Shown here in pieces: positions 1 through 64,000 of a stretch of 64,000 nucleotides of DNA; within the stretch, counting starts at the first letter, position 1; every line of letters begins with the position of its first letter. The position numbers were made by a program, and so were the translations under genes. The stretch comes from a virus. Location: IMG/VR virus record IMGVR_UViG_3300020182_000007, one strand, 5' to 3'. The notes under the pieces were generated by a model, which was given only the letters and a program-made list of their open reading frames with translations, was not told the DNA's origin and searched no databases.

Positions 1-1639
1 CATCATCATGTCCCATCTGAGCTCCATAACTACCATTAGGTAATGTTCCAAACAGGCTAGCCTCAGTAACCGTAACTTCATCAGTTACTGTAATCCTATT
101 ATTCTTATAAAGTTTTGAAAAGTTTTGACAAAATATTGATTTGTTATCAGATTTTAGTTTGATTCCAGGCTTTAGGGTTCTACTATCATGTCTATGTTTA
201 AATCGTACAACCATCTCGTCGTCGAAATCATTTCGTTGGGGAAATACTGATCTTAGGTATTGAAACAACACAGATCCATATGTGTTATATTCTACTATTA
301 GCTTTACGTTTTCATTGTAAAATACATCTACAGCAAGTGTATACAGCACCTTGGCGAAATCTTCTATTACCAAAGTATTAGATCTAAACCTAGCAATTTG
401 CTTAAATTTAAAGAAGTCGTACATTGCTCCTGGGTTTTGAACATTTTCTATTTCTTTAGCGTCCATTGCACATACTTTAAAAATGTTAATTACTGAATAG
501 TCTCCTCCATTTCCTTCAGCAATATCTACTGTAAATACCCAATAACTTTCGCTATGCCTAACATCTTCAACATCAAAATCAGGATTCCATTCTAGTAGGC
601 CTTCGGTATCAATACTAATATCTTCAAATTCCTGTAATTCATGGTGTACATATTTTTTCATGTTCTTTCTCATCTTCTTCATGTCTACTGGATCTAAAAG
701 AAGATTTGAAGAACTTACAAATTCGTTTCCATATTGTTTGTTAAACGCCTCAATAGAACCAAGATTTCCAAGCTCTCTTTGATACCATGCGTCATCTCTG
801 TCAGGGTGTTCCCACCAATCGACCCGCATCGAAGTGTAATCATTATCTCCTCTTTCAGCGGCTGCATATATTTGATAAAACTTATTAAACCCGTTTGGTG
901 TAGAGGTAATCGTTAACCTAGAAATATTAGATGCTGAAAGTGTAGGATAAACGTTTTCATAAAAAGAATCAGCAATACTTGGATGTACGTGAGCAAACTC
1001 ATCAATATACAGGTTGTGTATTGTAAAACCTATACCTGCCTTTGCTGTTGTTGACTGTCCAATTAACCGACATCCGTTGTCAGCACGAACATTCATAACA
1101 TCGTATTTAATAATACCAGGCTTCATAAAGAATGGTAAGTTTTCAATTACTACCTTTGCCTTATCAATAATTTCCTTAGTAGTATCTGATTTGTTTGCAA
1201 GAAGTAGAGTGTTTTTATCGGTATTAAAGGTTACGTACCATGCATTAAAAATAGATGCGGTAATTGTTTTCCCCATTTGCCTGCTTGCTAGGACAATATT
1301 AAATCTGTCAGATTGAAAACTACGCAACATTCTTTTTTGATACTCTCGTAATTTAACTTTACGAATACCGTCATCAGTCATTACAACTGCATAATTTTCT
1401 GCAAAGTATACTATATCAGCTGCACATCTAGCAAGCTCACTAATCTCTTCGTCAGTATATTCAAATACGATACTACCTTTTCGTAAATATTGCTTACCCT
1501 CATAGAACGGCATCTTTACCTTTGGTCGGTATCCCTGATCAAGCGCTATCATTAAATCATCAATTTGCTTTGATGACCAAACGATACGATCTGCAGCAAC
1601 GTCTCCTTCTTCTTTAGGAATCCATTTATTATCGTCCAT
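1..1639 (-). CDS. gp17: Terminase large subunit (T4 gp17-like), 3' end runs off the window
   Basis: Missing from the ORF track because it is truncated. Manual translation from the ATG at 1639 gives MDDNKWIPKEE..., Walker A-like LASRQMGKT, Walker B LYIDEFAH, motif ITSTPNG, nuclease motif VDIAEG, and ends GAQMGHDD at the window edge. Confidence 0.95.
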   Translation of the reverse strand, partial: MDDNKWIPKEEGDVAADRIVWSSKQIDDLMIALDQGYRPKVKMPFYEGKQYLRKGSIVFEYTDEEISELARCAADIVYFAENYAVVMTDDGIRKVKLREYQKRMLRSFQSDRFNIVLASRQMGKTITASIFNAWYVTFNTDKNTLLLANKSDTTKEIIDKAKVVIENLPFFMKPGIIKYDVMNVRADNGCRLIGQSTTAKAGIGFTIHNLYIDEFAHVHPSIADSFYENVYPTLSASNISRLTITSTPNGFNKFYQIYAAAERGDNDYTSMRVDWWEHPDRDDAWYQRELGNLGSIEAFNKQYGNEFVSSSNLLLDPVDMKKMRKNMKKYVHHELQEFEDISIDTEGLLEWNPDFDVEDVRHSESYWVFTVDIAEGNGGDYSVINIFKVCAMDAKEIENVQNPGAMYDFFKFKQIARFRSNTLVIEDFAKVLYTLAVDVFYNENVKLIVEYNTYGSVLFQYLRSVFPQRNDFDDEMVVRFKHRHDSRTLKPGIKLKSDNKSIFCQNFSKLYKNNRITVTDEVTVTEASLFGTLPNGSYGAQMGHDD

Positions 1640-2304
1640 TATTCAGTTTTACTTTCGTCTATTTCAACATCAATAATTTCCTCTTCATTTCCATTTTTTA
1701 TCCCTGCTTGAATTGCAGCCATTAGGTCTTTAGTACCTCTTTGTATATTTTTAGAAGATGTATCTCCTCCTGAATTTTCTATTTCTTTAACATCGTCTCT
1801 CTTTTTATAGATTTCGATATCTCTTGCTATTCTCTTTGTTGATTCTTCAGCAGCCATTAGATACATAGTCTGTGACTTAATTATATCTAACATTGATTTC
1901 TGTAAAGTAGCAAGTACCTCAAACATCCTAGGTGCAAGTTCTCCACTTTCAATAGTTTCTAATAGAGTGGTAAGTGCGCGTTCTCCAGCCTGTAGTTGAT
2001 AGATTAGAGAAGACATTGTCATCTCATCCATTTTTTTCTTGGCAGCAATATACTCGTCCTTTTCTATAATATCAGAATCGAGATAGAACTTCATCAGGCT
2101 AGTGATTGTTTTTTTAGCCTTTTTTGTTGCGCTATGTTTTAACTCAGCATAATTTACTTTCGGTAATGAAGACTCTTGCTTGATTACTGGTAAATTAGTT
2201 GGATCAGTCTCAACGTCTAAGCTTTCTGTATCGCCAATAAGATTGTCTAATTCCCTGCGAATTTCATCCGCTTGGTCTTTTATTCGGTGTGTGTTATCAC
2301 TCAT
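1639..2304 (-). CDS. Helical/coiled-coil protein, candidate terminase small subunit
   Basis: 221 aa ORF whose TAA overlaps the terminase ATG (TAATG), the position T4 gp16 occupies. No motif proof. Confidence 0.4.
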   Translation of the reverse strand: MSDNTHRIKDQADEIRRELDNLIGDTESLDVETDPTNLPVIKQESSLPKVNYAELKHSATKKAKKTITSLMKFYLDSDIIEKDEYIAAKKKMDEMTMSSLIYQLQAGERALTTLLETIESGELAPRMFEVLATLQKSMLDIIKSQTMYLMAAEESTKRIARDIEIYKKRDDVKEIENSGGDTSSKNIQRGTKDLMAAIQAGIKNGNEEEIIDVEIDESKTE

Positions 2305-2335
2305 AGATTCCTAAATTATAAGATATGTATCTAAT

Positions 2336-4354
2336 TTACCTAGGGTTGCTATATTGTCTTAGTCTAATCGATGGTATTGCATTATCTACTAATATTGCTA
2401 GTTCCGCATCTCTGACAACATATTGCTGAAGAACATTCATATGTTGTTCTTGCTCAATTACCTTTGTAAATACTCTTATGTTTGTCATATTAGTCGGAGA
2501 AGAAGAAAGGCTCCATCCCTTCCCAGCGTCCCATGTTGCCTTTTCAGAAAGAGTATCTACATGTTCCGCAAATTTTGCAAATGTTCCAGTTTTTTGATGA
2601 GGCAGTGTTTTATTTGAATCTGGATCCAATCTATAAATATGTGCTCCTATTTCAGAGTTCCATGATGTTCCGCTAGTTCCGCTAGTTCCGCTAGTTCCAT
2701 AAATATCTGATCCTTCGATTGAATTATTAACATTAACAACAATACCGTACCATACGTTATTTTCTAGACTACTTGGAAGATTCTTTACAGAATCATTTCC
2801 ATTTATTGTTATTTTTAATTGAGTTTTACTGATTGAAACAGATAATCCTACATTAAGATCACTTTCTGATCTTCCATCAATTATAACATGATCTTCGTTA
2901 TCATTAGCCTTAAATTGAGGCCTTACCCAAGCAGTAATCGCTAAATTACCAACCGATGTTAATATTGATCTCCTGTTATATGTTAACGCGAATCTCTCTC
3001 CAGGAGGAACATTATTTAGTAGATAGTTATTTTTAGAAATTAGAGTCCATCTATTTTTAATCTCAATATCTTGTATTACTAAAGCAGAATGCTTACTATA
3101 CCTAACATCATCTTCGAGCTCTTGGTATACTGTTTTATATTGTTGAGGTTTTGTAACTTTTTCGAACTCTTGTTGTATTTCTTCTCCGAATACTTCATCG
3201 ATTCCAGTTATTAAAGAATCAACTTCTTGTTCTATTAACGTATCATTATGAATTGAACTTGTCCTGTTTTCGAATTTTCTAAGCTGTACTCTCCAATATG
3301 TCGTTGATAAATTAAATTCATCGGCTAAAGAAACACTGCTTATCTCATACATTCTATTGATTAAGGGGAAGTACAGATAATCTCTAGTTCTAGGTTCTTT
3401 CTTTAATCCAAATAGATTAGTAAATGCTTCGCCTGATACGTGAATTTCAAACTCCTCAAAATCCATTCCAAAAATGTCAAAGTTAAACTCTCTAGTTGGA
3501 AATTCATTGTCAGGTACTAGTACCTTTAATGTTCCTTCTTCTACAACGTTGTATAGAGAATATTCCATTAAAATAACATCTTTTGTTCTTTGATCTGGTT
3601 CTACTCTAAAATATTTTACATCATGGCCCCACATTTCATTACTAAGGCTACTTAATTGTCTATATATTGCAGAAGGCTTCTTAAGAGCATATGGGTTATA
3701 CATTCCGTCACCACAGTCAATTATTATGTTTGAGCATCCGTCCATCGCAAACGGATCGGTACAATCATCACACCATATTGGGCAGCTTTCAATAATACCG
3801 TCTGCTGTTTCTAATTCAAATGTAATACTTAGTAATGATATACTATGCTCTGCTGAAATTCTCTCAGACTCTAGTCTAATGTCTATCCAAAGAGGAAGCG
3901 TATTATCAAATGTTCTTGCTAGTAAATCCGTAGAATTTGTTGATTTATTTAATTCTCTAAATTCGCTAAACTGTCCTCCATCTATAGATTTGCTCTGTGA
4001 CCATCTATATTGATGTGTAAAGTAGTTGTTAGAATCAGTATCTAAATAAAAATTAAATGTTCCAGTAACTGGTGAAGGTTCTGTTATTGTAAATTCTGTT
4101 TTTGTGATTATTTGATCTACTGTAAATTTTATATTTCCAATAATAAATATACTACCGCTAGATAGGTTTAGATTAGTCCCAATTCCAACTACTGTTTTAC
4201 TATCAGAAGTTAAACTCAACTTACCAATGGTATTTGAATTACTCACTCCAGAAACAATAGTCCAATCGTTAATTGAAATTACATTTGAATAGGAATCCTT
4301 TAGCTTTGCTATAAAAGATTCTCCAATGTTTGATACTTTATAGTTATTTGCCAT
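2336..4354 (-). CDS. Neck protein gp14-like core with extra N-terminal and C-terminal (LamG/ConA-like) domains
   Basis: Central region GHDVKYF...DVILMEYS...FDIFGMDFEEFEIHV...PRTRDYLYFPLINRMYEISSV...YWRVQL resembles the T4 gp14 family. The C-terminal beta-rich ITAWVRP...WYGIVVNV segment resembles LamG. Confidence 0.7.
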   Translation of the reverse strand: MANNYKVSNIGESFIAKLKDSYSNVISINDWTIVSGVSNSNTIGKLSLTSDSKTVVGIGTNLNLSSGSIFIIGNIKFTVDQIITKTEFTITEPSPVTGTFNFYLDTDSNNYFTHQYRWSQSKSIDGGQFSEFRELNKSTNSTDLLARTFDNTLPLWIDIRLESERISAEHSISLLSITFELETADGIIESCPIWCDDCTDPFAMDGCSNIIIDCGDGMYNPYALKKPSAIYRQLSSLSNEMWGHDVKYFRVEPDQRTKDVILMEYSLYNVVEEGTLKVLVPDNEFPTREFNFDIFGMDFEEFEIHVSGEAFTNLFGLKKEPRTRDYLYFPLINRMYEISSVSLADEFNLSTTYWRVQLRKFENRTSSIHNDTLIEQEVDSLITGIDEVFGEEIQQEFEKVTKPQQYKTVYQELEDDVRYSKHSALVIQDIEIKNRWTLISKNNYLLNNVPPGERFALTYNRRSILTSVGNLAITAWVRPQFKANDNEDHVIIDGRSESDLNVGLSVSISKTQLKITINGNDSVKNLPSSLENNVWYGIVVNVNNSIEGSDIYGTSGTSGTSGTSWNSEIGAHIYRLDPDSNKTLPHQKTGTFAKFAEHVDTLSEKATWDAGKGWSLSSSPTNMTNIRVFTKVIEQEQHMNVLQQYVVRDAELAILVDNAIPSIRLRQYSNPR
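2663..2698 (-). repeat. Coding microsatellite, (GGAACTAGC)x3 plus GGAACATCA, encoding (GTS)x4
   Basis: Direct 9-nt tandem repeat seen in the sequence. Confidence 0.9.
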
Positions 4355-4743
4355 TATTCTTTTCCAATCCTATCTTGTGGTGTAAATACTTCTCCAGCGA
4401 TCCAACTAGCTACGAAACCAGTAAGAGATACAAAGTATACTGCTAGATCATTTAAATTAGAGTTAAACCAAATCGCGAATCCACCTGCAATTGCCCATAT
4501 ACAAACAATAGAATATATCATTGCTTCTCTACGAGAATTTGGACCCCTTTTAAGGATTCCACTTTTAATTGAAGGTCTTTTTGATTCAGCCCAAACATAT
4601 GTCGCAACGTACGCAGTTAAAGATCCGAAATACACAGCTAAATCTTTTAAGTCAGCCTGCTTAAGTGCACCTAGAATACCCATAATTATCCATAGAACAA
4701 CTGTTAAATATACTAGTCCCTCTCTTTTTCCAATTTCTAACAT
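4354..4743 (-). CDS. Small four-helix membrane protein with internal duplication (holin-like candidate)
   Basis: Four hydrophobic segments. The two halves share DLAVYF.SLT.(Y/F)VA.(Y/W)..(E). Confidence 0.55.
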   Translation of the reverse strand: MLEIGKREGLVYLTVVLWIIMGILGALKQADLKDLAVYFGSLTAYVATYVWAESKRPSIKSGILKRGPNSRREAMIYSIVCIWAIAGGFAIWFNSNLNDLAVYFVSLTGFVASWIAGEVFTPQDRIGKE

Positions 4744-4763
4744 GCTAATAAAGATATTTTTCT

Positions 4764-5411
4764 TTATATATCTTCAAAATCTGTAATTACTAAAACTTCT
4801 GGGTTATCTGATTCGTAATCTTCTAATTGATTGATAATTGTTGATATCGCAAATGATACCTCGCTCGTGTTATTAAAGCTCAAATAGTGGTCTAATCTAT
4901 TTAGCATTTCTGCTAATTTAATAGTATCATAATTATCTCCTGTATTTAAAATTCTAGATTTATATAGTATTTCATTTACAAGTGGTAGTTCATGTCTATT
5001 GAAATGATCAAACGTTCTAAAAGTTCCTCTGATTGGTCTAAGAGAAAACTTAATAGTCTTTACTTCATCTGTAGTTACAATTCTAGTATAGCTTGCATTT
5101 TTATTTAGATTACATTTAATCCACATTAAAGATTCCATTTCTTCTAACATTTTCCAGATAAAGTATACTGAAGTTGCTTCTTTATAAACTACAGATCCTT
5201 CTAGTGAATTAAATTTATTAATTTCAGATCTAAAGTTATTTAGTATTATATGTTTTAATCCTTCGGCGCCGACAAGCACTGAATCTTTGTCTATTTTTCG
5301 ATGTCCGTTGTCTTTTTTAATTAAACTCCACAATTTAGAATCTACCATATTATACTTGTACAATATAATATCGACAATCTCTATAAATTTATTTCTATTT
5401 TGAGTAAACAT
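4764..5411 (-). CDS. Hypothetical protein
   Basis: 215 aa ORF in the operon with no recognised motif. An alternative start exists at 5348. Confidence 0.6.
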   Translation of the reverse strand: MFTQNRNKFIEIVDIILYKYNMVDSKLWSLIKKDNGHRKIDKDSVLVGAEGLKHIILNNFRSEINKFNSLEGSVVYKEATSVYFIWKMLEEMESLMWIKCNLNKNASYTRIVTTDEVKTIKFSLRPIRGTFRTFDHFNRHELPLVNEILYKSRILNTGDNYDTIKLAEMLNRLDHYLSFNNTSEVSFAISTIINQLEDYESDNPEVLVITDFEDI

Positions 5412-5823
5412 CCATCTGTTTTTCTATTTTTTGTAATTCCGAATATAATTGATCTTTTGCAAATATTTTTACCTCTTCAAATTCTCTGATTCCTATTTCA
5501 TTCTTTTCCATGTATAGTTGAACTACTGCTGGATCTGGTATGTACTTATCTTTAATATTTTTTTCGCTCTTTTTAGTTCTAGTGTAAATCCAAGGCGGAA
5601 CGCTTTTAAATCTAGAAGCAACCATTGACCAACTCTCTACTACATTTGCTCCATCAATTCCATTAACATTAAACATTTGAGCATTTGCTGGATATTTAAT
5701 CGAAAAAAATCGATTAATCATAAAGTGATGTCTTTTTTTATTAACTTGTTTTATTTTTGAATACTCATTCTTCTTAGTAAACATTATTTTTATAAAGTCA
5801 AAAAGCTTTGTTTCGTCTAGCAT
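5395..5823 (-). CDS. Probable clamp loader small subunit (gp62-like)
   Basis: LFDFI...FMINRFFS...W..T resembles the gp62 family pattern LFD...FMINR.LS. Size fits and gp44 is nearby. Confidence 0.55.
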   Translation of the reverse strand: MLDETKLFDFIKIMFTKKNEYSKIKQVNKKRHHFMINRFFSIKYPANAQMFNVNGIDGANVVESWSMVASRFKSVPPWIYTRTKKSEKNIKDKYIPDPAVVQLYMEKNEIGIREFEEVKIFAKDQLYSELQKIEKQMDVYSK

Positions 5824-5827
5824 ATAA

Positions 5828-5989
5828 TTAGTTTGTCAATTTGTTAAAGGCTTTTTCATATACAGATACTCTGTCGGCGTATTTATTAGATTCTATGTAA
5901 TTCTTTGCTAGTGAAATTACTTCAGATCTAATTCCGAGTTTACTTGCTTTATATAGAATTTCTTCTATTTGTTTTTCTGAAGTTGACAT
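5828..5989 (-). CDS. 53 aa small protein, paralog of the adjacent 60 aa ORF (not in the ORF track)
   Basis: Manual translation: MSTSEKQIEEILYKASKLGIRSEVISLAKNYIESNKYADRVSVYEKAFNKLTN*. It fills the gap between neighbours exactly. Confidence 0.8.
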   Translation of the reverse strand: MSTSEKQIEEILYKASKLGIRSEVISLAKNYIESNKYADRVSVYEKAFNKLTN

Positions 5990-5990
5990 G

Positions 5991-6173
5991 TTAGTTTATA
6001 AGTTGGTGAAACGCTTTGTGATATGCATTAAGCAACGTAAATTCTTTATCGTCCTTTCTGGATTCCCATATTTCTTCAGCTAATATTACAAGTTCCTGCG
6101 ATATACCATATGCTCTCGCCTCTTCTCTAATCTCTTCTATAATTATCTGTTCCGAAAGAGTTGGTAGTTTCAT
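5991..6173 (-). CDS. 60 aa small helical protein
   Basis: Coupled to the upstream exonuclease gene and similar to 5828..5989. Confidence 0.75.
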   Translation of the reverse strand: MKLPTLSEQIIIEEIREEARAYGISQELVILAEEIWESRKDDKEFTLLNAYHKAFHQLIN

Positions 6174-7435
6174 TAAAATAGGTTATTTAAGTTTTTAGTT
6201 AAAGTTTTGTCTTTTGTTTCATTCTTTTTGCCAACTAATTTCATTGGCTTTTTAGTTTCGGGAATATCCATACCAGAGAATGGATCCATTCCTGCAGGGT
6301 TATTAGATCCTTCTAACCATCCGGTTCCTTCTAAAATAGTGTCTTTATTAAATAAGATGCTTATGTTTTCAACAGCTCCTTCCCATTCAGAATCAATCTC
6401 TTTGTAGATGGCCTTCTGTATTGAATCCGGTATAATCTCGTTATGCAAAACCATTAATGATATATTATTATTAAGAGCCGCTTTGATTATATTAGGTGTA
6501 CTCTTACCAATAACCCTGTGAATGATATCAGATACAATTTGCTTTTGAGAATCTTTAAATAAGTATTCAATTGAAAAGGTGTCAAATTCTTTAACATATT
6601 GATCCCATATTTTGTGAGCCATTTTGTCAGTAATAGAATAGTTTCTTAATTTACCGTCTTTCATTTCTTTTTGCCAAGTAACTACTGATGGTATATTATC
6701 GCTACTGTCTCCAACTAGAACTTTTTTAAAGATGAACTCATCACAATCAACTTCTGTAATTTCAATTTTATTTTTTTGAATCCATTCTAGAACCTGATGT
6801 TGATAGTCATCTCGTTTTAAATGAGATCCTCCCATGTTAAATAACATATCATCGTCTGTTAGTTTAGAAGATTCAGTGTTTTCCATATCCTGCTTAAATC
6901 CTTGATATGTATATAAAGACTTTCTAGAATTATAGAACCAAAGAGTATGAGCATCGTTTGCTTTAGAATGATTTACTAATTGAATTAAATCTCTATCACC
7001 TGACCAAACAATACATGATTTACCTCTGTCATTTAGTGCAACTGACCAACCAAAAATAACATCATCTGCTTCTGCGCCCTGTGTTTGCTGTACTGTAACT
7101 CCACGCGACTTAAGTATTTTTTGCCATTTTTCATAAACATCATATACATTAGACCATTCTACTTCTGTGCTTTGCTTTCTAGTGCCTTTATAATCTGCTG
7201 CTGGAAAAAGATCCTTTCGCCATGATTTTGAATCAACTGTCAGTACGACGTCATCTACAAATCCTTGTAGTTTTCGCATTTCAGATGCAAAGTCAAGCGA
7301 TAGTTTACGCATAAATTGCGCCTTTTGAGTATCATCTCCTAGAAGTTTGCCAGTGTTAGGCCTAGGCATAACAAATAATCTACTAAAAATAAAGTAATTG
7401 CCGTCTATTAATAATGTATGTCTTCCCACTTTCAT
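6173..7435 (-). CDS. rnh: 5'-3' exonuclease / RNase H (T4 rnh, FEN/PIN-like)
   Basis: Motifs LLIDGNY, EADDVI, SGDRDLIQL, LVGDSSDNIPSV. Confidence 0.9.
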   Translation of the reverse strand: MKVGRHTLLIDGNYFIFSRLFVMPRPNTGKLLGDDTQKAQFMRKLSLDFASEMRKLQGFVDDVVLTVDSKSWRKDLFPAADYKGTRKQSTEVEWSNVYDVYEKWQKILKSRGVTVQQTQGAEADDVIFGWSVALNDRGKSCIVWSGDRDLIQLVNHSKANDAHTLWFYNSRKSLYTYQGFKQDMENTESSKLTDDDMLFNMGGSHLKRDDYQHQVLEWIQKNKIEITEVDCDEFIFKKVLVGDSSDNIPSVVTWQKEMKDGKLRNYSITDKMAHKIWDQYVKEFDTFSIEYLFKDSQKQIVSDIIHRVIGKSTPNIIKAALNNNISLMVLHNEIIPDSIQKAIYKEIDSEWEGAVENISILFNKDTILEGTGWLEGSNNPAGMDPFSGMDIPETKKPMKLVGKKNETKDKTLTKNLNNLF

Positions 7436-7453
7436 GTTTTTTATTTTACTATT

Positions 7454-7461
7454 TAAATATA
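7454..7461 (-). promoter_or_regulatory. Possible Bacteroidota-type -7 element (TATATTTA, near TAnnTTTG) upstream of rnh
   Basis: One mismatch to the Bacteroidota sigma-A -7 consensus. No clear -33 TTTG. Confidence 0.25.
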
Positions 7462-7501
7462 ATCATTTTTGTTGACATAAAAAAATCTGGTGTGATTTAT
7501 T

Positions 7502-8461
7502 TTATGAATTAACTATTGTTTGTAATGAATATACACAACTTAACATTGTTATGACAGGATCGATCACATGTATTCTTTGTGATTGATGATGTGCAACTGC
7601 TACTATAATTTGAGGTATGTGCTTAACACTTTGTTGTTTTTCTTGTTGTATGTATTCAATAAATTCAGATCCTAATGCTGCAAGAACCTCATCTACTCTA
7701 TTAGAATAGCCGCTTACTAGTGTTTTATAGTTTACTGCAGGATCTGTTTGATTGAATACTAGTGCAAAGACATCTTTAAATACTGAGTTAAATCGCTTTA
7801 CGTCGTTTATTGTAATATTGTGAGTTCCTTGTGTTTTGAATCCCTGTAACTTATTAAGAGTATTTCTAAGATCTGGAAAGTTACGACGAACAAATTCGAC
7901 AAGTGCGTCCTTTTCAATACTTAGCTCTTCATTTTTACAAATCTGATAAACTCTCTTTATGTATTTTTTAGTTAATTCAGATTCTTCTTCCTTATCAAAA
8001 TCAAAGTTAATTACTTCAAATCTAGAAAGTATTGGGTCTGGTAATTTATTAATGTAATTACACGTTGCAATAAATCTACTATTCGATGCAAAGGTTTCCA
8101 TAGTTGCACGAAGCGCCTTAAAGAATTGATCAGATACACCATCTAGCTCGTCGAGGATTACAACTTTAAACATTCCAGGCTTATCCATAATAGATACAGT
8201 AGAGCAAAAATCAGTAATTCTTGTTCTAATAACATCTACAGAAGTATCGGTAGATGCGTTAATATACAGGTATGGTAATTCAAATTGATTAACTATTGCC
8301 TTTGCCGTTGAAGTTTTACCAGTACCTGGACTTCCTGAAAAAAGCATGTTCTGTACAAGACCATCCTTAAATTTACCCATGACTCTGTCAGGTAAGATTA
8401 ACTCTTCTAAATTCTTAGGACGATACTTCTCAGTGAACAGCTGGTGTATTGAATTCATCAT
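7502..8461 (-). CDS. gp44: Clamp loader large subunit (gp44 / RFC-like AAA+ ATPase)
   Basis: EKYRP, Walker A GSPGTGKT, Walker B ILDELD, SRF motif, FPDLR. Confidence 0.95.
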   Translation of the reverse strand: MMNSIHQLFTEKYRPKNLEELILPDRVMGKFKDGLVQNMLFSGSPGTGKTSTAKAIVNQFELPYLYINASTDTSVDVIRTRITDFCSTVSIMDKPGMFKVVILDELDGVSDQFFKALRATMETFASNSRFIATCNYINKLPDPILSRFEVINFDFDKEEESELTKKYIKRVYQICKNEELSIEKDALVEFVRRNFPDLRNTLNKLQGFKTQGTHNITINDVKRFNSVFKDVFALVFNQTDPAVNYKTLVSGYSNRVDEVLAALGSEFIEYIQQEKQQSVKHIPQIIVAVAHHQSQRIHVIDPVITMLSCVYSLQTIVNS

Positions 8462-8478
8462 ATATTTTTCGTTTAGTA

Positions 8479-8507
8479 ATTATATTCGCAAATGCTCACT
8501 TTGTTTC
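8479..8507 (-). promoter_or_regulatory. Early/middle-type promoter GAAACA-N17-TATAAT upstream of gp44
   Basis: Same bipartite motif recurs upstream of several replication genes. Confidence 0.7.
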
Positions 8508-8523
8508 TTAAATAAATAATAAT

Positions 8524-9033
8524 ATGGCAATAAGTTACTCTAAAATAATTATTAAGAGATCGGACAGTACTAGGTCTGCGACTAGATTTGGAATAATCCT
8601 AGAATACTTGCCAAAATCATTTAGACAGTTTTTAATTAAGAATAGACATATTGGCAGATGGGCAAAAAGCGATCAATTTATTAAATGTGCTCTTAAATTA
8701 CAAAAACCACCCGTAAAGAATTCAAGTTCATTAAAACTGTACTGGGATTGGGAAAGTGAGGTAGTAGTTAATAAGCAAACTCTACATGATAACTATAATA
8801 ATATTGATTGGATATGCGCGCTATCTAAAAAACCAATTAGGGCTAAGTTCATGAACTTTGATCTAGAAAACTTTATTCATGAAGAGTATTATGACGTTTT
8901 AAAGGCTCCAATGGTAGATAGTAGAATTCTTAAAAGTTCAATTGAGTTTCGCAAGAAATGTAAAAAACTCCTACTCGATGGACGAGAGGAGTTTCTTAAG
9001 CTTGCTAAAAAGAACGCTAAACGCTCTCTTTAA
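8524..9033 (+). CDS. Basic hypothetical protein, the only well-supported plus-strand gene
   Basis: 169 aa ORF filling an otherwise empty gap, divergent from gp44. AATAAATA (8511-8518) lies 5 nt before the ATG. Confidence 0.75.
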   Translation: MAISYSKIIIKRSDSTRSATRFGIILEYLPKSFRQFLIKNRHIGRWAKSDQFIKCALKLQKPPVKNSSSLKLYWDWESEVVVNKQTLHDNYNNIDWICALSKKPIRAKFMNFDLENFIHEEYYDVLKAPMVDSRILKSSIEFRKKCKKLLLDGREEFLKLAKKNAKRSL

Positions 9034-9035
9034 TA

Positions 9036-10784
9036 TTATTTCATTAGTCTTTTAAATTTTTGTGCTACTGATTCGTTAACATATACTGAATCATTTATAC
9101 CTGAGGTTCCTTTGTCTTTACCTGAAGTTCCTTTGTCTTTACCTGAAGTTCCTTTGTCTTTACCTGAAGTTCCTTTGTCCTTGCCGCTAGTTCCTTTGTC
9201 TTTACCTGAAGTTCCTTCGTCCTTGCCGCTAGTTCCTTTGTCCTTGCCGCTAGTTCCTTTGTCTTTACCTGAAGTTCCTTCGTCCTTGCCGCTAGTTCCT
9301 TTGTCTTTACCTGAAGTTCCTTCGTCCTTGCCGCTAGTTCCTTTGTCTTTACCTGAAGTTCCTTTGTCCTTGCCGCTAGTTCCTTTGTCTTTACCTGAAG
9401 TTCCTTCGTCCTTGCCGCTAGTTCCTTTGTCTTTACCGCTAGTTCCTTTGTCCTTTGCCGCTTCTTTTTCCTTAGCTTCTTTTTCCTTAGCTTCTTTTTC
9501 TTTCTTTAATTGATCAACAGCATCTGCTTGTTCTTCTTTATTAGGTTCCATATCCTTTAACGCACTTTCTTCATCGCGAAGTCTTGCCTTTAAGTTAGCC
9601 GCTGTTTTTTTAAGTTCGCCCTTATCTGAACCTTCTTCACCCATTGCAGTTTTAAGAACGGATAGCTCTCCTTTAATCTTTTCAGATTGTTTTGCTTTTT
9701 TAACAATATTGCCCTTATCATCCCATCTGTCATTTACAGAAGATTGTAAGTCTTTAGATTGCGCCTTCATCATGTCTACCTTCGCCTTAAGCTTATCTTT
9801 TACAGGCTTCTCAGCATCAGATGCTGCTATTGATGCTTCCATACCTGCAATTTTTAATTTTAGCTTATTAACTTTATCTTGGGCCTTTCTAGCCTTAGGT
9901 GCTCTAATCATAAAATCAATTGCACTTTTCATTGCGCCATCAGCTTCAGTAACTACTGATTCCTTTACGAAATTCTTAAGATCATCTGGATCTATAGAGT
10001 ATTCCACTTCATCCGCATCACTCCAAAGAATAACTTCATCTTTACCAATTTCGTAAATTTCGAACGATGAGTTTTTTAAGATTTCAGATCCATCAACGTC
10101 GTTAGTTTTATCATAAACATCTCCATCAAAATTATCGCTATCTTTTTTGGCTTTAATATACTGTCCTTTTTTAAATTTAGCTTCGTTAACTACTGATTCG
10201 TCTAGAGGATCTAATCCCCAGTAATTAGCCATATCATATCTTACTGGATAAATGTAATAATCTCCAACATTACCTTCAGGTGATTCAATATTTTTAGTAA
10301 GATAATAATCTGTATTTACCATTAATTCTTCAATCCCATAATCTTCAGCATCTTCTTTTGTTTCTTTCTTAAACATTTTAGCAATTTTAGCAAATCTACC
10401 AATAGCAATTATTTCTACAACGTTGTCATTATAATCGACACCAGTATCTCCAACTTTTAAATCTCCTGAAGCTTCAGTAACTACTGATTCACTAAATAAT
10501 CTATTACCAGTATTATCTTCTAAGAGAGATGAAGAAATATAAAATATAGAATTGGCAAAATCTTCAATTACTGAATCTTCTTCTGACATTTCTATATCCT
10601 CAACAATACTTGCTGATAGCTTTTTAAGGTTTAATAAAATATTGTCGACGTCTCTGATTGCTTCTTTTTTAGAATCTCCTACTTTAACCTCAGAGCTCGA
10701 TGTGTTAGAATCAGCAGAAGGTCTAGTTTGAGTTGCTTCTTGGTTTTGAAGTTCTTCGAATAGTAAAACTTTTTTAAATTTCAT
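9036..10784 (-). CDS. Putative internal head (cargo) polyprotein with C-terminal KD(K/E)GTSG repeats
   Basis: N-terminus MKFKKVLLFEE, three ESVV(T/N)EA junctions, a coiled coil and 17 heptad repeats. Tandem late promoter motifs upstream. Confidence 0.65.
   Translation of the reverse strand: MKFKKVLLFEELQNQEATQTRPSADSNTSSSEVKVGDSKKEAIRDVDNILLNLKKLSASIVEDIEMSEEDSVIEDFANSIFYISSSLLEDNTGNRLFSESVVTEASGDLKVGDTGVDYNDNVVEIIAIGRFAKIAKMFKKETKEDAEDYGIEELMVNTDYYLTKNIESPEGNVGDYYIYPVRYDMANYWGLDPLDESVVNEAKFKKGQYIKAKKDSDNFDGDVYDKTNDVDGSEILKNSSFEIYEIGKDEVILWSDADEVEYSIDPDDLKNFVKESVVTEADGAMKSAIDFMIRAPKARKAQDKVNKLKLKIAGMEASIAASDAEKPVKDKLKAKVDMMKAQSKDLQSSVNDRWDDKGNIVKKAKQSEKIKGELSVLKTAMGEEGSDKGELKKTAANLKARLRDEESALKDMEPNKEEQADAVDQLKKEKEAKEKEAKEKEAAKDKGTSGKDKGTSGKDEGTSGKDKGTSGKDKGTSGKDKGTSGKDEGTSGKDKGTSGKDEGTSGKDKGTSGKDKGTSGKDEGTSGKDKGTSGKDKGTSGKDKGTSGKDKGTSGKDKGTSGINDSVYVNESVAQKFKRLMK
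9099..9455 (-). repeat. In-frame 21-bp tandem repeat x17 encoding KD(K/E)GTSG
   Basis: Counted directly. Two codon variants (GGAACTAGCGGC and GGAACTTCAGGT) are interleaved. Confidence 0.95.
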
Positions 10785-10819
10785 AATCTTTTTTTTTTGT
10801 ATTTAATAATATAATAGTT

Positions 10820-10837
10820 TATATATCTTTATATATC
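10820..10837 (-). promoter_or_regulatory. Two tandem GATATATA late-promoter motifs
   Basis: tatatatc at 10820-10827 and 10830-10837, upstream of the 10784 start. Confidence 0.65.
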
Positions 10838-11515
10838 GAACCCATATTTAGGGTGATGACAGACAACATATCCTCCTACTTCTTCACCTATTTTATTTGG
10901 ATTTATTTTGTGCTTTCTGTATAAAGCATCTGCGAATATGAAATCCTCTCCTCTTGGGCCATCTTTCCAATAAACGCCTGTTTTTTTAATATGTATCATT
11001 TGAAAGGTACTAGATATCCAATCTACTTTTACTTTTATAAAGGGTTCATTTTTTATTGTAATTTCATATAGAAACTTACCGAATTTAATATTACCGTACG
11101 AATCTCTAACGTCTGGTATAATGTACATGTTATCAAGTACTATTACCCTGTCTGATTCTTTAATTTTATTATATGCTTTTTCTAATCTATCTTCCATTAA
11201 AAAATCGTCGGTGTCTAAATATGTTATGTAATCAAACTTAGCATGATTTATTCCAATTTGTCTATATGATCCTGGGAATATACCTGATCTTATCTTAGGT
11301 TTTTTTATTAGTAATATATTTGATTGATTACTATAATGTTGATTATATAATGAATTCGTGACCTCGCATCCATCACTCACAATCACTAGCTCACTATTCT
11401 CTAACCCTATTGTCTGGTTAATGAATGAATCAACAGCTCGAAGAAACTTTTGATCAGGGTTTGTCCTAGATCCTGGATATTCTCCCAGGTATGAGATCAT
11501 TATAACACTTATCAT
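10829..11515 (-). CDS. Glycosyltransferase family 2 (GT-A fold)
   Basis: ISVIMISY, ELVIVSDG, RQIGINHAKFDYITYLDTDD (DxD) and GED motifs. Confidence 0.85.
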   Translation of the reverse strand: MISVIMISYLGEYPGSRTNPDQKFLRAVDSFINQTIGLENSELVIVSDGCEVTNSLYNQHYSNQSNILLIKKPKIRSGIFPGSYRQIGINHAKFDYITYLDTDDFLMEDRLEKAYNKIKESDRVIVLDNMYIIPDVRDSYGNIKFGKFLYEITIKNEPFIKVKVDWISSTFQMIHIKKTGVYWKDGPRGEDFIFADALYRKHKINPNKIGEEVGGYVVCHHPKYGFDI

Positions 11516-11519
11516 ACTG

Positions 11520-11527
11520 TATTTATC
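11520..11527 (-). promoter_or_regulatory. Late promoter GATAAATA, 4 nt before the glycosyltransferase ATG
   Basis: T4-like ATAAATA motif. Confidence 0.6.
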
Positions 11528-11530
11528 GCA

Positions 11531-11560
11531 AAAAGAAAGGGATCCGCTAGGATCCCTTTC
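11531..11560 (-). terminator. Rho-independent terminator after the major capsid gene
   Basis: Perfect 11-bp stem GAAAGGGATCC/GGATCCCTTTC with a TAGC loop, followed by TTTT on the minus strand. Confidence 0.85.
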
Positions 11561-11585
11561 AAATATAATTACTCTAATTTTAAAA

Positions 11586-12971
11586 TTATAGAGCGATGTT
11601 CAATACGTTGAACTTTTGGTATTGAGTTTCTGGGTGGAAACCAGCTTTTACTAGAGCGAATCTAGATTTAACAGCTACTTTAGGAGCCATAGTTCCTTCA
11701 GCAATTGTTTGAACTGATTCAGCCATTAAGTAAGGCATGAATACTAATCCAGCACCGTTACCATCGCCTTTTCTACCAACTAAGATTTCATGTACCTCAT
11801 CAGATCCAACAGTTGCACCGTCGAACGGTAATCTTGGGTCAGTATAGATGTTAATACCAGCTACAGAACCTACTGGGTAGATTGCTCCTGCAACTTGTGA
11901 AATTGTGTTAGAGAATGGGTTTGGAACGAATCCAGCAACACCTTGTAATGCAGATGCAACTTTAGCATCAACAACAGCAAAGTTACCAGCTCCTCTTCTT
12001 CCTCTGTTAGCGATCAAGTTAGCAGCAGCCAATACGTGAGTAAGGATTCTTCTGTTAACATCACCATAAGTGTTACCACCTAAAGTGTAATCTAAAGAAA
12101 GTGCAGAGATACCTGACTCAGCCATAGTTCTCATTGTTCCTAAAATGTAAGAGTTAATTGACTGAGTTAATTCGTTAGTCAATACAGCTTCAACTTGAGC
12201 AACAGCATCAACGCCGAATTGCTTAAGATCTTGAACCTGCTCTCTTGTAACTGCAGCTGCAACTTGGAAAGTTTCAGCTTCAACCGCTTTAGAGAATAAA
12301 GAAAGACCCATTACTTTGTCTGGAGTTCTTTCGCCTTCTTCTCTTGAGAATGGTTGAGCATCTAATAGATCGCCATCAGCGTCCTCAGTACCTGAGAATC
12401 CTGGAATATGATCGTTAAGAGCAGCAACTAATTCAGCGTTAGCATATCTACCAACGATAGTTCCTTCTCCTGCAGTAATAGCGTCAACTATTTTGATGAT
12501 ACTTTTACCGTCTAGACGTGAAGTACCAACAACTAAGTCAGCTCCTGCAACTGCATCATCAGTTTTGATGTATGTTGGAGAAACAGTGTTTCTAAGAGTA
12601 CCGCCTTCGTAAACGAAATCTAGGTAAGATAGAAGACCCATTGGACCAGCCATAGGAATTACCGGTACTAAATCAAGTCCGATAGTTTGTGCAGCAACTT
12701 GCATTGCCAAAGGAAGTAAAGTTGGAGCTTTGTCTCCAGAACCTCTTTGTGCGTCAAATCCAGTTGCCATGTTTGGAAGAGTTACAGCACCCATACCACC
12801 AATATTCATATTAGGGTTAAGAGCCATGATGTTTGCATCTTCGTAAAGTTTGTGATTGTGACAGTAAGTAGACATCCAAGCCAACTTAGTTGAATCATTA
12901 ATACCAGTAGCTTCCTCGATTACGGGTGCCCAAGTACTTCTGATCTCTGCCTCATTTATTAATGTAGCCAT
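11586..12971 (-). CDS. gp23: Major capsid protein (gp23-like)
   Basis: W.PVIE, LVPVIPMAGPMGLLSYLDF, Y.PY, PK..VKSRFALV motifs. Lies downstream of portal and protease. Confidence 0.95.
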   Translation of the reverse strand: MATLINEAEIRSTWAPVIEEATGINDSTKLAWMSTYCHNHKLYEDANIMALNPNMNIGGMGAVTLPNMATGFDAQRGSGDKAPTLLPLAMQVAAQTIGLDLVPVIPMAGPMGLLSYLDFVYEGGTLRNTVSPTYIKTDDAVAGADLVVGTSRLDGKSIIKIVDAITAGEGTIVGRYANAELVAALNDHIPGFSGTEDADGDLLDAQPFSREEGERTPDKVMGLSLFSKAVEAETFQVAAAVTREQVQDLKQFGVDAVAQVEAVLTNELTQSINSYILGTMRTMAESGISALSLDYTLGGNTYGDVNRRILTHVLAAANLIANRGRRGAGNFAVVDAKVASALQGVAGFVPNPFSNTISQVAGAIYPVGSVAGINIYTDPRLPFDGATVGSDEVHEILVGRKGDGNGAGLVFMPYLMAESVQTIAEGTMAPKVAVKSRFALVKAGFHPETQYQKFNVLNIAL

Positions 12972-13004
12972 TTTTTAAGTATTTATTTTTTGTTATGGTT
13001 ATTT

Positions 13005-13046
13005 TCGACTTTAGTGGGCTTTCTGCTTCTGTCGCCCTATCGTCGA
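13005..13046 (-). promoter_or_regulatory. Structured 5' leader of the capsid mRNA
   Basis: Nested stems TCGAC/GTCGA and GGGC/GCCC between the late promoter (13055-13062) and the ATG. Confidence 0.5.
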
Positions 13047-13054
13047 TATCTTTT

Positions 13055-13062
13055 TATATATC
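13055..13062 (-). promoter_or_regulatory. Late promoter GATATATA for the capsid gene
   Basis: Recurrent motif upstream of structural genes. Confidence 0.7.
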
Positions 13063-13068
13063 TTTATT

Positions 13069-13647
13069 TTATAGAATAATATCTCCTAAACCTAATACGC
13101 TTAAAGCCTTTTCAATCTTTTTGTTATTTGATGGTGTTTCTAATTCAAGAAAATTGTACATTGTGTCTGAAGTAGACTTATATACTTTACTTCCATCTTG
13201 TGGTCTAAGAGGTCTTATGTAAGGATAGCTTGATTTCCTTTGCATATCTACAACCCATTCTGCTTCAGGCGTTTTATACCATTCTGGATCTGTTGAAAGT
13301 AATGGATTATCTTCGTTTGAACCCTTAACAAAATTATTATTTAAGTCATATTTAGTCTCATATATTAAATAAAACTTTATAGCTTTATTATTATTGTAAA
13401 CTAAAGCATGCACATCAATAAATTTTAAAGAAGTTTTCTTTAAATTTTTACCTGGATTAGGACCAAAAAAGTTAACACCTTCAATTTTTTTAAGATCTGT
13501 ACCTGTAATTGTTTTGCCAATTGCGCCATTTAGAATAGACAAGGCATTTGCTGCCTTGTCTTCTATATTCTTATCAGTAAATCTACCAAATTTAACTTGT
13601 GATTTGGCTTCATTTATGAATTGCTCAAACAATTTTACATACTGCAT
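13069..13647 (-). CDS. Putative internal head protein (capsid-targeting-type N-terminus)
   Basis: Begins MQYVKLFEQFINEA and lies between scaffold and capsid genes. Confidence 0.6.
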   Translation of the reverse strand: MQYVKLFEQFINEAKSQVKFGRFTDKNIEDKAANALSILNGAIGKTITGTDLKKIEGVNFFGPNPGKNLKKTSLKFIDVHALVYNNNKAIKFYLIYETKYDLNNNFVKGSNEDNPLLSTDPEWYKTPEAEWVVDMQRKSSYPYIRPLRPQDGSKVYKSTSDTMYNFLELETPSNNKKIEKALSVLGLGDIIL

Positions 13648-13665
13648 AACTTAGTCGTATTATCC

Positions 13666-15513
13666 TTATTTATTAAATCTTTTCTTAAATGAATCAGTGT
13701 ACGCTGTTGCATCATATCCGAGACCTTTTTTCTCTTCAACTTTAGATTCAGTTATCATATTTAGTTTCTCCATTACCTTTGCACTTTCTCTAAGATCTCT
13801 AGTTTCCCAGAAGTTTCTTACCTGATACTCAGTATTTAAAGAGTGATATTTAGATTGTGCTGTAATTTGGTTCTTCTTAGCTTCAGAAAGATTTTTCCAT
13901 GTTTCGCCATATTCCTTTGGCATTGCATCAATAAAATATGGTGTAGCATTTTTATTTTCAACAATTAGATTAGAAGATTCGATGATAGATTCAATTTGAC
14001 CCTCAGTCATAAATCCTCTTTTTGATACTGATCTTCTAACTTCTATTTTAGCATCTTCATTCAGAGCGTTGTATTTCTCTTGAACTTTATTTGATACAAT
14101 TTTAAAGAATGTTGGATTTTCATTTTCTTTCTTGGTAGCAGCTTCTACTAGGTTTGAAAGTTTTGAAGCTATTTCGTTTTTGTAAGATTCTTTAGCTACT
14201 TCTTTAGCTCCATCTTCGCCATCAACCAACTCATCTTCAACTTCTTCAGTCTCTTCAGATCTGTCTTTAGCCTTAACGTATTTTTTACCATCAGCATCTT
14301 TAATTTCTGGAGTTTTATCATCTAATTCGCTTTCTAGCTCTTCAGCTGGAAGGTTAAGATCACCTTCATCTTCTAATAATAGATTAGAATTAACAGTTTC
14401 AGCAACATATTCAGCATATTCAGTAACTGATTGCAAACTGTTTTTTAAGTAATCAACATACTCTACTAGTTTTTCTCCAGTTGTTGTACTTTCATTGTGA
14501 GATTCTGCTAAATAGTTAGCGTACTCCTTAATTTTAGAAATACCTTCTGAAAGGTGCTCAGAATACTGAATTCCTTCATCTAGTTTTTCAGCAACATGTT
14601 CTGTATACTGTATAGATTGATCTAGTTTTCCAGATAATTCTTCAGAATACTGAATTCCACTGTCGGCCTTTTCAGCAACATGTTCTGTATACTGTATAGA
14701 TTGGTCTAGTTTTTCTGAAACATATTCCATATATTCCTTAATTCCATTAACGCTTTCTACGATATGATCGTTATGAGCTTTAACTTCATTTAATTCGGTT
14801 TCAGTTACTGCGTCTGCAGTTGGAGTTGAAACGTCCATTGATTCTTTGATTGTCTTAATTTCTTTTGCAAGATACTCAGTGTACTTGTTAAAGTCATCAG
14901 CGTTTACATATTCTGCCATGTCTTCGTTTTCTATGATTTGTGTTTTGTTATTGTTTTCTGTATTATTTATCTCATAAATATAGAGACCGCTTTCGCTTGA
15001 AAATCCAAAAGATTCATTAACTCTTTTAAGCTCTGCATTTTCAAAACCTGGATCGGCTACTAGGTCATAAGTAAATAGTTGTTTAATTTTTACAGTACCA
15101 TTAGATTCAACAGCTCCTGCTGCTCTGCTCGATATTTGAAGAGGTACTCCAGCATCGACTAGAGCCTTTGCTTGTTTACCAGCATCTGTATCTAATAATC
15201 TAATCTTACCTTTAACTTGCTTTGCGTCTTTATCATAATATAACTCTTCTATTACGTGAGACACATTTTTTAAAGAAACATCAAATTGAGAGGGATGATC
15301 TAATTCTCCTAATAGTTTACCAGACTTAATTTTTTGCTGCAATGATTCGATTTGCGGTACGTATTCAGATTCGGTGTAGATTCTTTGGTTTTTATTCTTT
15401 ACATCTATTTCACCAAATATACCTTCTAAAACGTAATCTTTCTTTCCTTCATTTGCTACCGAAAGTGGATTCGATGACATTTCGAGAATCAAAAGGTTAT
15501 TATTATTTTTCAT
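13666..15513 (-). CDS. gp21: Prohead protease (gp21-like) fused to scaffold/core (gp22-like)
   Basis: LEGIF, N.N.RIY, LGELDHP, ISSRAAG, DLVADPGFENA motifs, followed by a long acidic helical region. Confidence 0.9.
   Translation of the reverse strand: MKNNNNLLILEMSSNPLSVANEGKKDYVLEGIFGEIDVKNKNQRIYTESEYVPQIESLQQKIKSGKLLGELDHPSQFDVSLKNVSHVIEELYYDKDAKQVKGKIRLLDTDAGKQAKALVDAGVPLQISSRAAGAVESNGTVKIKQLFTYDLVADPGFENAELKRVNESFGFSSESGLYIYEINNTENNNKTQIIENEDMAEYVNADDFNKYTEYLAKEIKTIKESMDVSTPTADAVTETELNEVKAHNDHIVESVNGIKEYMEYVSEKLDQSIQYTEHVAEKADSGIQYSEELSGKLDQSIQYTEHVAEKLDEGIQYSEHLSEGISKIKEYANYLAESHNESTTTGEKLVEYVDYLKNSLQSVTEYAEYVAETVNSNLLLEDEGDLNLPAEELESELDDKTPEIKDADGKKYVKAKDRSEETEEVEDELVDGEDGAKEVAKESYKNEIASKLSNLVEAATKKENENPTFFKIVSNKVQEKYNALNEDAKIEVRRSVSKRGFMTEGQIESIIESSNLIVENKNATPYFIDAMPKEYGETWKNLSEAKKNQITAQSKYHSLNTEYQVRNFWETRDLRESAKVMEKLNMITESKVEEKKGLGYDATAYTDSFKKRFNK
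14585..14703 (-). repeat. 35-nt direct duplication, 84 nt apart, in the scaffold 14-residue repeats
   Basis: ttttcagcaacatgttctgtatactgtatagattg at 14585-14619 and 14669-14703. Confidence 0.85.
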
Positions 15514-15560
15514 ATTTTGAATTTATTGTTTCTTTATATATCTATTTAAGAATACTTTTA

Positions 15561-15902
15561 TTATAGATCTGCTAGCGGATCATCTTCTCCACCTTCATCT
15601 TCTCCCTCGGCTTCTGTTTCTTCTTCAGCCTCGGCTTCTTTTTCTTCAGCCTGAAATTCATTCCAATACTTTTTAATGGTTTCCATTTCTCCAGCTTTAA
15701 ACGCGTTTTGACCATACTTATCATATAATAGGTCTTCGATCGCTTTTTCAGTTTCGGAGTTTATAATAGTTCCTACAATTTCAGCGGATGATATTATTTT
15801 ACCATTCTCTAATTTAATGTCGTCTATTAAGACTTCAGATTCTTTGCTAGGAGACATTGTATTCTCACTAACAAATTCTTCAAATAGTTTAATGTGTTTC
15901 AT
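15561..15902 (-). CDS. Prohead core / internal protein with acidic tail (gp67/68 position), start revised to 15902
   Basis: MKHIKLFEEFVSE start with GATATATA 5 nt upstream. The ORF-track start at 16010 overlaps the portal gene. Confidence 0.7.
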   Translation of the reverse strand: MKHIKLFEEFVSENTMSPSKESEVLIDDIKLENGKIISSAEIVGTIINSETEKAIEDLLYDKYGQNAFKAGEMETIKKYWNEFQAEEKEAEAEEETEAEGEDEGGEDDPLADL

Positions 15903-15921
15903 AGTATTATATATCGTATTT

Positions 15922-17517
15922 TTAGAAGCCCATTTCATCATCTCCTGAATCTTCTCCGGCCTCGTCTGCAGTGTCTTTTGCTTTTGCTGAATCGTTTGCT
16001 GTAATGTCATCGTCGGTCAACTTAAGATACCTCTTAACAAGATAATCTAATGAGAAGTAATATTCTTCTTCCATTGTTTCTTGATTTGTTGTCATTAAAC
16101 TATCTCGCATGCTACCTATAAATTCAAGTCTTTTTTCCATGATCTCCATATCCTTTAACTCAGAGAATACGTTTTCTTCATTAAACCTTAAAGCAACTTG
16201 TGTTTTAAATTGAGGATCGTTTTCGAACTCTGGATATTTAAGACACATTTGAATATAAAGCGGCTTTACTAATATTTCTTGAAATACAGATCTAAGTCTC
16301 TTAATAAACTTAGAGAATTTAATTTCGTCTCTTATCATACCATCAGCTGCCATGTTGAAATCTCCTCCACCGTCTTCGTATAAAAACCTAGAGTATGGAA
16401 TTTTAGAAACATGTTTTAATTTATCAGAAAAGTATTTTAGAGCTTCTGTGTCTGAAAGATCTGGACCATCTCCACCTAGTGTTTCAATTTCAGGAGTTTC
16501 TCCCTCCTTGCTTGGTAACCAATATTCTTTATTGAATTGAAGCATCGGCTTACCATCTGTTTGTAGAGATGCACTATCCCAATCAAAATCAACGTTCTCT
16601 TTATATGAATGCATTAACTGCGCTAGAGATTGCTTTGCTCTAGTTTTAGATTTACCACCAACTGGTATAATAAACTTCATTCTAAAACTAGAGTTTGTGG
16701 TTGCCCAAATAACTCTAGTATGTTCCATTATTCTTAGTAGGTTAAATGCCCTTACAAGTCTTTCAATGTATGATGCTCTAGAAGCTGTTGTTATTGAAGA
16801 ATATGAAAGATATATTATTTGAGAATCATATAATTTTCTCTGCTTTATTGGATCATCTTTATATTGTACCCATATCTTCTTACCATCATCATGATTATAA
16901 CCTGGTACTAATGTAATTGGATCGATCTCTTTAAATCCTATTACATCTTTTTGGTCAGGTGAATAAACAATCTCAAATGCTAAGTAACCATCAATTAAAA
17001 ATTTACGATAGTAATACCAAGCTGATTGATCTGTTGTAAATCCAAAATATTGATAGATTTGCTTAAAGTATTTCTGAAGATCCTTTTGAACCTCATCGGA
17101 AACATCCATTCCAAGAATTTCAGGCTGCGCAAAAAAGTTCTTTTCATCATATACTACGGTCTCATCACATAGAATATCGAGAATGTCTTCTATCTCATCA
17201 TTTAGCGCAAATCTTCTTAAATCATCTCTTTTACCTGCATAATCTTTGTCAAAAAACGGGATGTTTTTCTTTAAATTAGTATCGGTCATAGACATTGCGG
17301 CAAATGCACCGTAAATGTCATCGTTATCCCATCCCATTGGGTTCATTTGACCATACCCAATTTGATCCTCCATTGGACCGATCGCTTGAGACTGTCTAAG
17401 TACTAGATCGTCATATCTCATACCGAACGAAGATAATGCCTTCAGAGAGTCTGAAAGACTAAAATTAATCTTGTTGGTACTTAATGGACCATTTCTTTTT
17501 TCTGTAAATCCTGCCAT
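15922..17517 (-). CDS. gp20: Portal protein (gp20-like)
   Basis: DGYLAFE, SYIERL.R.FN.LRIME, IPVGG, EYWLP..EG..PEIETLGG motifs. Confidence 0.95.
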   Translation of the reverse strand: MAGFTEKRNGPLSTNKINFSLSDSLKALSSFGMRYDDLVLRQSQAIGPMEDQIGYGQMNPMGWDNDDIYGAFAAMSMTDTNLKKNIPFFDKDYAGKRDDLRRFALNDEIEDILDILCDETVVYDEKNFFAQPEILGMDVSDEVQKDLQKYFKQIYQYFGFTTDQSAWYYYRKFLIDGYLAFEIVYSPDQKDVIGFKEIDPITLVPGYNHDDGKKIWVQYKDDPIKQRKLYDSQIIYLSYSSITTASRASYIERLVRAFNLLRIMEHTRVIWATTNSSFRMKFIIPVGGKSKTRAKQSLAQLMHSYKENVDFDWDSASLQTDGKPMLQFNKEYWLPSKEGETPEIETLGGDGPDLSDTEALKYFSDKLKHVSKIPYSRFLYEDGGGDFNMAADGMIRDEIKFSKFIKRLRSVFQEILVKPLYIQMCLKYPEFENDPQFKTQVALRFNEENVFSELKDMEIMEKRLEFIGSMRDSLMTTNQETMEEEYYFSLDYLVKRYLKLTDDDITANDSAKAKDTADEAGEDSGDDEMGF

Positions 17518-17551
17518 AGTAGCTTAATATTGTATTCTGATTATATATTCT

Positions 17552-18157
17552 TTATTTTTTGAGGTGTTTTCTAAATTGTTCTTTAAGTGTATTTGGATTT
17601 ATTCCTTTAAGATTTGCAAAGTCACATAAAACAATCTTTGCCCAGTTTTCATAAGATACAACTGCTTGTCTTGACTTAAGTTTTGTGATATATTGCCTTA
17701 TTGCGAAATCGTATCCATATTGTTTTAGAAATAAAGATGCACCCTTATATGTAAGTTTAAGAAGTCCTTGTCTTTTAGCATTCATTGCTCTTTTTCCAGC
17801 TGAATTGCTTTTAATTTGACCTTGCATTTTTTCATAAACAAAGTCTAGTAGCTCTTCTTTAACAAGTACTGGTAGTATGTTTAAGTTAATACCACAGTCG
17901 TTTCCTGTGGGTGATTGATCTAGTGCTAAAACAACAGGAGCGCTATCCCACCATTCAAGAGTTTCAATTCCTTTAGGCATTCTATATTCAAAAACATATA
18001 TTTTACCAGGCATAAACTTATCACTAGTCGCTGATACTTCTTTATTTTTACTGTCGCTTTTAGATTTTAAAAACCAAGACTCAGCATTAGCGACAGCTTT
18101 TTGTTTACTGCCAGCATCTTTACTTAAATCTCTTATATCTTTTTTAATTTTCCCCAT
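17552..18157 (-). CDS. DNA end protector (gp2-like)
   Basis: PGKIYVFEY..P...TLEWWD..PVVL, GINL..LP, AIRQY pattern. Confidence 0.75.
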   Translation of the reverse strand: MGKIKKDIRDLSKDAGSKQKAVANAESWFLKSKSDSKNKEVSATSDKFMPGKIYVFEYRMPKGIETLEWWDSAPVVLALDQSPTGNDCGINLNILPVLVKEELLDFVYEKMQGQIKSNSAGKRAMNAKRQGLLKLTYKGASLFLKQYGYDFAIRQYITKLKSRQAVVSYENWAKIVLCDFANLKGINPNTLKEQFRKHLKK

Positions 18158-18633
18158 TATTTAAGCGACTTTTCTGTGAGAACTATAAACCTCCATCCTC
18201 TTTCTTCAGCCCATCGTTTAGCATATGAATATTTATCACGATTAATAACAAATTGCTCTGCTAAGAATTTATAAGATTTTAATGCTTTTTTTGAGTTTGT
18301 CGTAGGTTGCTTAGGTTTTTTGATTTGATCTGAAGGTTTTATCTCGATTAAAAGCTCTTCAAGCGTGCCATCTTGTTTTTTAACTTTCATATAAAAGTCT
18401 GGATAATACTTCCTCTCTTTAGAATCTAAGGTAGACCAATATTTAATCTCTACAGGTTCGCTAGACCACCCTGTTACATCTTCTCTAGTATCGCATAATA
18501 TCATAAACTTCCTTTCCCAAGATGACCTATATATTATCGGTGGCTTCCCTAGATACTTTATTGGATTAGTTGGATTAAAATATCCTTGACTAAATCCAGA
18601 GTTCTTGGTAGGCTTAACGTTTTTTATTGACAT
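18157..18633 (-). CDS. gp4: Head completion nuclease (gp4 / TnsA-like)
   Basis: QGYF.P.NP.KY.G, IIYRSSWE, WSSE, YYPDF, EIKP motifs. Confidence 0.9.
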   Translation of the reverse strand: MSIKNVKPTKNSGFSQGYFNPTNPIKYLGKPPIIYRSSWERKFMILCDTREDVTGWSSEPVEIKYWSTLDSKERKYYPDFYMKVKKQDGTLEELLIEIKPSDQIKKPKQPTTNSKKALKSYKFLAEQFVINRDKYSYAKRWAEERGWRFIVLTEKSLK

Positions 18634-19013
18634 TAGATGTTAAAGAGTCCTCCTCCATTATATTCAGAACCTCCGGAGTTACCCTTGTCCAAACTTAATG
18701 TCGACTTATATTTTTTAGGGTGTATCTTATTCCATCCCTTTGCGTATCCTCTTTTAGCTATCTCTGTAAAGTAAGCGAATGCGTTAGTATACTTTGGATT
18801 AAAATTACGCCAGTACTTTAGTAAGTCCAACAGTGCAAATTGAAGACAATCTTGTCTATCATCATCACTAACATATGTTAATTTTCTAATGGCCCTTTCA
18901 GCAAGCATCACTAGCATTTTTTCAGCGGTTTTTGTGAGCTTATCCTGTTCTTTTGATAATACGATTTCAGCGTAAAGATCTTTATTGTTTAAGTAATTCT
19001 TTTTTCTAGCCAC
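18633..19013 (-). CDS. gp55: Late-transcription sigma factor (gp55-like)
   Basis: NYLNNKDL, NFNPK..NAFAYFT motifs. Confidence 0.8.
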   Translation of the reverse strand: MARKKNYLNNKDLYAEIVLSKEQDKLTKTAEKMLVMLAERAIRKLTYVSDDDRQDCLQFALLDLLKYWRNFNPKYTNAFAYFTEIAKRGYAKGWNKIHPKKYKSTLSLDKGNSGGSEYNGGGLFNI

Positions 19014-19036
19014 TTTGTTAATTTAATTGTTTAGAT

Positions 19037-19064
19037 GTTATATTAAAAAAAACGCATTTGTTTC
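19037..19064 (-). promoter_or_regulatory. GAAACA-N16-TATAAC promoter upstream of gp55
   Basis: Recurrent bipartite motif. Confidence 0.7.
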
Positions 19065-19078
19065 TAATATTTTTTATT

Positions 19079-19106
19079 AAAAAAGGCTCAGATTTCTCTG
19101 AGCCTT
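19079..19106 (-). terminator. Intrinsic terminator with GAAA loop
   Basis: AAGGCTCAGA-GAAA-TCTGAGCCTT followed by a T run. Confidence 0.85.
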
Positions 19107-19132
19107 CAACTACTAGTGTTCTATATTATGTG

Positions 19133-20341
19133 TTATATTGTTTCTTTTGGGGATATCTCTATAGATCTTTTATTAATCTTAAGGATATCTTCTCCATAAA
19201 CAATATTTACCATATCGTCGCTAGATGCTGTAGTATAGTCTAGTGCATCTACTTTTATTTCTGTTCCTTTTGTAATTCCTTCTGAATCTACTAGTAGGAC
19301 TCCATTAATAAATCCATCGTTTCTAGTAAGTTCATCGTTCTCTAGGATAGTAATATTTTCTTGTATTCTTTTTATTTCAGAATTAATTAAAGAATCTGCT
19401 TCTTTAATTTCTGGAATGTTTTTATTAGATTCTGCTAAAACATTTCGCTGATCTTTTAAGAATGAAATTAATTCATAACTCTCTAGAATTCTTTCAGCAA
19501 TTCTTTCTTTTATAGAAATTTGAGATTCTAAAACATCTTTAAACATAAAAGAAACATCTTCTCCAGTATTTTCTGCAACATAATCAATGGTTGCTACTGC
19601 TGAGAGCTCATTTAATGATGTAACTTTAGCTGATGTATTGTTTCTAAATACGAAAGCTTTTTCATTAACTCTAATTGTTGATATTTTAATATCGTTATCA
19701 TTAACTTCAACTAAATTTTCAGCTATTCCGAATGCATTAAACTGCTTAGCAGCAAAAGCAAATGTTTCTAAAATTGCCTTATCAGAATATTCAATTAATC
19801 CAGAAGCAAATGCGTCTTCAGTTAAACTATCTAAAAAAACTTCTCTATTGTTCATATAAACCTTGTTTTCTTCAGCAACATATTTATAAAGTACGAAGTT
19901 TGCTTCTTTTTTAAGGTTAGCGATTTGTGACATCGCACTGCTGATCATCATTCCAGCTTCATTTACTGCTACTGTGTTTCCAGCAAGCGTATGCTCATTT
20001 CTTAATGATTCTAGATCATTAATCTTTTCATTAATCTTTTCAATCTTTTCAAATGCTAATACAGATGCCTTATTTTTATCTTCTTGTAATTCTAAAGAAG
20101 AGCCTTCTACAACTCTCATAATTGATTTTGAGGATAAATTGTAGTAGAAATGTAATCCTTCATTAGTTACTTTAAAATTACGCATCGCGTATTCTAATGC
20201 TTTTAGTGAATTATCAGGTCTATTAATAGTTCTAACATTACCTTCAGTGATATTAAAAAAAGTATCTGATGAATACAATACCTTTGAAGATTCGTTAGCA
20301 TCAAAACAGATTGTGAAAATGTTTTTTCTTATTTTTTCCAT
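19133..20341 (-). CDS. Hypothetical late protein with coiled coils
   Basis: 402 aa. GATATATA at 20365-20372 upstream and a terminator downstream. Confidence 0.65.
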   Translation of the reverse strand: MEKIRKNIFTICFDANESSKVLYSSDTFFNITEGNVRTINRPDNSLKALEYAMRNFKVTNEGLHFYYNLSSKSIMRVVEGSSLELQEDKNKASVLAFEKIEKINEKINDLESLRNEHTLAGNTVAVNEAGMMISSAMSQIANLKKEANFVLYKYVAEENKVYMNNREVFLDSLTEDAFASGLIEYSDKAILETFAFAAKQFNAFGIAENLVEVNDNDIKISTIRVNEKAFVFRNNTSAKVTSLNELSAVATIDYVAENTGEDVSFMFKDVLESQISIKERIAERILESYELISFLKDQRNVLAESNKNIPEIKEADSLINSEIKRIQENITILENDELTRNDGFINGVLLVDSEGITKGTEIKVDALDYTTASSDDMVNIVYGEDILKINKRSIEISPKETI

Positions 20342-20378
20342 TTTATTTGGTTCTTAATTTTGTTTATATATCATCTTT

Positions 20379-21185
20379 TTATTCTTTAAATGGAAGATCT
20401 CTTCCTACTACTTTATAGTTGTCTCCTAATAATGAAGAATTAGATCCTCCTCCTTCGTTATTATCAAAACTTCCTATTTCAACCATTCTATTTCCAGCGT
20501 GTCTTGCTGTATCAAAATCAAATACTGGAATAAACGAATTAATGTCTAGGTTAAATGTGACTTTAAAGTCTTCTTTTTCTCCAAATCCAAATTCAATAGG
20601 TCTTTCAGTAGAATAATCATCAGGTACTGCGTACTCTGAAGATACTCGATATACGCCTTCTTCTAAATGGCCAACCTCTACATTATAGTAATTAGCCCTA
20701 TACATTTTTTTAATGATCGCTTCGGTAACTTTAAATATATCTAGTTGGCTTGATAACACGATAGATACTTCTATTCCTATTACTATTGGAATCATATTAA
20801 ACTCTGCAACGTAACTTTGCATCGTTCCATCAGAATCAAGTATTGCGTATTGGCCTAAATTCCTCTTGTTTACTATTTTTGTTGGATCTACATTAAGAGA
20901 TGTCATGTTTACAACTCCTCTTGGTACTTGATCGTAATTTCCATCAGCTTTTTCAGCGCCCGGTACGCAATTTGTACCTCCTACTGTTGTAAATAAAAAG
21001 TTATCTCTTAAAAAGTTATCGTCTCCAGTTATAGAATAATAGAATGGGACGTCGACTTCAACCCTGTTATCATTTGATAACTGCCTGCTGAAGCTTAATT
21101 TTTTATTTAGATCTGCAAGAAGGCCGATGATTAAATGCCTTACAACACTATCGTCCTTATTCCATTTTATATTGTAGGAAGCCAT
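20379..21185 (-). CDS. Tail sheath stabiliser / tail terminator (gp15-like)
   Basis: EVDVPFYY, PRGVVNMTSL..DPTK, PIVIGIEVSI...QLD.FK..E.I pattern. Late promoter at 21208-21215. Confidence 0.7.
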   Translation of the reverse strand: MASYNIKWNKDDSVVRHLIIGLLADLNKKLSFSRQLSNDNRVEVDVPFYYSITGDDNFLRDNFLFTTVGGTNCVPGAEKADGNYDQVPRGVVNMTSLNVDPTKIVNKRNLGQYAILDSDGTMQSYVAEFNMIPIVIGIEVSIVLSSQLDIFKVTEAIIKKMYRANYYNVEVGHLEEGVYRVSSEYAVPDDYSTERPIEFGFGEKEDFKVTFNLDINSFIPVFDFDTARHAGNRMVEIGSFDNNEGGGSNSSLLGDNYKVVGRDLPFKE

Positions 21186-21221
21186 TTAATTTAACTTTTG
21201 ATTTATTTATATATCTAGAAA

Positions 21222-22892
21222 TTATTCTATCCTTTCGATATCGAACTTAGAAAATCCATTGTCTCGATATATCAGCAATCTTTTATCAAAGATCTCATGT
21301 GGTAGTTGAGAATGATTTATTACAAACGTATTTATCTTATTTTCTTTAATAACTTGGCTTAATATCTTTAATATGTTATGTACTCCGTCTGGATCAACAG
21401 AACTTAATAACTCATCCAAGAACAATAAGTTTAATTGAGGAAACCTTAATTTAAGGATCTTAATGATTGCGATAATAATAATGAAATCTGCTTTTTTGCG
21501 TTCTCCAGTAGAAAGAGTCATTGGATTAATTTCTTCACCTAAATGATTAATAATACAATTGAACTTTTCATCAAATCTAATATGAAACTGCAAGTGCATT
21601 GTTGCAGCCATAGCTGCAATATTAGTATTTAATCCTGGTAAGATAGTTTTAACAGCTAGATTTTTAACACCGTCCTCGCCTAATATAGTTTCTACCATTT
21701 CCATGAATTGATAGTCATTTGATAGCTTACTAGATTCTTTAGACTTTTCAGACTCTTTTTCTTCAAATTCTTTAACTAATGTCTTAAGGTGTTCAAATTG
21801 ATCTCCACTTGATGTATCTTTTATTTTAATTAATTCATTCTTTAAAGAATGCATTAGGTATTTTATTTCAGAAACTGAATTATCAATTTTCTTTTTATCT
21901 TTTAATAAATGATCTATTTTAACTTTGGTATTATCCATTAATATTTTTTGCGTCTTAATTTGTTCAGCACTATTCTCTAGTTGGCTAGTAAACTCATCTA
22001 ATTTTTGAGTATGCCAATCGCTGTCTAATTTAGTTTCACAAGTTGGACAATTACCACTCTCATATAAATTCACTTTCTTTTTAAGATATTCAATCTCGTG
22101 TTTTAATGTACTTGCATTGTTTCTAGCCTCGTCATAGTTTGTATTAAGATCTCCAATAGTTAATGCAAGTTCTCCTTTACTTATTTTTAGATCTTTTGCT
22201 GAATCATTAAGTTCTATTAGTTGATTTTTTAGATCTTGTATCTTTTCTTTATTTTTTAGTGAAGATTCTTCTAATAGAGTATTTAATTTTTGGCGTACTG
22301 AACCTATTGATTCCATTATTTGACTCAGCTCATGATCGTACGTTGTAATATCGTTCTTTATTAGTTTTCTCTCTTCTTTAATTTGATTTTGCATATCATT
22401 CAACACCGAGAACCCAAACATTTTATCAATAATTTGTTTCTTGTCACTGTTGCTCATTGTTAAGAATGATTTAAAATCGTTAATTGATAGAATAATAATG
22501 TTCTTAAAAACATGATAAGGTATTCCAAAAACTTCTTCCTCTAGATAATCTTGGACGCTTTTTTTACCAGCTTTATCAAATTCTACCCCATTTAACTTAA
22601 CACTAAATAGTCCAGGAGAAAGGCCACGTTCTATTTCAACGCTGATGTTTCCGCATTGTAGATTTATTTTAACCCAAAGTTCTCCGTTAATTCTATTAGG
22701 CAAGTCTCCAAGTTTTACTCCTTCAACCTTGCCATATAACGCATATATAATTGCATTTGCAATAGTTGTCTTTCCGTCACCGTTTTTACCTAGTGTTAGA
22801 AACAACTCTGAAAATTCTTCATCAAACTCTAGCTTTTGAATCTGATTACCGTAGCTTGCAAAATTCTTAAATTGTATTGAATCTATTCTCAT
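21222..22892 (-). CDS. gp46: Recombination ATPase gp46 (SbcC/Rad50-like)
   Basis: GKNGDGKTT, CPTC zinc hook, LSTGE signature, LFLDE. Confidence 0.93.
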   Translation of the reverse strand: MRIDSIQFKNFASYGNQIQKLEFDEEFSELFLTLGKNGDGKTTIANAIIYALYGKVEGVKLGDLPNRINGELWVKINLQCGNISVEIERGLSPGLFSVKLNGVEFDKAGKKSVQDYLEEEVFGIPYHVFKNIIILSINDFKSFLTMSNSDKKQIIDKMFGFSVLNDMQNQIKEERKLIKNDITTYDHELSQIMESIGSVRQKLNTLLEESSLKNKEKIQDLKNQLIELNDSAKDLKISKGELALTIGDLNTNYDEARNNASTLKHEIEYLKKKVNLYESGNCPTCETKLDSDWHTQKLDEFTSQLENSAEQIKTQKILMDNTKVKIDHLLKDKKKIDNSVSEIKYLMHSLKNELIKIKDTSSGDQFEHLKTLVKEFEEKESEKSKESSKLSNDYQFMEMVETILGEDGVKNLAVKTILPGLNTNIAAMAATMHLQFHIRFDEKFNCIINHLGEEINPMTLSTGERKKADFIIIIAIIKILKLRFPQLNLLFLDELLSSVDPDGVHNILKILSQVIKENKINTFVINHSQLPHEIFDKRLLIYRDNGFSKFDIERIE

Positions 22893-23998
22893 CTGTCTAT
22901 ATCGTGGTTATATGCACAAAGATCATGCAACTGCTTTAGCTTGTTTTTTAACTTTTGTTTAGTATCTTCATCGTGATTTAAATTATCAACGTATGAGCTG
23001 CATAAGTTTAAGATGTTATAATTCTTATAAATTTCATCATCTAAGTCATGAAAATCCTTGTCAATTATATCGTCTTCTTGGTAGATATTAGGATCTAATT
23101 TTCTGCCTACATTTTGAATCTTATTAATAAATAAACTCAATGAGTTAGATGTTGCAATTTTACTTGGAACGTATAGATCAACAAAATTATTTCTAATTTC
23201 ATCTTTAAAATCACCAAGAGTTACATCGAACAACTTTGTGATATTATACTTTAAAAACTTTGGTGATACGTTATTTGGAAAGAATGTCTCATCCATTGTC
23301 TCTAGATCAACTAGGTCAAATCCTTTTTGATTGCCGCTGTCAGATCTTGTAAGCTCGTATGGTGTACCAACCATTAATAATCTTCCTTTTTCTTGCCTAT
23401 AGTGGATATGTCCAGAAAAAACTCTATCATATTTATTAAATATGTTTGGCCTGTTTCCATGCTGATTTTTAACCTTAGCATTTAAATATATTCCACTGAC
23501 CTCAGAGTGACAAAACACTATATTAGCTTCTGGAAATTCAGATAAAGTATCGGTTTCATGAGAAGCGTCTCTTCTCCATGGCATCATTAATATATTCTTA
23601 TTATGCCATTTCATTAACTTTGGTTCTTTATAGATCTGAACATTTGGAATCCATTTTAATGAATCTATTGAAGTGATATCATTACTCTTCTTTGCCCATA
23701 TATCATGGTTTCCGCATATAATATGAACTGGTAATATTTCACCTAGCCTTTCAAACAGATCTACAACGTAACTTAAAACTTTAAGATTAATTGATTGTCT
23801 ATTATCGAAAGTATCTCCAACTTGTACCAGAACATCTCCTGGTTTTACATTTTTTTTTAGAGTTGGTATAAATACCTTCTCAAAGAATTCTTTTTGTATC
23901 TCTAGCCATTCTATTGAGTTTGCCCTGACTCCAAAATGGAGATCACCGAGTACCCATACTCGGTTTGCTCCTTGATTAAAAGTTTTAGCATCAATCAT
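22889..23998 (-). CDS. gp47: Recombination nuclease gp47 (SbcD/Mre11-like)
   Basis: GDLHFG, GDTFD, GNHD, SGHIH metallophosphoesterase motifs. Confidence 0.93.
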   Translation of the reverse strand: MIDAKTFNQGANRVWVLGDLHFGVRANSIEWLEIQKEFFEKVFIPTLKKNVKPGDVLVQVGDTFDNRQSINLKVLSYVVDLFERLGEILPVHIICGNHDIWAKKSNDITSIDSLKWIPNVQIYKEPKLMKWHNKNILMMPWRRDASHETDTLSEFPEANIVFCHSEVSGIYLNAKVKNQHGNRPNIFNKYDRVFSGHIHYRQEKGRLLMVGTPYELTRSDSGNQKGFDLVDLETMDETFFPNNVSPKFLKYNITKLFDVTLGDFKDEIRNNFVDLYVPSKIATSNSLSLFINKIQNVGRKLDPNIYQEDDIIDKDFHDLDDEIYKNYNILNLCSSYVDNLNHDEDTKQKLKNKLKQLHDLCAYNHDIDR

Positions 23999-23999
23999 A

Positions 24000-24437
24000 T
24001 TAAAATAATTTTGATATGTTTTTTCTTCCTAATACTCCTGTTTTACTATCTAGTTCTTGTATTAGATCTTCTTTGTAATTATTAGATAGTGAGCTGTAAA
24101 ATTTAGTTGGATTAATATCGAAATAAACACACAACTCGCTGAATAAATCTATTCTAGTGTTAGTATCTATCATTTCTCCTACAATATATCCATACACATT
24201 GTTGATGTCTAACTTTTTTAATTTTACGTTTCTTCCATGTTCATCAATCACATTAAATTCTTTAAATCTAGATGATGTTATTAGTTCATGAATTTCTTTA
24301 GCTATTAATGCATATTGAATCTTATCTTCTTCTGGAGTATTGTCCTTATAGTTAGGATCTACTTCAAAAGAGAAGTTTGGTATCATTTCAAAATCCGGAG
24401 ATTCGAAATTATTATCAAATATTTTATCTGTTTTCAT
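24000..24437 (-). CDS. Possible late-promoter co-activator (gp33-like C-terminus)
   Basis: IDLFSELCVYFDI.......LSNNYKEDLIQE resembles the gp33 pattern D.+..+C....I......+S..+KE.+..E. Weak match. Confidence 0.4.
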   Translation of the reverse strand: MKTDKIFDNNFESPDFEMIPNFSFEVDPNYKDNTPEEDKIQYALIAKEIHELITSSRFKEFNVIDEHGRNVKLKKLDINNVYGYIVGEMIDTNTRIDLFSELCVYFDINPTKFYSSLSNNYKEDLIQELDSKTGVLGRKNISKLF

Positions 24438-25753
24438 TATATTCCGTGTAAATTACTGTTTGTTATATTATCAGTCTCTATTAATCGCATATAGTTCCAA
24501 TTAATGTTTAACTGACATTTAGTTCCTTTTCCTTCTCCATCTCTCATCTTTAATATTTTAAGCCAATATTCATTACTTGCTCTCATTAAATCATCTTGAA
24601 TAATTCCAAACATAACATCTGCAGTATGTGAAAGTCCTGCAGATTCGGCAATATCAGTCATCGTAATATCGCTTGAATTATATCCGCTTCTTGTTATCTG
24701 AGTTGCTGTAACTATTAACCAATCATGTCTTTGACCCATTGCTCTTAAATCTTCAGCTATTTGCTTTATTTTTAAGTATGTGTTTTCGCTATTAGGATTT
24801 CTATAGTTTGCTAAAATGTTAATATAGTCAATAACTACTGCTCCTATCTTAACCTGATGCTCTTCTTCAACTTGTGTTAAATAAGCATCAATATCTAAAA
24901 CAGTAGCCTGTGATGTTGGCATTTGTTTAATAAATAGCTGACCGGGTGGAGTTAGTCCATCTCCTACTGTCTCAAGCCTTCTTTTAATACTGTCTTTGTT
25001 TTTTGCTTTTTCAGCGTATTCATTAATATCAATTGACAATAAATTAGAACCTATCCTCTTTACGAATTTATGAGCGGCCATCTCTGCCGTAATAACAACA
25101 GTGTTTACTCCCATTTTAACAAAATTAGCAGCATCGTTTGCAAGATATATTGACTTACCAATATTTTGCTCTCCAGCATATACCACTAAGTTACCTCCTT
25201 TATCATAACCTCCACTAAGAACTCGATCAACAAAATTATATCCAGAACTTACTTTTTCAGATTCTTTTTGATCGTGATCATCTGGATTAAAAAAGTTTAA
25301 TCCAAGATCAGAGTTAAACGTAATGTTGTTTCTCTCGTTAATTAAACCCTTAACCTTTTGAATAATACTGTCTGAATTTTCAGGAGTTACTTTCGTCGTT
25401 TTAATAAATTCAATAGTATCTGTAAGAGAAGTGTCAAACGTTCTCCACTTGATCCAAGATTCGGCAGTACTAGTTAGCCATTCATCGTCATATTGATCTA
25501 AGTCAACTCCAAAAATAACATCAAGAATACCGTCTGTTATCTTTTCTTTTGATTTTTTACTATTTTGAGCTAAGAGTTTAAGTTGCTCCTTTCCAGGAGC
25601 TTCATGAAACTTAATGTAAAATTTATTAGCAAGGTAGCTTAAAATATCAATTTCTTCTGAAGTATAATACCCAGATTTAATACTTTGAAGATACTTTGGT
25701 TTTACTAATGATAGTCTAAAAAATATTTTTTCAAAGTCTTGTCCGAATTGCAT
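24437..25753 (-). CDS. gp41: Replicative helicase (gp41 / DnaB-like)
   Basis: GEQNIGKS, IDYINI, TATQITR, AES.GL..TAD motifs. Confidence 0.92.
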   Translation of the reverse strand: MQFGQDFEKIFFRLSLVKPKYLQSIKSGYYTSEEIDILSYLANKFYIKFHEAPGKEQLKLLAQNSKKSKEKITDGILDVIFGVDLDQYDDEWLTSTAESWIKWRTFDTSLTDTIEFIKTTKVTPENSDSIIQKVKGLINERNNITFNSDLGLNFFNPDDHDQKESEKVSSGYNFVDRVLSGGYDKGGNLVVYAGEQNIGKSIYLANDAANFVKMGVNTVVITAEMAAHKFVKRIGSNLLSIDINEYAEKAKNKDSIKRRLETVGDGLTPPGQLFIKQMPTSQATVLDIDAYLTQVEEEHQVKIGAVVIDYINILANYRNPNSENTYLKIKQIAEDLRAMGQRHDWLIVTATQITRSGYNSSDITMTDIAESAGLSHTADVMFGIIQDDLMRASNEYWLKILKMRDGEGKGTKCQLNINWNYMRLIETDNITNSNLHGI

Positions 25754-25769
25754 ATATAGTTATTTAAAG

Positions 25770-25797
25770 GTTATATACAATTTTAGTCTTCTGTTTC
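25770..25797 (-). promoter_or_regulatory. GAAACA-N16-TATAAC promoter for gp41, partly inside the uvsX 3' end
   Basis: Exact motif and spacing. Confidence 0.65.
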
Positions 25798-26895
25798 TTC
25801 TAACATTTCTTCAATGTCTAAAGTACTTGATTCTGAATTGTAATTAAAAAGAGGCTGTATGTGTTCGTCTATTTTTTCTAGAACCTCGCGAGTAAACACC
25901 GTTTCTGTAAAGAATTCCGAGTTTGGTACTACTGTATCCAGATGATCACAGATCCAACCTCTTGCGGTAGACTTAGGAACTTTAACACCCTTTTCGATAG
26001 TTCCTCTAGTGATGCCACAAATATCCCAGGTTGCGTACTGTTCGAGACCGACATAAGGATTCATACCTTCACTAAAATTCAAATGGAATTTAATATTAGT
26101 TGGTTTTGCAAAACGATTCTTAGAAGGCTTTGCTGTTACAATAATACCGACTTTATCTGCGCCATCTTTTAATTGTGCCTTGTTCAGCATCAATACAATA
26201 GAGGCCGCATACTCTGGTCCAGTTCCACCGCCTGCTATTTGCATTGGAATAAAGGATTGAGATTGGTATGTATGATTTGTAAAAATAAATGGAATCTTTA
26301 AATCGGCCAATGGGGTCATTATAATTCTAAAAATTGATTTAAGAATCTTTGAACGAGTCATATCACTCTTTTCGCTTCCACTTGCAGCATCTGCTATTTC
26401 CTTTGCAGTTGCTAAGTTACCTGCAGAATCTAAGATAATCATTAGCTTTGGTATATTTCCACCCGATCTTTTAATCTCCTGCATCTTCTTAGTAATCGTA
26501 GTTACTGATGTTCTAAACTCTTGAACGGTATTAATCGGCTGATAGTTTACCTTGGTAATATCAATGCCAAACTTAATCATTTGTTCTTTATCTACAGCCG
26601 CTTCAGAATCATAATAGATTATATTATAACCCATGTTTATTGCTTCTCGTACTGAATTTAGAGTCAAGAAAGTTTTACCTGTTCCTGAAGGACCTGCAAC
26701 AGAACAAGATCTGTTATTTGGCCATCCTTTAAAAAGAGAACCACCAACACACGCATTCAAGTGATAGTTTCCCGTGTTAATCCATTCAGTAACTTCAGAA
26801 AAAGTGGACTGGTCCATAACAGATCCAAGGGGATTTAATTCTGCTAACTCTGCATTTAAATCTGCAAAGCTAAATGTTTTATTATTTTTTGCCAT
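25783..26895 (-). CDS. uvsX: RecA-like recombinase UvsX
   Basis: GPSGTGKT, YDSE, ILDS.GNL, NHTY, GGG.G..Y motifs. Confidence 0.93.
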   Translation of the reverse strand: MAKNNKTFSFADLNAELAELNPLGSVMDQSTFSEVTEWINTGNYHLNACVGGSLFKGWPNNRSCSVAGPSGTGKTFLTLNSVREAINMGYNIIYYDSEAAVDKEQMIKFGIDITKVNYQPINTVQEFRTSVTTITKKMQEIKRSGGNIPKLMIILDSAGNLATAKEIADAASGSEKSDMTRSKILKSIFRIIMTPLADLKIPFIFTNHTYQSQSFIPMQIAGGGTGPEYAASIVLMLNKAQLKDGADKVGIIVTAKPSKNRFAKPTNIKFHLNFSEGMNPYVGLEQYATWDICGITRGTIEKGVKVPKSTARGWICDHLDTVVPNSEFFTETVFTREVLEKIDEHIQPLFNYNSESSTLDIEEMLEETED

Positions 26896-27073
26896 CGTTT
26901 TTTAATATATTTTTATCTAGTTCTCGAAGAGCCGTAAGCTCTTCTATTAATTTGTCAGCCTCTGCGCTTAAGTTTGACATTTTGTCTTCAAGAAATAATA
27001 GTCTAGTATGTACCTTTTTATACTGTTCTACGATCTCATTTTGCTCGTCGCTAAGTTTAGTTGAATCTATCAT
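26882..27073 (-). CDS. Small coiled-coil protein
   Basis: 63 aa, coupled to both neighbours. Confidence 0.7.
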   Translation of the reverse strand: MIDSTKLSDEQNEIVEQYKKVHTRLLFLEDKMSNLSAEADKLIEELTALRELDKNILKNDGKK

Positions 27074-27249
27074 TTTTTAACTTTTTTAACCTCACCAAAT
27101 ATATTTATTTGACCCGGAAGCTGTTCATCATTAACTTTTTGGCTTTGAGCATCTTTCATACTCCGTATAAGCTCTCTTATACATGCTCCAAATGCCATGT
27201 TATTTGGATTTTCTCCTTCTAGTTTGTATAGTATTTCTTTTAATTCCAT
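27070..27249 (-). CDS. 59 aa small protein (not in the ORF track)
   Basis: Manual translation: MELKEILYKLEGENPNNMAFGACIRELIRSMKDAQSQKVNDEQLPGQINIFGEVKKVKK*. ATGA overlap with the next gene. Confidence 0.75.
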   Translation of the reverse strand: MELKEILYKLEGENPNNMAFGACIRELIRSMKDAQSQKVNDEQLPGQINIFGEVKKVKK

Positions 27250-27254
27250 TTTTT

Positions 27255-28457
27255 TTAAAATAATGCAGATGCGTAAATTAAATTAGTATCTAGTGTTTGT
27301 AAACCGATTGCCTTTAATACTCTATTTAAAGGATCAATCATACATTTTTCAAATTGTGTATCGTAGTCAATTGGTGGAGCAAACTCATAAGGATGTTCGC
27401 TTGGCATGTATGCAAACACATCGCTAATGTTATCCTTAACGCTATAGAGTTTTAACTTTTCACCGTTACCAATTAACTTGTACTTATTCTTATATTTTTG
27501 ATTATTATTTAGTAAGTAATTATAGAAACCAGCAGCCTTTACATTAGGTGGACATTTAAGGCCAACTTCTAATGAAATCTGATCATCAACGATATATTTT
27601 TCAATATTATTAGTTCTTTTATTAAAGGCTATATCGTCAATATCAGCGAGCACAAACTCTTTTTTAGTTTGCTTCATAAAGATAACTAGTTCTTCTAATT
27701 CTACAGCTGTTGGTTTTTTATTCTTTGTAAAAAGTAACTTAAGAGCATCTACTAATTTCTTTCTTGCGAAAGGAGGAGTAGATGATTGAATTGTATCGTA
27801 TCCTATTGTTTTTACTTTCTTTAAAGAAGCATGCCTGTCAGTTACCTCTAGCTTATCATCCCATGCTATGTTTTGTATATACTTCTTTTTTGCTAACCAT
27901 ATACCAGAGTATGCTACTGTTTCAAGTTCAAATTGTAAGAAATTGTCAGTGTTTCTGATTACAGCATACCTCTCCATTGTCTTAGCAATATATTCCCTTA
28001 GTCTAAAGTTATAGATTTGAATAATAAAGGTATCGATTGTAAGCTCTTCTCCTAGCCACTCTATTGAGTTGTACATTTCTTCAAACTGTACATAGCAAGA
28101 ATCCGTGTCTATGTAAATTACAGATGGTCTTTCAAGCTGATGCCTTACCTTAATATTAAAATGCTCATGAACAATTGCGTCCTTGTGGAAAAAATCATGA
28201 AAATACTTATTTAATATATTTTCTGAGTAAAGAATAGCGTCCTGTCCCTGTAATGTAATAGATTCTGCTATATCTATATTGAAGAAGTGAAACCACTTAT
28301 TACCAAACGCACCATAAATAGAGTTCAAAGTAACTTTTACCGCTTGTTCATACGCTGTATATTTAGCAGAGAGTGCCTCATATTGTTTAATGAGGCTCTC
28401 TGCTTCTTCTTTAGTCAATTGATCAATTGGTTTGCTCTGTAACCCAGTCACGTCCAT
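27255..28457 (-). CDS. DNA polymerase B, C-terminal subunit (fingers/palm/thumb)
   Basis: Motif B K.TLNSIYG, ITLQGQ, motif C YIDTDS, KKKY. Motif A and the exonuclease are absent. Confidence 0.92.
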   Translation of the reverse strand: MDVTGLQSKPIDQLTKEEAESLIKQYEALSAKYTAYEQAVKVTLNSIYGAFGNKWFHFFNIDIAESITLQGQDAILYSENILNKYFHDFFHKDAIVHEHFNIKVRHQLERPSVIYIDTDSCYVQFEEMYNSIEWLGEELTIDTFIIQIYNFRLREYIAKTMERYAVIRNTDNFLQFELETVAYSGIWLAKKKYIQNIAWDDKLEVTDRHASLKKVKTIGYDTIQSSTPPFARKKLVDALKLLFTKNKKPTAVELEELVIFMKQTKKEFVLADIDDIAFNKRTNNIEKYIVDDQISLEVGLKCPPNVKAAGFYNYLLNNNQKYKNKYKLIGNGEKLKLYSVKDNISDVFAYMPSEHPYEFAPPIDYDTQFEKCMIDPLNRVLKAIGLQTLDTNLIYASALF

Positions 28458-28458
28458 A

Positions 28459-29202
28459 TTATGCAGTTTGGCAGGTTGAAACTGTTAAAAGAGTTTCACT
28501 GTCTTTAGATGCAAATACTACCTTAGATGAAGAAATATAAACATTTTGTTCTTCTTTATCAAGAAGGTTTAAATACTTTTTGTATACTGTAACATTTCCA
28601 TCTCCGTTGCTTTCTGGATTAATCACCACGTTAAATGATTTACCTTTAACGTTAACTCCATTAGCACCAGATTTAATAGCAAACGTTTCGTCTTTATCAA
28701 GTGAAAATAAGTTTTTAACCTTTCCAATTGAATATGTGTCTAATTCAAAGTTAAACGAAGTATCATCTTTTGCAAAGATTACGTTAATTTGTTCTTGGGT
28801 AAGATCTTTAAATCCAAGAGATGGTTCTGAACATGAAAGAGTAATCTCTAGTTCGTCATTAAAAAGACGAAGTGTAGAAGCTACTAGATCTTCATCATTC
28901 TCAATAAATTCGATTTCACCTTTAATTGAATCATTGTCAAAATGCTTGATCGCATCAATAACTTTAGCTCCGTCAAAAAATGCTATTTTCATTTCTTTAC
29001 TAGTTTCCGGTGAGTTAGCAAGTTTAAAAATAGTGTCAGTGTTTACCGCATGATATTTTACAGCGTCTCTTTGTGGAAGATACACTGCCGAAGTTATACG
29101 GTTTTCATCCATTTTCATGTAGATGAAAGAATCAATTAACTTTACACGGTTAATAAAGTCTGTTAGTGAGTTTTGGTCAACTCGATCAATTACTAATTTC
29201 AT
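28459..29202 (-). CDS. Sliding clamp (gp45-like)
   Basis: 247 aa, adjacent to PolB. IAFFD...I..I..F, SCSEPSL and FEL....I.KV..L resemble gp45. Confidence 0.65.
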   Translation of the reverse strand: MKLVIDRVDQNSLTDFINRVKLIDSFIYMKMDENRITSAVYLPQRDAVKYHAVNTDTIFKLANSPETSKEMKIAFFDGAKVIDAIKHFDNDSIKGEIEFIENDEDLVASTLRLFNDELEITLSCSEPSLGFKDLTQEQINVIFAKDDTSFNFELDTYSIGKVKNLFSLDKDETFAIKSGANGVNVKGKSFNVVINPESNGDGNVTVYKKYLNLLDKEEQNVYISSSKVVFASKDSETLLTVSTCQTA

Positions 29203-29227
29203 ATTTTTTTATTTGTTTAAATTTAAA

Positions 29228-29255
29228 GTTATATGGGGATATATCGGTTTGTTTC
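29228..29255 (-). promoter_or_regulatory. GAAACA-N16-TATAAC promoter upstream of the clamp and PolB C-terminal genes
   Basis: Recurrent motif. Confidence 0.7.
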
Positions 29256-29271
29256 ACTGGGAAGTAGACAT

Positions 29272-29302
29272 AAAAAAACCTGAACTAAAAGTCCAGGTTT
29301 TT
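29272..29302 (-). terminator. Intrinsic terminator
   Basis: AAAAACCTGGAC / GTTCAGGTTTTT stem ending in a T run. Confidence 0.75.
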
Positions 29303-29328
29303 AATAGTTTTTGTTATATTATAAATCT

Positions 29329-29775
29329 TTATGCTTGTTTCCAACCGTTTTTACCTACCTCTAAGTTTGACATTGCTTTTATAACATCATCAATTGTAGC
29401 AACATTACCTTTTGTTACATACCAATTGCGTTTGGTACGACCTCCGCTGCCGTCTGTTGGTTGTGCGACTATCTGCATTTCTTTTGGTGCCAATGGTTCA
29501 TAATCGTCAGAGTTAAGAATTCTCCAAGTAAAACTATAATCCAAATCTTTTATTCCAAATATTTCAGTTCCGGTATTTCCTTTAGTCTTTGTATTCATGG
29601 TAAAAAAACCATGGCTATAGTCTACTTCCCATGTTGTAATCCCGGTTGCCTTAATTAATTTTTTTGTTAGTTCTGTACGTTCTTTTAGCCTTAACTTAGC
29701 ATCTTGATTAGAAGTACTATCATCAGCGAATTGAGATTCATTGATAAACTGTTCAAATAATTTAATGTGTTTCAT
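29329..29775 (-). CDS. Putative internal head protein
   Basis: Begins MKHIKLFEQFINES. Confidence 0.65.
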   Translation of the reverse strand: MKHIKLFEQFINESQFADDSTSNQDAKLRLKERTELTKKLIKATGITTWEVDYSHGFFTMNTKTKGNTGTEIFGIKDLDYSFTWRILNSDDYEPLAPKEMQIVAQPTDGSGGRTKRNWYVTKGNVATIDDVIKAMSNLEVGKNGWKQA

Positions 29776-29791
29776 TTTATATTTTGTTTTA

Positions 29792-30067
29792 TTAAACTGA
29801 ATAACCGGCGTCTGATAAGTACGATTGTACTACGTCAAGTGCATCATCAAATCCTTTGTTTTTTTCTACACCCGCATTTGGTCCCCATTCTTCTTGCATC
29901 CAGTATTCTAATGACTCAAATCCTTCGTCTTCCCAATCTCTGTTTTTTGGAAATTGAGACTTAAATTCATCTCCAATATTATAAGGATCTATATCATCCC
30001 ATGATTTTCTACCTTCTGTGATAAACTGTTCGAATAATTTAATGTGTTTCATAATGTTTATTTTCAT
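29792..30067 (-). CDS. Putative internal head protein, acidic (start may be 30052)
   Basis: MKHIKLFEQFITEG motif. Late promoter at 30079-30086. Confidence 0.65.
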   Translation of the reverse strand: MKINIMKHIKLFEQFITEGRKSWDDIDPYNIGDEFKSQFPKNRDWEDEGFESLEYWMQEEWGPNAGVEKNKGFDDALDVVQSYLSDAGYSV

Positions 30068-30102
30068 TTTTTATAATCTATATATCTTTTATTTTTACAA
30101 AT

Positions 30103-30188
30103 AAAAAGGGCAGAGATAGTAGCGAACTTTTCTCTGCCCAAGCCGTAACTATTACGGTCCTAAAATCCGATCGTATTTCAGATCGGCG
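30103..30188 (-). ncRNA. Three-hairpin structured RNA / terminator downstream of nrdA
   Basis: Stems CCGATC/GATCGG, CCGTAA/TTACGG and GGGCAGAGA/TCTCTGCCC followed by TTTTT. Confidence 0.55.
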
Positions 30189-30193
30189 TTTCT

Positions 30194-31819
30194 TTAAGCT
30201 CCGCAGCTATCACAATCAAGAATGTCTCTTGCAAATGACTGTGCTGAACTTTGACTAAATTGATAATATAGCGTCTTTACTCCCTCTTCGTGTGCATATA
30301 AATACAATTGATTAATATCCTTTGCTGCTACACTTGGGTGAATCATTAAATTTAAAGACTGTGATTGGTCAATAAATTTTTGTCTCTGTGCTGCCTGTAG
30401 AATTAATTCCTTTGGGCTAATTTCAATAAATGATTTAAATACTGCCTTTGTTGGAAAGTCTAAGTGTTGTACACTTCCATCTTTCTTTAAGATGTCCTCC
30501 CATACCTGTGGAGTGTTTAATCCGTATTTCTCTAATTCAGTTATTAAGTGATTATTTTTGTATATTGTCTTGGATTTTGCTAAATCTTTTACGAAATAAT
30601 TAGATTTAATTGGTTCTATTCCCATGCTTACTTGACCTAGAATAAATGAACTACTTTTTGTCGGTGCGATTGCAAGCAAAGTTGAGTTTGCATATCCTGG
30701 TCTAATTGATTTAATATCTTTCTCATCATGTAGCCATCTTGAAGCCTTATCGCTTCTCTCTTTTAGCGTTGAAAATATATCATGGTTAATTGCCTTTGCT
30801 GCTAATGAATTAAATTCAATAAGTTTTGATTGAAATAGTGAATGATATCCAAGTACTCCTAATCCGATAGCTCTGTGCTCTTTTGCAAATCTATGAGCTC
30901 TTGCCATTCCTGGTAAGTTATATGATTTCTTAACAAATTCATCCATTACTGCGTTTAAGAACAGTACGTATGTCTCAATTGCATCAGTTTCTTTAATTTC
31001 ATCCCAGTGTAAAAGATTTAATGAACCTAAACAACAAACAAAAGAATTAAATGAATCTGTTGGTAATTGAATTTCAGAACATAAATTTGAAGCTGTAATT
31101 TCAAGTCCTAATTCTTTATAGGGAGAATTATTATTAGAGTTGTCTTTAAACATGATATATGGAAAACCAAACTCATTGCGCTTTTGAATAACTTTAGCCC
31201 ATACTTTACGTTTATCTGCATCACCATCTTTCATTTCTTGAATCCATTTGTCAGTTACCGTAACTCCATATTGTAGATTTTGAATAGGGTTTCCTTCAGT
31301 TCCAATATCTAAAAATTCTAAAATGTCATTATGTTCTATTGGCAGCCAAGCTGCGCATGCACCTCTTCTTGCTTCGGATTGTTTACATACATCGACAGTA
31401 GTATCATACATTCTAGCATAGTGTACTGGTCCGTCTGCTGTCCCTCCTGTAGAAATACTTGCACCTCGCTCTCTAATGTTTCCTAAATAAACTGAAGTTC
31501 CGCCTCCATATTTTGACATCATTCCAATCTCTCTTGAACCGTTTAAGATACTATCTAATGTGTCATCTACGTTTGATCCATAACAACTGATTGGAAGTCC
31601 TTTATCTTTTCCAAAGTTAATCCAAACTGGAGTTGATAAACTATAAAAACCCCTGGTCATATAATCCTCAAACTTATGCGCAAATCCTTCTATCTTTAAA
31701 TATCTTTCTGCCGTGTTTGCAATGTCCTTAATCCTCTGTTCCGGTGTTTCCGAAATGTAACCTCTAGATAGAAACGTCCTGCTATCCTCGTTTAACCAGT
31801 AATTTTTTTCGTATTTCAT
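30194..31819 (-). CDS. nrdA: Ribonucleotide reductase class I alpha subunit, short, no ATP cone
   Basis: PISC, GGG, SNLCSEI, IAPT.SSS, KTLYY motifs and C-terminal CDSC. Confidence 0.95.
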   Translation of the reverse strand: MKYEKNYWLNEDSRTFLSRGYISETPEQRIKDIANTAERYLKIEGFAHKFEDYMTRGFYSLSTPVWINFGKDKGLPISCYGSNVDDTLDSILNGSREIGMMSKYGGGTSVYLGNIRERGASISTGGTADGPVHYARMYDTTVDVCKQSEARRGACAAWLPIEHNDILEFLDIGTEGNPIQNLQYGVTVTDKWIQEMKDGDADKRKVWAKVIQKRNEFGFPYIMFKDNSNNNSPYKELGLEITASNLCSEIQLPTDSFNSFVCCLGSLNLLHWDEIKETDAIETYVLFLNAVMDEFVKKSYNLPGMARAHRFAKEHRAIGLGVLGYHSLFQSKLIEFNSLAAKAINHDIFSTLKERSDKASRWLHDEKDIKSIRPGYANSTLLAIAPTKSSSFILGQVSMGIEPIKSNYFVKDLAKSKTIYKNNHLITELEKYGLNTPQVWEDILKKDGSVQHLDFPTKAVFKSFIEISPKELILQAAQRQKFIDQSQSLNLMIHPSVAAKDINQLYLYAHEEGVKTLYYQFSQSSAQSFARDILDCDSCGA

Positions 31820-31831
31820 GTGTAATTTTAT

Positions 31832-32050
31832 TTAATTATTGTTATTTCCCCCTTCTGTTTCAATCCATACATGTGCTCCACAACTTAGGGGTTTATCAGG
31901 GCTATACACTACTTTGCTAGGACCTAATATTTTTACTTCATGTGCATATGTATTATCCTTGTATGTTTTACAAGTTAATACAGGATCTTTAACATTGTTC
32001 TTTCTATTAGATTTTATTACGTGTTGGTTAACGTGAATAATTGTTTTCAT
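31832..32050 (-). CDS. Small conserved phage-type protein
   Basis: 72 aa with IHVNQH and PLSCGAHVWIET. Lies between nrdB and nrdA. Confidence 0.75.
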   Translation of the reverse strand: MKTIIHVNQHVIKSNRKNNVKDPVLTCKTYKDNTYAHEVKILGPSKVVYSPDKPLSCGAHVWIETEGGNNNN

Positions 32051-32053
32051 AAT

Positions 32054-33034
32054 TTAAAACAAATCATCTTCAGTAATTGATTTGCTTTTCTTATTATAAT
32101 CGGTACTTTTCTTGTAGAAGAAATCTCCTTCTTTAGTTGCTGTAATTTCTACATCAAACCATAATGTCTTTTCAATTTCAGTAAAATCAACATCAAATAC
32201 AGGTTTCATACCGATGCGAGTTAATGAGTTATTGAATCTGTTTTTAATAAAGTTCTGTATAGTTTCTTTTGACAAAAATGAAAGTTCACCTTGCTCAAAG
32301 ATCCAATCTAATATTTTACATTCAGCAACATAAGCCTTCTTGCATGCTGAATCTATTAGTTGTTCAAACTCCTCATCGAACCATTCTGGATTTTCTTCTT
32401 TAATAATATTAATAAGTTCTGATCCAAAGTTTCCGTGAATTTCTTCTTCTTTTGATGTTGCTTCAACTACATTTGAGATTCCTTTAAATAAGTTCTTCTC
32501 TTTGTTAAACGACATCATAATTAAGAACTGACTAAACAGACTTACATGTTCTATAAATAATGAGAACAGTAATACTGATTTAGTATACATTTTATCATCT
32601 CTACTTCTTGTACCGTCTAAGTATTTCTTTAAGTATGAAATTCTGTCTTTAATTGCAGGAATTTCAACTACACTTTTAAAATCATCTTCTAATCCAAGGA
32701 CTCTAAGTAATTGTGCGTAAGCATCTTTATGTCTTACTTCAGATTCTGCAAAAGTCATTCCAACATCACCAACTTCTGTAATAGGCATTCTTTTATAAAG
32801 ATCTGCCCAAAAAGTTTTAACATTAACTTCAATTTGTGCGATCGCAAGCATTGCTCTCTTAATAACTTCTCTTTCAGAATCAGAAACCTTAGTTTTAAAA
32901 TCGTCAATATCTGTAGTGAAGTTAAATTCGGTATGAATCCAATATGAGTGTCTAATTGCGTCTTTATACGCTAACAATTGTGGGTATTCATATGGTAATA
33001 TATTTGTTCTCGGTTGAAAAATGTTTTTATTCAT
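32054..33034 (-). CDS. nrdB: Ribonucleotide reductase beta subunit (class Id-like)
   Basis: Ferritin-like E..H motifs (SEVRH, EEIH) and radical-site Tyr. The first ligand is Glu (QIEVNVK). Confidence 0.93.
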   Translation of the reverse strand: MNKNIFQPRTNILPYEYPQLLAYKDAIRHSYWIHTEFNFTTDIDDFKTKVSDSEREVIKRAMLAIAQIEVNVKTFWADLYKRMPITEVGDVGMTFAESEVRHKDAYAQLLRVLGLEDDFKSVVEIPAIKDRISYLKKYLDGTRSRDDKMYTKSVLLFSLFIEHVSLFSQFLIMMSFNKEKNLFKGISNVVEATSKEEEIHGNFGSELINIIKEENPEWFDEEFEQLIDSACKKAYVAECKILDWIFEQGELSFLSKETIQNFIKNRFNNSLTRIGMKPVFDVDFTEIEKTLWFDVEITATKEGDFFYKKSTDYNKKSKSITEDDLF

Positions 33035-33108
33035 ATCTTATCGTAGCTGTGTTTTATTTAGTTAATCTATATATCATATAGATGGTATCATGGCTTATAT
33101 CTATAAAA

Positions 33109-34512
33109 TTATTTTTCAAATCTTTTTTTGAGTTCGTGAGCCTTTTCGTAATACTGGTACGATAATTTCTTATAATCTTTTCGTTGCTCATACAAGTCTC
33201 CTAGTATGTTTTTAAGAACTGAATCTTCTTTCTTATATACAACACCATTCTCACAAACTATTTCTTCTGTATTCTTCCTGCGTTGCTCTATTTGAGTCTT
33301 AGGTATTATATCTACATATGCTTCTGGTGATATATTAAACTGTCTCATTACTGAAGGATATAGTGAAGCAAAATCAAATGCGCTTACTCCAGAATAATAT
33401 CCAACTATTGGTTGTTTTACAAATGCACCTGCGTATTTGCCATCTTTTTGATTATCTTTCTGATTATAATCAACCCCAATCTTGTGATTTTGCTCAGCCA
33501 TCTTACGAGCCATTAATGCTTCGGTTACTGCAACGGGGCTTGCTGCTTTGTATAAAGGCATTTGTGTAATCGTTGCAAGAGTAAGTAAAACTTCCATTGA
33601 TTTTAATTTTTCGTCAATATAATATACTAAAATAGAATCTACTACATTATAAAACACATACTTTTGAAAATCATTTTCATAAAGATCTTGTAGAGAGCCC
33701 GTGTGCTTTATTTTAGCAACATCAAGAACTTGGCCAGCAACAAAATCAAGGCGATTTGATTCTTTTACCTTTACCGATCTGTCATATTTGTCATATAATT
33801 GCATATAATCTAAAATACCCATATGTAAAGGTCTACTATCGTTACTATCAAGAGCTCCTGTTACTGCAATTTCAGTTAGATCTATCTGGAGTCTTTTACA
33901 ACGATTTACAATATACTGCCAGTCATAGTTTATAAAATTCCATCCTGTCATCATTGGGAATTTAGGTAGGAATTTATGCAAGAACGTATATAACATGTTG
34001 TATTCATCCTTAAATTTATAGTAGCTAAACTCCCAATCTTGATCGTATTTCCTAAAGTGCTTTAGTGTGTCATCCTCAATCTTCTTGATTTGTTCGCTAG
34101 ATAAATCATCAAGACCTAAGACGATAGCCTTGCGTTCAGGTGTAATAATGGAGAACGCTAATATTCTAGTTCTAGCCTCTTCCGCTTTTGGAAAACCATC
34201 TACTATTTCGGTTTCAATATCGACAAAATATGTTCTTGGCATATTAAACTCGAATATTTCTTTCCGATCATTCTCAGGAAGAGAATCCATAAAATAGACT
34301 AGAGAAAACTTATTAAAGTTTCTAGAGCGCTGTCTTTTAAGAGGACGTCCATCCCAATTTGTATATGTTTGATCTTTCCACTTTTCATCTTCACCAGCAA
34401 CTACCCAATTTTCAAATTGAGATACTGGATACCTTTTAAAGGCTACCTTGCCTTCTTTGTTGTAGTATGAAACAATGACTTCGTTGGCTTTTTGTTCAAT
34501 ATCTAATAGCAT
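33109..34512 (-). CDS. DNA polymerase B, N-terminal subunit (3'-5' exonuclease plus motif A)
   Basis: DIET, GWN..YD, YN..D exonuclease motifs, Y.GAFV, DFASLYPS. Ends in the fingers region. Confidence 0.92.
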   Translation of the reverse strand: MLLDIEQKANEVIVSYYNKEGKVAFKRYPVSQFENWVVAGEDEKWKDQTYTNWDGRPLKRQRSRNFNKFSLVYFMDSLPENDRKEIFEFNMPRTYFVDIETEIVDGFPKAEEARTRILAFSIITPERKAIVLGLDDLSSEQIKKIEDDTLKHFRKYDQDWEFSYYKFKDEYNMLYTFLHKFLPKFPMMTGWNFINYDWQYIVNRCKRLQIDLTEIAVTGALDSNDSRPLHMGILDYMQLYDKYDRSVKVKESNRLDFVAGQVLDVAKIKHTGSLQDLYENDFQKYVFYNVVDSILVYYIDEKLKSMEVLLTLATITQMPLYKAASPVAVTEALMARKMAEQNHKIGVDYNQKDNQKDGKYAGAFVKQPIVGYYSGVSAFDFASLYPSVMRQFNISPEAYVDIIPKTQIEQRRKNTEEIVCENGVVYKKEDSVLKNILGDLYEQRKDYKKLSYQYYEKAHELKKRFEK

Positions 34513-34528
34513 TCTAATTATTTTAGAA

Positions 34529-34556
34529 GTTATATTAGCTAAAGTTGTATTGTTTC
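34529..34556 (-). promoter_or_regulatory. GAAACA-N16-TATAAC promoter upstream of the PolB N-terminal gene
   Basis: Recurrent motif. Confidence 0.7.
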
Positions 34557-34578
34557 TAACATATTTGCTAGATTACAT

Positions 34579-34606
34579 AAAAAAAGCCTAGATTTCTCTA
34601 GGCTTT
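34579..34606 (-). terminator. Intrinsic terminator with GAAA loop
   Basis: AAAGCCTAGA-GAAA-TCTAGGCTTT followed by a T run. Confidence 0.85.
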
Positions 34607-34634
34607 ATTTTAATTCGATGATACTCAAATTATT

Positions 34635-35219
34635 TTAATATTCAAAAGGCGGGGTACCGTAATCCTTTCTCTTAACAGCGTACCATGTTCCCTTAGTTTC
34701 AAAGTACCACCATTGTGTAGTTTCTATAATCCATATTTTACCGTTAGGTGATACTTGTTTATAACCTCCTCTAGTAAAGTTCTTAGTTACTGGTACTCCA
34801 TCTTCCCATGTCTTATTAGTAGATTGTGCATCCATTGATTTGCCAGAAAAATATCCTAAATAAACCCTTTCTTCTGCATTTTCATCTTTTGCAAATTGCA
34901 TTAATGCAGTAGAAGGTTTAGCTGATTCGCTTAAATTAAATGATTCAAACGTGCTAACGTATTTCATCTTTTTCTTTTTCTTTTTCTTTTTAAATATTTC
35001 TTTAGCGTCTCCTTGTCCTGATGGTACATCTCCAGAACCTGTAGTTCCTCCTGATGGAAGTTGAAGCTTACCCATACCTCCCATATTTCCTGGATGCGAT
35101 CCAGAACCAGGACTAATACCGTCATATTCGTTTAATTCAGATTCTGAAAGTTTTTCATTTTTTGTGCTAGACATATTGTTTATAATTTTATTTTTTAAAT
35201 TATTACCAAATGTATCCAA
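34635..35219 (-). CDS. Gly-rich / poly-Lys protein with an internal capsid-targeting-like motif (start may be 35174)
   Basis: GNMGGMG...GSGD segment, K8 tract, then MKYVSTFESF. Confidence 0.6.
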   Translation of the reverse strand: MDTFGNNLKNKIINNMSSTKNEKLSESELNEYDGISPGSGSHPGNMGGMGKLQLPSGGTTGSGDVPSGQGDAKEIFKKKKKKKKMKYVSTFESFNLSESAKPSTALMQFAKDENAEERVYLGYFSGKSMDAQSTNKTWEDGVPVTKNFTRGGYKQVSPNGKIWIIETTQWWYFETKGTWYAVKRKDYGTPPFEY

Positions 35220-37038
35220 AATCTTCTACTTGCTTTAATTTATCAGATACATCTTTAGCATATCTTTTAATTTCTTGATCGTAGTAATTTCCAGAATATC
35301 CAGAATCTTTTTCTATTTTAGCTTGGTTAGAAGAACTTACATATCTTTGGAAATCATCAAGGATATATTGCATGTGCCTTGCTGCTTCTGATAGTTTTGC
35401 TTCGCTACCCTTTTTGTTTCTTCCTATTATAATATCTCCGTATTTTCCTTTTTCTCCTTTAACAAGACCGTCTTTAATTTGCTTAGTTATAGTATCGATA
35501 GCATCGGCAACCATTTTATCTAAAGGCATTTTTGAGGCTCTATCTGAAATAATAGTGTTGTATCTGTCTAAGTTAGCTTTCTTAAAATCTTTATCAGATT
35601 TAAAAGATATAGCGCCCGCTTTAGAGTCAGCTCTTTCATCTCTTTTTGCGGTTGTAGAATATCTTGCTTTAAGAATATCTAAATCTAAGCAATATGCTCT
35701 ATCTGCTAATTCAGCAACTTTAGTTAAACTTGAAATACCACTTCCATAAGAATCATTAGAACTTGATTTGTCAAAACCAGAACTATCATCTCTTTTAGTC
35801 TTTTGTAAAGATTTTTTTCTATCTTTTGAATTGTATTTGTTTTGCCATTGCATATTCATCCATTCATTAGAACCATCTGTAATTGCTAATAAAGTATTTG
35901 CTGGAATAGTGCTAACGCCATAAGAACCACGAGCAGCGTATGGATTTTCTTTTTCGTTTGTTGTAAAGTATAAATAAACTGCGTTTTGTCTCTTTTCTTT
36001 TCTTGCTGCTTGAGGATCTATTTCAATAATATCTACATCTTGAACTTTATCAAGTGCAATTTTAGACATGTTGTAAAATGCTTTAGGAAGATCCTTAGGC
36101 ATTTTGTTACCTCCAGTTAAGATGCTTGCAAGTTTTACAGATGCAAACGCCTCATTAATTAAAGATTCATTAGTCATTGAAACTAATTCTTGTGCAATTT
36201 TCTTTGCTTTAGCACCTTTATGTCCGTATGATTCTACCGTGTCTAGTGCATCATCAATTTCCATTCCATGCAATTCTCCCATGTCTCCGCCTCTTTCGTC
36301 TAAAAGATCAGCTAAGATTGATTCAGCCTCTGTAGCTTCTTTTGATTCAGTTAAAAAGTTTACAAAGTCTCTAAATGATTCATATATAAATTGTGATTTC
36401 TTTTCTTCCTTTATTTGTACTGGGAATTTCTTGCCTCCAAATTCGAATTCTTTTTTACCTTCGTCTTTTGCTTTTTTAGCGGCTGCAACGAATGCTCTAC
36501 CCTCGTCGAGTTCTTCTTCATTTACTGTAATTTGTGAAAGTGCTTTTTTACCAAATTTTGAAAGTGAAATACCCTCTTCAGATATACTAAAGAATTTATT
36601 ATTTCTTCGCATCCACCTAGGAGAATCGGTTGACATTTCTTTTAAGATACTATTAAACTCTTCTTGTGTAATTTTACCATCAGAAATAGCCTCAAGCATT
36701 TTATTTCTAATTTTTGCGCTTTTACCAACAGTAACTGCGGGATAGCTTTCAGTATATCTTCTCTTGATAACAATCTTAGATTCATTAGCAGAATTAGATT
36801 CTTCGATGTAATCGTTTAAACCAGCATCGTCCCATCCGTCTTCAGATGCTAATACTGCTTCAAGATCTTTTCTAGCTCCAGTTAGTTCAACTTCTGGAAA
36901 ACCACTTGGTCCTTCGTTATTAACAATTTCCATTTTAACCTTATGTTTCTTAAGTAATTTTTTCAGTACTCTAGATTCTGGATCTGTTGCGTCCATTATA
37001 ACCGATGCTTCAGTTATAAATTGTTTAAAATTTATCAT
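35203..37038 (-). CDS. Putative internal head polyprotein
   Basis: MINFKQFITEA start, modules bounded by xNE/xTE sites, AATATATA promoter-like motif upstream. Confidence 0.6.
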   Translation of the reverse strand: MINFKQFITEASVIMDATDPESRVLKKLLKKHKVKMEIVNNEGPSGFPEVELTGARKDLEAVLASEDGWDDAGLNDYIEESNSANESKIVIKRRYTESYPAVTVGKSAKIRNKMLEAISDGKITQEEFNSILKEMSTDSPRWMRRNNKFFSISEEGISLSKFGKKALSQITVNEEELDEGRAFVAAAKKAKDEGKKEFEFGGKKFPVQIKEEKKSQFIYESFRDFVNFLTESKEATEAESILADLLDERGGDMGELHGMEIDDALDTVESYGHKGAKAKKIAQELVSMTNESLINEAFASVKLASILTGGNKMPKDLPKAFYNMSKIALDKVQDVDIIEIDPQAARKEKRQNAVYLYFTTNEKENPYAARGSYGVSTIPANTLLAITDGSNEWMNMQWQNKYNSKDRKKSLQKTKRDDSSGFDKSSSNDSYGSGISSLTKVAELADRAYCLDLDILKARYSTTAKRDERADSKAGAISFKSDKDFKKANLDRYNTIISDRASKMPLDKMVADAIDTITKQIKDGLVKGEKGKYGDIIIGRNKKGSEAKLSEAARHMQYILDDFQRYVSSSNQAKIEKDSGYSGNYYDQEIKRYAKDVSDKLKQVEDFGYIW

Positions 37039-37058
37039 ATTACTATTTTTTTGTTTTT

Positions 37059-38900
37059 TTATATATTCTTTAAAAATTGATTAAACGTTTGTAGTGTACT
37101 CTCATTAGTAGACATAGATGTTTCTAATTTTAATTTTAGTTCACTATACATTGAGTGTATTTGTTTAGGAGTTAATTTTTTAAATAGTTTTTCATCATCA
37201 TCTAATAATGCATTTCTAACTTGAGTTGCTGATATATTATCATTATTTCTTGGAATTTCAAAAAGGCCAAAATCAGTCCTAACTCCTAAATCTTCTCTGT
37301 ATTCTGGCTTATCTACCTGATATGAATATGTTTTAATTCTATCAGATCCTGTACCCCATAACACCGGCTCATATCCATCTGCTCTCATTGTATTAAACAT
37401 TAAATCTATAGCACCTCTGTCTATAACATATACCTTCTCTATTGGGTATTTCTTTTTAAGTTGCTTTAACATTTTAACTTGAGTATCTTCGTCATATGGT
37501 CTCTTAAAAGCATCTTCTTTTTTCTTATTCTTTGCCTTAACTAAAAAGATTACTACTGGATATCCATTTTGTTTATTAATTGTTTCAACAACTTTAGCAT
37601 GTCCCATCGTAAACGGCTGGAATCTGCCAACAAACATGTTTACTGGTTTTTTACCCTGTTCTGGATATTTTACAGTTAATGCCTCAGTAATTGGGCTTAC
37701 TTGATGCTTTAGATTTTCGTGGTTTAAGAATGTTTTAAAATTCATCATTGATAAATCTTCATTGTTTTGTAACATTACAACCGCTTCTATTTTTTTAACT
37801 ATCTCATTGATTTGCTGTAGTAGATCTGCGTTAATAATATCAGTTTCTTTAATTCTTTTCTTATTAAAAGAACTCAGTGCTATTTTGTAAAGCTCAGAAA
37901 GTATAGGGTTTGAAACTAGTTCTATTGTTTTTTCATTTTTAATAAACGCAGTGTTTAGTGAAAATTCTGGAGAATCTGCAAAACCCGCTGATTCAAATTT
38001 AACTCCAATGTATTTTGATGCGTTCTTATCTATATATGCATTAAATAATTGTGAAGTTAATTCAATGTACCTAAGGTCAGCTTTCTTTTCTACTAACTCT
38101 ATTTTTTCAATATCGAATGCTGAAAAGAATTCAACAATTTGTAGTAGTGCTATTTGGTACATGTCAGATGGCTTTCTATTCTCTCTTGGAGATTCAGCTT
38201 CACAAATTTTAAAATTCTTAACGCTTTTTCCATTAAAGAAATTAATTACTAAAGAATCTATAGTACTATCTAAATCGTCGTTAAGTGCTGTAGAATTTAA
38301 AGAAGAATTAAAAATACTGTACATTTTTCTAGAAAACGAAATGTCTTTAAAGTTTTCAGAATACTCAGACTCTGAAACTGACATTAGTTTAGTGAGTTCT
38401 TCTTTTTGAAGGTCGGTTAACTTACCTTGATGTAGAACCTGTGGCCTTTGTACTTCTAATATATCTGCCCATTTGTTTAGAATTTTTGGATCTCTAATTA
38501 CTTTTTTAATTAATGTTTCATCAACTGGGTTAAGAATCTGGATATGTGTTAACATTAAATTGTTCTTTGGTATTCTATCGTATTTAATGTTAACCGTTTT
38601 TGAATCAATCATATAGTCAAATCCAAATTTCCAATCTAATGGCATTTCTTTTTTACCAGCATCTTCTAGCGCATTAAAGTGAGAGATTGCATTCTCATAG
38701 TACCTCACGATTGTTCTATCAACAAGATTCATTGGATTCTTACCACCACTTTTGTAATGATTAAATCCACTGTTTGTTTTTTGTACATGAAAATTTGATG
38801 CTTGTAATTTTTCAGTTACAACGCATGAATGTTCTAGCATTTGCTGAAAATCATTTATGCTCGATTCACTAAAGTAAGTTCTTAAATTCTGTAATGCCAT
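37059..38900 (-). CDS. Degenerate ligase-fold domain fused to a HIGH-family nucleotidyltransferase (cytidyltransferase-like)
   Basis: N-terminal TEKLQAS (KxDG-like). C-terminal VGRFQPFTMGH and ISATQVR. Confidence 0.7.
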   Translation of the reverse strand: MALQNLRTYFSESSINDFQQMLEHSCVVTEKLQASNFHVQKTNSGFNHYKSGGKNPMNLVDRTIVRYYENAISHFNALEDAGKKEMPLDWKFGFDYMIDSKTVNIKYDRIPKNNLMLTHIQILNPVDETLIKKVIRDPKILNKWADILEVQRPQVLHQGKLTDLQKEELTKLMSVSESEYSENFKDISFSRKMYSIFNSSLNSTALNDDLDSTIDSLVINFFNGKSVKNFKICEAESPRENRKPSDMYQIALLQIVEFFSAFDIEKIELVEKKADLRYIELTSQLFNAYIDKNASKYIGVKFESAGFADSPEFSLNTAFIKNEKTIELVSNPILSELYKIALSSFNKKRIKETDIINADLLQQINEIVKKIEAVVMLQNNEDLSMMNFKTFLNHENLKHQVSPITEALTVKYPEQGKKPVNMFVGRFQPFTMGHAKVVETINKQNGYPVVIFLVKAKNKKKEDAFKRPYDEDTQVKMLKQLKKKYPIEKVYVIDRGAIDLMFNTMRADGYEPVLWGTGSDRIKTYSYQVDKPEYREDLGVRTDFGLFEIPRNNDNISATQVRNALLDDDEKLFKKLTPKQIHSMYSELKLKLETSMSTNESTLQTFNQFLKNI

Positions 38901-38914
38901 GTTATATTATTTAG

Positions 38915-40201
38915 TTACCGTCCGTATTTTATTATACCCATAAGCTGGTTTATAGCAGCAAATGTACCTGTTAGTTTAAATGTCTTACCATTATATACGA
39001 ACACAAGCCCTTCAGTTGGGATAATTGATTCTATTCCACCTATTCTATCTAGTCTTTTAAGTTCAGATTCAACCTTTTCTATTTGGTCAATACTTCCTCC
39101 TTTTTTAATAGCCTCGGCCTCAGTTCTAATTTGATTATGTAACCTTTGCATTTCAGCATCTGGGTTTGCAGCAACAAAGTTACTAGCATTCATTAAGATA
39201 ACACTACCTAGTTCTAAGAATAAATCTTCAAATGGTCTAATGTTTTCTTTTTGCTTCTTCTTAACGTTTTCTTTATCAAATTTCTTAATCAATGCAGATT
39301 GATCCTTTCCAAGTTCTTTATCAAGACTTCTTATATTAAGAGTTTTCTTGTCATCATATGCCCATCTTAATAATAAACCTTCTTTATAATCTTGTGTTAA
39401 ATCCGGAAAGTTCTTATCAATAGTTTCTCTCCACCACATTTCATGGTATCTTGAAACCTCGTCAGCATCTGTTAAATTATAACGAGTTCTTAGGTCTTCA
39501 ACTTTCTTAATGAATTTTGCTTTATTAGCCTCAAAATCAATGTCCTTACCAAGTTTAATGATTTGTGGGGGAATTATTGAAAATGTTTTACCCATATCAA
39601 GCTTAAGGTCTTTAAGAGCCTTTGCAATTGATGCAGCGTATTTTGTTTCCTCTCCTATTTCATTACCTTCACCATCAGTATGTTTAATACCGTGAAACTG
39701 AATAATATCCCTGTCGTAATAGATTACATTTGGGTTCTTCGAGTAGATTAGCTCCATATTCATAAAACTCTTACCATTATTAAAAACCTCTAAGTCTTTT
39801 GCTGGTAGCTTATTTAATGAATTTGCTAAATCTTCTGCTGCGAATTGAAAAGTATCTCTTACTAATGTACTTCCATGGTCTTTAAATTTATCTTTGAATT
39901 GTTGGAGAGTCATTGGATTCCTCATATCATTAATACCTCTGGCAAATTTAACCTCTCCATCCATTACGGTTGCAAATAAGTTTTGTCCGTCTGTTTTTTC
40001 AGTAGCCTCTTCTTCAAAGTTAAGTTCGCCTCTTAAGCCAAACTCAACGATCTTTTTAAAGTCACCAAACGTTAAACTCTTTTCATCAAATGGATGTGAC
40101 ATATGTCCTGCTGCTCCACCTTCTAAGATTAGTTTAGATTCATAAATATTTCCGTTAGATCTCTCTACTAAGAATTCTCCGTATGATAATAATTTGTTCA
40201 T
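38915..40201 (-). CDS. RNA/DNA ligase-fold nucleotidyltransferase
   Basis: GHMSHPFD, motif I TEKTDG, NMEL, EGLVF, FKLTG. TATAAATA at 40215-40222 upstream. Confidence 0.65.
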   Translation of the reverse strand: MNKLLSYGEFLVERSNGNIYESKLILEGGAAGHMSHPFDEKSLTFGDFKKIVEFGLRGELNFEEEATEKTDGQNLFATVMDGEVKFARGINDMRNPMTLQQFKDKFKDHGSTLVRDTFQFAAEDLANSLNKLPAKDLEVFNNGKSFMNMELIYSKNPNVIYYDRDIIQFHGIKHTDGEGNEIGEETKYAASIAKALKDLKLDMGKTFSIIPPQIIKLGKDIDFEANKAKFIKKVEDLRTRYNLTDADEVSRYHEMWWRETIDKNFPDLTQDYKEGLLLRWAYDDKKTLNIRSLDKELGKDQSALIKKFDKENVKKKQKENIRPFEDLFLELGSVILMNASNFVAANPDAEMQRLHNQIRTEAEAIKKGGSIDQIEKVESELKRLDRIGGIESIIPTEGLVFVYNGKTFKLTGTFAAINQLMGIIKYGR

Positions 40202-40228
40202 TTTATTTAGTTTTTATTTATAGTATGA

Positions 40229-42205
40229 TTATCCTAATGAACTTGTTAGCATTCCAACAGCAGCTCCATAGTCTCCATCAACTTTACCTAAAATACCATC
40301 AATAACTTCATTTGCCTTTGCTTCGTCAAAATCTTTTCCAAATGCCTTTTGTAAAACATTAGTCGCATATTCTTTAAAGTCTTCATCAGAAGTAACTTCT
40401 GCTTCATTAACAATTGATTCTTCAACCTTTACTCCAAATCCATATTTAATAACTTCACCGGATTCAAATCTTATCTCTTGAACTCCTCCATTGTTTGTGA
40501 TTGATATTACAGTGCCATATTCTGGGTAAGTTTCTCCGACGATCCATTCGCTAGATAACATTGTACTTTCAGTTACCTTATAAGTTTTTCCGTCAAAATC
40601 AAATTCTTTATCTCCAGCTTCTTTAGCTTTTCTAACTGCATCTCCGAAAGCGTTACCTTCTTCAATTTCAGCTTCAGTAACTATTGATTCATTGTATAAA
40701 TGAACATAGTTGCTTCCTTTTTCAGAATAAACTGATTTAATTTCAAATTCTTTTTGTGCTTTAGTATAATATGCTTTAAAGAATAAGTTACCGTCTAATT
40801 CTCCAAAGAAATGATCTGATTTACCGATAAAGAATTCAGCGTTTGGATAAAGCTCTAAAACTTCTTCTTTTGTTTTAGCCTTTAAAACATCTCTGTTAAA
40901 GTCTTTTACAAATTTAGCTTCAGTAACTACTGATTCTTGAACGTTGTTTTCCCACCAGTCTTGGAGTTTTTCAAATTCTGAATCACCCATGTTTGAAATC
41001 ATAAAATCTATAATATCTTCATAGTTATCTTTTTCATCTTGATAGAATCCAGGAGTATCGATATAATCTTTACCCATGATTTTCTTGATTTGAGCCTCTC
41101 CCATGCCATCAATTTCTTCTAAGAAGTCTTCAAAATCTTTGGTGTTTTTAAAACCTTTACCTTCAGTAACTACTGATTCTTTAATTCCTAATTCTTTTAA
41201 GTTTTTAACGTATTTTCCAGCCTCTTCTTCGTTATCATCAGCAGCATGCGCCAATAAACCAGCTGCGATTAATCTTTTGTAGATTTCTCCTTTAACTAAT
41301 TCAAAGTCTATTGAATCACTTGTATTTTCCCAAGTATCTGCTACAAATTCTGGATCAATCCAACCATAACCTCTTTTAATATCTTTAATCATGTCATTAA
41401 GGTCCATCTCGAATCTTTTTACAGCGCCTTCGACAATCTTTTTAGATTCATTTAGTTTAGAACTAATATCTACTCTTACATCTTCTCCTTCAAACTGTGC
41501 CTGAAATAGATTTACTAAATCTTCTGCTATTTTAGGCTCTCCAATAGACTCTAAATAAAGAGCAGTACCTTCGACTATTCCAATTCCAGACCAGCCTGCT
41601 GCGTTCGATATTCTACCAGCAACTTGCGAGATAGCGAATGTTATTTTAGATCCTGGAATTTTAATTTCCATGCCTTTGAGTTCAGCAAGCTTTACAACTA
41701 CCTTTCCAATATTACCCTTAATCTTTTTCATAGTAGGGTACGCTTCTCTAGAAAAGTTAGCGTCTTCCATTGCATCAAAGTATATTTGCTTCAATACTCC
41801 TAAAGCGTGTAACTTTGAGTTTTTATTAGAGAACGCAGAATATTCATTAAATATTTTAACATATTGGTTAAACACTTTTTTAGCGTCTCTTTTACCAGTA
41901 ATAATAACAGCTTCATTAGCCATATAATCTTCGAATTCTGGTGCAATTTCTATGGATTCTAAAATGTTAGCTCCATTAAATGAGTATACTCCTGATTCGT
42001 TAACTTTAATTCCTTGAATTCTGTTAAAAAATTCTTCTCTGTTTTCTTCTTCAAGTTCAGAAACTTTAGTTACTCCGTACTCTTTTAAAAGATCTCTAAA
42101 AGATCTTGCAGATTCTTCTCTTACTACTGTGTTATTAGATTCTAATTCAGCTGCGATTTTAGTCGAGTTAGTTTTTGCAAATTGTTCAAATGATTGTAAT
42201 GCCAT
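40229..42205 (-). CDS. Putative internal head polyprotein with ES(V/I)V(T/N)E junctions
   Basis: MALQSFEQF start, four such junctions, late promoter at 42242-42249. Confidence 0.65.
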   Translation of the reverse strand: MALQSFEQFAKTNSTKIAAELESNNTVVREESARSFRDLLKEYGVTKVSELEEENREEFFNRIQGIKVNESGVYSFNGANILESIEIAPEFEDYMANEAVIITGKRDAKKVFNQYVKIFNEYSAFSNKNSKLHALGVLKQIYFDAMEDANFSREAYPTMKKIKGNIGKVVVKLAELKGMEIKIPGSKITFAISQVAGRISNAAGWSGIGIVEGTALYLESIGEPKIAEDLVNLFQAQFEGEDVRVDISSKLNESKKIVEGAVKRFEMDLNDMIKDIKRGYGWIDPEFVADTWENTSDSIDFELVKGEIYKRLIAAGLLAHAADDNEEEAGKYVKNLKELGIKESVVTEGKGFKNTKDFEDFLEEIDGMGEAQIKKIMGKDYIDTPGFYQDEKDNYEDIIDFMISNMGDSEFEKLQDWWENNVQESVVTEAKFVKDFNRDVLKAKTKEEVLELYPNAEFFIGKSDHFFGELDGNLFFKAYYTKAQKEFEIKSVYSEKGSNYVHLYNESIVTEAEIEEGNAFGDAVRKAKEAGDKEFDFDGKTYKVTESTMLSSEWIVGETYPEYGTVISITNNGGVQEIRFESGEVIKYGFGVKVEESIVNEAEVTSDEDFKEYATNVLQKAFGKDFDEAKANEVIDGILGKVDGDYGAAVGMLTSSLG

Positions 42206-42240
42206 TACCTTATTATTTTATTTTTATAGTATTTTACTCT

Positions 42241-43749
42241 TTATATATCTCCTTCAAATTTGACCTTTTTAACATCAAACTTAAACTTTTGTTCATTGTA
42301 TATTTTTTGTCTAGCCTTCGAGTGTCTAATTAGATAATTATCCCAATCTGGACTTGATATATCGTCTACAAAATCTACGATAGTAACACTGTCTTTTGAT
42401 GCATGTTGCCTAAGACCACGTCCAATTGATTGTCTAATAATAACTTCTGATTTAAACGATTCTGTGAAAAATATATTATGCATTTTATTAATTGAAATAC
42501 CGGTAGAAAAAGTTCCATAAGACGCTACGATAACTACTTCGTCTCCTAGCTCCATTTTCTTTTTATATTCTTCTCTAATATCCTTGTCAGTACCTCCATC
42601 AACATAGTATATGATCTTATCACCATCTTGTCTAAGTTTATCATATATTTTTTTACCATGTTCAATTCTGTGAAAAAGCACTAGGCTATTGCCACGTACT
42701 CTAGAAATAATATTACAAATAAAATTAAGACGTCCGGTTGAATTAATAATATAATTTTGCTCGAATTTAAATACGTCTTTGCTTTCATATTTATTGAAAG
42801 CCATTTCTTTAAAAGCATCTTTTGCTCCTTGTGTCGCATAATCCATTTCAATTACTTTTACTCTACATCCAGCGATATACCCTTCATTTTGTAAAAAGTT
42901 TGCACTTACCTCAGTTATTAATGGCCCAGTATACGACATTAATGTTAATCTATCTAGCGTTCCTGTTTTAGGTATAGTACCAGATAGACCATATCTATAT
43001 TCTGCGTTTTTGCATTTAGATAGAATAGTTTTAATTGACTGTGATTTTGCCTTATGCGTTTCATCAATTATAACAGCTTCAAATTGGTCAAAGTATTCAG
43101 TTGGTTTTTTAATTAGCGATTGATATGTTCCTATCACTACATTCCTACCTGCTCTAATTTTTTGTCCAGAATAAATTTGTTGTATTTTAATATTGACTTG
43201 ATTTTTGTAGTTGTAATCAGTAAAGTCCTCGCTTGCTTGAATTACAAGAGAAACATTAGGTACTATAAATAAAACCTTTTCTGCTTTTTGTTTTTCTAAT
43301 ATATATGCAACTGTTAAAAATGAAATTAAAGTCTTACCAGCAGATGTTGCTAATTCTGATAAACACTTTCTAAATTTTAATATATTAAACGCAGCGTCAA
43401 TTTGATAGTCTCTTGGTTTAATTTCTGAATCATTAAAGAAGTCTGATGACCATTTTTGAAATGATTCTTGATTAATTTCACGATCAAATAATTGAGTGAT
43501 TCCATGGATCTTAAGATCTATTTTGTACTCTTTACATACGTCCATTACCTCTTTCCATAAGCCGGCAGGAATCCACTTGTCGTCTTTTACATATGAAATA
43601 TACCCGTCCCAAACACCTCTTTTGACAAGTGGATTAAATCTCCACGAGTCAATTCTCTTTGTTAAAGATATATTTAATTGCTCGAGTTCTAGCGCAGTAG
43701 CACTATCTATTCTCAACAATTGTTTATTCTCTGTTAAACTGAGCTCCAT
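42241..43749 (-). CDS. uvsW: UvsW SF2 helicase
   Basis: PRDYQ, ATSAGKT, IIDETH, GLSGT, QSIGRGLR. Confidence 0.93.
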   Translation of the reverse strand: MELSLTENKQLLRIDSATALELEQLNISLTKRIDSWRFNPLVKRGVWDGYISYVKDDKWIPAGLWKEVMDVCKEYKIDLKIHGITQLFDREINQESFQKWSSDFFNDSEIKPRDYQIDAAFNILKFRKCLSELATSAGKTLISFLTVAYILEKQKAEKVLFIVPNVSLVIQASEDFTDYNYKNQVNIKIQQIYSGQKIRAGRNVVIGTYQSLIKKPTEYFDQFEAVIIDETHKAKSQSIKTILSKCKNAEYRYGLSGTIPKTGTLDRLTLMSYTGPLITEVSANFLQNEGYIAGCRVKVIEMDYATQGAKDAFKEMAFNKYESKDVFKFEQNYIINSTGRLNFICNIISRVRGNSLVLFHRIEHGKKIYDKLRQDGDKIIYYVDGGTDKDIREEYKKKMELGDEVVIVASYGTFSTGISINKMHNIFFTESFKSEVIIRQSIGRGLRQHASKDSVTIVDFVDDISSPDWDNYLIRHSKARQKIYNEQKFKFDVKKVKFEGDI

Positions 43750-43775
43750 TCATGGCGCAGTTTTTTTATTTACGT

Positions 43776-44201
43776 CTACAGGTCTTTTATTACTAACCTG
43801 TTTCGGATGGCAAATCCCATATTATCTAGGGTTTTTACCGATTCTTTAAAGAATTCTAATTGGTTCTCTAAATGAGAAAGAATGATTCCGTCATCCGCCA
43901 AATCGGCTTGTATGAACTGTTCTTTCTGTCTTTCTCCTAATTTATAATCAAAGTTATAGTATTCTAGATACTTTTCACGATATCTATCAGCTAGTTTTCT
44001 TTTCTGTTCTTTTATCTTGACATTAATATATGCGATATGCTCTATTAAAATCTGACGATTTGAAAGTTGCATTGCTATAGTGTCTTCAATTCCGTTGATA
44101 TATCGTAAAGATTTGGCAAGGTCTCCTATTTTACCAGTCCAAACCGATCGTTGCTCACTTAGTTTTTTATCTAGTGCTAAAATTTTATCGCTGTTTGACA
44201 T
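43776..44201 (-). CDS. uvsY: Recombination mediator UvsY-like
   Basis: Coiled coil ending FF...K.LDNMGFAIRN, adjacent to uvsW. Confidence 0.7.
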   Translation of the reverse strand: MSNSDKILALDKKLSEQRSVWTGKIGDLAKSLRYINGIEDTIAMQLSNRQILIEHIAYINVKIKEQKRKLADRYREKYLEYYNFDYKLGERQKEQFIQADLADDGIILSHLENQLEFFKESVKTLDNMGFAIRNRLVIKDL

Positions 44202-44211
44202 TAATTGTATT

Positions 44212-44430
44212 TTAAAATAGTGAACTTCCTTTTTTACCCTTTACAAAGGTACTTGTCTTTAATTTCTTTTTAAACTTAGCCTTTCCTACTTCAAGTTCAG
44301 GAGCCTCTAAGTTATAATCATTAGCCTCAAAGCCTACCAGCAGCTTTAGTCCTTTAAACCTATCTCTGTCTTTGTAAAAGTCGTCTAAATCTTTTTCCAC
44401 GGTTGCTGTTATATCTTCTAAATGTACCAT
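44212..44430 (-). CDS. Hypothetical protein
   Basis: 72 aa ORF in the operon. Confidence 0.6.
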   Translation of the reverse strand: MVHLEDITATVEKDLDDFYKDRDRFKGLKLLVGFEANDYNLEAPELEVGKAKFKKKLKTSTFVKGKKGSSLF

Positions 44431-45494
44431 AGATCTAATTTGCTTGTAGTAAAATATTGGTCCATTTTGGCAAGAGCTGGATTTTTAAGCTCAAAACATT
44501 TGACTACTAACTCATTTAAATCTTTGATATGATATGTATCTAATTTATTTTCTTTTAAAAATTTAGACCACATAAATACAGGACGACCTTTCTTAAGTTT
44601 TTGTATCATTTTGTTTATTCCAGTATCATCATTATCAAACAAGTACCGTACCGTTGCCATCTCATCAAACTCTTCAGTGTTTCTTCCAGCAGTTGCGAGA
44701 GCAACCGAGTTAACCATAAACTTGGCATCAATAGGGCCTTCAAATAGGGTAACATTTCTTTGAAAGTTTACTTGCATTATACCAAATAGCGTTGATATCT
44801 TAGTTATTTTTTCTAGATCTTCTTGTGAAAGTTCTAATTTTTTACCAAGTTCTTCGTATAGTTTAGGTAAATCATATGTTAGGTATCTTGCTCCTTTTCC
44901 TTTCATACGACGACTTTGCGCAGATATAATCTTACCATCGTTTGTAAAGTTTAGAATCCAAAGTCTATTGTCTCTTGGGCTAAATAAGAATTCATCACTC
45001 TTTTTATGTAGTAATCTTCCTTTTAAATATAGCCAAATCCAATCTCCAGGTTCTATTTTATGAGCGCCAAATCCTTTTTTAAATTCATCAACTTCAATTG
45101 CTAAATCGCTCACGCTTTGAAATACGGAGTGTTTTAGTGTATCAGCCTGTGTTGTAACTGATCTATTGTGTTTTATATAATCAATTATTGTAAATGAATC
45201 TTCTGAACTGGGAAGTCTAACCTCGTGATCTTTGAGAAGGTTTCTAATGTCTGTGTGATGTCCGCAATTATAACAGTGGTATTGTAGAGTGTCCCAATAC
45301 ATGTTACCCCTCTTTTTTGTTTCATCGGTATAAGAATCACCACAGTAGGGGCATGCCATAGTAATCCTACCATGCATGTCTTGTAGCATCTGCTTATTAT
45401 GATTAGAATGCGCTGAAAGACATACATCCTTCAGCGCTTTCATAATCTTAAGTCTTAACTCTTCTGTTAATTGTATCTTAGATGTCGAGGTCAT
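44418..45494 (-). CDS. gp61: DNA primase (gp61-like)
   Basis: Zinc finger CPYCGDS...CYNCG, TOPRIM EGPID and FDND..G, KDLNE. Confidence 0.9.
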   Translation of the reverse strand: MTSTSKIQLTEELRLKIMKALKDVCLSAHSNHNKQMLQDMHGRITMACPYCGDSYTDETKKRGNMYWDTLQYHCYNCGHHTDIRNLLKDHEVRLPSSEDSFTIIDYIKHNRSVTTQADTLKHSVFQSVSDLAIEVDEFKKGFGAHKIEPGDWIWLYLKGRLLHKKSDEFLFSPRDNRLWILNFTNDGKIISAQSRRMKGKGARYLTYDLPKLYEELGKKLELSQEDLEKITKISTLFGIMQVNFQRNVTLFEGPIDAKFMVNSVALATAGRNTEEFDEMATVRYLFDNDDTGINKMIQKLKKGRPVFMWSKFLKENKLDTYHIKDLNELVVKCFELKNPALAKMDQYFTTSKLDLWYI

Positions 45495-46389
45495 TCAAGA
45501 AAGAGTCTAGATCATCATCCGTGTTTACACTAGGCGTTGATTCATTGGTTCCAGCTGCTTCTGCAACTTTTTCCTTTTTAGGTTCTGCTTTCTTTTCTGT
45601 ATTTGTTCTTGAAGGCATAGCTACCTCAGAGATTGCATCTCCTGGGTTTAAATACATCTTCAATATGTTATTTACAAACTCTCTAGTTTCTCCATCCCAT
45701 GCCTTATAATCATAAGATGCTAGAGAAGGTGCTTCATCTAATTCGGCCTTTATAGCAACCATGGTTTCTTTGCTTCTTTCTGCAGGTTCTCCATCTAATA
45801 CGATAGCTGAACGAGAAGAAGAGAATTTAGATTTATCATAGTTATTATAGTCTCCTTGTCGAGTAATAATTAACTCGAAGTTTTTACCTTCAAAAAGGTC
45901 AAACACTTGAGTTGGCTCACCAAAATCTGGTTTTAACTCAGCATCAATCTTTTCTTTAATTTTGTAACCGAATTTAAATACTTTATAAGTACCATCTAGA
46001 TCTGGGTTTTGTGGATCTTTGATAATCTTAATTAATGCATAATACTGTTGGCGACGCTTTAGTTTTTCAGAAGCCTTTCTATCAACTGCTGAATCACTAT
46101 TACGAAGTTTCCAAAATACATCTGCAATAGGGCATTTTTCACCGATTGAAGATGGTGAATCTACCAATTTACCGTTACCGTTCGAATCTGTTAACCAGTG
46201 AACGTATTTTTGAATAAGAGAATTTCTTGGATTCTCAGAATTTGGAACGAAGCGTATTAATGCTTTATAAGTTCCGTCTTTTCCATCATCTGCTGTTGGT
46301 TTGTAAACTACTGTTGCTGATGAGTTTGCTTGGGGCTGATGCGTCTCTACGTCTTCTACTCCCAGGTTAAAAATGTCAAAATCTGCCAT
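45478..46389 (-). CDS. gp32: Single-stranded DNA binding protein (gp32-like)
   Basis: IRFVP, K.CPI, KVFKFG.KI..KI, G.NF.L motifs and an acidic tail DDDLDSFLNDL. Confidence 0.9.
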   Translation of the reverse strand: MADFDIFNLGVEDVETHQPQANSSATVVYKPTADDGKDGTYKALIRFVPNSENPRNSLIQKYVHWLTDSNGNGKLVDSPSSIGEKCPIADVFWKLRNSDSAVDRKASEKLKRRQQYYALIKIIKDPQNPDLDGTYKVFKFGYKIKEKIDAELKPDFGEPTQVFDLFEGKNFELIITRQGDYNNYDKSKFSSSRSAIVLDGEPAERSKETMVAIKAELDEAPSLASYDYKAWDGETREFVNNILKMYLNPGDAISEVAMPSRTNTEKKAEPKKEKVAEAAGTNESTPSVNTDDDLDSFLNDLDI

Positions 46390-46437
46390 GTCTTTAATTT
46401 CCTTTAATTTGTTAAACTTTAAATGTTAATTGTTATT

Positions 46438-46465
46438 ATTATATAAGTATAAATGGTTTTGTTTC
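46438..46465 (-). promoter_or_regulatory. GAAACA-N16-TATAAT promoter, proximal to gp32
   Basis: Recurrent motif. Confidence 0.7.
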
Positions 46466-46489
46466 AAAAGTTAGTCCTACTGTAAAGAT

Positions 46490-46558
46490 CTCTATTAGTG
46501 TTAATGCCTACGCGGCTTGCGATGCCATATCAATGGCCTTTTTTGTTATTAAATAGAG
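46490..46558 (-). ncRNA. Structured element (three-way junction) in the long gp32 leader
   Basis: Outer stem CTCTATT/AATAGAG enclosing GCCAT/ATGGC and GCC/GGC hairpins. Confidence 0.45.
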
Positions 46559-46593
46559 TCCGTAGATTAAAGAATATCTTCAAAACCATACAT

Positions 46594-46621
46594 ATTATAT
46601 ATCTACTTATTAGTATGTTTC
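46594..46621 (-). promoter_or_regulatory. Overlapping early-type (GAAACA-N16-TATAAT) and late (GATATATA) promoters, distal to gp32
   Basis: Both motifs present and overlapping. Confidence 0.6.
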
Positions 46622-46653
46622 ACTAATATTTTACATATTTTTTTATTCATTTT

Positions 46654-46682
46654 GAAACAAAAGGAGAAACGATGCATATAAC
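46654..46682 (+). promoter_or_regulatory. Plus-strand GAAACA-N17-TATAAC promoter facing a non-coding stretch
   Basis: Same motif class in the opposite orientation. Confidence 0.55.
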
Positions 46683-46778
46683 TTTAGGTTTCCAAAGGAG
46701 AGATAAGGTTACAAGGTTTGGGGTTGGTCTTTAGGGCTAGAAATCATAGCTGCTAGGAAGAATGCGTCTACTATATAT

Positions 46779-47423
46779 CTATGAAATACCTTCTTTTAAT
46801 AAAGTAACAAGATAAAAAGAATCCACTAAATCATCAAGTGGCTTAGGAATCTTAGTTATATCCGGACCTAGCTCTGAATTACAATAAGAAATTAGTGCAG
46901 ATTTTTTACAATATGTATTACTTAAGAAAAACGGCCAAATGTCAGATTTACTCATATTACCTTTATTAATAAACTTTTTAATAGAGGTAGGAGCTATAGT
47001 TTGAAGATCTTCGGGTTTAAGAGTTTTTAAGAGCTTGAGTTTAAGAATAGCAGCTCCTGCTGCCATATCAATCATATTATTAGTACCCATCTTTGAACCA
47101 TAACTAGTACCTTCAAATGCAACAGTAAAAGAGTCTCCAGTAAAAGAATTCTGGAGAACTAAATTAATAATATCGTCAGCCATTTTATCGTACCTCTTAA
47201 TCTTTAAGAGTTCAGCACTAGAATATGATTCATCGTTGCTAAAATCTGGTTGATAAATTAAAGTAACGTCCTTAAGAAGAGATATTTCTTCTTGTAGTTT
47301 GCGCTCTTTTTTAGTTCCAGTACCTGGTTTAATATATGCTATAAAATGATATGTTTTACTTTTATCATTATATAAACATACCCCTGGAGAATTAAGAGAA
47401 AAGTCTACTGCTAAAAAATTCAT
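46779..47423 (-). CDS. RuvC-like (RNase H fold) resolvase/nuclease
   Basis: LAVDFSLNSPG, AFEG, DDLVDS acidic motifs. Confidence 0.7.
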   Translation of the reverse strand: MNFLAVDFSLNSPGVCLYNDKSKTYHFIAYIKPGTGTKKERKLQEEISLLKDVTLIYQPDFSNDESYSSAELLKIKRYDKMADDIINLVLQNSFTGDSFTVAFEGTSYGSKMGTNNMIDMAAGAAILKLKLLKTLKPEDLQTIAPTSIKKFINKGNMSKSDIWPFFLSNTYCKKSALISYCNSELGPDITKIPKPLDDLVDSFYLVTLLKEGIS

Positions 47424-47801
47424 TTATCTACCTTTACCTAGAGAAGCACCTAATGCAGCACCTACAAGTCTAGAAGTTAATAAATCGTAGAATATTCCTT
47501 TTTCAATTCCTAAAACTTTGGCAATCATTTTACCAACTGATTTACCGAGAGCAAATCCAGCAAGTCCTCCAAAAATAGAACCTAAAATACCTTCGTTAGT
47601 TAACTCATTATTAAATTTATTAACGTCAAGCTTACCGTCTTCATCAGAGTATTCATTAACGAATTCATTAATAGCTGCATCTACTTTAGCTTCTAATTCA
47701 GGAGTCCACTCTTCTTGTAGACCTTCGGTTAAAATTAATAAATCAGCATCAGTTATTTGCTGTTCTACTAAGTATTCTTTAAATGTTTTAATATCTTTCA
47801 T
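47424..47801 (-). CDS. Putative internal head protein with C-terminal glycine-zipper helices
   Basis: MKDIKTFKEYLVE start, then LTNE followed by GILGSIFGGLAGFALG...GAALGASLG. Confidence 0.6.
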   Translation of the reverse strand: MKDIKTFKEYLVEQQITDADLLILTEGLQEEWTPELEAKVDAAINEFVNEYSDEDGKLDVNKFNNELTNEGILGSIFGGLAGFALGKSVGKMIAKVLGIEKGIFYDLLTSRLVGAALGASLGKGR

Positions 47802-47813
47802 GATTTATATATT

Positions 47814-48365
47814 TTATTCTATTTCTAGTTTTAATTCTAACTTATTGTAATAGAAAGTAACTTCATATGTACTAAAATCAGCAACGTTCTCACTCATATT
47901 TAACGTAAGTTCATTAATTGAATTCATTATTGGGCTATTAAACTTTAAATATGCAACACTAGCACCTTCTGCGTCTAATATTCTAAGGGTTAGATCTTCA
48001 GTAAAAGCCTTCTTAGTCGACCTTGCGTAATAATATAATAGAGTGTCTTGCATTATCCAATAATTAATAAAACCATCAAGTAACTGCATTGTTACCGTAA
48101 ACTGTCTATCAATTGTATTTTGAATTGGTACAGCACCTCTATGATACCTAGTAGTACCATCGTTATCTGCTTGAGTAGTTGGATCAAAAGAAATTCCAGG
48201 TATATTTATACCCTGTACCGAATAATTAACAAAATCTATAGGTTCGGCCATTAAGTTGCCTGGAATCTTATTAAGATATTTTCGATACTTATCAGCTACC
48301 TCCTCTGGTATAAAGTTTCTAGGAAACCTAAAATCATATAAATTATTTCTACTATTTAATATCAT
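47814..48365 (-). CDS. Tail-tube-fold protein (gp3 tail completion-like)
   Basis: QGINIPG, FTVT..L....NY, LTL.ILD, VTF.Y pattern. TATAAATA at 48373-48380. Confidence 0.6.
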   Translation of the reverse strand: MILNSRNNLYDFRFPRNFIPEEVADKYRKYLNKIPGNLMAEPIDFVNYSVQGINIPGISFDPTTQADNDGTTRYHRGAVPIQNTIDRQFTVTMQLLDGFINYWIMQDTLLYYYARSTKKAFTEDLTLRILDAEGASVAYLKFNSPIMNSINELTLNMSENVADFSTYEVTFYYNKLELKLEIE

Positions 48366-48381
48366 CTATTATTATTTATAA

Positions 48382-50493
48382 TTATGAACCAAATTTATCG
48401 TAGAAACTACCACTAATAATCATAGTCTCTTCGCTACCGTTGTCGATAGCTATATAGAACACCTTATCCGACATTCCTAAAATTTCGCTTATATTTCCTT
48501 TATCTATTTTAAATAAAACCTCTCCAGATCCCATAAATACGTCTTTATTAGGAATGTGATTAAACTTTTTTCTGACATCTCCGCTAATAAAGTTAAGGCT
48601 AAGGTTTTCAGAAGAACTAAAGTCCATTAAGCTTACCGCATCTCCTTCTAATTTTCCTATTTTAAATTTGTAGTAATTAGTAAATGGAGAAACATTAATT
48701 GTCAATTCGCGTTCGCTTACAAATTGAGAAGGATCAGTCTCAGATACCTCATCTAGGTTATCAGTAGTACTTGTTGCTGCGAATGTAATTGGCGTAAACC
48801 CTGCAACTACGTTATGTCTCTCAATAAATGTAGAAACGTATTTTGTTGCTCTTGGTACAGATGCAGCAATAACATCTCTAACGCTTCTGTTTTGTGAAAG
48901 ATTAGGTAGTGTATTGAATACTTCAGTTACTGTATTATTTCCAGATATGTTTACTGATTGTATTCTATTGCCGTATTTTACAGCATTATTATATGTTAAA
49001 CTAGCTCTTTTTACGATTTGAGTATTATCAGTCTCATTATAAATCCTCATAACAACATCTATTGAGAAGTTTACTGCAACATTACTATTTATAACAACTG
49101 GTCTATAAATAATAGGAGTATCAAAATCTTCAGATTGAGTAAACGTCGTATCGTAAGTCTTAATTTGATTAAGACCAACTTGCTCATATTGAGTAACATC
49201 ATACATTACAATAATATCATCAGAAGATGTGTTAATTCTGTTTAGTATATATGACTCAAACGCGCTTGCCTCTCCGTCTCTTTCCCCATAAATATTAAAA
49301 TAATCCCCAATGCTTGATTCTTCAATAACTGCGGTAAAATCTTGGAATTCGTCTTCTCTTGAAACCGTAAAAGAATTCTCTTCTCCTAAATGAATGTAAT
49401 CATAGCCAGATTCGGTAGAAATTCTATCAATTAAACTAAACTTAATACCGTAGTTTGTAGTATCGCTTATATCAGAAGAACCAGGCGTGTTGTCACCATA
49501 GAAAAAATCATTAAATTCAGGATTTTGATTACCAAGAACTGTAGGAACTTTAATCTCAATAAACTTAGCAAATAAAGTTTCTCCTAGAATAAATGGATTA
49601 GGATTAGAAATTTCATAGTTCGACTGGTTTAAGTAAACAAGCTGCGTTAAATTGTTCTGTATTCCGGTTTCTCTATCCGCTAAAACTTGGAATAGAAATC
49701 CTTCATATCCTCTACTAGCAAAATTATACCCACTTCTTAAATGCAGCCTAATAGAATCATATCTAATAAAGTTAATATCTGCTGTAGCCAGACTCTGTGA
49801 TGTTAATAGATTAGCCTCATTTCCACCGGACCATCCAGCATTATTGTTAATATAATTAAACACTTGATACTCTCCGGTAGAATCATATCCTAAAAGCGCC
49901 CATTTTGTACTATCTCCAGATACCTGCACCGCATGGAATCTACCAATACCTTGGTTAATATCATTTCCAGTGTTTTCATCTGGATTAGCAAACAAAGGGT
50001 TTGCTTTTTCTGAAACATTAACAACCCCTCCCTTTAAAGAAATTGTGTTACTATCATAATAATATTCTACGCTTCCTGTAGAACTTGGCTTGTATGTTAG
50101 AATAGTATTACCTCCAATTACTGAATATGAACTAGTACCTAATGTTCCGGTAATTTTAAAATCAGAACCTATAGGAAGGGTACTTCCTGTCCCGTCTCCT
50201 ATATTAAATTTGTAGGTTTTACCAACCTGCAGTAATAGTTTTCTTGCTGCAAAATTTTCAATTGCAATATATCCAGCAGAATAGGTAACATCAAAATTTA
50301 CTACATCTCCTCCTAATTCTGAAATTAAATGTCTTTTTACAAAAGCGTTACCGTCAACCGTGTCAAGTACTTTGATTTCGCTCCCGTTGTCGTCAACCTC
50401 AATATCGTAATTATTGGGGTTTGTTTGATCGTGGTAGATGAACTCTAAAAGTACATCATTATCAATCCTAAAGTATGTCGATGACTGTGCCAT
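48382..50493 (-). CDS. Putative virion structural protein
   Basis: 703 aa, beta-rich, in the tail gene run. Confidence 0.55.
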   Translation of the reverse strand: MAQSSTYFRIDNDVLLEFIYHDQTNPNNYDIEVDDNGSEIKVLDTVDGNAFVKRHLISELGGDVVNFDVTYSAGYIAIENFAARKLLLQVGKTYKFNIGDGTGSTLPIGSDFKITGTLGTSSYSVIGGNTILTYKPSSTGSVEYYYDSNTISLKGGVVNVSEKANPLFANPDENTGNDINQGIGRFHAVQVSGDSTKWALLGYDSTGEYQVFNYINNNAGWSGGNEANLLTSQSLATADINFIRYDSIRLHLRSGYNFASRGYEGFLFQVLADRETGIQNNLTQLVYLNQSNYEISNPNPFILGETLFAKFIEIKVPTVLGNQNPEFNDFFYGDNTPGSSDISDTTNYGIKFSLIDRISTESGYDYIHLGEENSFTVSREDEFQDFTAVIEESSIGDYFNIYGERDGEASAFESYILNRINTSSDDIIVMYDVTQYEQVGLNQIKTYDTTFTQSEDFDTPIIYRPVVINSNVAVNFSIDVVMRIYNETDNTQIVKRASLTYNNAVKYGNRIQSVNISGNNTVTEVFNTLPNLSQNRSVRDVIAASVPRATKYVSTFIERHNVVAGFTPITFAATSTTDNLDEVSETDPSQFVSERELTINVSPFTNYYKFKIGKLEGDAVSLMDFSSSENLSLNFISGDVRKKFNHIPNKDVFMGSGEVLFKIDKGNISEILGMSDKVFYIAIDNGSEETMIISGSFYDKFGS

Positions 50494-50507
50494 TAATTAT
50501 TTTTATT

Positions 50508-51314
50508 TTAAAATCTCAACCATTTTGGAGAATAGAATAAACCTATACCGATCGAAGGACCTGTACTAATCACTTGATTGTTATTTAAATTTATTCCATA
50601 TCCAATTCCTACACCTATCGACCATCCAGCCTTCTTCTTGTATTCTTGGTTTAACTTATTATTTATCAAGTTTATATTTTCAATGTCCGTGATTATTAAT
50701 CCTGGATATTTAGTAGATATTTTAAGTTGATTTGATCCATTTACCTCCTCAACGGCAGCCATTAACTTCATAGTTTGCGTTAAATTAATAATAGGGTCTC
50801 CATATTTGTAGAAGCTATCATTTTTTACAATGCTAATTTCACCGTTAATAGATCTAGTATTACCGTTACCAAAATCATCAATCTTCTCAAATGTTAGTTT
50901 ACTATTTAAGCTATCTATTTTAACTATTGAAACATTTGCAATAATAGAATCTTTAAGTACTATATCAGCCGAGAGCAGAGAATTTACACGATTTAAGTCT
51001 TTATTAAGATTAAGAGACTTTTTGTATTTGTTTACCAAAATCCTTTGATCTTCCTTAAAATTGCTAATATCAAATTCATAACTTCTAATTGATGAAATTA
51101 AGCTTCCATTATCAGCGATAGTAGTTCTAATACTGTCTTTTGTTGCTAGATAGTTATTAAAGTTTCTATCAGAATCTTGCCTAGTAACTTTTAGATCATT
51201 TTTTAACTGCGAGTTCTTATTACATTGTTGTAAAAAAAGAAGCATCATTAGCGCACCAACTATAAATGTTATAGTTGTTCTATTCATCGTACTAAGTATT
51301 TTTAAAATTTTCAT
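50508..51314 (-). CDS. Spanin/lysis-like membrane protein (Bacteroidota-phage style)
   Basis: N-terminal transmembrane helix, coiled coil, C-terminal beta-hairpin GWSIGVGIGYG...GPSIGIGLFY. Confidence 0.5.
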   Translation of the reverse strand: MKILKILSTMNRTTITFIVGALMMLLFLQQCNKNSQLKNDLKVTRQDSDRNFNNYLATKDSIRTTIADNGSLISSIRSYEFDISNFKEDQRILVNKYKKSLNLNKDLNRVNSLLSADIVLKDSIIANVSIVKIDSLNSKLTFEKIDDFGNGNTRSINGEISIVKNDSFYKYGDPIINLTQTMKLMAAVEEVNGSNQLKISTKYPGLIITDIENINLINNKLNQEYKKKAGWSIGVGIGYGINLNNNQVISTGPSIGIGLFYSPKWLRF

Positions 51315-51327
51315 AATCTATATAATT

Positions 51328-53250
51328 TTAAGCCGGTCCATCAAATCCAGGTGCGCCAACAGCTGCCACTGTGTATGAGTTTCTCCCAGTGTTAATAGTA
51401 GATGGCATTGTAAAATTAAACATGAATACAGTGTTGTTATACATGTATAACACCCTTGACGCTTTCACCGTAGTAATCGTATGGTTAGCTACGTGCGTTG
51501 TAGAATTATAAGATGATACTGGCGTGTAATATAGTTTAATATAGTTTTTACCTGGCTCAATTATACCATATAATCCAGTCAATCCACTAGTGTTTGCTTG
51601 CATAAAGGTGCCACTACTATCAACACCGGTCTTGTCGTATCCAAGAAAGTATGCGCTAACATTTACATGTATTGGCTGATCTCCATCATTTTTAAATGGA
51701 AACTGCGCTGGATCTGACGTAGTTCCACTTGGTTCTCCAAGACCGATTATTAAATCATTATTCGAATTAGTAGGTGTAGCAATTCCACTCCAGCTTCCTG
51801 ATAATTGAAATTTATAGTGTCCATTTACCATAACCTGATTTCCTATTTTGGTCCAAGTTACTTTTGATTCAGCACTCTTAGTGTATTTAGTGATACCGCT
51901 TACAATACTCGGAATCCATGTAATAGCTCCATTAGAGGCCTGTCTTCCGAGAAAGTAAGTACCGGGGTGATGCACCGCGCTTGCTGCTTGCTTTGTTTCT
52001 GGAAAATATGATTGTTGATAAAAATAATCGTTTAAGTTTCTAAGTGACGTAGACGTGCCGTTGCTTGGTGAAGAATACGTAATTGTGTTTGCTGGAACGT
52101 TAAGGTTACTAGCTGGCTTTAGGCCTCCCGCAGGATATATAATACCTTCATCTCCTCCTAATATGTGTACATTTTTTGTATTCGCTATCTTTAAATCTTG
52201 CGTTACATTTACTACAGTTGTATTTAGGTCCATTATAGTTGATCCTCCTACAACGATGTTAACTTTATTATCTGCCGCCTCAGCATACGCAGCATTAGCT
52301 TGAACTGAAACATACGTAGTCTTTGTATTATTAGAAAGTTTAGTTAGATCTTTCCAAGAAGTACCCTCGTACCCTTCAAAAAGACCAGATCCATTATTGT
52401 ATCTAACCATACCAATTTGAGGTGACACGGGTCTCTGTGCTGTTGTCCCAACAGGTACCTTAATAAACCCATTACCTCCAAAGTAAGAATTTGCAGAAGA
52501 CGTTAAATCTCCAGATATGTTAACGGTACCAGATACCGTTATATTATCACTAAAAGTTACTGCCTTTGTAAAAGTAGATAATGGGTTAATCGTAATATCT
52601 CCTCCATCTAGAAATTCAATTCCATTTGTGTTTAGAATATCAATCTTGTTATACCCTTTAAGCTCTAATACATCGGATTCTATAGAAAGTTTAGTACTTG
52701 CGTTAACGTTATTTTCGGGCTGTATAAAAAAATGAGTACCTGCATTGTTGTTTCCGTCAAAGTTAGTAGTACCCGATCCTCTAATTGTAAGGTTATCATC
52801 TCCAATTAACCCGGTCATACCTGCGCCATCAGGCATCCATTTTTGAGAATATGCAAAACCAGTACTATTTTTAACAGTAAGCTGTGAGTTTGGGTTTAAT
52901 GCACCGGTGGTTGTTCCCTCTACGTAATCTGTATCTCCTATAAAAACAGCAGTTTCGCTCGATTTTGTACCATCCTTTGGTTTAATAACGAATGCATTTC
53001 CGTTAGTGTGAGTTTCTCTATCCCAGAAATTAGTAGAAGTACCTGTTGGTCCTGTATCTCCTTTGACTCCAGGGTCTCCAGTGTCTCCCTTAACTCCAGT
53101 AGCTCCAATATTACCAGTGCTTCCTTTTTCACCAGTCGGTCCTTGCTTCCCGCCGTTTGCTTGTACTTGATCAAAATTATAATTGATCTTACCCCATTTA
53201 ATTTGATCTGTATCTCCTGGGTAAAATATTTCTTTAATGTTAATTGGCAT
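51328..53250 (-). CDS. Tail fibre-like protein with collagen repeat
   Basis: G-X-Y run near the N-terminus and the PVGTTAQRP...GMVRYN...FEGY fibre motif. Confidence 0.75.
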   Translation of the reverse strand: MPINIKEIFYPGDTDQIKWGKINYNFDQVQANGGKQGPTGEKGSTGNIGATGVKGDTGDPGVKGDTGPTGTSTNFWDRETHTNGNAFVIKPKDGTKSSETAVFIGDTDYVEGTTTGALNPNSQLTVKNSTGFAYSQKWMPDGAGMTGLIGDDNLTIRGSGTTNFDGNNNAGTHFFIQPENNVNASTKLSIESDVLELKGYNKIDILNTNGIEFLDGGDITINPLSTFTKAVTFSDNITVSGTVNISGDLTSSANSYFGGNGFIKVPVGTTAQRPVSPQIGMVRYNNGSGLFEGYEGTSWKDLTKLSNNTKTTYVSVQANAAYAEAADNKVNIVVGGSTIMDLNTTVVNVTQDLKIANTKNVHILGGDEGIIYPAGGLKPASNLNVPANTITYSSPSNGTSTSLRNLNDYFYQQSYFPETKQAASAVHHPGTYFLGRQASNGAITWIPSIVSGITKYTKSAESKVTWTKIGNQVMVNGHYKFQLSGSWSGIATPTNSNNDLIIGLGEPSGTTSDPAQFPFKNDGDQPIHVNVSAYFLGYDKTGVDSSGTFMQANTSGLTGLYGIIEPGKNYIKLYYTPVSSYNSTTHVANHTITTVKASRVLYMYNNTVFMFNFTMPSTINTGRNSYTVAAVGAPGFDGPA

Positions 53251-53251
53251 G

Positions 53252-56200
53252 TTATGCTTGTATTTTTATCAAAGTTCTGATGCTATATGAATAGCCTAGT
53301 TCTTTATTATATATTAGTCTAAAATTAAGTGGCTTTTGTCCGTGCGCATTATACGTAAAATTTTGATCAGCAACATATCCGTTATCAATCAATTCTATTG
53401 AATCAGTAGATATAAACTCAGAAGGGTTGCCTTTATATTTTTTAGTATAAAGTTGTATATTTTCCATAACATATAATCCTACTATATTGTTAAGTGCGTA
53501 CTTTTTAATGTCATCTTCAACAGTGGTCTTATCTCCTTCAGAATTCTCTGGAGAAACAAATAGGTTAATTGTTTGTCTAAGACCATCATCTCCTATAACA
53601 CCAGCTATTAAATCTGAAAGATAGAAATCTGCAATAATACTATTGTTATCTTCAAAGAATACAACATTAGTTTTACTAGAATCATTAACTAATATTAAAT
53701 CTAACTCAGATTCACTGGTTACAGAAGAAGTCGTAAACTCTAATATAGAGTATGATGGTCTATATTTAACAAGAGCAGATGCTAAATAAGACTTTTCTTC
53801 GATTGTAGAAACAGTGCCTGGTAGATAATCTATGTTGCCTCCTGCCTTCGATCTAACATAATAGTTATCCTCCCATGCAGATTTAAAAACATTTCTGTCT
53901 TTTTTATCAATTGCAATTTCATTAATTAATGGATATTGAGGTAAATGCTCACTACTCTCAGAAAGTTTAGTAACTCCGGCAGTATTGATTTCATTTACTT
54001 TATGATAAAAATGATTCTTAATAATTCCCCAATCATTATCATATCTACCGTTGTCTGATATAAATCCAACATTAAATGAGGTACCAAGTCTATTATACTT
54101 ATTATAATAAGCGATTGACTTGTTGATTTCGTAATTAGTTGAAAGATTTAATTTATAATAAGGTTCTTTAAGAGCCTTGATATCATAATCATAACTTCTC
54201 TGATCTCTAATAATTTTATTAAATCCGTATACATCAGTAAACTCGACGACTGGCGTTGTTGAAATAGTATAGTTTCCGTTATGTCTAATTAAAAACGGAT
54301 AATATACATGCTCGTTAGTTAGTTCGTGACCTATTGTTTCTTTTTTTAACTTAAAACTTTTTGGAGTATCTTTGTCTATCTCCGTGACTAAAGTTGAATG
54401 TTTTACTACCTCATTGCCATTTTCAATAACTACCGTAAATTGATTTGCAGTTTCAGCACCGCTATCATCTATAGTTGTAAACTTAATCTCTCCAGTATTA
54501 TCTTTAAGCTTGTTATAAACTGTATTAGCAGATAAGTCTCTAAGCAGTGTTGAATGAGCGTTTACTCCTCCTTCTAAATAAGTGTAGCTAGCAGAAATTT
54601 GCGATTGCCCTGGTACCATGTATGGATTTATATTTTGTCTAGTTCCAGTAGGATGTTCTCCGACAGTGTAATAATAAGGAGGTCCATCAACTTGAATCTT
54701 ATTACTAGATATCACTTTAACGATATCTATAAAATATTCAACTGAGGATGTGTTTGATGGATCATAGTCTATTTTAATAGTGCCATATGTACCGTCAAAT
54801 GTTGGCGATATCTGAGTATCAAAGTTAGGTAAATTTCCATCAATATCGCTTACTCCATTAACAATGTATGGACCAGCTGCCCAGTTCGTTGATGTTATAT
54901 CAAGTGATCCGTCAACACTAACATCAGCATACTTATAATAGTTACCTCCACTTAAAGGATCAAACCCAGTTACTATTTTGTGTTGTAGTTCATATAGATA
55001 CTTCCTGTTCATGTAATTACCAACAAAAACATCTTGAATACTCAACTTAATAAAAAATATAATAAATTCAAATTTATCATTTTTAATAAATTCATACTCT
55101 ATATTATTTGAAGAAGCATTAGTATCAACTGTCACTAGCGTTGAGAATTTGTAACCGTTAAATTCAGAATCTTTAAAGAACTCTCCATTAATTAACGATT
55201 GTCCATCTTTTCTCTTCTTAAAAACAAATTTAAGTCCTTTAAAAATAGTACTCGCAAAATCTAAACTGTTTCCTCCTCTTGCTATAGTATATTTTTTATT
55301 TAATTTGGTCTTAGTATAGAACGATGTTTCTTTCACAGTAGAGTTATCTAACGAATCAATTAAAGCAACTGGAACCTCATGTCCTTCCGACACCATATAC
55401 ATATCGAAATAATCAACAGAAGTGTCAGTAAATATAGATCTTTCTATATCAACGCCATTTACAAAATTAACATAACTAAAGCCATCGTTATACATGTCAT
55501 ATTTCATATAATCTGGCCATTTGTCTAAGTAGAACCATTCATGAGAAAACGCTTCTCTATTTCTTCCTTCTATAGTAACATCAGGAGAAAAGTTGGTTCT
55601 TCCAAATGCCTCATTTGTGTTTAGATAATAAGGCTCTTCTCTAACGTTTGTTGTATCTTTAAGAGCCCACTTATTAATATCTGGAACAACTCTAGAGTTA
55701 GTAGAGTACTCTTTTAAAGAATTCTCATTTAATCTATCATATTCCGATTTGATGTCAACCTGGGTCACCTCAGTCGAATCCTCTCCATTTAGTAGAGGTT
55801 GTAGATTCGCAAAATATTTAATAGGATCGATGATAAAATCAGGATTAATTGTATTATCAGCCCCTAGATTACCCAACGACGCATCTTCATATGGCTGGTA
55901 GTTCATGTTTGATCTGGTCTCATATTCTAATTCTTTTAAATTAGAATTAGAAGTGTCATACGTATCAAAATTCATATCATGAATATCATATGCAGAGAAC
56001 ATACCAAGTGTCATCTTATTCTTAACGTATATTTCGTAGTTAGATGACGGCAATACATTCTTCTGTTGTAATATCACCTTATGATTTAAACTATTTTGAA
56101 TATCAGTGTCTTCTACGACATCAAGTACTAAATTATATGAATCCTTATAATTAGTAGGGATATAATCTCCTTTTTTAATTTCAGAAACAATAGATGAATC

Positions 56201-59200
56201 AACATACATTGAATTTCCTCCAGAATGTCCGCCATTGAAGTAGTATGATTTGTTGTTATTAATAATATCTTGACTTAATAAAAGATTATTTTCTAAATCT
56301 ACACTATCTCCTACAATACTTGAGTTAATTATTGGAATTATCACAGCGCAGTTCATTAGGCGATATCCTTGAACACCGCTTATGATATACACATAATCAT
56401 TCACACTGAAAGCGTTAAACCCTGTGTTGTTCCTAATGGCACCTGCAAAGGCAAAAGCTACATCACTTGTACTTCCAAGCGCTGAAAATCTAGAAGAATT
56501 AAATCGACCCTTATCAAGAAGTCCAGTGTCATCGGCCATAAAGGTACCAATCTCTTGGTCAACATTAGTATAAATTTCTCTTATAGCAACAACCGAAGTT
56601 GTTGTGCTTACTGAAATACCGTTGTCTATTAAATTAGAACTTCTCTCTTTAAAAACTACGCTATTAATTTGATTAGAATCTGCCTCGACGCTTAATTCAT
56701 ATCTATCATAAAAGTTTATTTCAGCAGATGTGTAATTTCCAGGGTTTATCTTAATGTCGGACCAAACAGATTCAAGTGCTGTCCAAGATGTGCTAGAATC
56801 TATACCCATTGCAAACTGAACAAAATTCCCGAAATTATCAGTAACATTTACAACATCTCCGTTAACATTACTGATAATTTTAAGCCTAACTGACTCTTTT
56901 TTTACTGGGGTAACCCTAAACAAATCATTGTTTATTGGGTTGTTAGTAAATTGCATTTTTATAAAGTCTCCTCCAGAACTAGAATTAGAAACCAATTGAA
57001 CTGATTTGTCTTTTTTAATAATACCAAGCTTACTATTAATATCTTCACTATCTGCTTTTACAGAAACATTATATCGTATAGCATCATATGTATTAGAACC
57101 ATCTAAATTATAAAAAGAATCTCCAATTCTCGCGTATCCCAACGACCCTGTATTTCTCAGTAGTGCAAATTCGGGAATAGCATATGTTGGGTCAGCTCCT
57201 TCTAAATAAGATTCTAAGTTTTTAAACTTAACGACGCCATTTGTAACATAAGAAATCTCTCCAGTACCTGACTCAATATCATCAACATAAAGTCCAAAAT
57301 ATCTGTTAACAGAGTATCCTTCAGTAGAATCATCATCAAACATAAATTCTAGATTCACTAGATTGGCACAAGCCACCTTGTTTCTTCTAAAACCGTCAGT
57401 TATAAAATCATTAGAATCAATAACTGTTAAATCTTTTTTAACATAATCATCATATAAATACTCGCTCTTACGCGTGAATCCGCCCTTTTGTAAATCAATA
57501 CCATTAAACGTAGAGTTTTTATCTTTCTCCATTGTGATTGTTGTTGGAGATTCAGGAAAAAACTCATCCTGTACGTGATTTCTAATATACTTACCAATTG
57601 AAGATTGTTTCGACAAATCAAACACCTTAACAATTGTAGAATTACTAGTCATCTTTACAATTCTAGAAAGCTTATCTTCTGAACTATTTTCAAAACTAGA
57701 ATCTGGCTTCGGGTTATCTACTCTATAGATCACAAACTTTTTAGGAATATTAACATCTAACCAGATGGGAGCAGTGATTCTATAATCTTCAGAATACATC
57801 TTAGACGTATTTAGTTTAGCGCCATATTGGTAATCTTCTTCGTATTGTTTATCGTACTCATCAAGTACTGAAAAATCAGAATAGTTTCTTTTAGTAGTAA
57901 ATGCTGAGTCTATTGGCGTACTATTAACTAAATAATATCTTGCTAAATCTTCAGAGTATCTTGAATCTGCACTAAGCTCCCATTTTTTATAATTAGAATC
58001 AGATAAATCTTGAGTTGCATTTATAGAATCAAAGTAGATTCTATTAGAAGTATCAGCTACTAATTTAACGTTAGTACTAAGTTTTGGATTTGTTCTAAGT
58101 AGAGGTATCGATACGTTATCTAATTTGTAATTCTTTTCAGTATTTGTATTAGGCCCTATTTGAATAGGCTGTGCAGCTTCTATAAACGGAAAAGTATAAG
58201 ATGTTTCATTATTTTCGTTAGAACAATCGGAACAGCTAGGATATATGTTTACGCTATTTTCACTGTATATTCCAAGTAGAGAGGCTTCGCTAAATTCTGC
58301 AGCAGTATAATATGAATCAAGTAAAAGTTTTGCCTCACTTTCAGTGTTTGCTAAAATAGTGTGAACGTACTGTACACAATCGCAAACTCCAGTTGAAAAA
58401 ATAAGCTTATTTTCTAACTTTAATAAATCAACAAAATCAGTAACGTAGCTAGTACCTCCACTATTATGTCCAGAGTCTATAATATAGATTGGATGTGAAT
58501 TTGTACCGCTAGCAATAGTTACTGGAGAGCACTTATAAAAAGCATAGAATACTCTAGATCCTCCAGTGTTTAGTAATTCAGTTCCATAGATTGAAGGTCT
58601 TGTAACAGTTGGGCATGTAGTACCCTGTGTTATTGCATAAGGCGTATTGACTGAATTGTGAACGTTGCCTAACGCATCTCTTCCTATAAATCTATCACCA
58701 GTCCATATAAAATACTGGTTAGCAGGAATACTATTGTCCGATGTACTAAAATATTGATATCTTATTAAATTATTATAATTGGAAGATGCTGCGCTCGCGG
58801 CATCATTATACAAGTATATATTATTTTGAACTATTTGTAGTAAATTTGCATCTTGTGATGCATAATAATATGCAGTTATCGATTCTGTAGGATAATGACA
58901 TACTCCAACATTATCTCCATAATCATCGCAAATTGGAATGTTAATGGTGATAGCTCTAGATGATAAAGGCCCAACTAAAATACATGATAGTACGTAGTCC
59001 TCCCAACCACTAAGCTGTCCGTACTCGTATCCATATCCAGTAACGTGTGAATATGTACCCTTTGGTGCAATATTAGTAATATGCGTAGGGTTGCTAAAGA
59101 ACGCAATAGCATCATACTCGGTGGTAAAAATAACTGTATTGTAAAGTGCTAAATCTTCAATAGTTGTATACACCGTACCTCCGGGTCCATTGTAGTAGTA

Positions 59201-60136
59201 ATATGTACCAGTTACTGGATTAGTACAGAAATCATTAGGGGTTGAAGCAAAATTTAAACTAATAGATTCTGCTCCTACACCAACACACCAATACGGATTC
59301 CATCCATTTAATACTGCACTTGCTGTATCATCTCCAGGATCAACTGTAGGTACAGCAGTACTTTGTGTGTAATCCGTTATATTAGTCCCTACTGCGTTGT
59401 ACCATCTATCAACACCCTGATTATAATTATAAAAAGTACTTAGAAAAGATCCATAGGATCCTTGTTTAAATTCTTCTAAACCAAATAGCCTAAAAGCATT
59501 AGGGTCGGTTAAATCAGAAAGAGTAAACCCTGAAAGAGAAGGATCTGGAGCACCTAGTGCCTGGTAAAAACCAACAATATTTATATTTCCTAGGTTATAC
59601 TCATGAATGATCTTCTCAATTGTAGGTAGAGAATTACCTCCATCGTAATAAATAGTTACTGCTCCATTCTGTGCGCAATACGAACCATTTACGATATCTA
59701 CTGTGTAAAAAACGTTAAGAGCAAATATAGTTTGAGGAGCAGGAGGATTACCGCCGGCAGCACATGTTACTGATGGTGAAATCCACGATCCCGGATTTCC
59801 ATCTGCTGGATTAACCCATCGAGTTACTGTAGTATCTGTAGCTTGAGTACCATCAAACACTGTACTAGAATACCAACCACTAGGCGACAGACTAAAAGCG
59901 TCTTCTGCATCCGCAGTTGCATTCTCGAGGTAAATATTTAAGCCTGCGATTGCTATATCACCAATACTAGCTCCGTCAGAAATACCAGCAGTAAGTGCAT
60001 TATTTTCGTTGTAATATATTAGGTAGCTACCACCTGCAACAGGTATTGCTCCGGGCAAAATAGTGTGCCCTCCATTACAAACAGTTGCTTGTGTTTTTAG
60101 TTCGTCTTTATAATATATGATCGTAGAGTATGCCAT
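53252..60136 (-). CDS. Very large virion (baseplate/tail) protein
   Basis: 2294 aa in structural context. Late promoter GATATATA at 60176-60183. Confidence 0.55.
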   Translation of the reverse strand: MAYSTIIYYKDELKTQATVCNGGHTILPGAIPVAGGSYLIYYNENNALTAGISDGASIGDIAIAGLNIYLENATADAEDAFSLSPSGWYSSTVFDGTQATDTTVTRWVNPADGNPGSWISPSVTCAAGGNPPAPQTIFALNVFYTVDIVNGSYCAQNGAVTIYYDGGNSLPTIEKIIHEYNLGNINIVGFYQALGAPDPSLSGFTLSDLTDPNAFRLFGLEEFKQGSYGSFLSTFYNYNQGVDRWYNAVGTNITDYTQSTAVPTVDPGDDTASAVLNGWNPYWCVGVGAESISLNFASTPNDFCTNPVTGTYYYYNGPGGTVYTTIEDLALYNTVIFTTEYDAIAFFSNPTHITNIAPKGTYSHVTGYGYEYGQLSGWEDYVLSCILVGPLSSRAITINIPICDDYGDNVGVCHYPTESITAYYYASQDANLLQIVQNNIYLYNDAASAASSNYNNLIRYQYFSTSDNSIPANQYFIWTGDRFIGRDALGNVHNSVNTPYAITQGTTCPTVTRPSIYGTELLNTGGSRVFYAFYKCSPVTIASGTNSHPIYIIDSGHNSGGTSYVTDFVDLLKLENKLIFSTGVCDCVQYVHTILANTESEAKLLLDSYYTAAEFSEASLLGIYSENSVNIYPSCSDCSNENNETSYTFPFIEAAQPIQIGPNTNTEKNYKLDNVSIPLLRTNPKLSTNVKLVADTSNRIYFDSINATQDLSDSNYKKWELSADSRYSEDLARYYLVNSTPIDSAFTTKRNYSDFSVLDEYDKQYEEDYQYGAKLNTSKMYSEDYRITAPIWLDVNIPKKFVIYRVDNPKPDSSFENSSEDKLSRIVKMTSNSTIVKVFDLSKQSSIGKYIRNHVQDEFFPESPTTITMEKDKNSTFNGIDLQKGGFTRKSEYLYDDYVKKDLTVIDSNDFITDGFRRNKVACANLVNLEFMFDDDSTEGYSVNRYFGLYVDDIESGTGEISYVTNGVVKFKNLESYLEGADPTYAIPEFALLRNTGSLGYARIGDSFYNLDGSNTYDAIRYNVSVKADSEDINSKLGIIKKDKSVQLVSNSSSGGDFIKMQFTNNPINNDLFRVTPVKKESVRLKIISNVNGDVVNVTDNFGNFVQFAMGIDSSTSWTALESVWSDIKINPGNYTSAEINFYDRYELSVEADSNQINSVVFKERSSNLIDNGISVSTTTSVVAIREIYTNVDQEIGTFMADDTGLLDKGRFNSSRFSALGSTSDVAFAFAGAIRNNTGFNAFSVNDYVYIISGVQGYRLMNCAVIIPIINSSIVGDSVDLENNLLLSQDIINNNKSYYFNGGHSGGNSMYVDSSIVSEIKKGDYIPTNYKDSYNLVLDVVEDTDIQNSLNHKVILQQKNVLPSSNYEIYVKNKMTLGMFSAYDIHDMNFDTYDTSNSNLKELEYETRSNMNYQPYEDASLGNLGADNTINPDFIIDPIKYFANLQPLLNGEDSTEVTQVDIKSEYDRLNENSLKEYSTNSRVVPDINKWALKDTTNVREEPYYLNTNEAFGRTNFSPDVTIEGRNREAFSHEWFYLDKWPDYMKYDMYNDGFSYVNFVNGVDIERSIFTDTSVDYFDMYMVSEGHEVPVALIDSLDNSTVKETSFYTKTKLNKKYTIARGGNSLDFASTIFKGLKFVFKKRKDGQSLINGEFFKDSEFNGYKFSTLVTVDTNASSNNIEYEFIKNDKFEFIIFFIKLSIQDVFVGNYMNRKYLYELQHKIVTGFDPLSGGNYYKYADVSVDGSLDITSTNWAAGPYIVNGVSDIDGNLPNFDTQISPTFDGTYGTIKIDYDPSNTSSVEYFIDIVKVISSNKIQVDGPPYYYTVGEHPTGTRQNINPYMVPGQSQISASYTYLEGGVNAHSTLLRDLSANTVYNKLKDNTGEIKFTTIDDSGAETANQFTVVIENGNEVVKHSTLVTEIDKDTPKSFKLKKETIGHELTNEHVYYPFLIRHNGNYTISTTPVVEFTDVYGFNKIIRDQRSYDYDIKALKEPYYKLNLSTNYEINKSIAYYNKYNRLGTSFNVGFISDNGRYDNDWGIIKNHFYHKVNEINTAGVTKLSESSEHLPQYPLINEIAIDKKDRNVFKSAWEDNYYVRSKAGGNIDYLPGTVSTIEEKSYLASALVKYRPSYSILEFTTSSVTSESELDLILVNDSSKTNVVFFEDNNSIIADFYLSDLIAGVIGDDGLRQTINLFVSPENSEGDKTTVEDDIKKYALNNIVGLYVMENIQLYTKKYKGNPSEFISTDSIELIDNGYVADQNFTYNAHGQKPLNFRLIYNKELGYSYSIRTLIKIQA

Positions 60137-60210
60137 CTAATGTAATTGTCTTTTTATAGAAATATTCCTATACTCTATATATCAATTACATTAGGGTTAG
60201 CGTAAGTCCA

Positions 60211-63200
60211 CTAGATAGAAAGCTGCGCAGCCTTTACTGAATTCTTATTAGAACCAGCAGCTTTATACTTTGCAAAAACCTCAATATCAAAAGAGAATTG
60301 TTCTCCATCTGCGTCAAACGTATCAATACCTACTCTTTTTGAATATGTCAGATTAGTAAGCGTGTTGCTTATAATACCTCCAACTCTACCAAGATCGTTA
60401 GTGTTATCGTTACCTGCATAATCAGTCATTCTGTATTGAAATACTAAATCTATAGATACTGCGTTAGTTTCGCCAGTAGTTACATATTTACGTCCAAACT
60501 TGTTATCACCATCAACTAATAAAGAATCTGGGTTAATTGGCGCAATAAATAAATAAGAACCACACGATTTACCTCCTAGTAAATATTGATCGTTAGCATC
60601 GAAAGACATTTTAAATGTTCTATCGTAATTTGTTATTGTATTGTTACTGTGTCTATACCCTAATTGTAACTTACCATTAGTATCTTCAGACTCTATAGTT
60701 GCTGGAATAGACATCGTACCAATTAATGCAGAATCTATTTGAGCCTGTAGAACTGCTGTAAGCTCTGCACTTGTCATTGCTGAATTAGTAGCGGCAGCTC
60801 CCTGATATGAAGTATATAGATTATCTAAGTCTGGGTGTTCTTTGTGTAAATAAATTCCACTATCATATAAAGCAGATGTTATGTTAGAAACTCCGGTAAC
60901 GTTAACCTGAGTTGGACTAAACGCCGGAGTTAAGTCATATGTGGTTGAAAATGTACCAAAGCTACCATTCCAGATATAATCAGAACCTGTGCCTACTCCA
61001 GTTATTGTAGAGATGACAGCGGTATCATACGACATTAAATACTCATAGTCAGAAATTTTACCTGATGGTATTGCAACTAATGGAGAGTCTGCGTATAACT
61101 TATTCTCATTTGATATATCCATAAATCTGGAGTATATGAATTGACCTCTTCTCTGAGCAGACTGATATGGAGCAGTAAAGTTATATTCTAGGTTACTATC
61201 ACCAAACTTTAATGCAGTTGAGGTTGAATCAACGTTCTGATATTGCAATGGCACTAAGTCATACTTAGCTTCTGTAGTATAGTATGAATCGTTTATTACT
61301 TTTTCAGGAACGCCACTAGAGGCAGCATTAATACCGAATCCGTTAGTAAGTGCATCAGATCCTACCGTAGAAGATCTAAAAACAGGAAGAGATCTATCAC
61401 CAGCAATTCTAGCAATTAATTCAAGTTGAGTTGCGTTTGTGTTTTCAAGAAGAAGCTTAAACGCTTTAGTAACTATATGTCCCTTTTTAACAGTAAGGTC
61501 AGCAACTTCGTCCGTATAATACCCAGCGAACACCTTGTTGTTTGTGTTCTTGTTGATATTAATTACAGTACCCTCTTCAGTTACTAATTTAACAGTAAGT
61601 TCTCCTTTAATTCCAGATATAGTTTCTTGAAGAGAAGTTACTTCGTTTTGTAATTGAGTAAGTTTGTCAAATAGCGTAATTGGAGTCTGTTCAGGTGATA
61701 AAAATCCAGAAGCAATAGAAGTTGCAGTATGTGCAAAATATTTTTCGTTTGCTGCAAATGAATCAGCAACGTGATCATATACTCCTCTAGATTCTAATTC
61801 TTCATTTACTTTAACTACAGCAGATTCAGTTTGGTTATCAGTAACTATAGTTGTAATGTTAGTAGTATCTAATTCTCCTTCTGGGAATTCGATCCTAACT
61901 ACATCACTCCAATCACTTAGTATCGGATTAGAAGGATATCCAGCTTCTGAAACTGATTTAACCCTAACGTCAATTACCTCTCCTTTTTGAATTGAAATAT
62001 CTAATTGATTAAAATTAATTTCTTGGCCGTCTTCTATTAATGGATCTCCCCAATAGAATTTGCCAGTTGTTTCATCCTTTACTCTAGGTCTAACAGTTGT
62101 TTTAATCTCATTCCAGTTAGAAAATACACCAGTCTTTTCCTTTCCATTCTCAACAAAAGGAATTTGAGCAACGTCTGAAGATTTACCGTTTGTTGATAAA
62201 TATCTATATTGAACAATAAATTGAACGACTTGTTGCGGAATAGTTTCAGCTACAATTTTAGGATCTGGAATACTCCAAAATCCTCTAACTCTAAACTTAG
62301 GAGTAACGGCAATAATATTAGTGTCTTTTGCAACAGCTTGTATTTGGTTAACAAGTGAAGCATATAATTTAGTCTCTGAACCTCTAACATTCATAAGAGC
62401 ACTTAACTCGTTACGGTCCCGGTCTCTTTCAATAATAGAAGAATACTTTTTAGTAGCAACGCTAGCTCTTTTTAATACAATTGTATCATCTAGTTTTTTA
62501 ATATTAGACTCTGATTTACCTTTTTCTAGAGTAAACTTTTTAACCTTTTGAGCGCCGTCGTTTTCAGTTAGGTGCTTATTAATTTGAACTATTGTAAAGT
62601 TATCACCATTAAGAGAAGGTGCGTCAGGTGTTTTACCTAATGTTGCCGGAGGAATTGCGTCTTCTTTAAGTGCTTTTATAAATTGACCAAAATCAGCAAC
62701 GCCTTCTTTGTAATAATCCGCTAATGTTTGAACCTGTCCACTTTCTAGCGTAATTTTTAATTCGTTAGAATAAATTGCAGTACCTGGCGACCAGTTTTCA
62801 GCAAGTATATTAGAATCTGGGTCGATTGCCTTAAAGAAAACAACAAGGCTTTCATTAAAACCAAGATTGATATCAATGTTTAACGAAATATTATTTGCTT
62901 TGTAAATCCTTAACGAATCTGAACCAATTCTTATAGGTTCATATCCTTGTACTAAATCAAGAGTAACTTGTCTTGTAGAACTATCAACACTTGTAATTTT
63001 ATACTTAGTACTTCTTTTACCAGTGTTAACCATTAATTCATCGTTAACCTTTAAATTCTCAGTACTCTTTAAAGCCTTATCAGAATCAGTGTATGTTAAC
63101 TGATCAATTGTATATAATTGTATGTTTCTCTTTACTTGTTCTCCATCTAAGATTACTGTCTTTTCTACAGTATCAATAGAAGTAACGTCAAACGTACCAT

Positions 63201-63828
63201 AATACTGAGTGCTTCTGTATGGAAGATCTCTTACTTCTTCATCAACATAATGCGGTATATTATTAGAAGCTAGTCCGGTAATAACTTCGCTATATTCTAA
63301 TCCATCCTTTCCTTTTAATTCAGTATCAAAATATTCACTAGCAAAATCAAAAGTAGTGTCGATTATTAATCGCTTAATTAAAACCCTTTCGGTATCTGAA
63401 CTAATTTGATTTGTAACATCAAACGAAGTTGTTAATAGTGGAGTTAAAAAATCTTCGAAAAAATAATTAGACTTAACACCAAATTCAGTAGGTCTATTTA
63501 TATTTTCTATATCGTTTGCAGGACTTTTAAGAGTTCCTGTATAAATTCTTTGGTATGTTCCGTCTGCTAGCTTAACCTTAGAAGTACCATCAGTCAAATC
63601 AGTAAGAGCCTTAAGATTAATATCTAATCTTTCTAGTTCTTTCTTCATAAAACCAAATGACGGAACATATGTTGTAGTTGTAGTTCCTTCCGCATTTAGT
63701 ATTTCTAGGGGAATGCTTTTCTTTTCGGTAGTAATAGCCTCATTTATTCTCTCAAATGCACTAAGAGAGTTTACATTAATTTCAAGCAATTGCTTGACTA
63801 CGGATGATATGGAGTTGTTTGTGTTCAT
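60211..63828 (-). CDS. Large virion structural protein
   Basis: 1205 aa with coiled-coil and beta-rich segments, in the tail operon. Confidence 0.55.
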   Translation of the reverse strand: MNTNNSISSVVKQLLEINVNSLSAFERINEAITTEKKSIPLEILNAEGTTTTTYVPSFGFMKKELERLDINLKALTDLTDGTSKVKLADGTYQRIYTGTLKSPANDIENINRPTEFGVKSNYFFEDFLTPLLTTSFDVTNQISSDTERVLIKRLIIDTTFDFASEYFDTELKGKDGLEYSEVITGLASNNIPHYVDEEVRDLPYRSTQYYGTFDVTSIDTVEKTVILDGEQVKRNIQLYTIDQLTYTDSDKALKSTENLKVNDELMVNTGKRSTKYKITSVDSSTRQVTLDLVQGYEPIRIGSDSLRIYKANNISLNIDINLGFNESLVVFFKAIDPDSNILAENWSPGTAIYSNELKITLESGQVQTLADYYKEGVADFGQFIKALKEDAIPPATLGKTPDAPSLNGDNFTIVQINKHLTENDGAQKVKKFTLEKGKSESNIKKLDDTIVLKRASVATKKYSSIIERDRDRNELSALMNVRGSETKLYASLVNQIQAVAKDTNIIAVTPKFRVRGFWSIPDPKIVAETIPQQVVQFIVQYRYLSTNGKSSDVAQIPFVENGKEKTGVFSNWNEIKTTVRPRVKDETTGKFYWGDPLIEDGQEINFNQLDISIQKGEVIDVRVKSVSEAGYPSNPILSDWSDVVRIEFPEGELDTTNITTIVTDNQTESAVVKVNEELESRGVYDHVADSFAANEKYFAHTATSIASGFLSPEQTPITLFDKLTQLQNEVTSLQETISGIKGELTVKLVTEEGTVININKNTNNKVFAGYYTDEVADLTVKKGHIVTKAFKLLLENTNATQLELIARIAGDRSLPVFRSSTVGSDALTNGFGINAASSGVPEKVINDSYYTTEAKYDLVPLQYQNVDSTSTALKFGDSNLEYNFTAPYQSAQRRGQFIYSRFMDISNENKLYADSPLVAIPSGKISDYEYLMSYDTAVISTITGVGTGSDYIWNGSFGTFSTTYDLTPAFSPTQVNVTGVSNITSALYDSGIYLHKEHPDLDNLYTSYQGAAATNSAMTSAELTAVLQAQIDSALIGTMSIPATIESEDTNGKLQLGYRHSNNTITNYDRTFKMSFDANDQYLLGGKSCGSYLFIAPINPDSLLVDGDNKFGRKYVTTGETNAVSIDLVFQYRMTDYAGNDNTNDLGRVGGIISNTLTNLTYSKRVGIDTFDADGEQFSFDIEVFAKYKAAGSNKNSVKAAQLSI

Positions 63829-63829
63829 G

Positions 63830-64000
63830 TTATCTTAAAATATCTACTTCAAATTGATACGTTACTGGATCAATACAAATAATCTCAATGTATGGTTTAT
63901 TAGTAATTAAACTAGCAGGTGAAATATCTGCAATCAATTGATTAAAACTACTATTCGCTTTAGTATAAATTTTGATGTTATTTCCATCCATATTTATAGT
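63830..64000 (-). CDS. C-terminal end of a gene entering from beyond the window
   Basis: Open frame TINMDGNNIKIYTK...PYIEIICIDPVTYQFEVDILR* ending 1 nt before the next ATG. Confidence 0.75.
   Translation of the reverse strand, partial: TINMDGNNIKIYTKANSSFNQLIADISPASLITNKPYIEIICIDPVTYQFEVDILR

Follow-up and report, generated by a model that had tools for sequence, protein, structure and literature searches.

Bacterial polymorphic toxins such as CdiA (VENN motif) and Rhs (core motif) have a variable module bordered by a short conserved peptide, whose coding DNA presumably allows replacement of the module by recombination; each, however, has one variable C-terminal toxin with an immunity gene, and there is neither an array nor loading into a capsid. 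Other counterparts of the locus described here come from phages. The T4 internal proteins IPI, IPII and IPIII and the Alt protein combine a gp21-family protease with a short leader that ends in hydrophobic-x-Glu followed by Ala, their cargo bodies being diverse and conservation limited to the targeting part (PMC3012670); in the T4 record, ipII and ipIII have an identical leader stretch of ~32 nt. In the PeSL system, short conserved cassettes flank non-essential units of T4-type genomes and mediate their shuffling by recombination, with exchange between neighbouring copies excising the unit (Arbiol et al. 2010, PMC2839356; Comeau et al. 2014, PMC4122927). Within the gp38 adhesin, variable segments are exchanged in frame in or near conserved glycine-rich coding motifs (Trojet et al. 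2011, PMC3157838). Polyvalent proteins of phages and conjugative elements carry many unrelated domains on one polypeptide delivered with the DNA, and an analogy to viral polyproteins with release by proteolysis has been drawn for them (Iyer et al. 2017, PMC5512222). Finally, many head proteins of phiKZ, 201phi2-1 and SPN3US, inner-body and ejection proteins among them, are processed after Glu at a short motif by a protease related to gp21, sometimes at several sites each; that account of phiKZ-type head proteins does not describe swappable module arrays or DNA-conserved junctions (PMC9026906).

Here we analyse a 64,000-nt stretch of DNA (the window, taken as a whole) from IMGVR_UViG_3300020182_000007, an uncultured marine T4-like giant phage. 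Its capsid protein is closest to those of phages of Bacteroidota, and capsid and portal are of the gp23/gp20 type, with the megaphage LR756500, Lak phages and Tenacibaculum phages as nearest relatives. Three of its genes, on the minus strand, encode what are probably head-cargo polyproteins (A, B and C), in which a leader would load the chain, a protease would cut it and the DNA of a junction cassette would mediate exchange of modules. No description of this polyprotein and cassette system was found in the published literature.

Polyprotein A (582 aa; ORF 9036-10784), whose gene occupies a syntenic position following the capsid gene, is made up of a leader (aa 1-104), modules A2 (105-201) and A3 (202-280) and a 302-aa core (281-582), a basic coiled coil with ~17 KDKGTSG repeats. 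The junction peptide is ES(V/I)V(T/N)E, with the presumed cut (written ↓) after the second Glu and before Ala or Gly. Gene A has three such cassettes: A1 (ESVVTE↓A, 10472-10490, an exact 19-mer), A2 (ESVVNE↓A, 10181-10199, two mismatches) and A3 (ESVVTE↓A, 9944-9962, exact). Polyprotein B (658 aa; ORF 40229-42205) lies in a syntenic position between a UvsW-like helicase and a 428-aa gene. It comprises a leader (1-98), a segment at 99-258, an F16-like segment (259-348), modules F3 (349-429, 81 aa) and F1 (430-511, 82 aa), a module of ~84-90 aa (512-601) and the conserved 57-aa C-terminal module F0 (602-658); degenerate sites at 98 and ~258 bound the two longer segments. Its cassettes are B1 (ESVVTE↓G, 41161-41179, exact), B2 (ESVVTE↓A, 40918-40936, exact), B3 (ESIVTE↓A, 40672-40690, one mismatch) and B4 (ESIVNE↓A, 40402-40420, three mismatches), the last preceding F0. 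Polyprotein C (611 aa; 35203-37038) has a 10-aa T4-like capsid-targeting leader, mosaic N-terminal modules and a conserved basic C-terminal domain of 315 aa, and its ESLINE↓A site (36151-36168) is spelled with other codons. The preliminary description had read A and B as strings of 70-90-aa modules, which needs correcting in view of the two longer segments of B and of A with its leader, two modules and long core.

A pattern search for the 19-mer returned seven matches in the window (four exact and three near) against 0.05 expected, and none of 100 shuffles reached seven. The search agreed with the preliminary description on the four exact copies and located the near-copies that it had put close to 10190, 40410 and 40680 at cassettes A2, B4 and B3. 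All seven are minus-strand direct repeats, in frame as ES(V/I)V(T/N)E, within genes A and B, 30 kb apart, and the flanking sequences are unrelated right up to the junction motif.

Codon bias had been allowed for from the start as a partial cause of this identity, and together with chance or metagenome mis-assembly at short repeats it could in principle produce both apparent identity and apparent mosaicism. The genome is AT-rich with skewed codon usage, and most of the comparators are metagenome contigs. However, the repeat is shorter than typical final assembly k-mers, the canonical six-codon spelling has a probability of ~0.017 from window codon usage, four identical copies would arise by chance at ~1e-6 (arithmetic from window codon frequencies), and background codon-pair frequencies are 20-50% per pair. 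The same 19-mer occurred in frame at 106 IMG/VR loci, all occurrences (123/123) were in frame inside long ORFs, and the same architectures were recovered from 3-4 separate datasets each, with one protein cluster on 23 contigs. At 85 non-canonical junctions, TCA, GTA, GTT and ACT were still used in 72, 90, 94 and 90% of cases, compared to backgrounds of 33, 41, 49 and 45%. Using an unbiased helicase-anchored sample, fetched independently of the junction sequence, we found four of nine ESVVTE sites to be canonical versus 0.02 expected, and a junction codon identity of 78.5% between sites with unrelated flanks versus ~49% expected from window codon frequencies. Synonymous conservation of the junction exceeds codon and codon-pair bias, also in unbiased samples; codon bias accounts for little of the identity, and bias, chance and mis-assembly taken together are hardly credible as its source. 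The junction DNA is nonetheless not invariant: synonymous variants exist and many B orthologs are without a strict site, so the cassette is not obligatory.

In wild relatives, domains have been gained, lost and exchanged exactly at the junction link. Compared with its closest relative, P0004, polyprotein B is identical at 347 of 348 residues up to the first ESVVTE, near-identical from the second ESVVTE onward and ~99% identical overall outside the swap. Between these two exact 19-mers (cassettes B1 and B2, the left and right borders), a 75-aa module of B is replaced in P0004 by an unrelated 80-aa module, which recurs at 91% identity in two other polyproteins. In the A orthologs P0124 and P0133, the leader passes to the core via a single VNE↓ or INE↓ site, in the position taken in A by three cassettes and two modules. 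The A2-A3 block is found at 88% identity inside B-type proteins, and at least 40 proteins contain module A3 (86-99% identity), flanked by no fewer than 15 different neighbours on the upstream side and no fewer than 12 on the downstream side. The length of syntenic B orthologs varies from 173 to 1029 aa, and their module strings differ, some running in reversed order. With the swap, the A orthologs without modules and an indel at the DNA level, module content is not invariant across relatives.

That indel separates two phage populations, whose L013-type and L073-type genes are 99.3% identical in DNA and differ by 243 nt, equal to one module; it is bounded by a 25-nt direct repeat beginning with the 19-mer, and each form was present in 3-4 separate metagenomes. 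A second indel, of 228 nt, has 13-nt homology in an ESFI-type joint. Only these two distinct indels and the one swap were found as recent events, the latter established at the protein level only. Nucleotide identity of ~95% sets in with the first base of one cassette and extends to a few bases beyond the end of the next, and in six independent contexts the limits of identity blocks coincide with cassette edges or lie within a few bases of them. Homology breakpoints coincided with [VILM]xE↓[AGS] sites at 72%/66%, compared to 23% for random positions and 4%/2% for an xD control. The preliminary description had proposed an in-frame swapping of modules at the junctions. The P0004 swap, the 243-nt indel and the identity blocks ending at cassettes bear this out, and the exchange falls exactly there. 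It had also proposed that the junction doubles as recombination microhomology; the indel repeats, the identity-block edges and the synonymous conservation strongly suggest that the cassette is indeed a recombination substrate.

An alternative account is that recombination is illegitimate or random and selection acts as a filter only, with in-frame linker joins surviving and shared junction DNA reflecting recent common descent. The variable junction spelling and the many orthologs without strict sites agree with this, as does the modest excess of junction codon identity (78.5%) over the flanks (71-73%) in homologous pairs, which counts against a special role for the cassette; moreover, each inserted module copies a junction along, which would keep junctions young. 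Yet both recent indels end inside identical junction repeats (25 and 13 nt), the identity blocks stop at or near cassette edges in all six contexts, codon identity between junctions whose flanks are entirely unrelated is as high as that of homologous DNA, and even at non-canonical sites the preferred codons account for 72-94%. We consider selection acting alone to be unlikely.

The window encodes T4-type recombination genes at 21222-26895 (minus strand), namely gp46/gp47-like (21222-23998) and UvsX/RecA-like (25783-26895) genes, as well as UvsW (42241-43749) and gp32 (45478-46389), all identified by Pfam, and these together could use short homologies. For T4-type homologous recombination, however, 18-25 nt of homology is a short stretch, and repeats in direct orientation 30 kb apart would make lethal deletions possible as well; both points count against the cassette being used in this way.

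Alternatively, a sequence-specific nuclease or recombinase might recognize the junction core and drive exchange in the manner of homing endonucleases or shufflons. The core forms an imperfect 6+6 inverted repeat (TCAGTA-GT-TACTGA) with two of the six pairs at synonymous positions, and a gene for a TnsA-like endonuclease is located at 18157-18633. However, the palindrome is disrupted in the common Asn and Ile variants, no compensating changes accompany variant spellings, and the RNA hairpin is weak (5 bp, -3.8 to -5.4 kcal/mol) and not significant in the context of the window. With all copies in direct orientation and no recombinase seen within the 64 kb, this mechanism is very improbable.

The candidate for cutting the junctions is a prohead protease (S77, gp21-type) fused to a scaffold-like acidic tail (13666-15513, minus strand), whose gene sits between the gp20-type portal and gp23-type capsid genes. 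It matched Pfam PF03420 (2.4e-13, 50.5 bits compared to a cut-off of 27) and PF20034 (7e-7) and carries the PHROG annotation head maturation protease. The gp23-type major capsid protein (11586-12971, minus strand; Pfam Gp23, 6.7e-43) has a junction-type motif, LINE↓A, at its N-terminus, and the sequence MANL(I/L)NE(A/S) is conserved there across the orthologs fetched. More generally, [VIL][TN]E↓[AGS] both ends T4-like capsid-targeting leaders and sits at the capsid N-terminus, and strict-type sites are nearly confined to the capsid protein, the protease, A, B, C and four small proteins with leaders. A 192-aa protein (13069-13647, minus strand) resembles a T4 internal protein in its T4-like capsid-targeting leader ending INE↓A, and two small genes at 29329-30052 (minus strand; 148 and 86 aa) encode leaders with the first 11 residues in common that end INE↓S and ITE↓G; in all, three small proteins have C-like leaders ending INE↓ or ITE↓. 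A 125-aa protein (47424-47801, minus strand) has a targeting-like N-terminus, with an ILTE↓G site following at residue 26. The first 13 residues of C match the T4 IPIII leader (NC_000866) at 8 of 13 positions, including FI-x-E↓ASV; the C leader aligns with those of both IPIII and IPII, and the T4 record gives ITE↓A for IPI. A and B have a common F-E-(E/Q)-(F/L) core, with the first cut-like site only at residue 104 (A) or 98 (B); their leaders of ~100 aa are unlike the 10-aa targeting sequence, which counts against the head-cargo reading.

From the presence of an S77/gp21 protease and the motif common to leaders and capsid N-terminus, we infer that the junction is a prohead-protease cut site; to that extent the assignment made in the preliminary description is kept. 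The motif could instead be an uncleaved structural linker in beads-on-a-string proteins (decoration, fibre or non-virion), with a coincidental likeness to a protease site, and B and C do sit among replication and repair genes, outside the head module. T4 internal-protein genes, however, are likewise scattered outside the head cluster. The same motif ends T4-like targeting leaders and marks the capsid N-terminus, A orthologs have a single such site precisely at the leader/core border, and the protease belongs to the gp21 family, which is Glu-specific (PMC9026906). A purely structural linker is improbable on these grounds.

If A, B and C are head-cargo polyproteins, the capsid-targeting N-terminal leader would carry the whole chain into the prohead core, and the S77 protease would cut after the second Glu of (V/L/I)-N-E-S-V-V-(T/N)-E↓(A/G), freeing each 55-100-aa domain as a separate small, mostly acidic protein within the capsid. 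The joint, an almost fixed 18-25-nt cassette, would at the same time offer the phage recombination system a short in-frame homology. Crossovers there could remove, add, exchange or rearrange whole modules, whether inside one gene, among the three loci or between co-infecting phages, each keeping the reading frame and the cut site, so that one loading tag would serve many interchangeable passengers from a very large shared module pool.

Such an arrangement differs from each of the known systems. In T4, each gene encodes a single cargo with a leader of its own, whereas here one leader precedes up to about ten cargo domains with repeated internal sites; because conserved DNA lies on both sides of each module, unlike in T4, single modules can be excised or inserted in frame. 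As with PeSL, indels and replacements between close relatives are bounded by a cassette, but PeSL is an intergenic early promoter with a stem-loop terminator that moves whole genes, while the present cassettes are coding, lie in frame inside ORFs, have no significant hairpin, move domains and encode the presumed cut site. The glycine-rich motifs of gp38 form the structural core of one domain with the exchanged segments as loops, in contrast to the autonomous and presumably separated domains here. Polyvalent proteins combine recognizable enzymatic or anti-restriction domains with embedded peptidases; no known domain was detected here, the junction cassette is uniform and processing would occur in trans through the prohead protease. 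In phiKZ-type phages, a different lineage, the motif is S/A-x-E and multiple sites remove propeptides, compared to V, I or L at P3 in the present junctions.

The cargo bodies have no sequence similarity to the T4 internal proteins: a tblastn search of 50,697 phage records with A, B and the 192-aa protein as queries gave no match, including to IPI, IPII, IPIII and Alt. The cargo contained no PHROG families, and a Pfam scan of 65 polyproteins (~47,000 residues) returned only DUF5824 (three), DUF6329 (two) and two single weak matches; modules had no Pfam, PHROG or clear fold match, and these results lend no support to the suggestion in the preliminary description that they are injected effectors directed at host defences. 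They are predicted to be autonomous domains, two of them reaching AlphaFold pLDDT values of 93 and 90 when folded alone. For module F1, examined for a RelE/HigB/YafQ-like RNase toxin fold, the top PDB match by Foldseek was HigB (E 0.17, prob 0.90, TM 0.39), VIA-align gave Z 3.7 for BrnT and 4.6 for its best overall match, and an ESM Atlas structure search gave HigB/YafQ clusters at TM 0.53-0.61; all of these are below reliable thresholds, and there was no sequence-profile match.

It is possible, although we put it forward tentatively, that the system works as an integrase-free cassette array inside genes, through whose protease-site joint, shared and conserved at the DNA level, hundreds of small proteins delivered by the capsid could be exchanged in frame across a whole phage community. 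The canonical spelling might then be kept as maximizing recombination partners (second-order selection), many modules might be early effectors against host defences or physiology, and other phage clades might follow the same principle with joints matched to their own proteases. Were the head-cargo reading correct, large phages would diversify proteins co-delivered with DNA through one loading tag, one protease rule and one DNA joint, and any small domain could become a plug-in passenger. This would extend T4 concepts (the capsid-targeting sequence, hyperplastic internal-protein loci, PeSL and adhesin motif shuffling) to in-frame exchange at the domain level and suggest a natural design for multi-protein loading of T4-type capsids. 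It would also provide a very large pool of candidate injected proteins and a simple sequence rule for finding more. We counted at least 187 module clusters, none in a known family, in 110 polyproteins and at least 1065 related proteins in public metagenomes.

The exact 19-nt cassette starts at positions 9944, 10472, 40918 and 41161, with near copies at 10181, 40672 and 40402, all on the minus strand. This pattern search returned seven matches in the window compared to 0.05 expected, and every copy reads ES(V/I)V(T/N)E in frame within one of two minus-strand polyprotein genes, A (9036-10784, 582 aa) or B (40229-42205, 658 aa). The repeat reported in the preliminary description, with four exact, in-frame copies across two genes, is thus real. 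When the seven sites were aligned with 30-nt flanks, identity was confined to the motif and the 1-2 bases after it. A weaker eighth site, ESLINE, uses different codons and lies at 36151-36168 in a third polyprotein gene, C (35203-37038, 611 aa). Under the codon usage of the window, the canonical six-codon spelling has a probability of ~0.017 and the chance of four identical copies is ~1e-6 (arithmetic from window codon frequencies); the identity is explained neither by chance nor by codon bias, raised in that description as a partial source.

Outside the window, the exact 19-mer is present in 106 IMG/VR stretches, and all 123 of its occurrences are in frame as ESVVTE within long ORFs. These loci encode 110 distinct polyproteins, each of which has between one and nine strict junctions, and related proteins in public metagenomes number at least 1065. 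The consensus of 253 distinct sites is (V/L/I)-N-E-S-V-V-(T/N)-E↓(A/G)-(K/E), where the arrow marks the presumed cut point. Many junctions open with N-E-S, a sequon-like triplet that is probably a coincidence. An assembly artefact was rejected because all occurrences are in frame within long ORFs and the architectures recur in several datasets.

Codon choice at the junctions was assessed using 85 sites that depart from the canonical 18-mer and so could not have been selected by the pattern search. At these sites, Ser was TCA in 72%, the first Val GTA in 90%, the second Val GTT in 94% and Thr ACT in 90% of cases, compared to background values of 33, 41, 49 and 45%, respectively, and 20-50% for codon pairs. 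Sampling 80 loci by their helicase gene gave 33 distinct junctions, and four of the nine ESVVTE sites among them had the canonical spelling versus 0.02 expected. Codon bias and codon-pair bias were both rejected, as the non-canonical sites and the helicase-anchored sample stay above background. Pairs of junctions with unrelated flanks shared 78.5% of codons at identical residues, compared to ~49% expected from window codon frequencies and 71-73% in homologous flanks. Because this identity persists despite unrelated flanks, junctions behave like homologous DNA regardless of their surroundings. The spelling is not absolute, and many orthologs have no strict junction at all.

The junction core (for example, 40921-40934) is also an imperfect 6+6 inverted repeat with a 2-nt centre, in which four pairs are dictated by the amino acids and two fall at synonymous sites. 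The idea that an RNA hairpin or palindrome keeps the spelling fixed was rejected: only a weak hairpin can form, and the Asn and Ile variants disrupt pairing without compensating changes. A search for covariation supporting a function of this inverted repeat found none.

Splitting the polyproteins at junctions yielded 187 clusters of modules, which have a median length of 83 aa and are mostly acidic. Individual families occur in many contexts, including F0, the conserved 57-aa C-terminal module of B (13 different left neighbours), F1 (6 left and 7 right neighbours) and F3 (7 left and 5 right). BLAST homology between polyproteins ended at a strict junction 31%/25% of the time versus 6% at random, and at the general pattern hydrophobic-x-Glu↓[AGS] in 72%/66% versus 23% at random (Asp control, 4%/2%); many of the off-motif breakpoints were on inspection degenerate joints, with ESTVNE, ESMVTE and ESFINE among them. 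The gene order helicase, B, 428-aa gene, 613-aa gene and C was seen repeatedly in dozens of contigs, and the polyprotein loci are therefore orthologous. Across these loci, B orthologs range from 173 to 1029 aa and differ in their module strings (for example, F7-F4-F1-F0 versus F7-F4-F1-F3-F0), and in the window F3 precedes F1. Tandem duplication of a single module was rejected as an origin, since the modules inside A and inside B belong to different clusters. In one A ortholog (L135, 9586-12066; L136, 11623-14103), a ~75-aa module is present in three tandem repeats with the joint FESVE(I/T)EDVNE↓G, which is module duplication within a gene with a variant linker. Almost every B ortholog carries F0: the fetched loci supplied 73 distinct F0 sequences, 70 of which were aligned with a mean column identity of 81%. 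The B gene may have F0 as its functional core; the shortest B orthologs (L225-L228 and L242; ~209 aa) consist of a leader and two tandem F0 copies.

Exchange at junctions was also seen between close relatives. The nearest relative of B is P0004, a 663-aa protein that matches B at 347 of 348 residues as far as the first ESVVTE; near-identity resumes at the second ESVVTE and runs to the end. In this protein-level comparison, the B module bordered by the 41161 and 40918 copies of the exact 19-mer gives way in P0004 to an unrelated 80-aa module, which is found in two other polyproteins at 91% identity. At the DNA level, only two distinct recent indels were identified among pairs at least 94% identical. 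The first is a 243-nt insertion or deletion, in either direction, between two gene types (L013 and L073) with 99.3% identity; it is bounded by a 25-nt direct repeat opening with the 19-mer, and the long and short forms occur in four and three metagenome datasets, respectively. The second is 228 nt long with 13-nt homology in an ESFI-type joint. In a six-way DNA alignment around F1, a block of ~95% identity opens with the initial base of the upstream cassette and stops a few bases beyond the downstream cassette, with unrelated sequence outside.

In the closest A ortholog of other architecture, P0124, and in P0133, the leader joins the core via a single VNE↓ or INE↓ site, exactly where A carries two modules, A2 and A3, and three cassettes. 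The A2-A3 pair has an 88% identical copy inside B-type proteins ending in F0, and A3 alone is found in at least 40 proteins (86-99% identity) with many different neighbours, in one case straight after a 12-residue targeting leader. In a capsid-anchored sample of 80 loci, the slot after the capsid gene is always occupied by an A-type gene whose leader and C-terminal end are conserved; strict junction modules are rare in this slot and ESVVTE modules almost never present, which suggests that the modules of A are a lineage-specific gain and not a conserved feature. Together, the swap in B, the presence or absence of A2-A3 and the 243-nt indel bear out in orthologs the proposal that modules are gained, lost and exchanged at the junctions.

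The remainder of A varies in other ways. Residues ~440-565 (9112-9513) comprise ~17 tandem KDKGTSG heptads, and heptad copy number is the main difference from P0123, a protein 97% identical to A. A-orthologs of other phages have other low-complexity runs in this region (ET, GS, KAAAD, TDDTK and EPTQ). In many of them (L108, L111, L113, L142 and L159-L162), the leader cut site is directly followed by a hydrophobic, Gly/Ala-rich stretch resembling a membrane helix and then a basic patch, which hints at a possible role of the A core as a membrane-active ejection protein; the A of the window is without the helix-like stretch.

The prohead protease of the window belongs to the S77 family. Strict sites of the form [VILMF][VILMFA][TN]E↓[AGS] were found in the capsid protein (residue 7), the protease, A, B, C, a 192-aa protein and three small proteins, and only one occurs elsewhere among the remaining coding-strand ORFs of at least 80 aa in the window. 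The N-terminal site of the capsid protein is kept in orthologs fetched by capsid anchoring. Leaders of the window proteins resemble the capsid-targeting sequence of T4, as taken from the T4 record: IPII and IPIII of T4 have a 10-residue leader ending in FIAE↓A and IPI has ITE↓A, and C has a 10-residue leader ending in FITE↓A followed by Ser-Val, as in IPII and IPIII. According to the literature, IPIII needs no more than its first 10 residues to enter the head, and these are cleaved off by the protease. Based on these similarities, we infer that the junctions are cut by the prohead protease, that the polyproteins are loaded via the leader and that modules are released within the capsid. The gp21-type proteases of giant phages cleave after Glu in short motifs (PMC9026906), and T-even internal proteins are diverse, with the targeting sequence alone conserved (PMC3012670). 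In the T4 genes ipII and ipIII (L267 = NC_000866, 5417-6416), the first ~32 nt, coding for the capsid-targeting leader, are identical, and this pair is a two-copy precedent for a targeting and cut-site cassette conserved at the DNA level.

Folded alone, F0 gave a three-helix bundle (pLDDT 93) and F1 two helices and a sheet (pLDDT 90), and because both models are confident the two families are predicted to be autonomous domains. Structure searches returned no significant match for either model, the F0 bundle being generic. F1 showed repeated sub-threshold likeness to RelE/HigB/YafQ-type toxins, as well as sub-threshold Ugi-like matches; sequence searches gave no support to the toxin likeness, which is a lead and not a result. 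Searches of 65 polyproteins using Pfam and PHROGs gave almost no matches, and an anti-defence role of the modules is speculation.

Individual parts of this system are known. Targeting and processing of this kind are established in T4; T4-type genomes also recombine at short conserved motifs, in the case of PeSL cassettes (PMC2839356) and the glycine-rich motifs of adhesins (PMC3157838), and multi-domain delivered proteins have been described (PMC5512222). The motif strings appeared in no paper of the literature searched, nor did the combination, in which one ORF encodes an array of autonomous domains, each bordered by the same in-frame cassette that doubles as a presumed cut site, with gain, loss, swap and reordering at the level of domains.

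All genes of the window are on one strand (GC ~32%). Its T4-like head block comprises a gp20-type portal (15922-17517), an S77 gp21-type prohead protease (13666-15513) with its protease domain in the N-terminal ~200 aa and an acidic scaffold-like tail fused to it, the 192-aa protein (13069-13647) and a gp23-type capsid protein (11586-12971), followed by a GT2 glycosyltransferase (10829-11515) between the capsid gene and A, all on the minus strand; the glycosyltransferase was found in only part of the relatives. B is placed between a UvsW-like helicase and the 428-aa gene (38915-40201, minus), with the 613-aa gene (37059-38900, minus), which has a cytidylyltransferase-like domain, as the next gene before C. 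In dozens of contigs these two genes accompany the polyprotein loci as conserved neighbours, and the 428-aa protein has a targeting-like N terminus without a strict cut site. UvsX/RecA-like, gp46/47-like, gp32, gp41-like and gp44-like proteins are also encoded.

The best relatives of the capsid protein are from the uncultured megaphage LR756500 (50% amino acid identity), Lak phages (41%) and Tenacibaculum phages (35%). Using tblastn against INPHARED, we found no cultured relatives of A, B or the 192-aa protein; only the capsid protein matched, at no more than 50% identity. Contigs with the exact B sequence reach 213,804 bp, and samples from ENA, JGI, Logan and Tara yielded relatives. Capsid relatives, contig sizes and sample origins point to a jumbo T4-like phage that is uncultured and, judging from the Tara samples, apparently marine. 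Its hosts are probably Bacteroidota, as suggested by the capsid relatives alone, with marine Flavobacteriia as likely candidates. Polyproteins are not mentioned in the 'moraphages' paper, which deals with large Bacteroidota phages from aquatic habitats, possibly relatives. A stand-alone TnsA-like endonuclease domain (158 aa; PF08722, 2.3e-19; 18157-18633, minus), located immediately upstream of the portal region, may be a homing-type nuclease. Finally, the family-B DNA polymerase is split into two minus-strand genes (27255-28457 and 33109-34512), between which lie ribonucleotide reductase genes (30194-31819 and 32054-33034) and two small leader-bearing genes.
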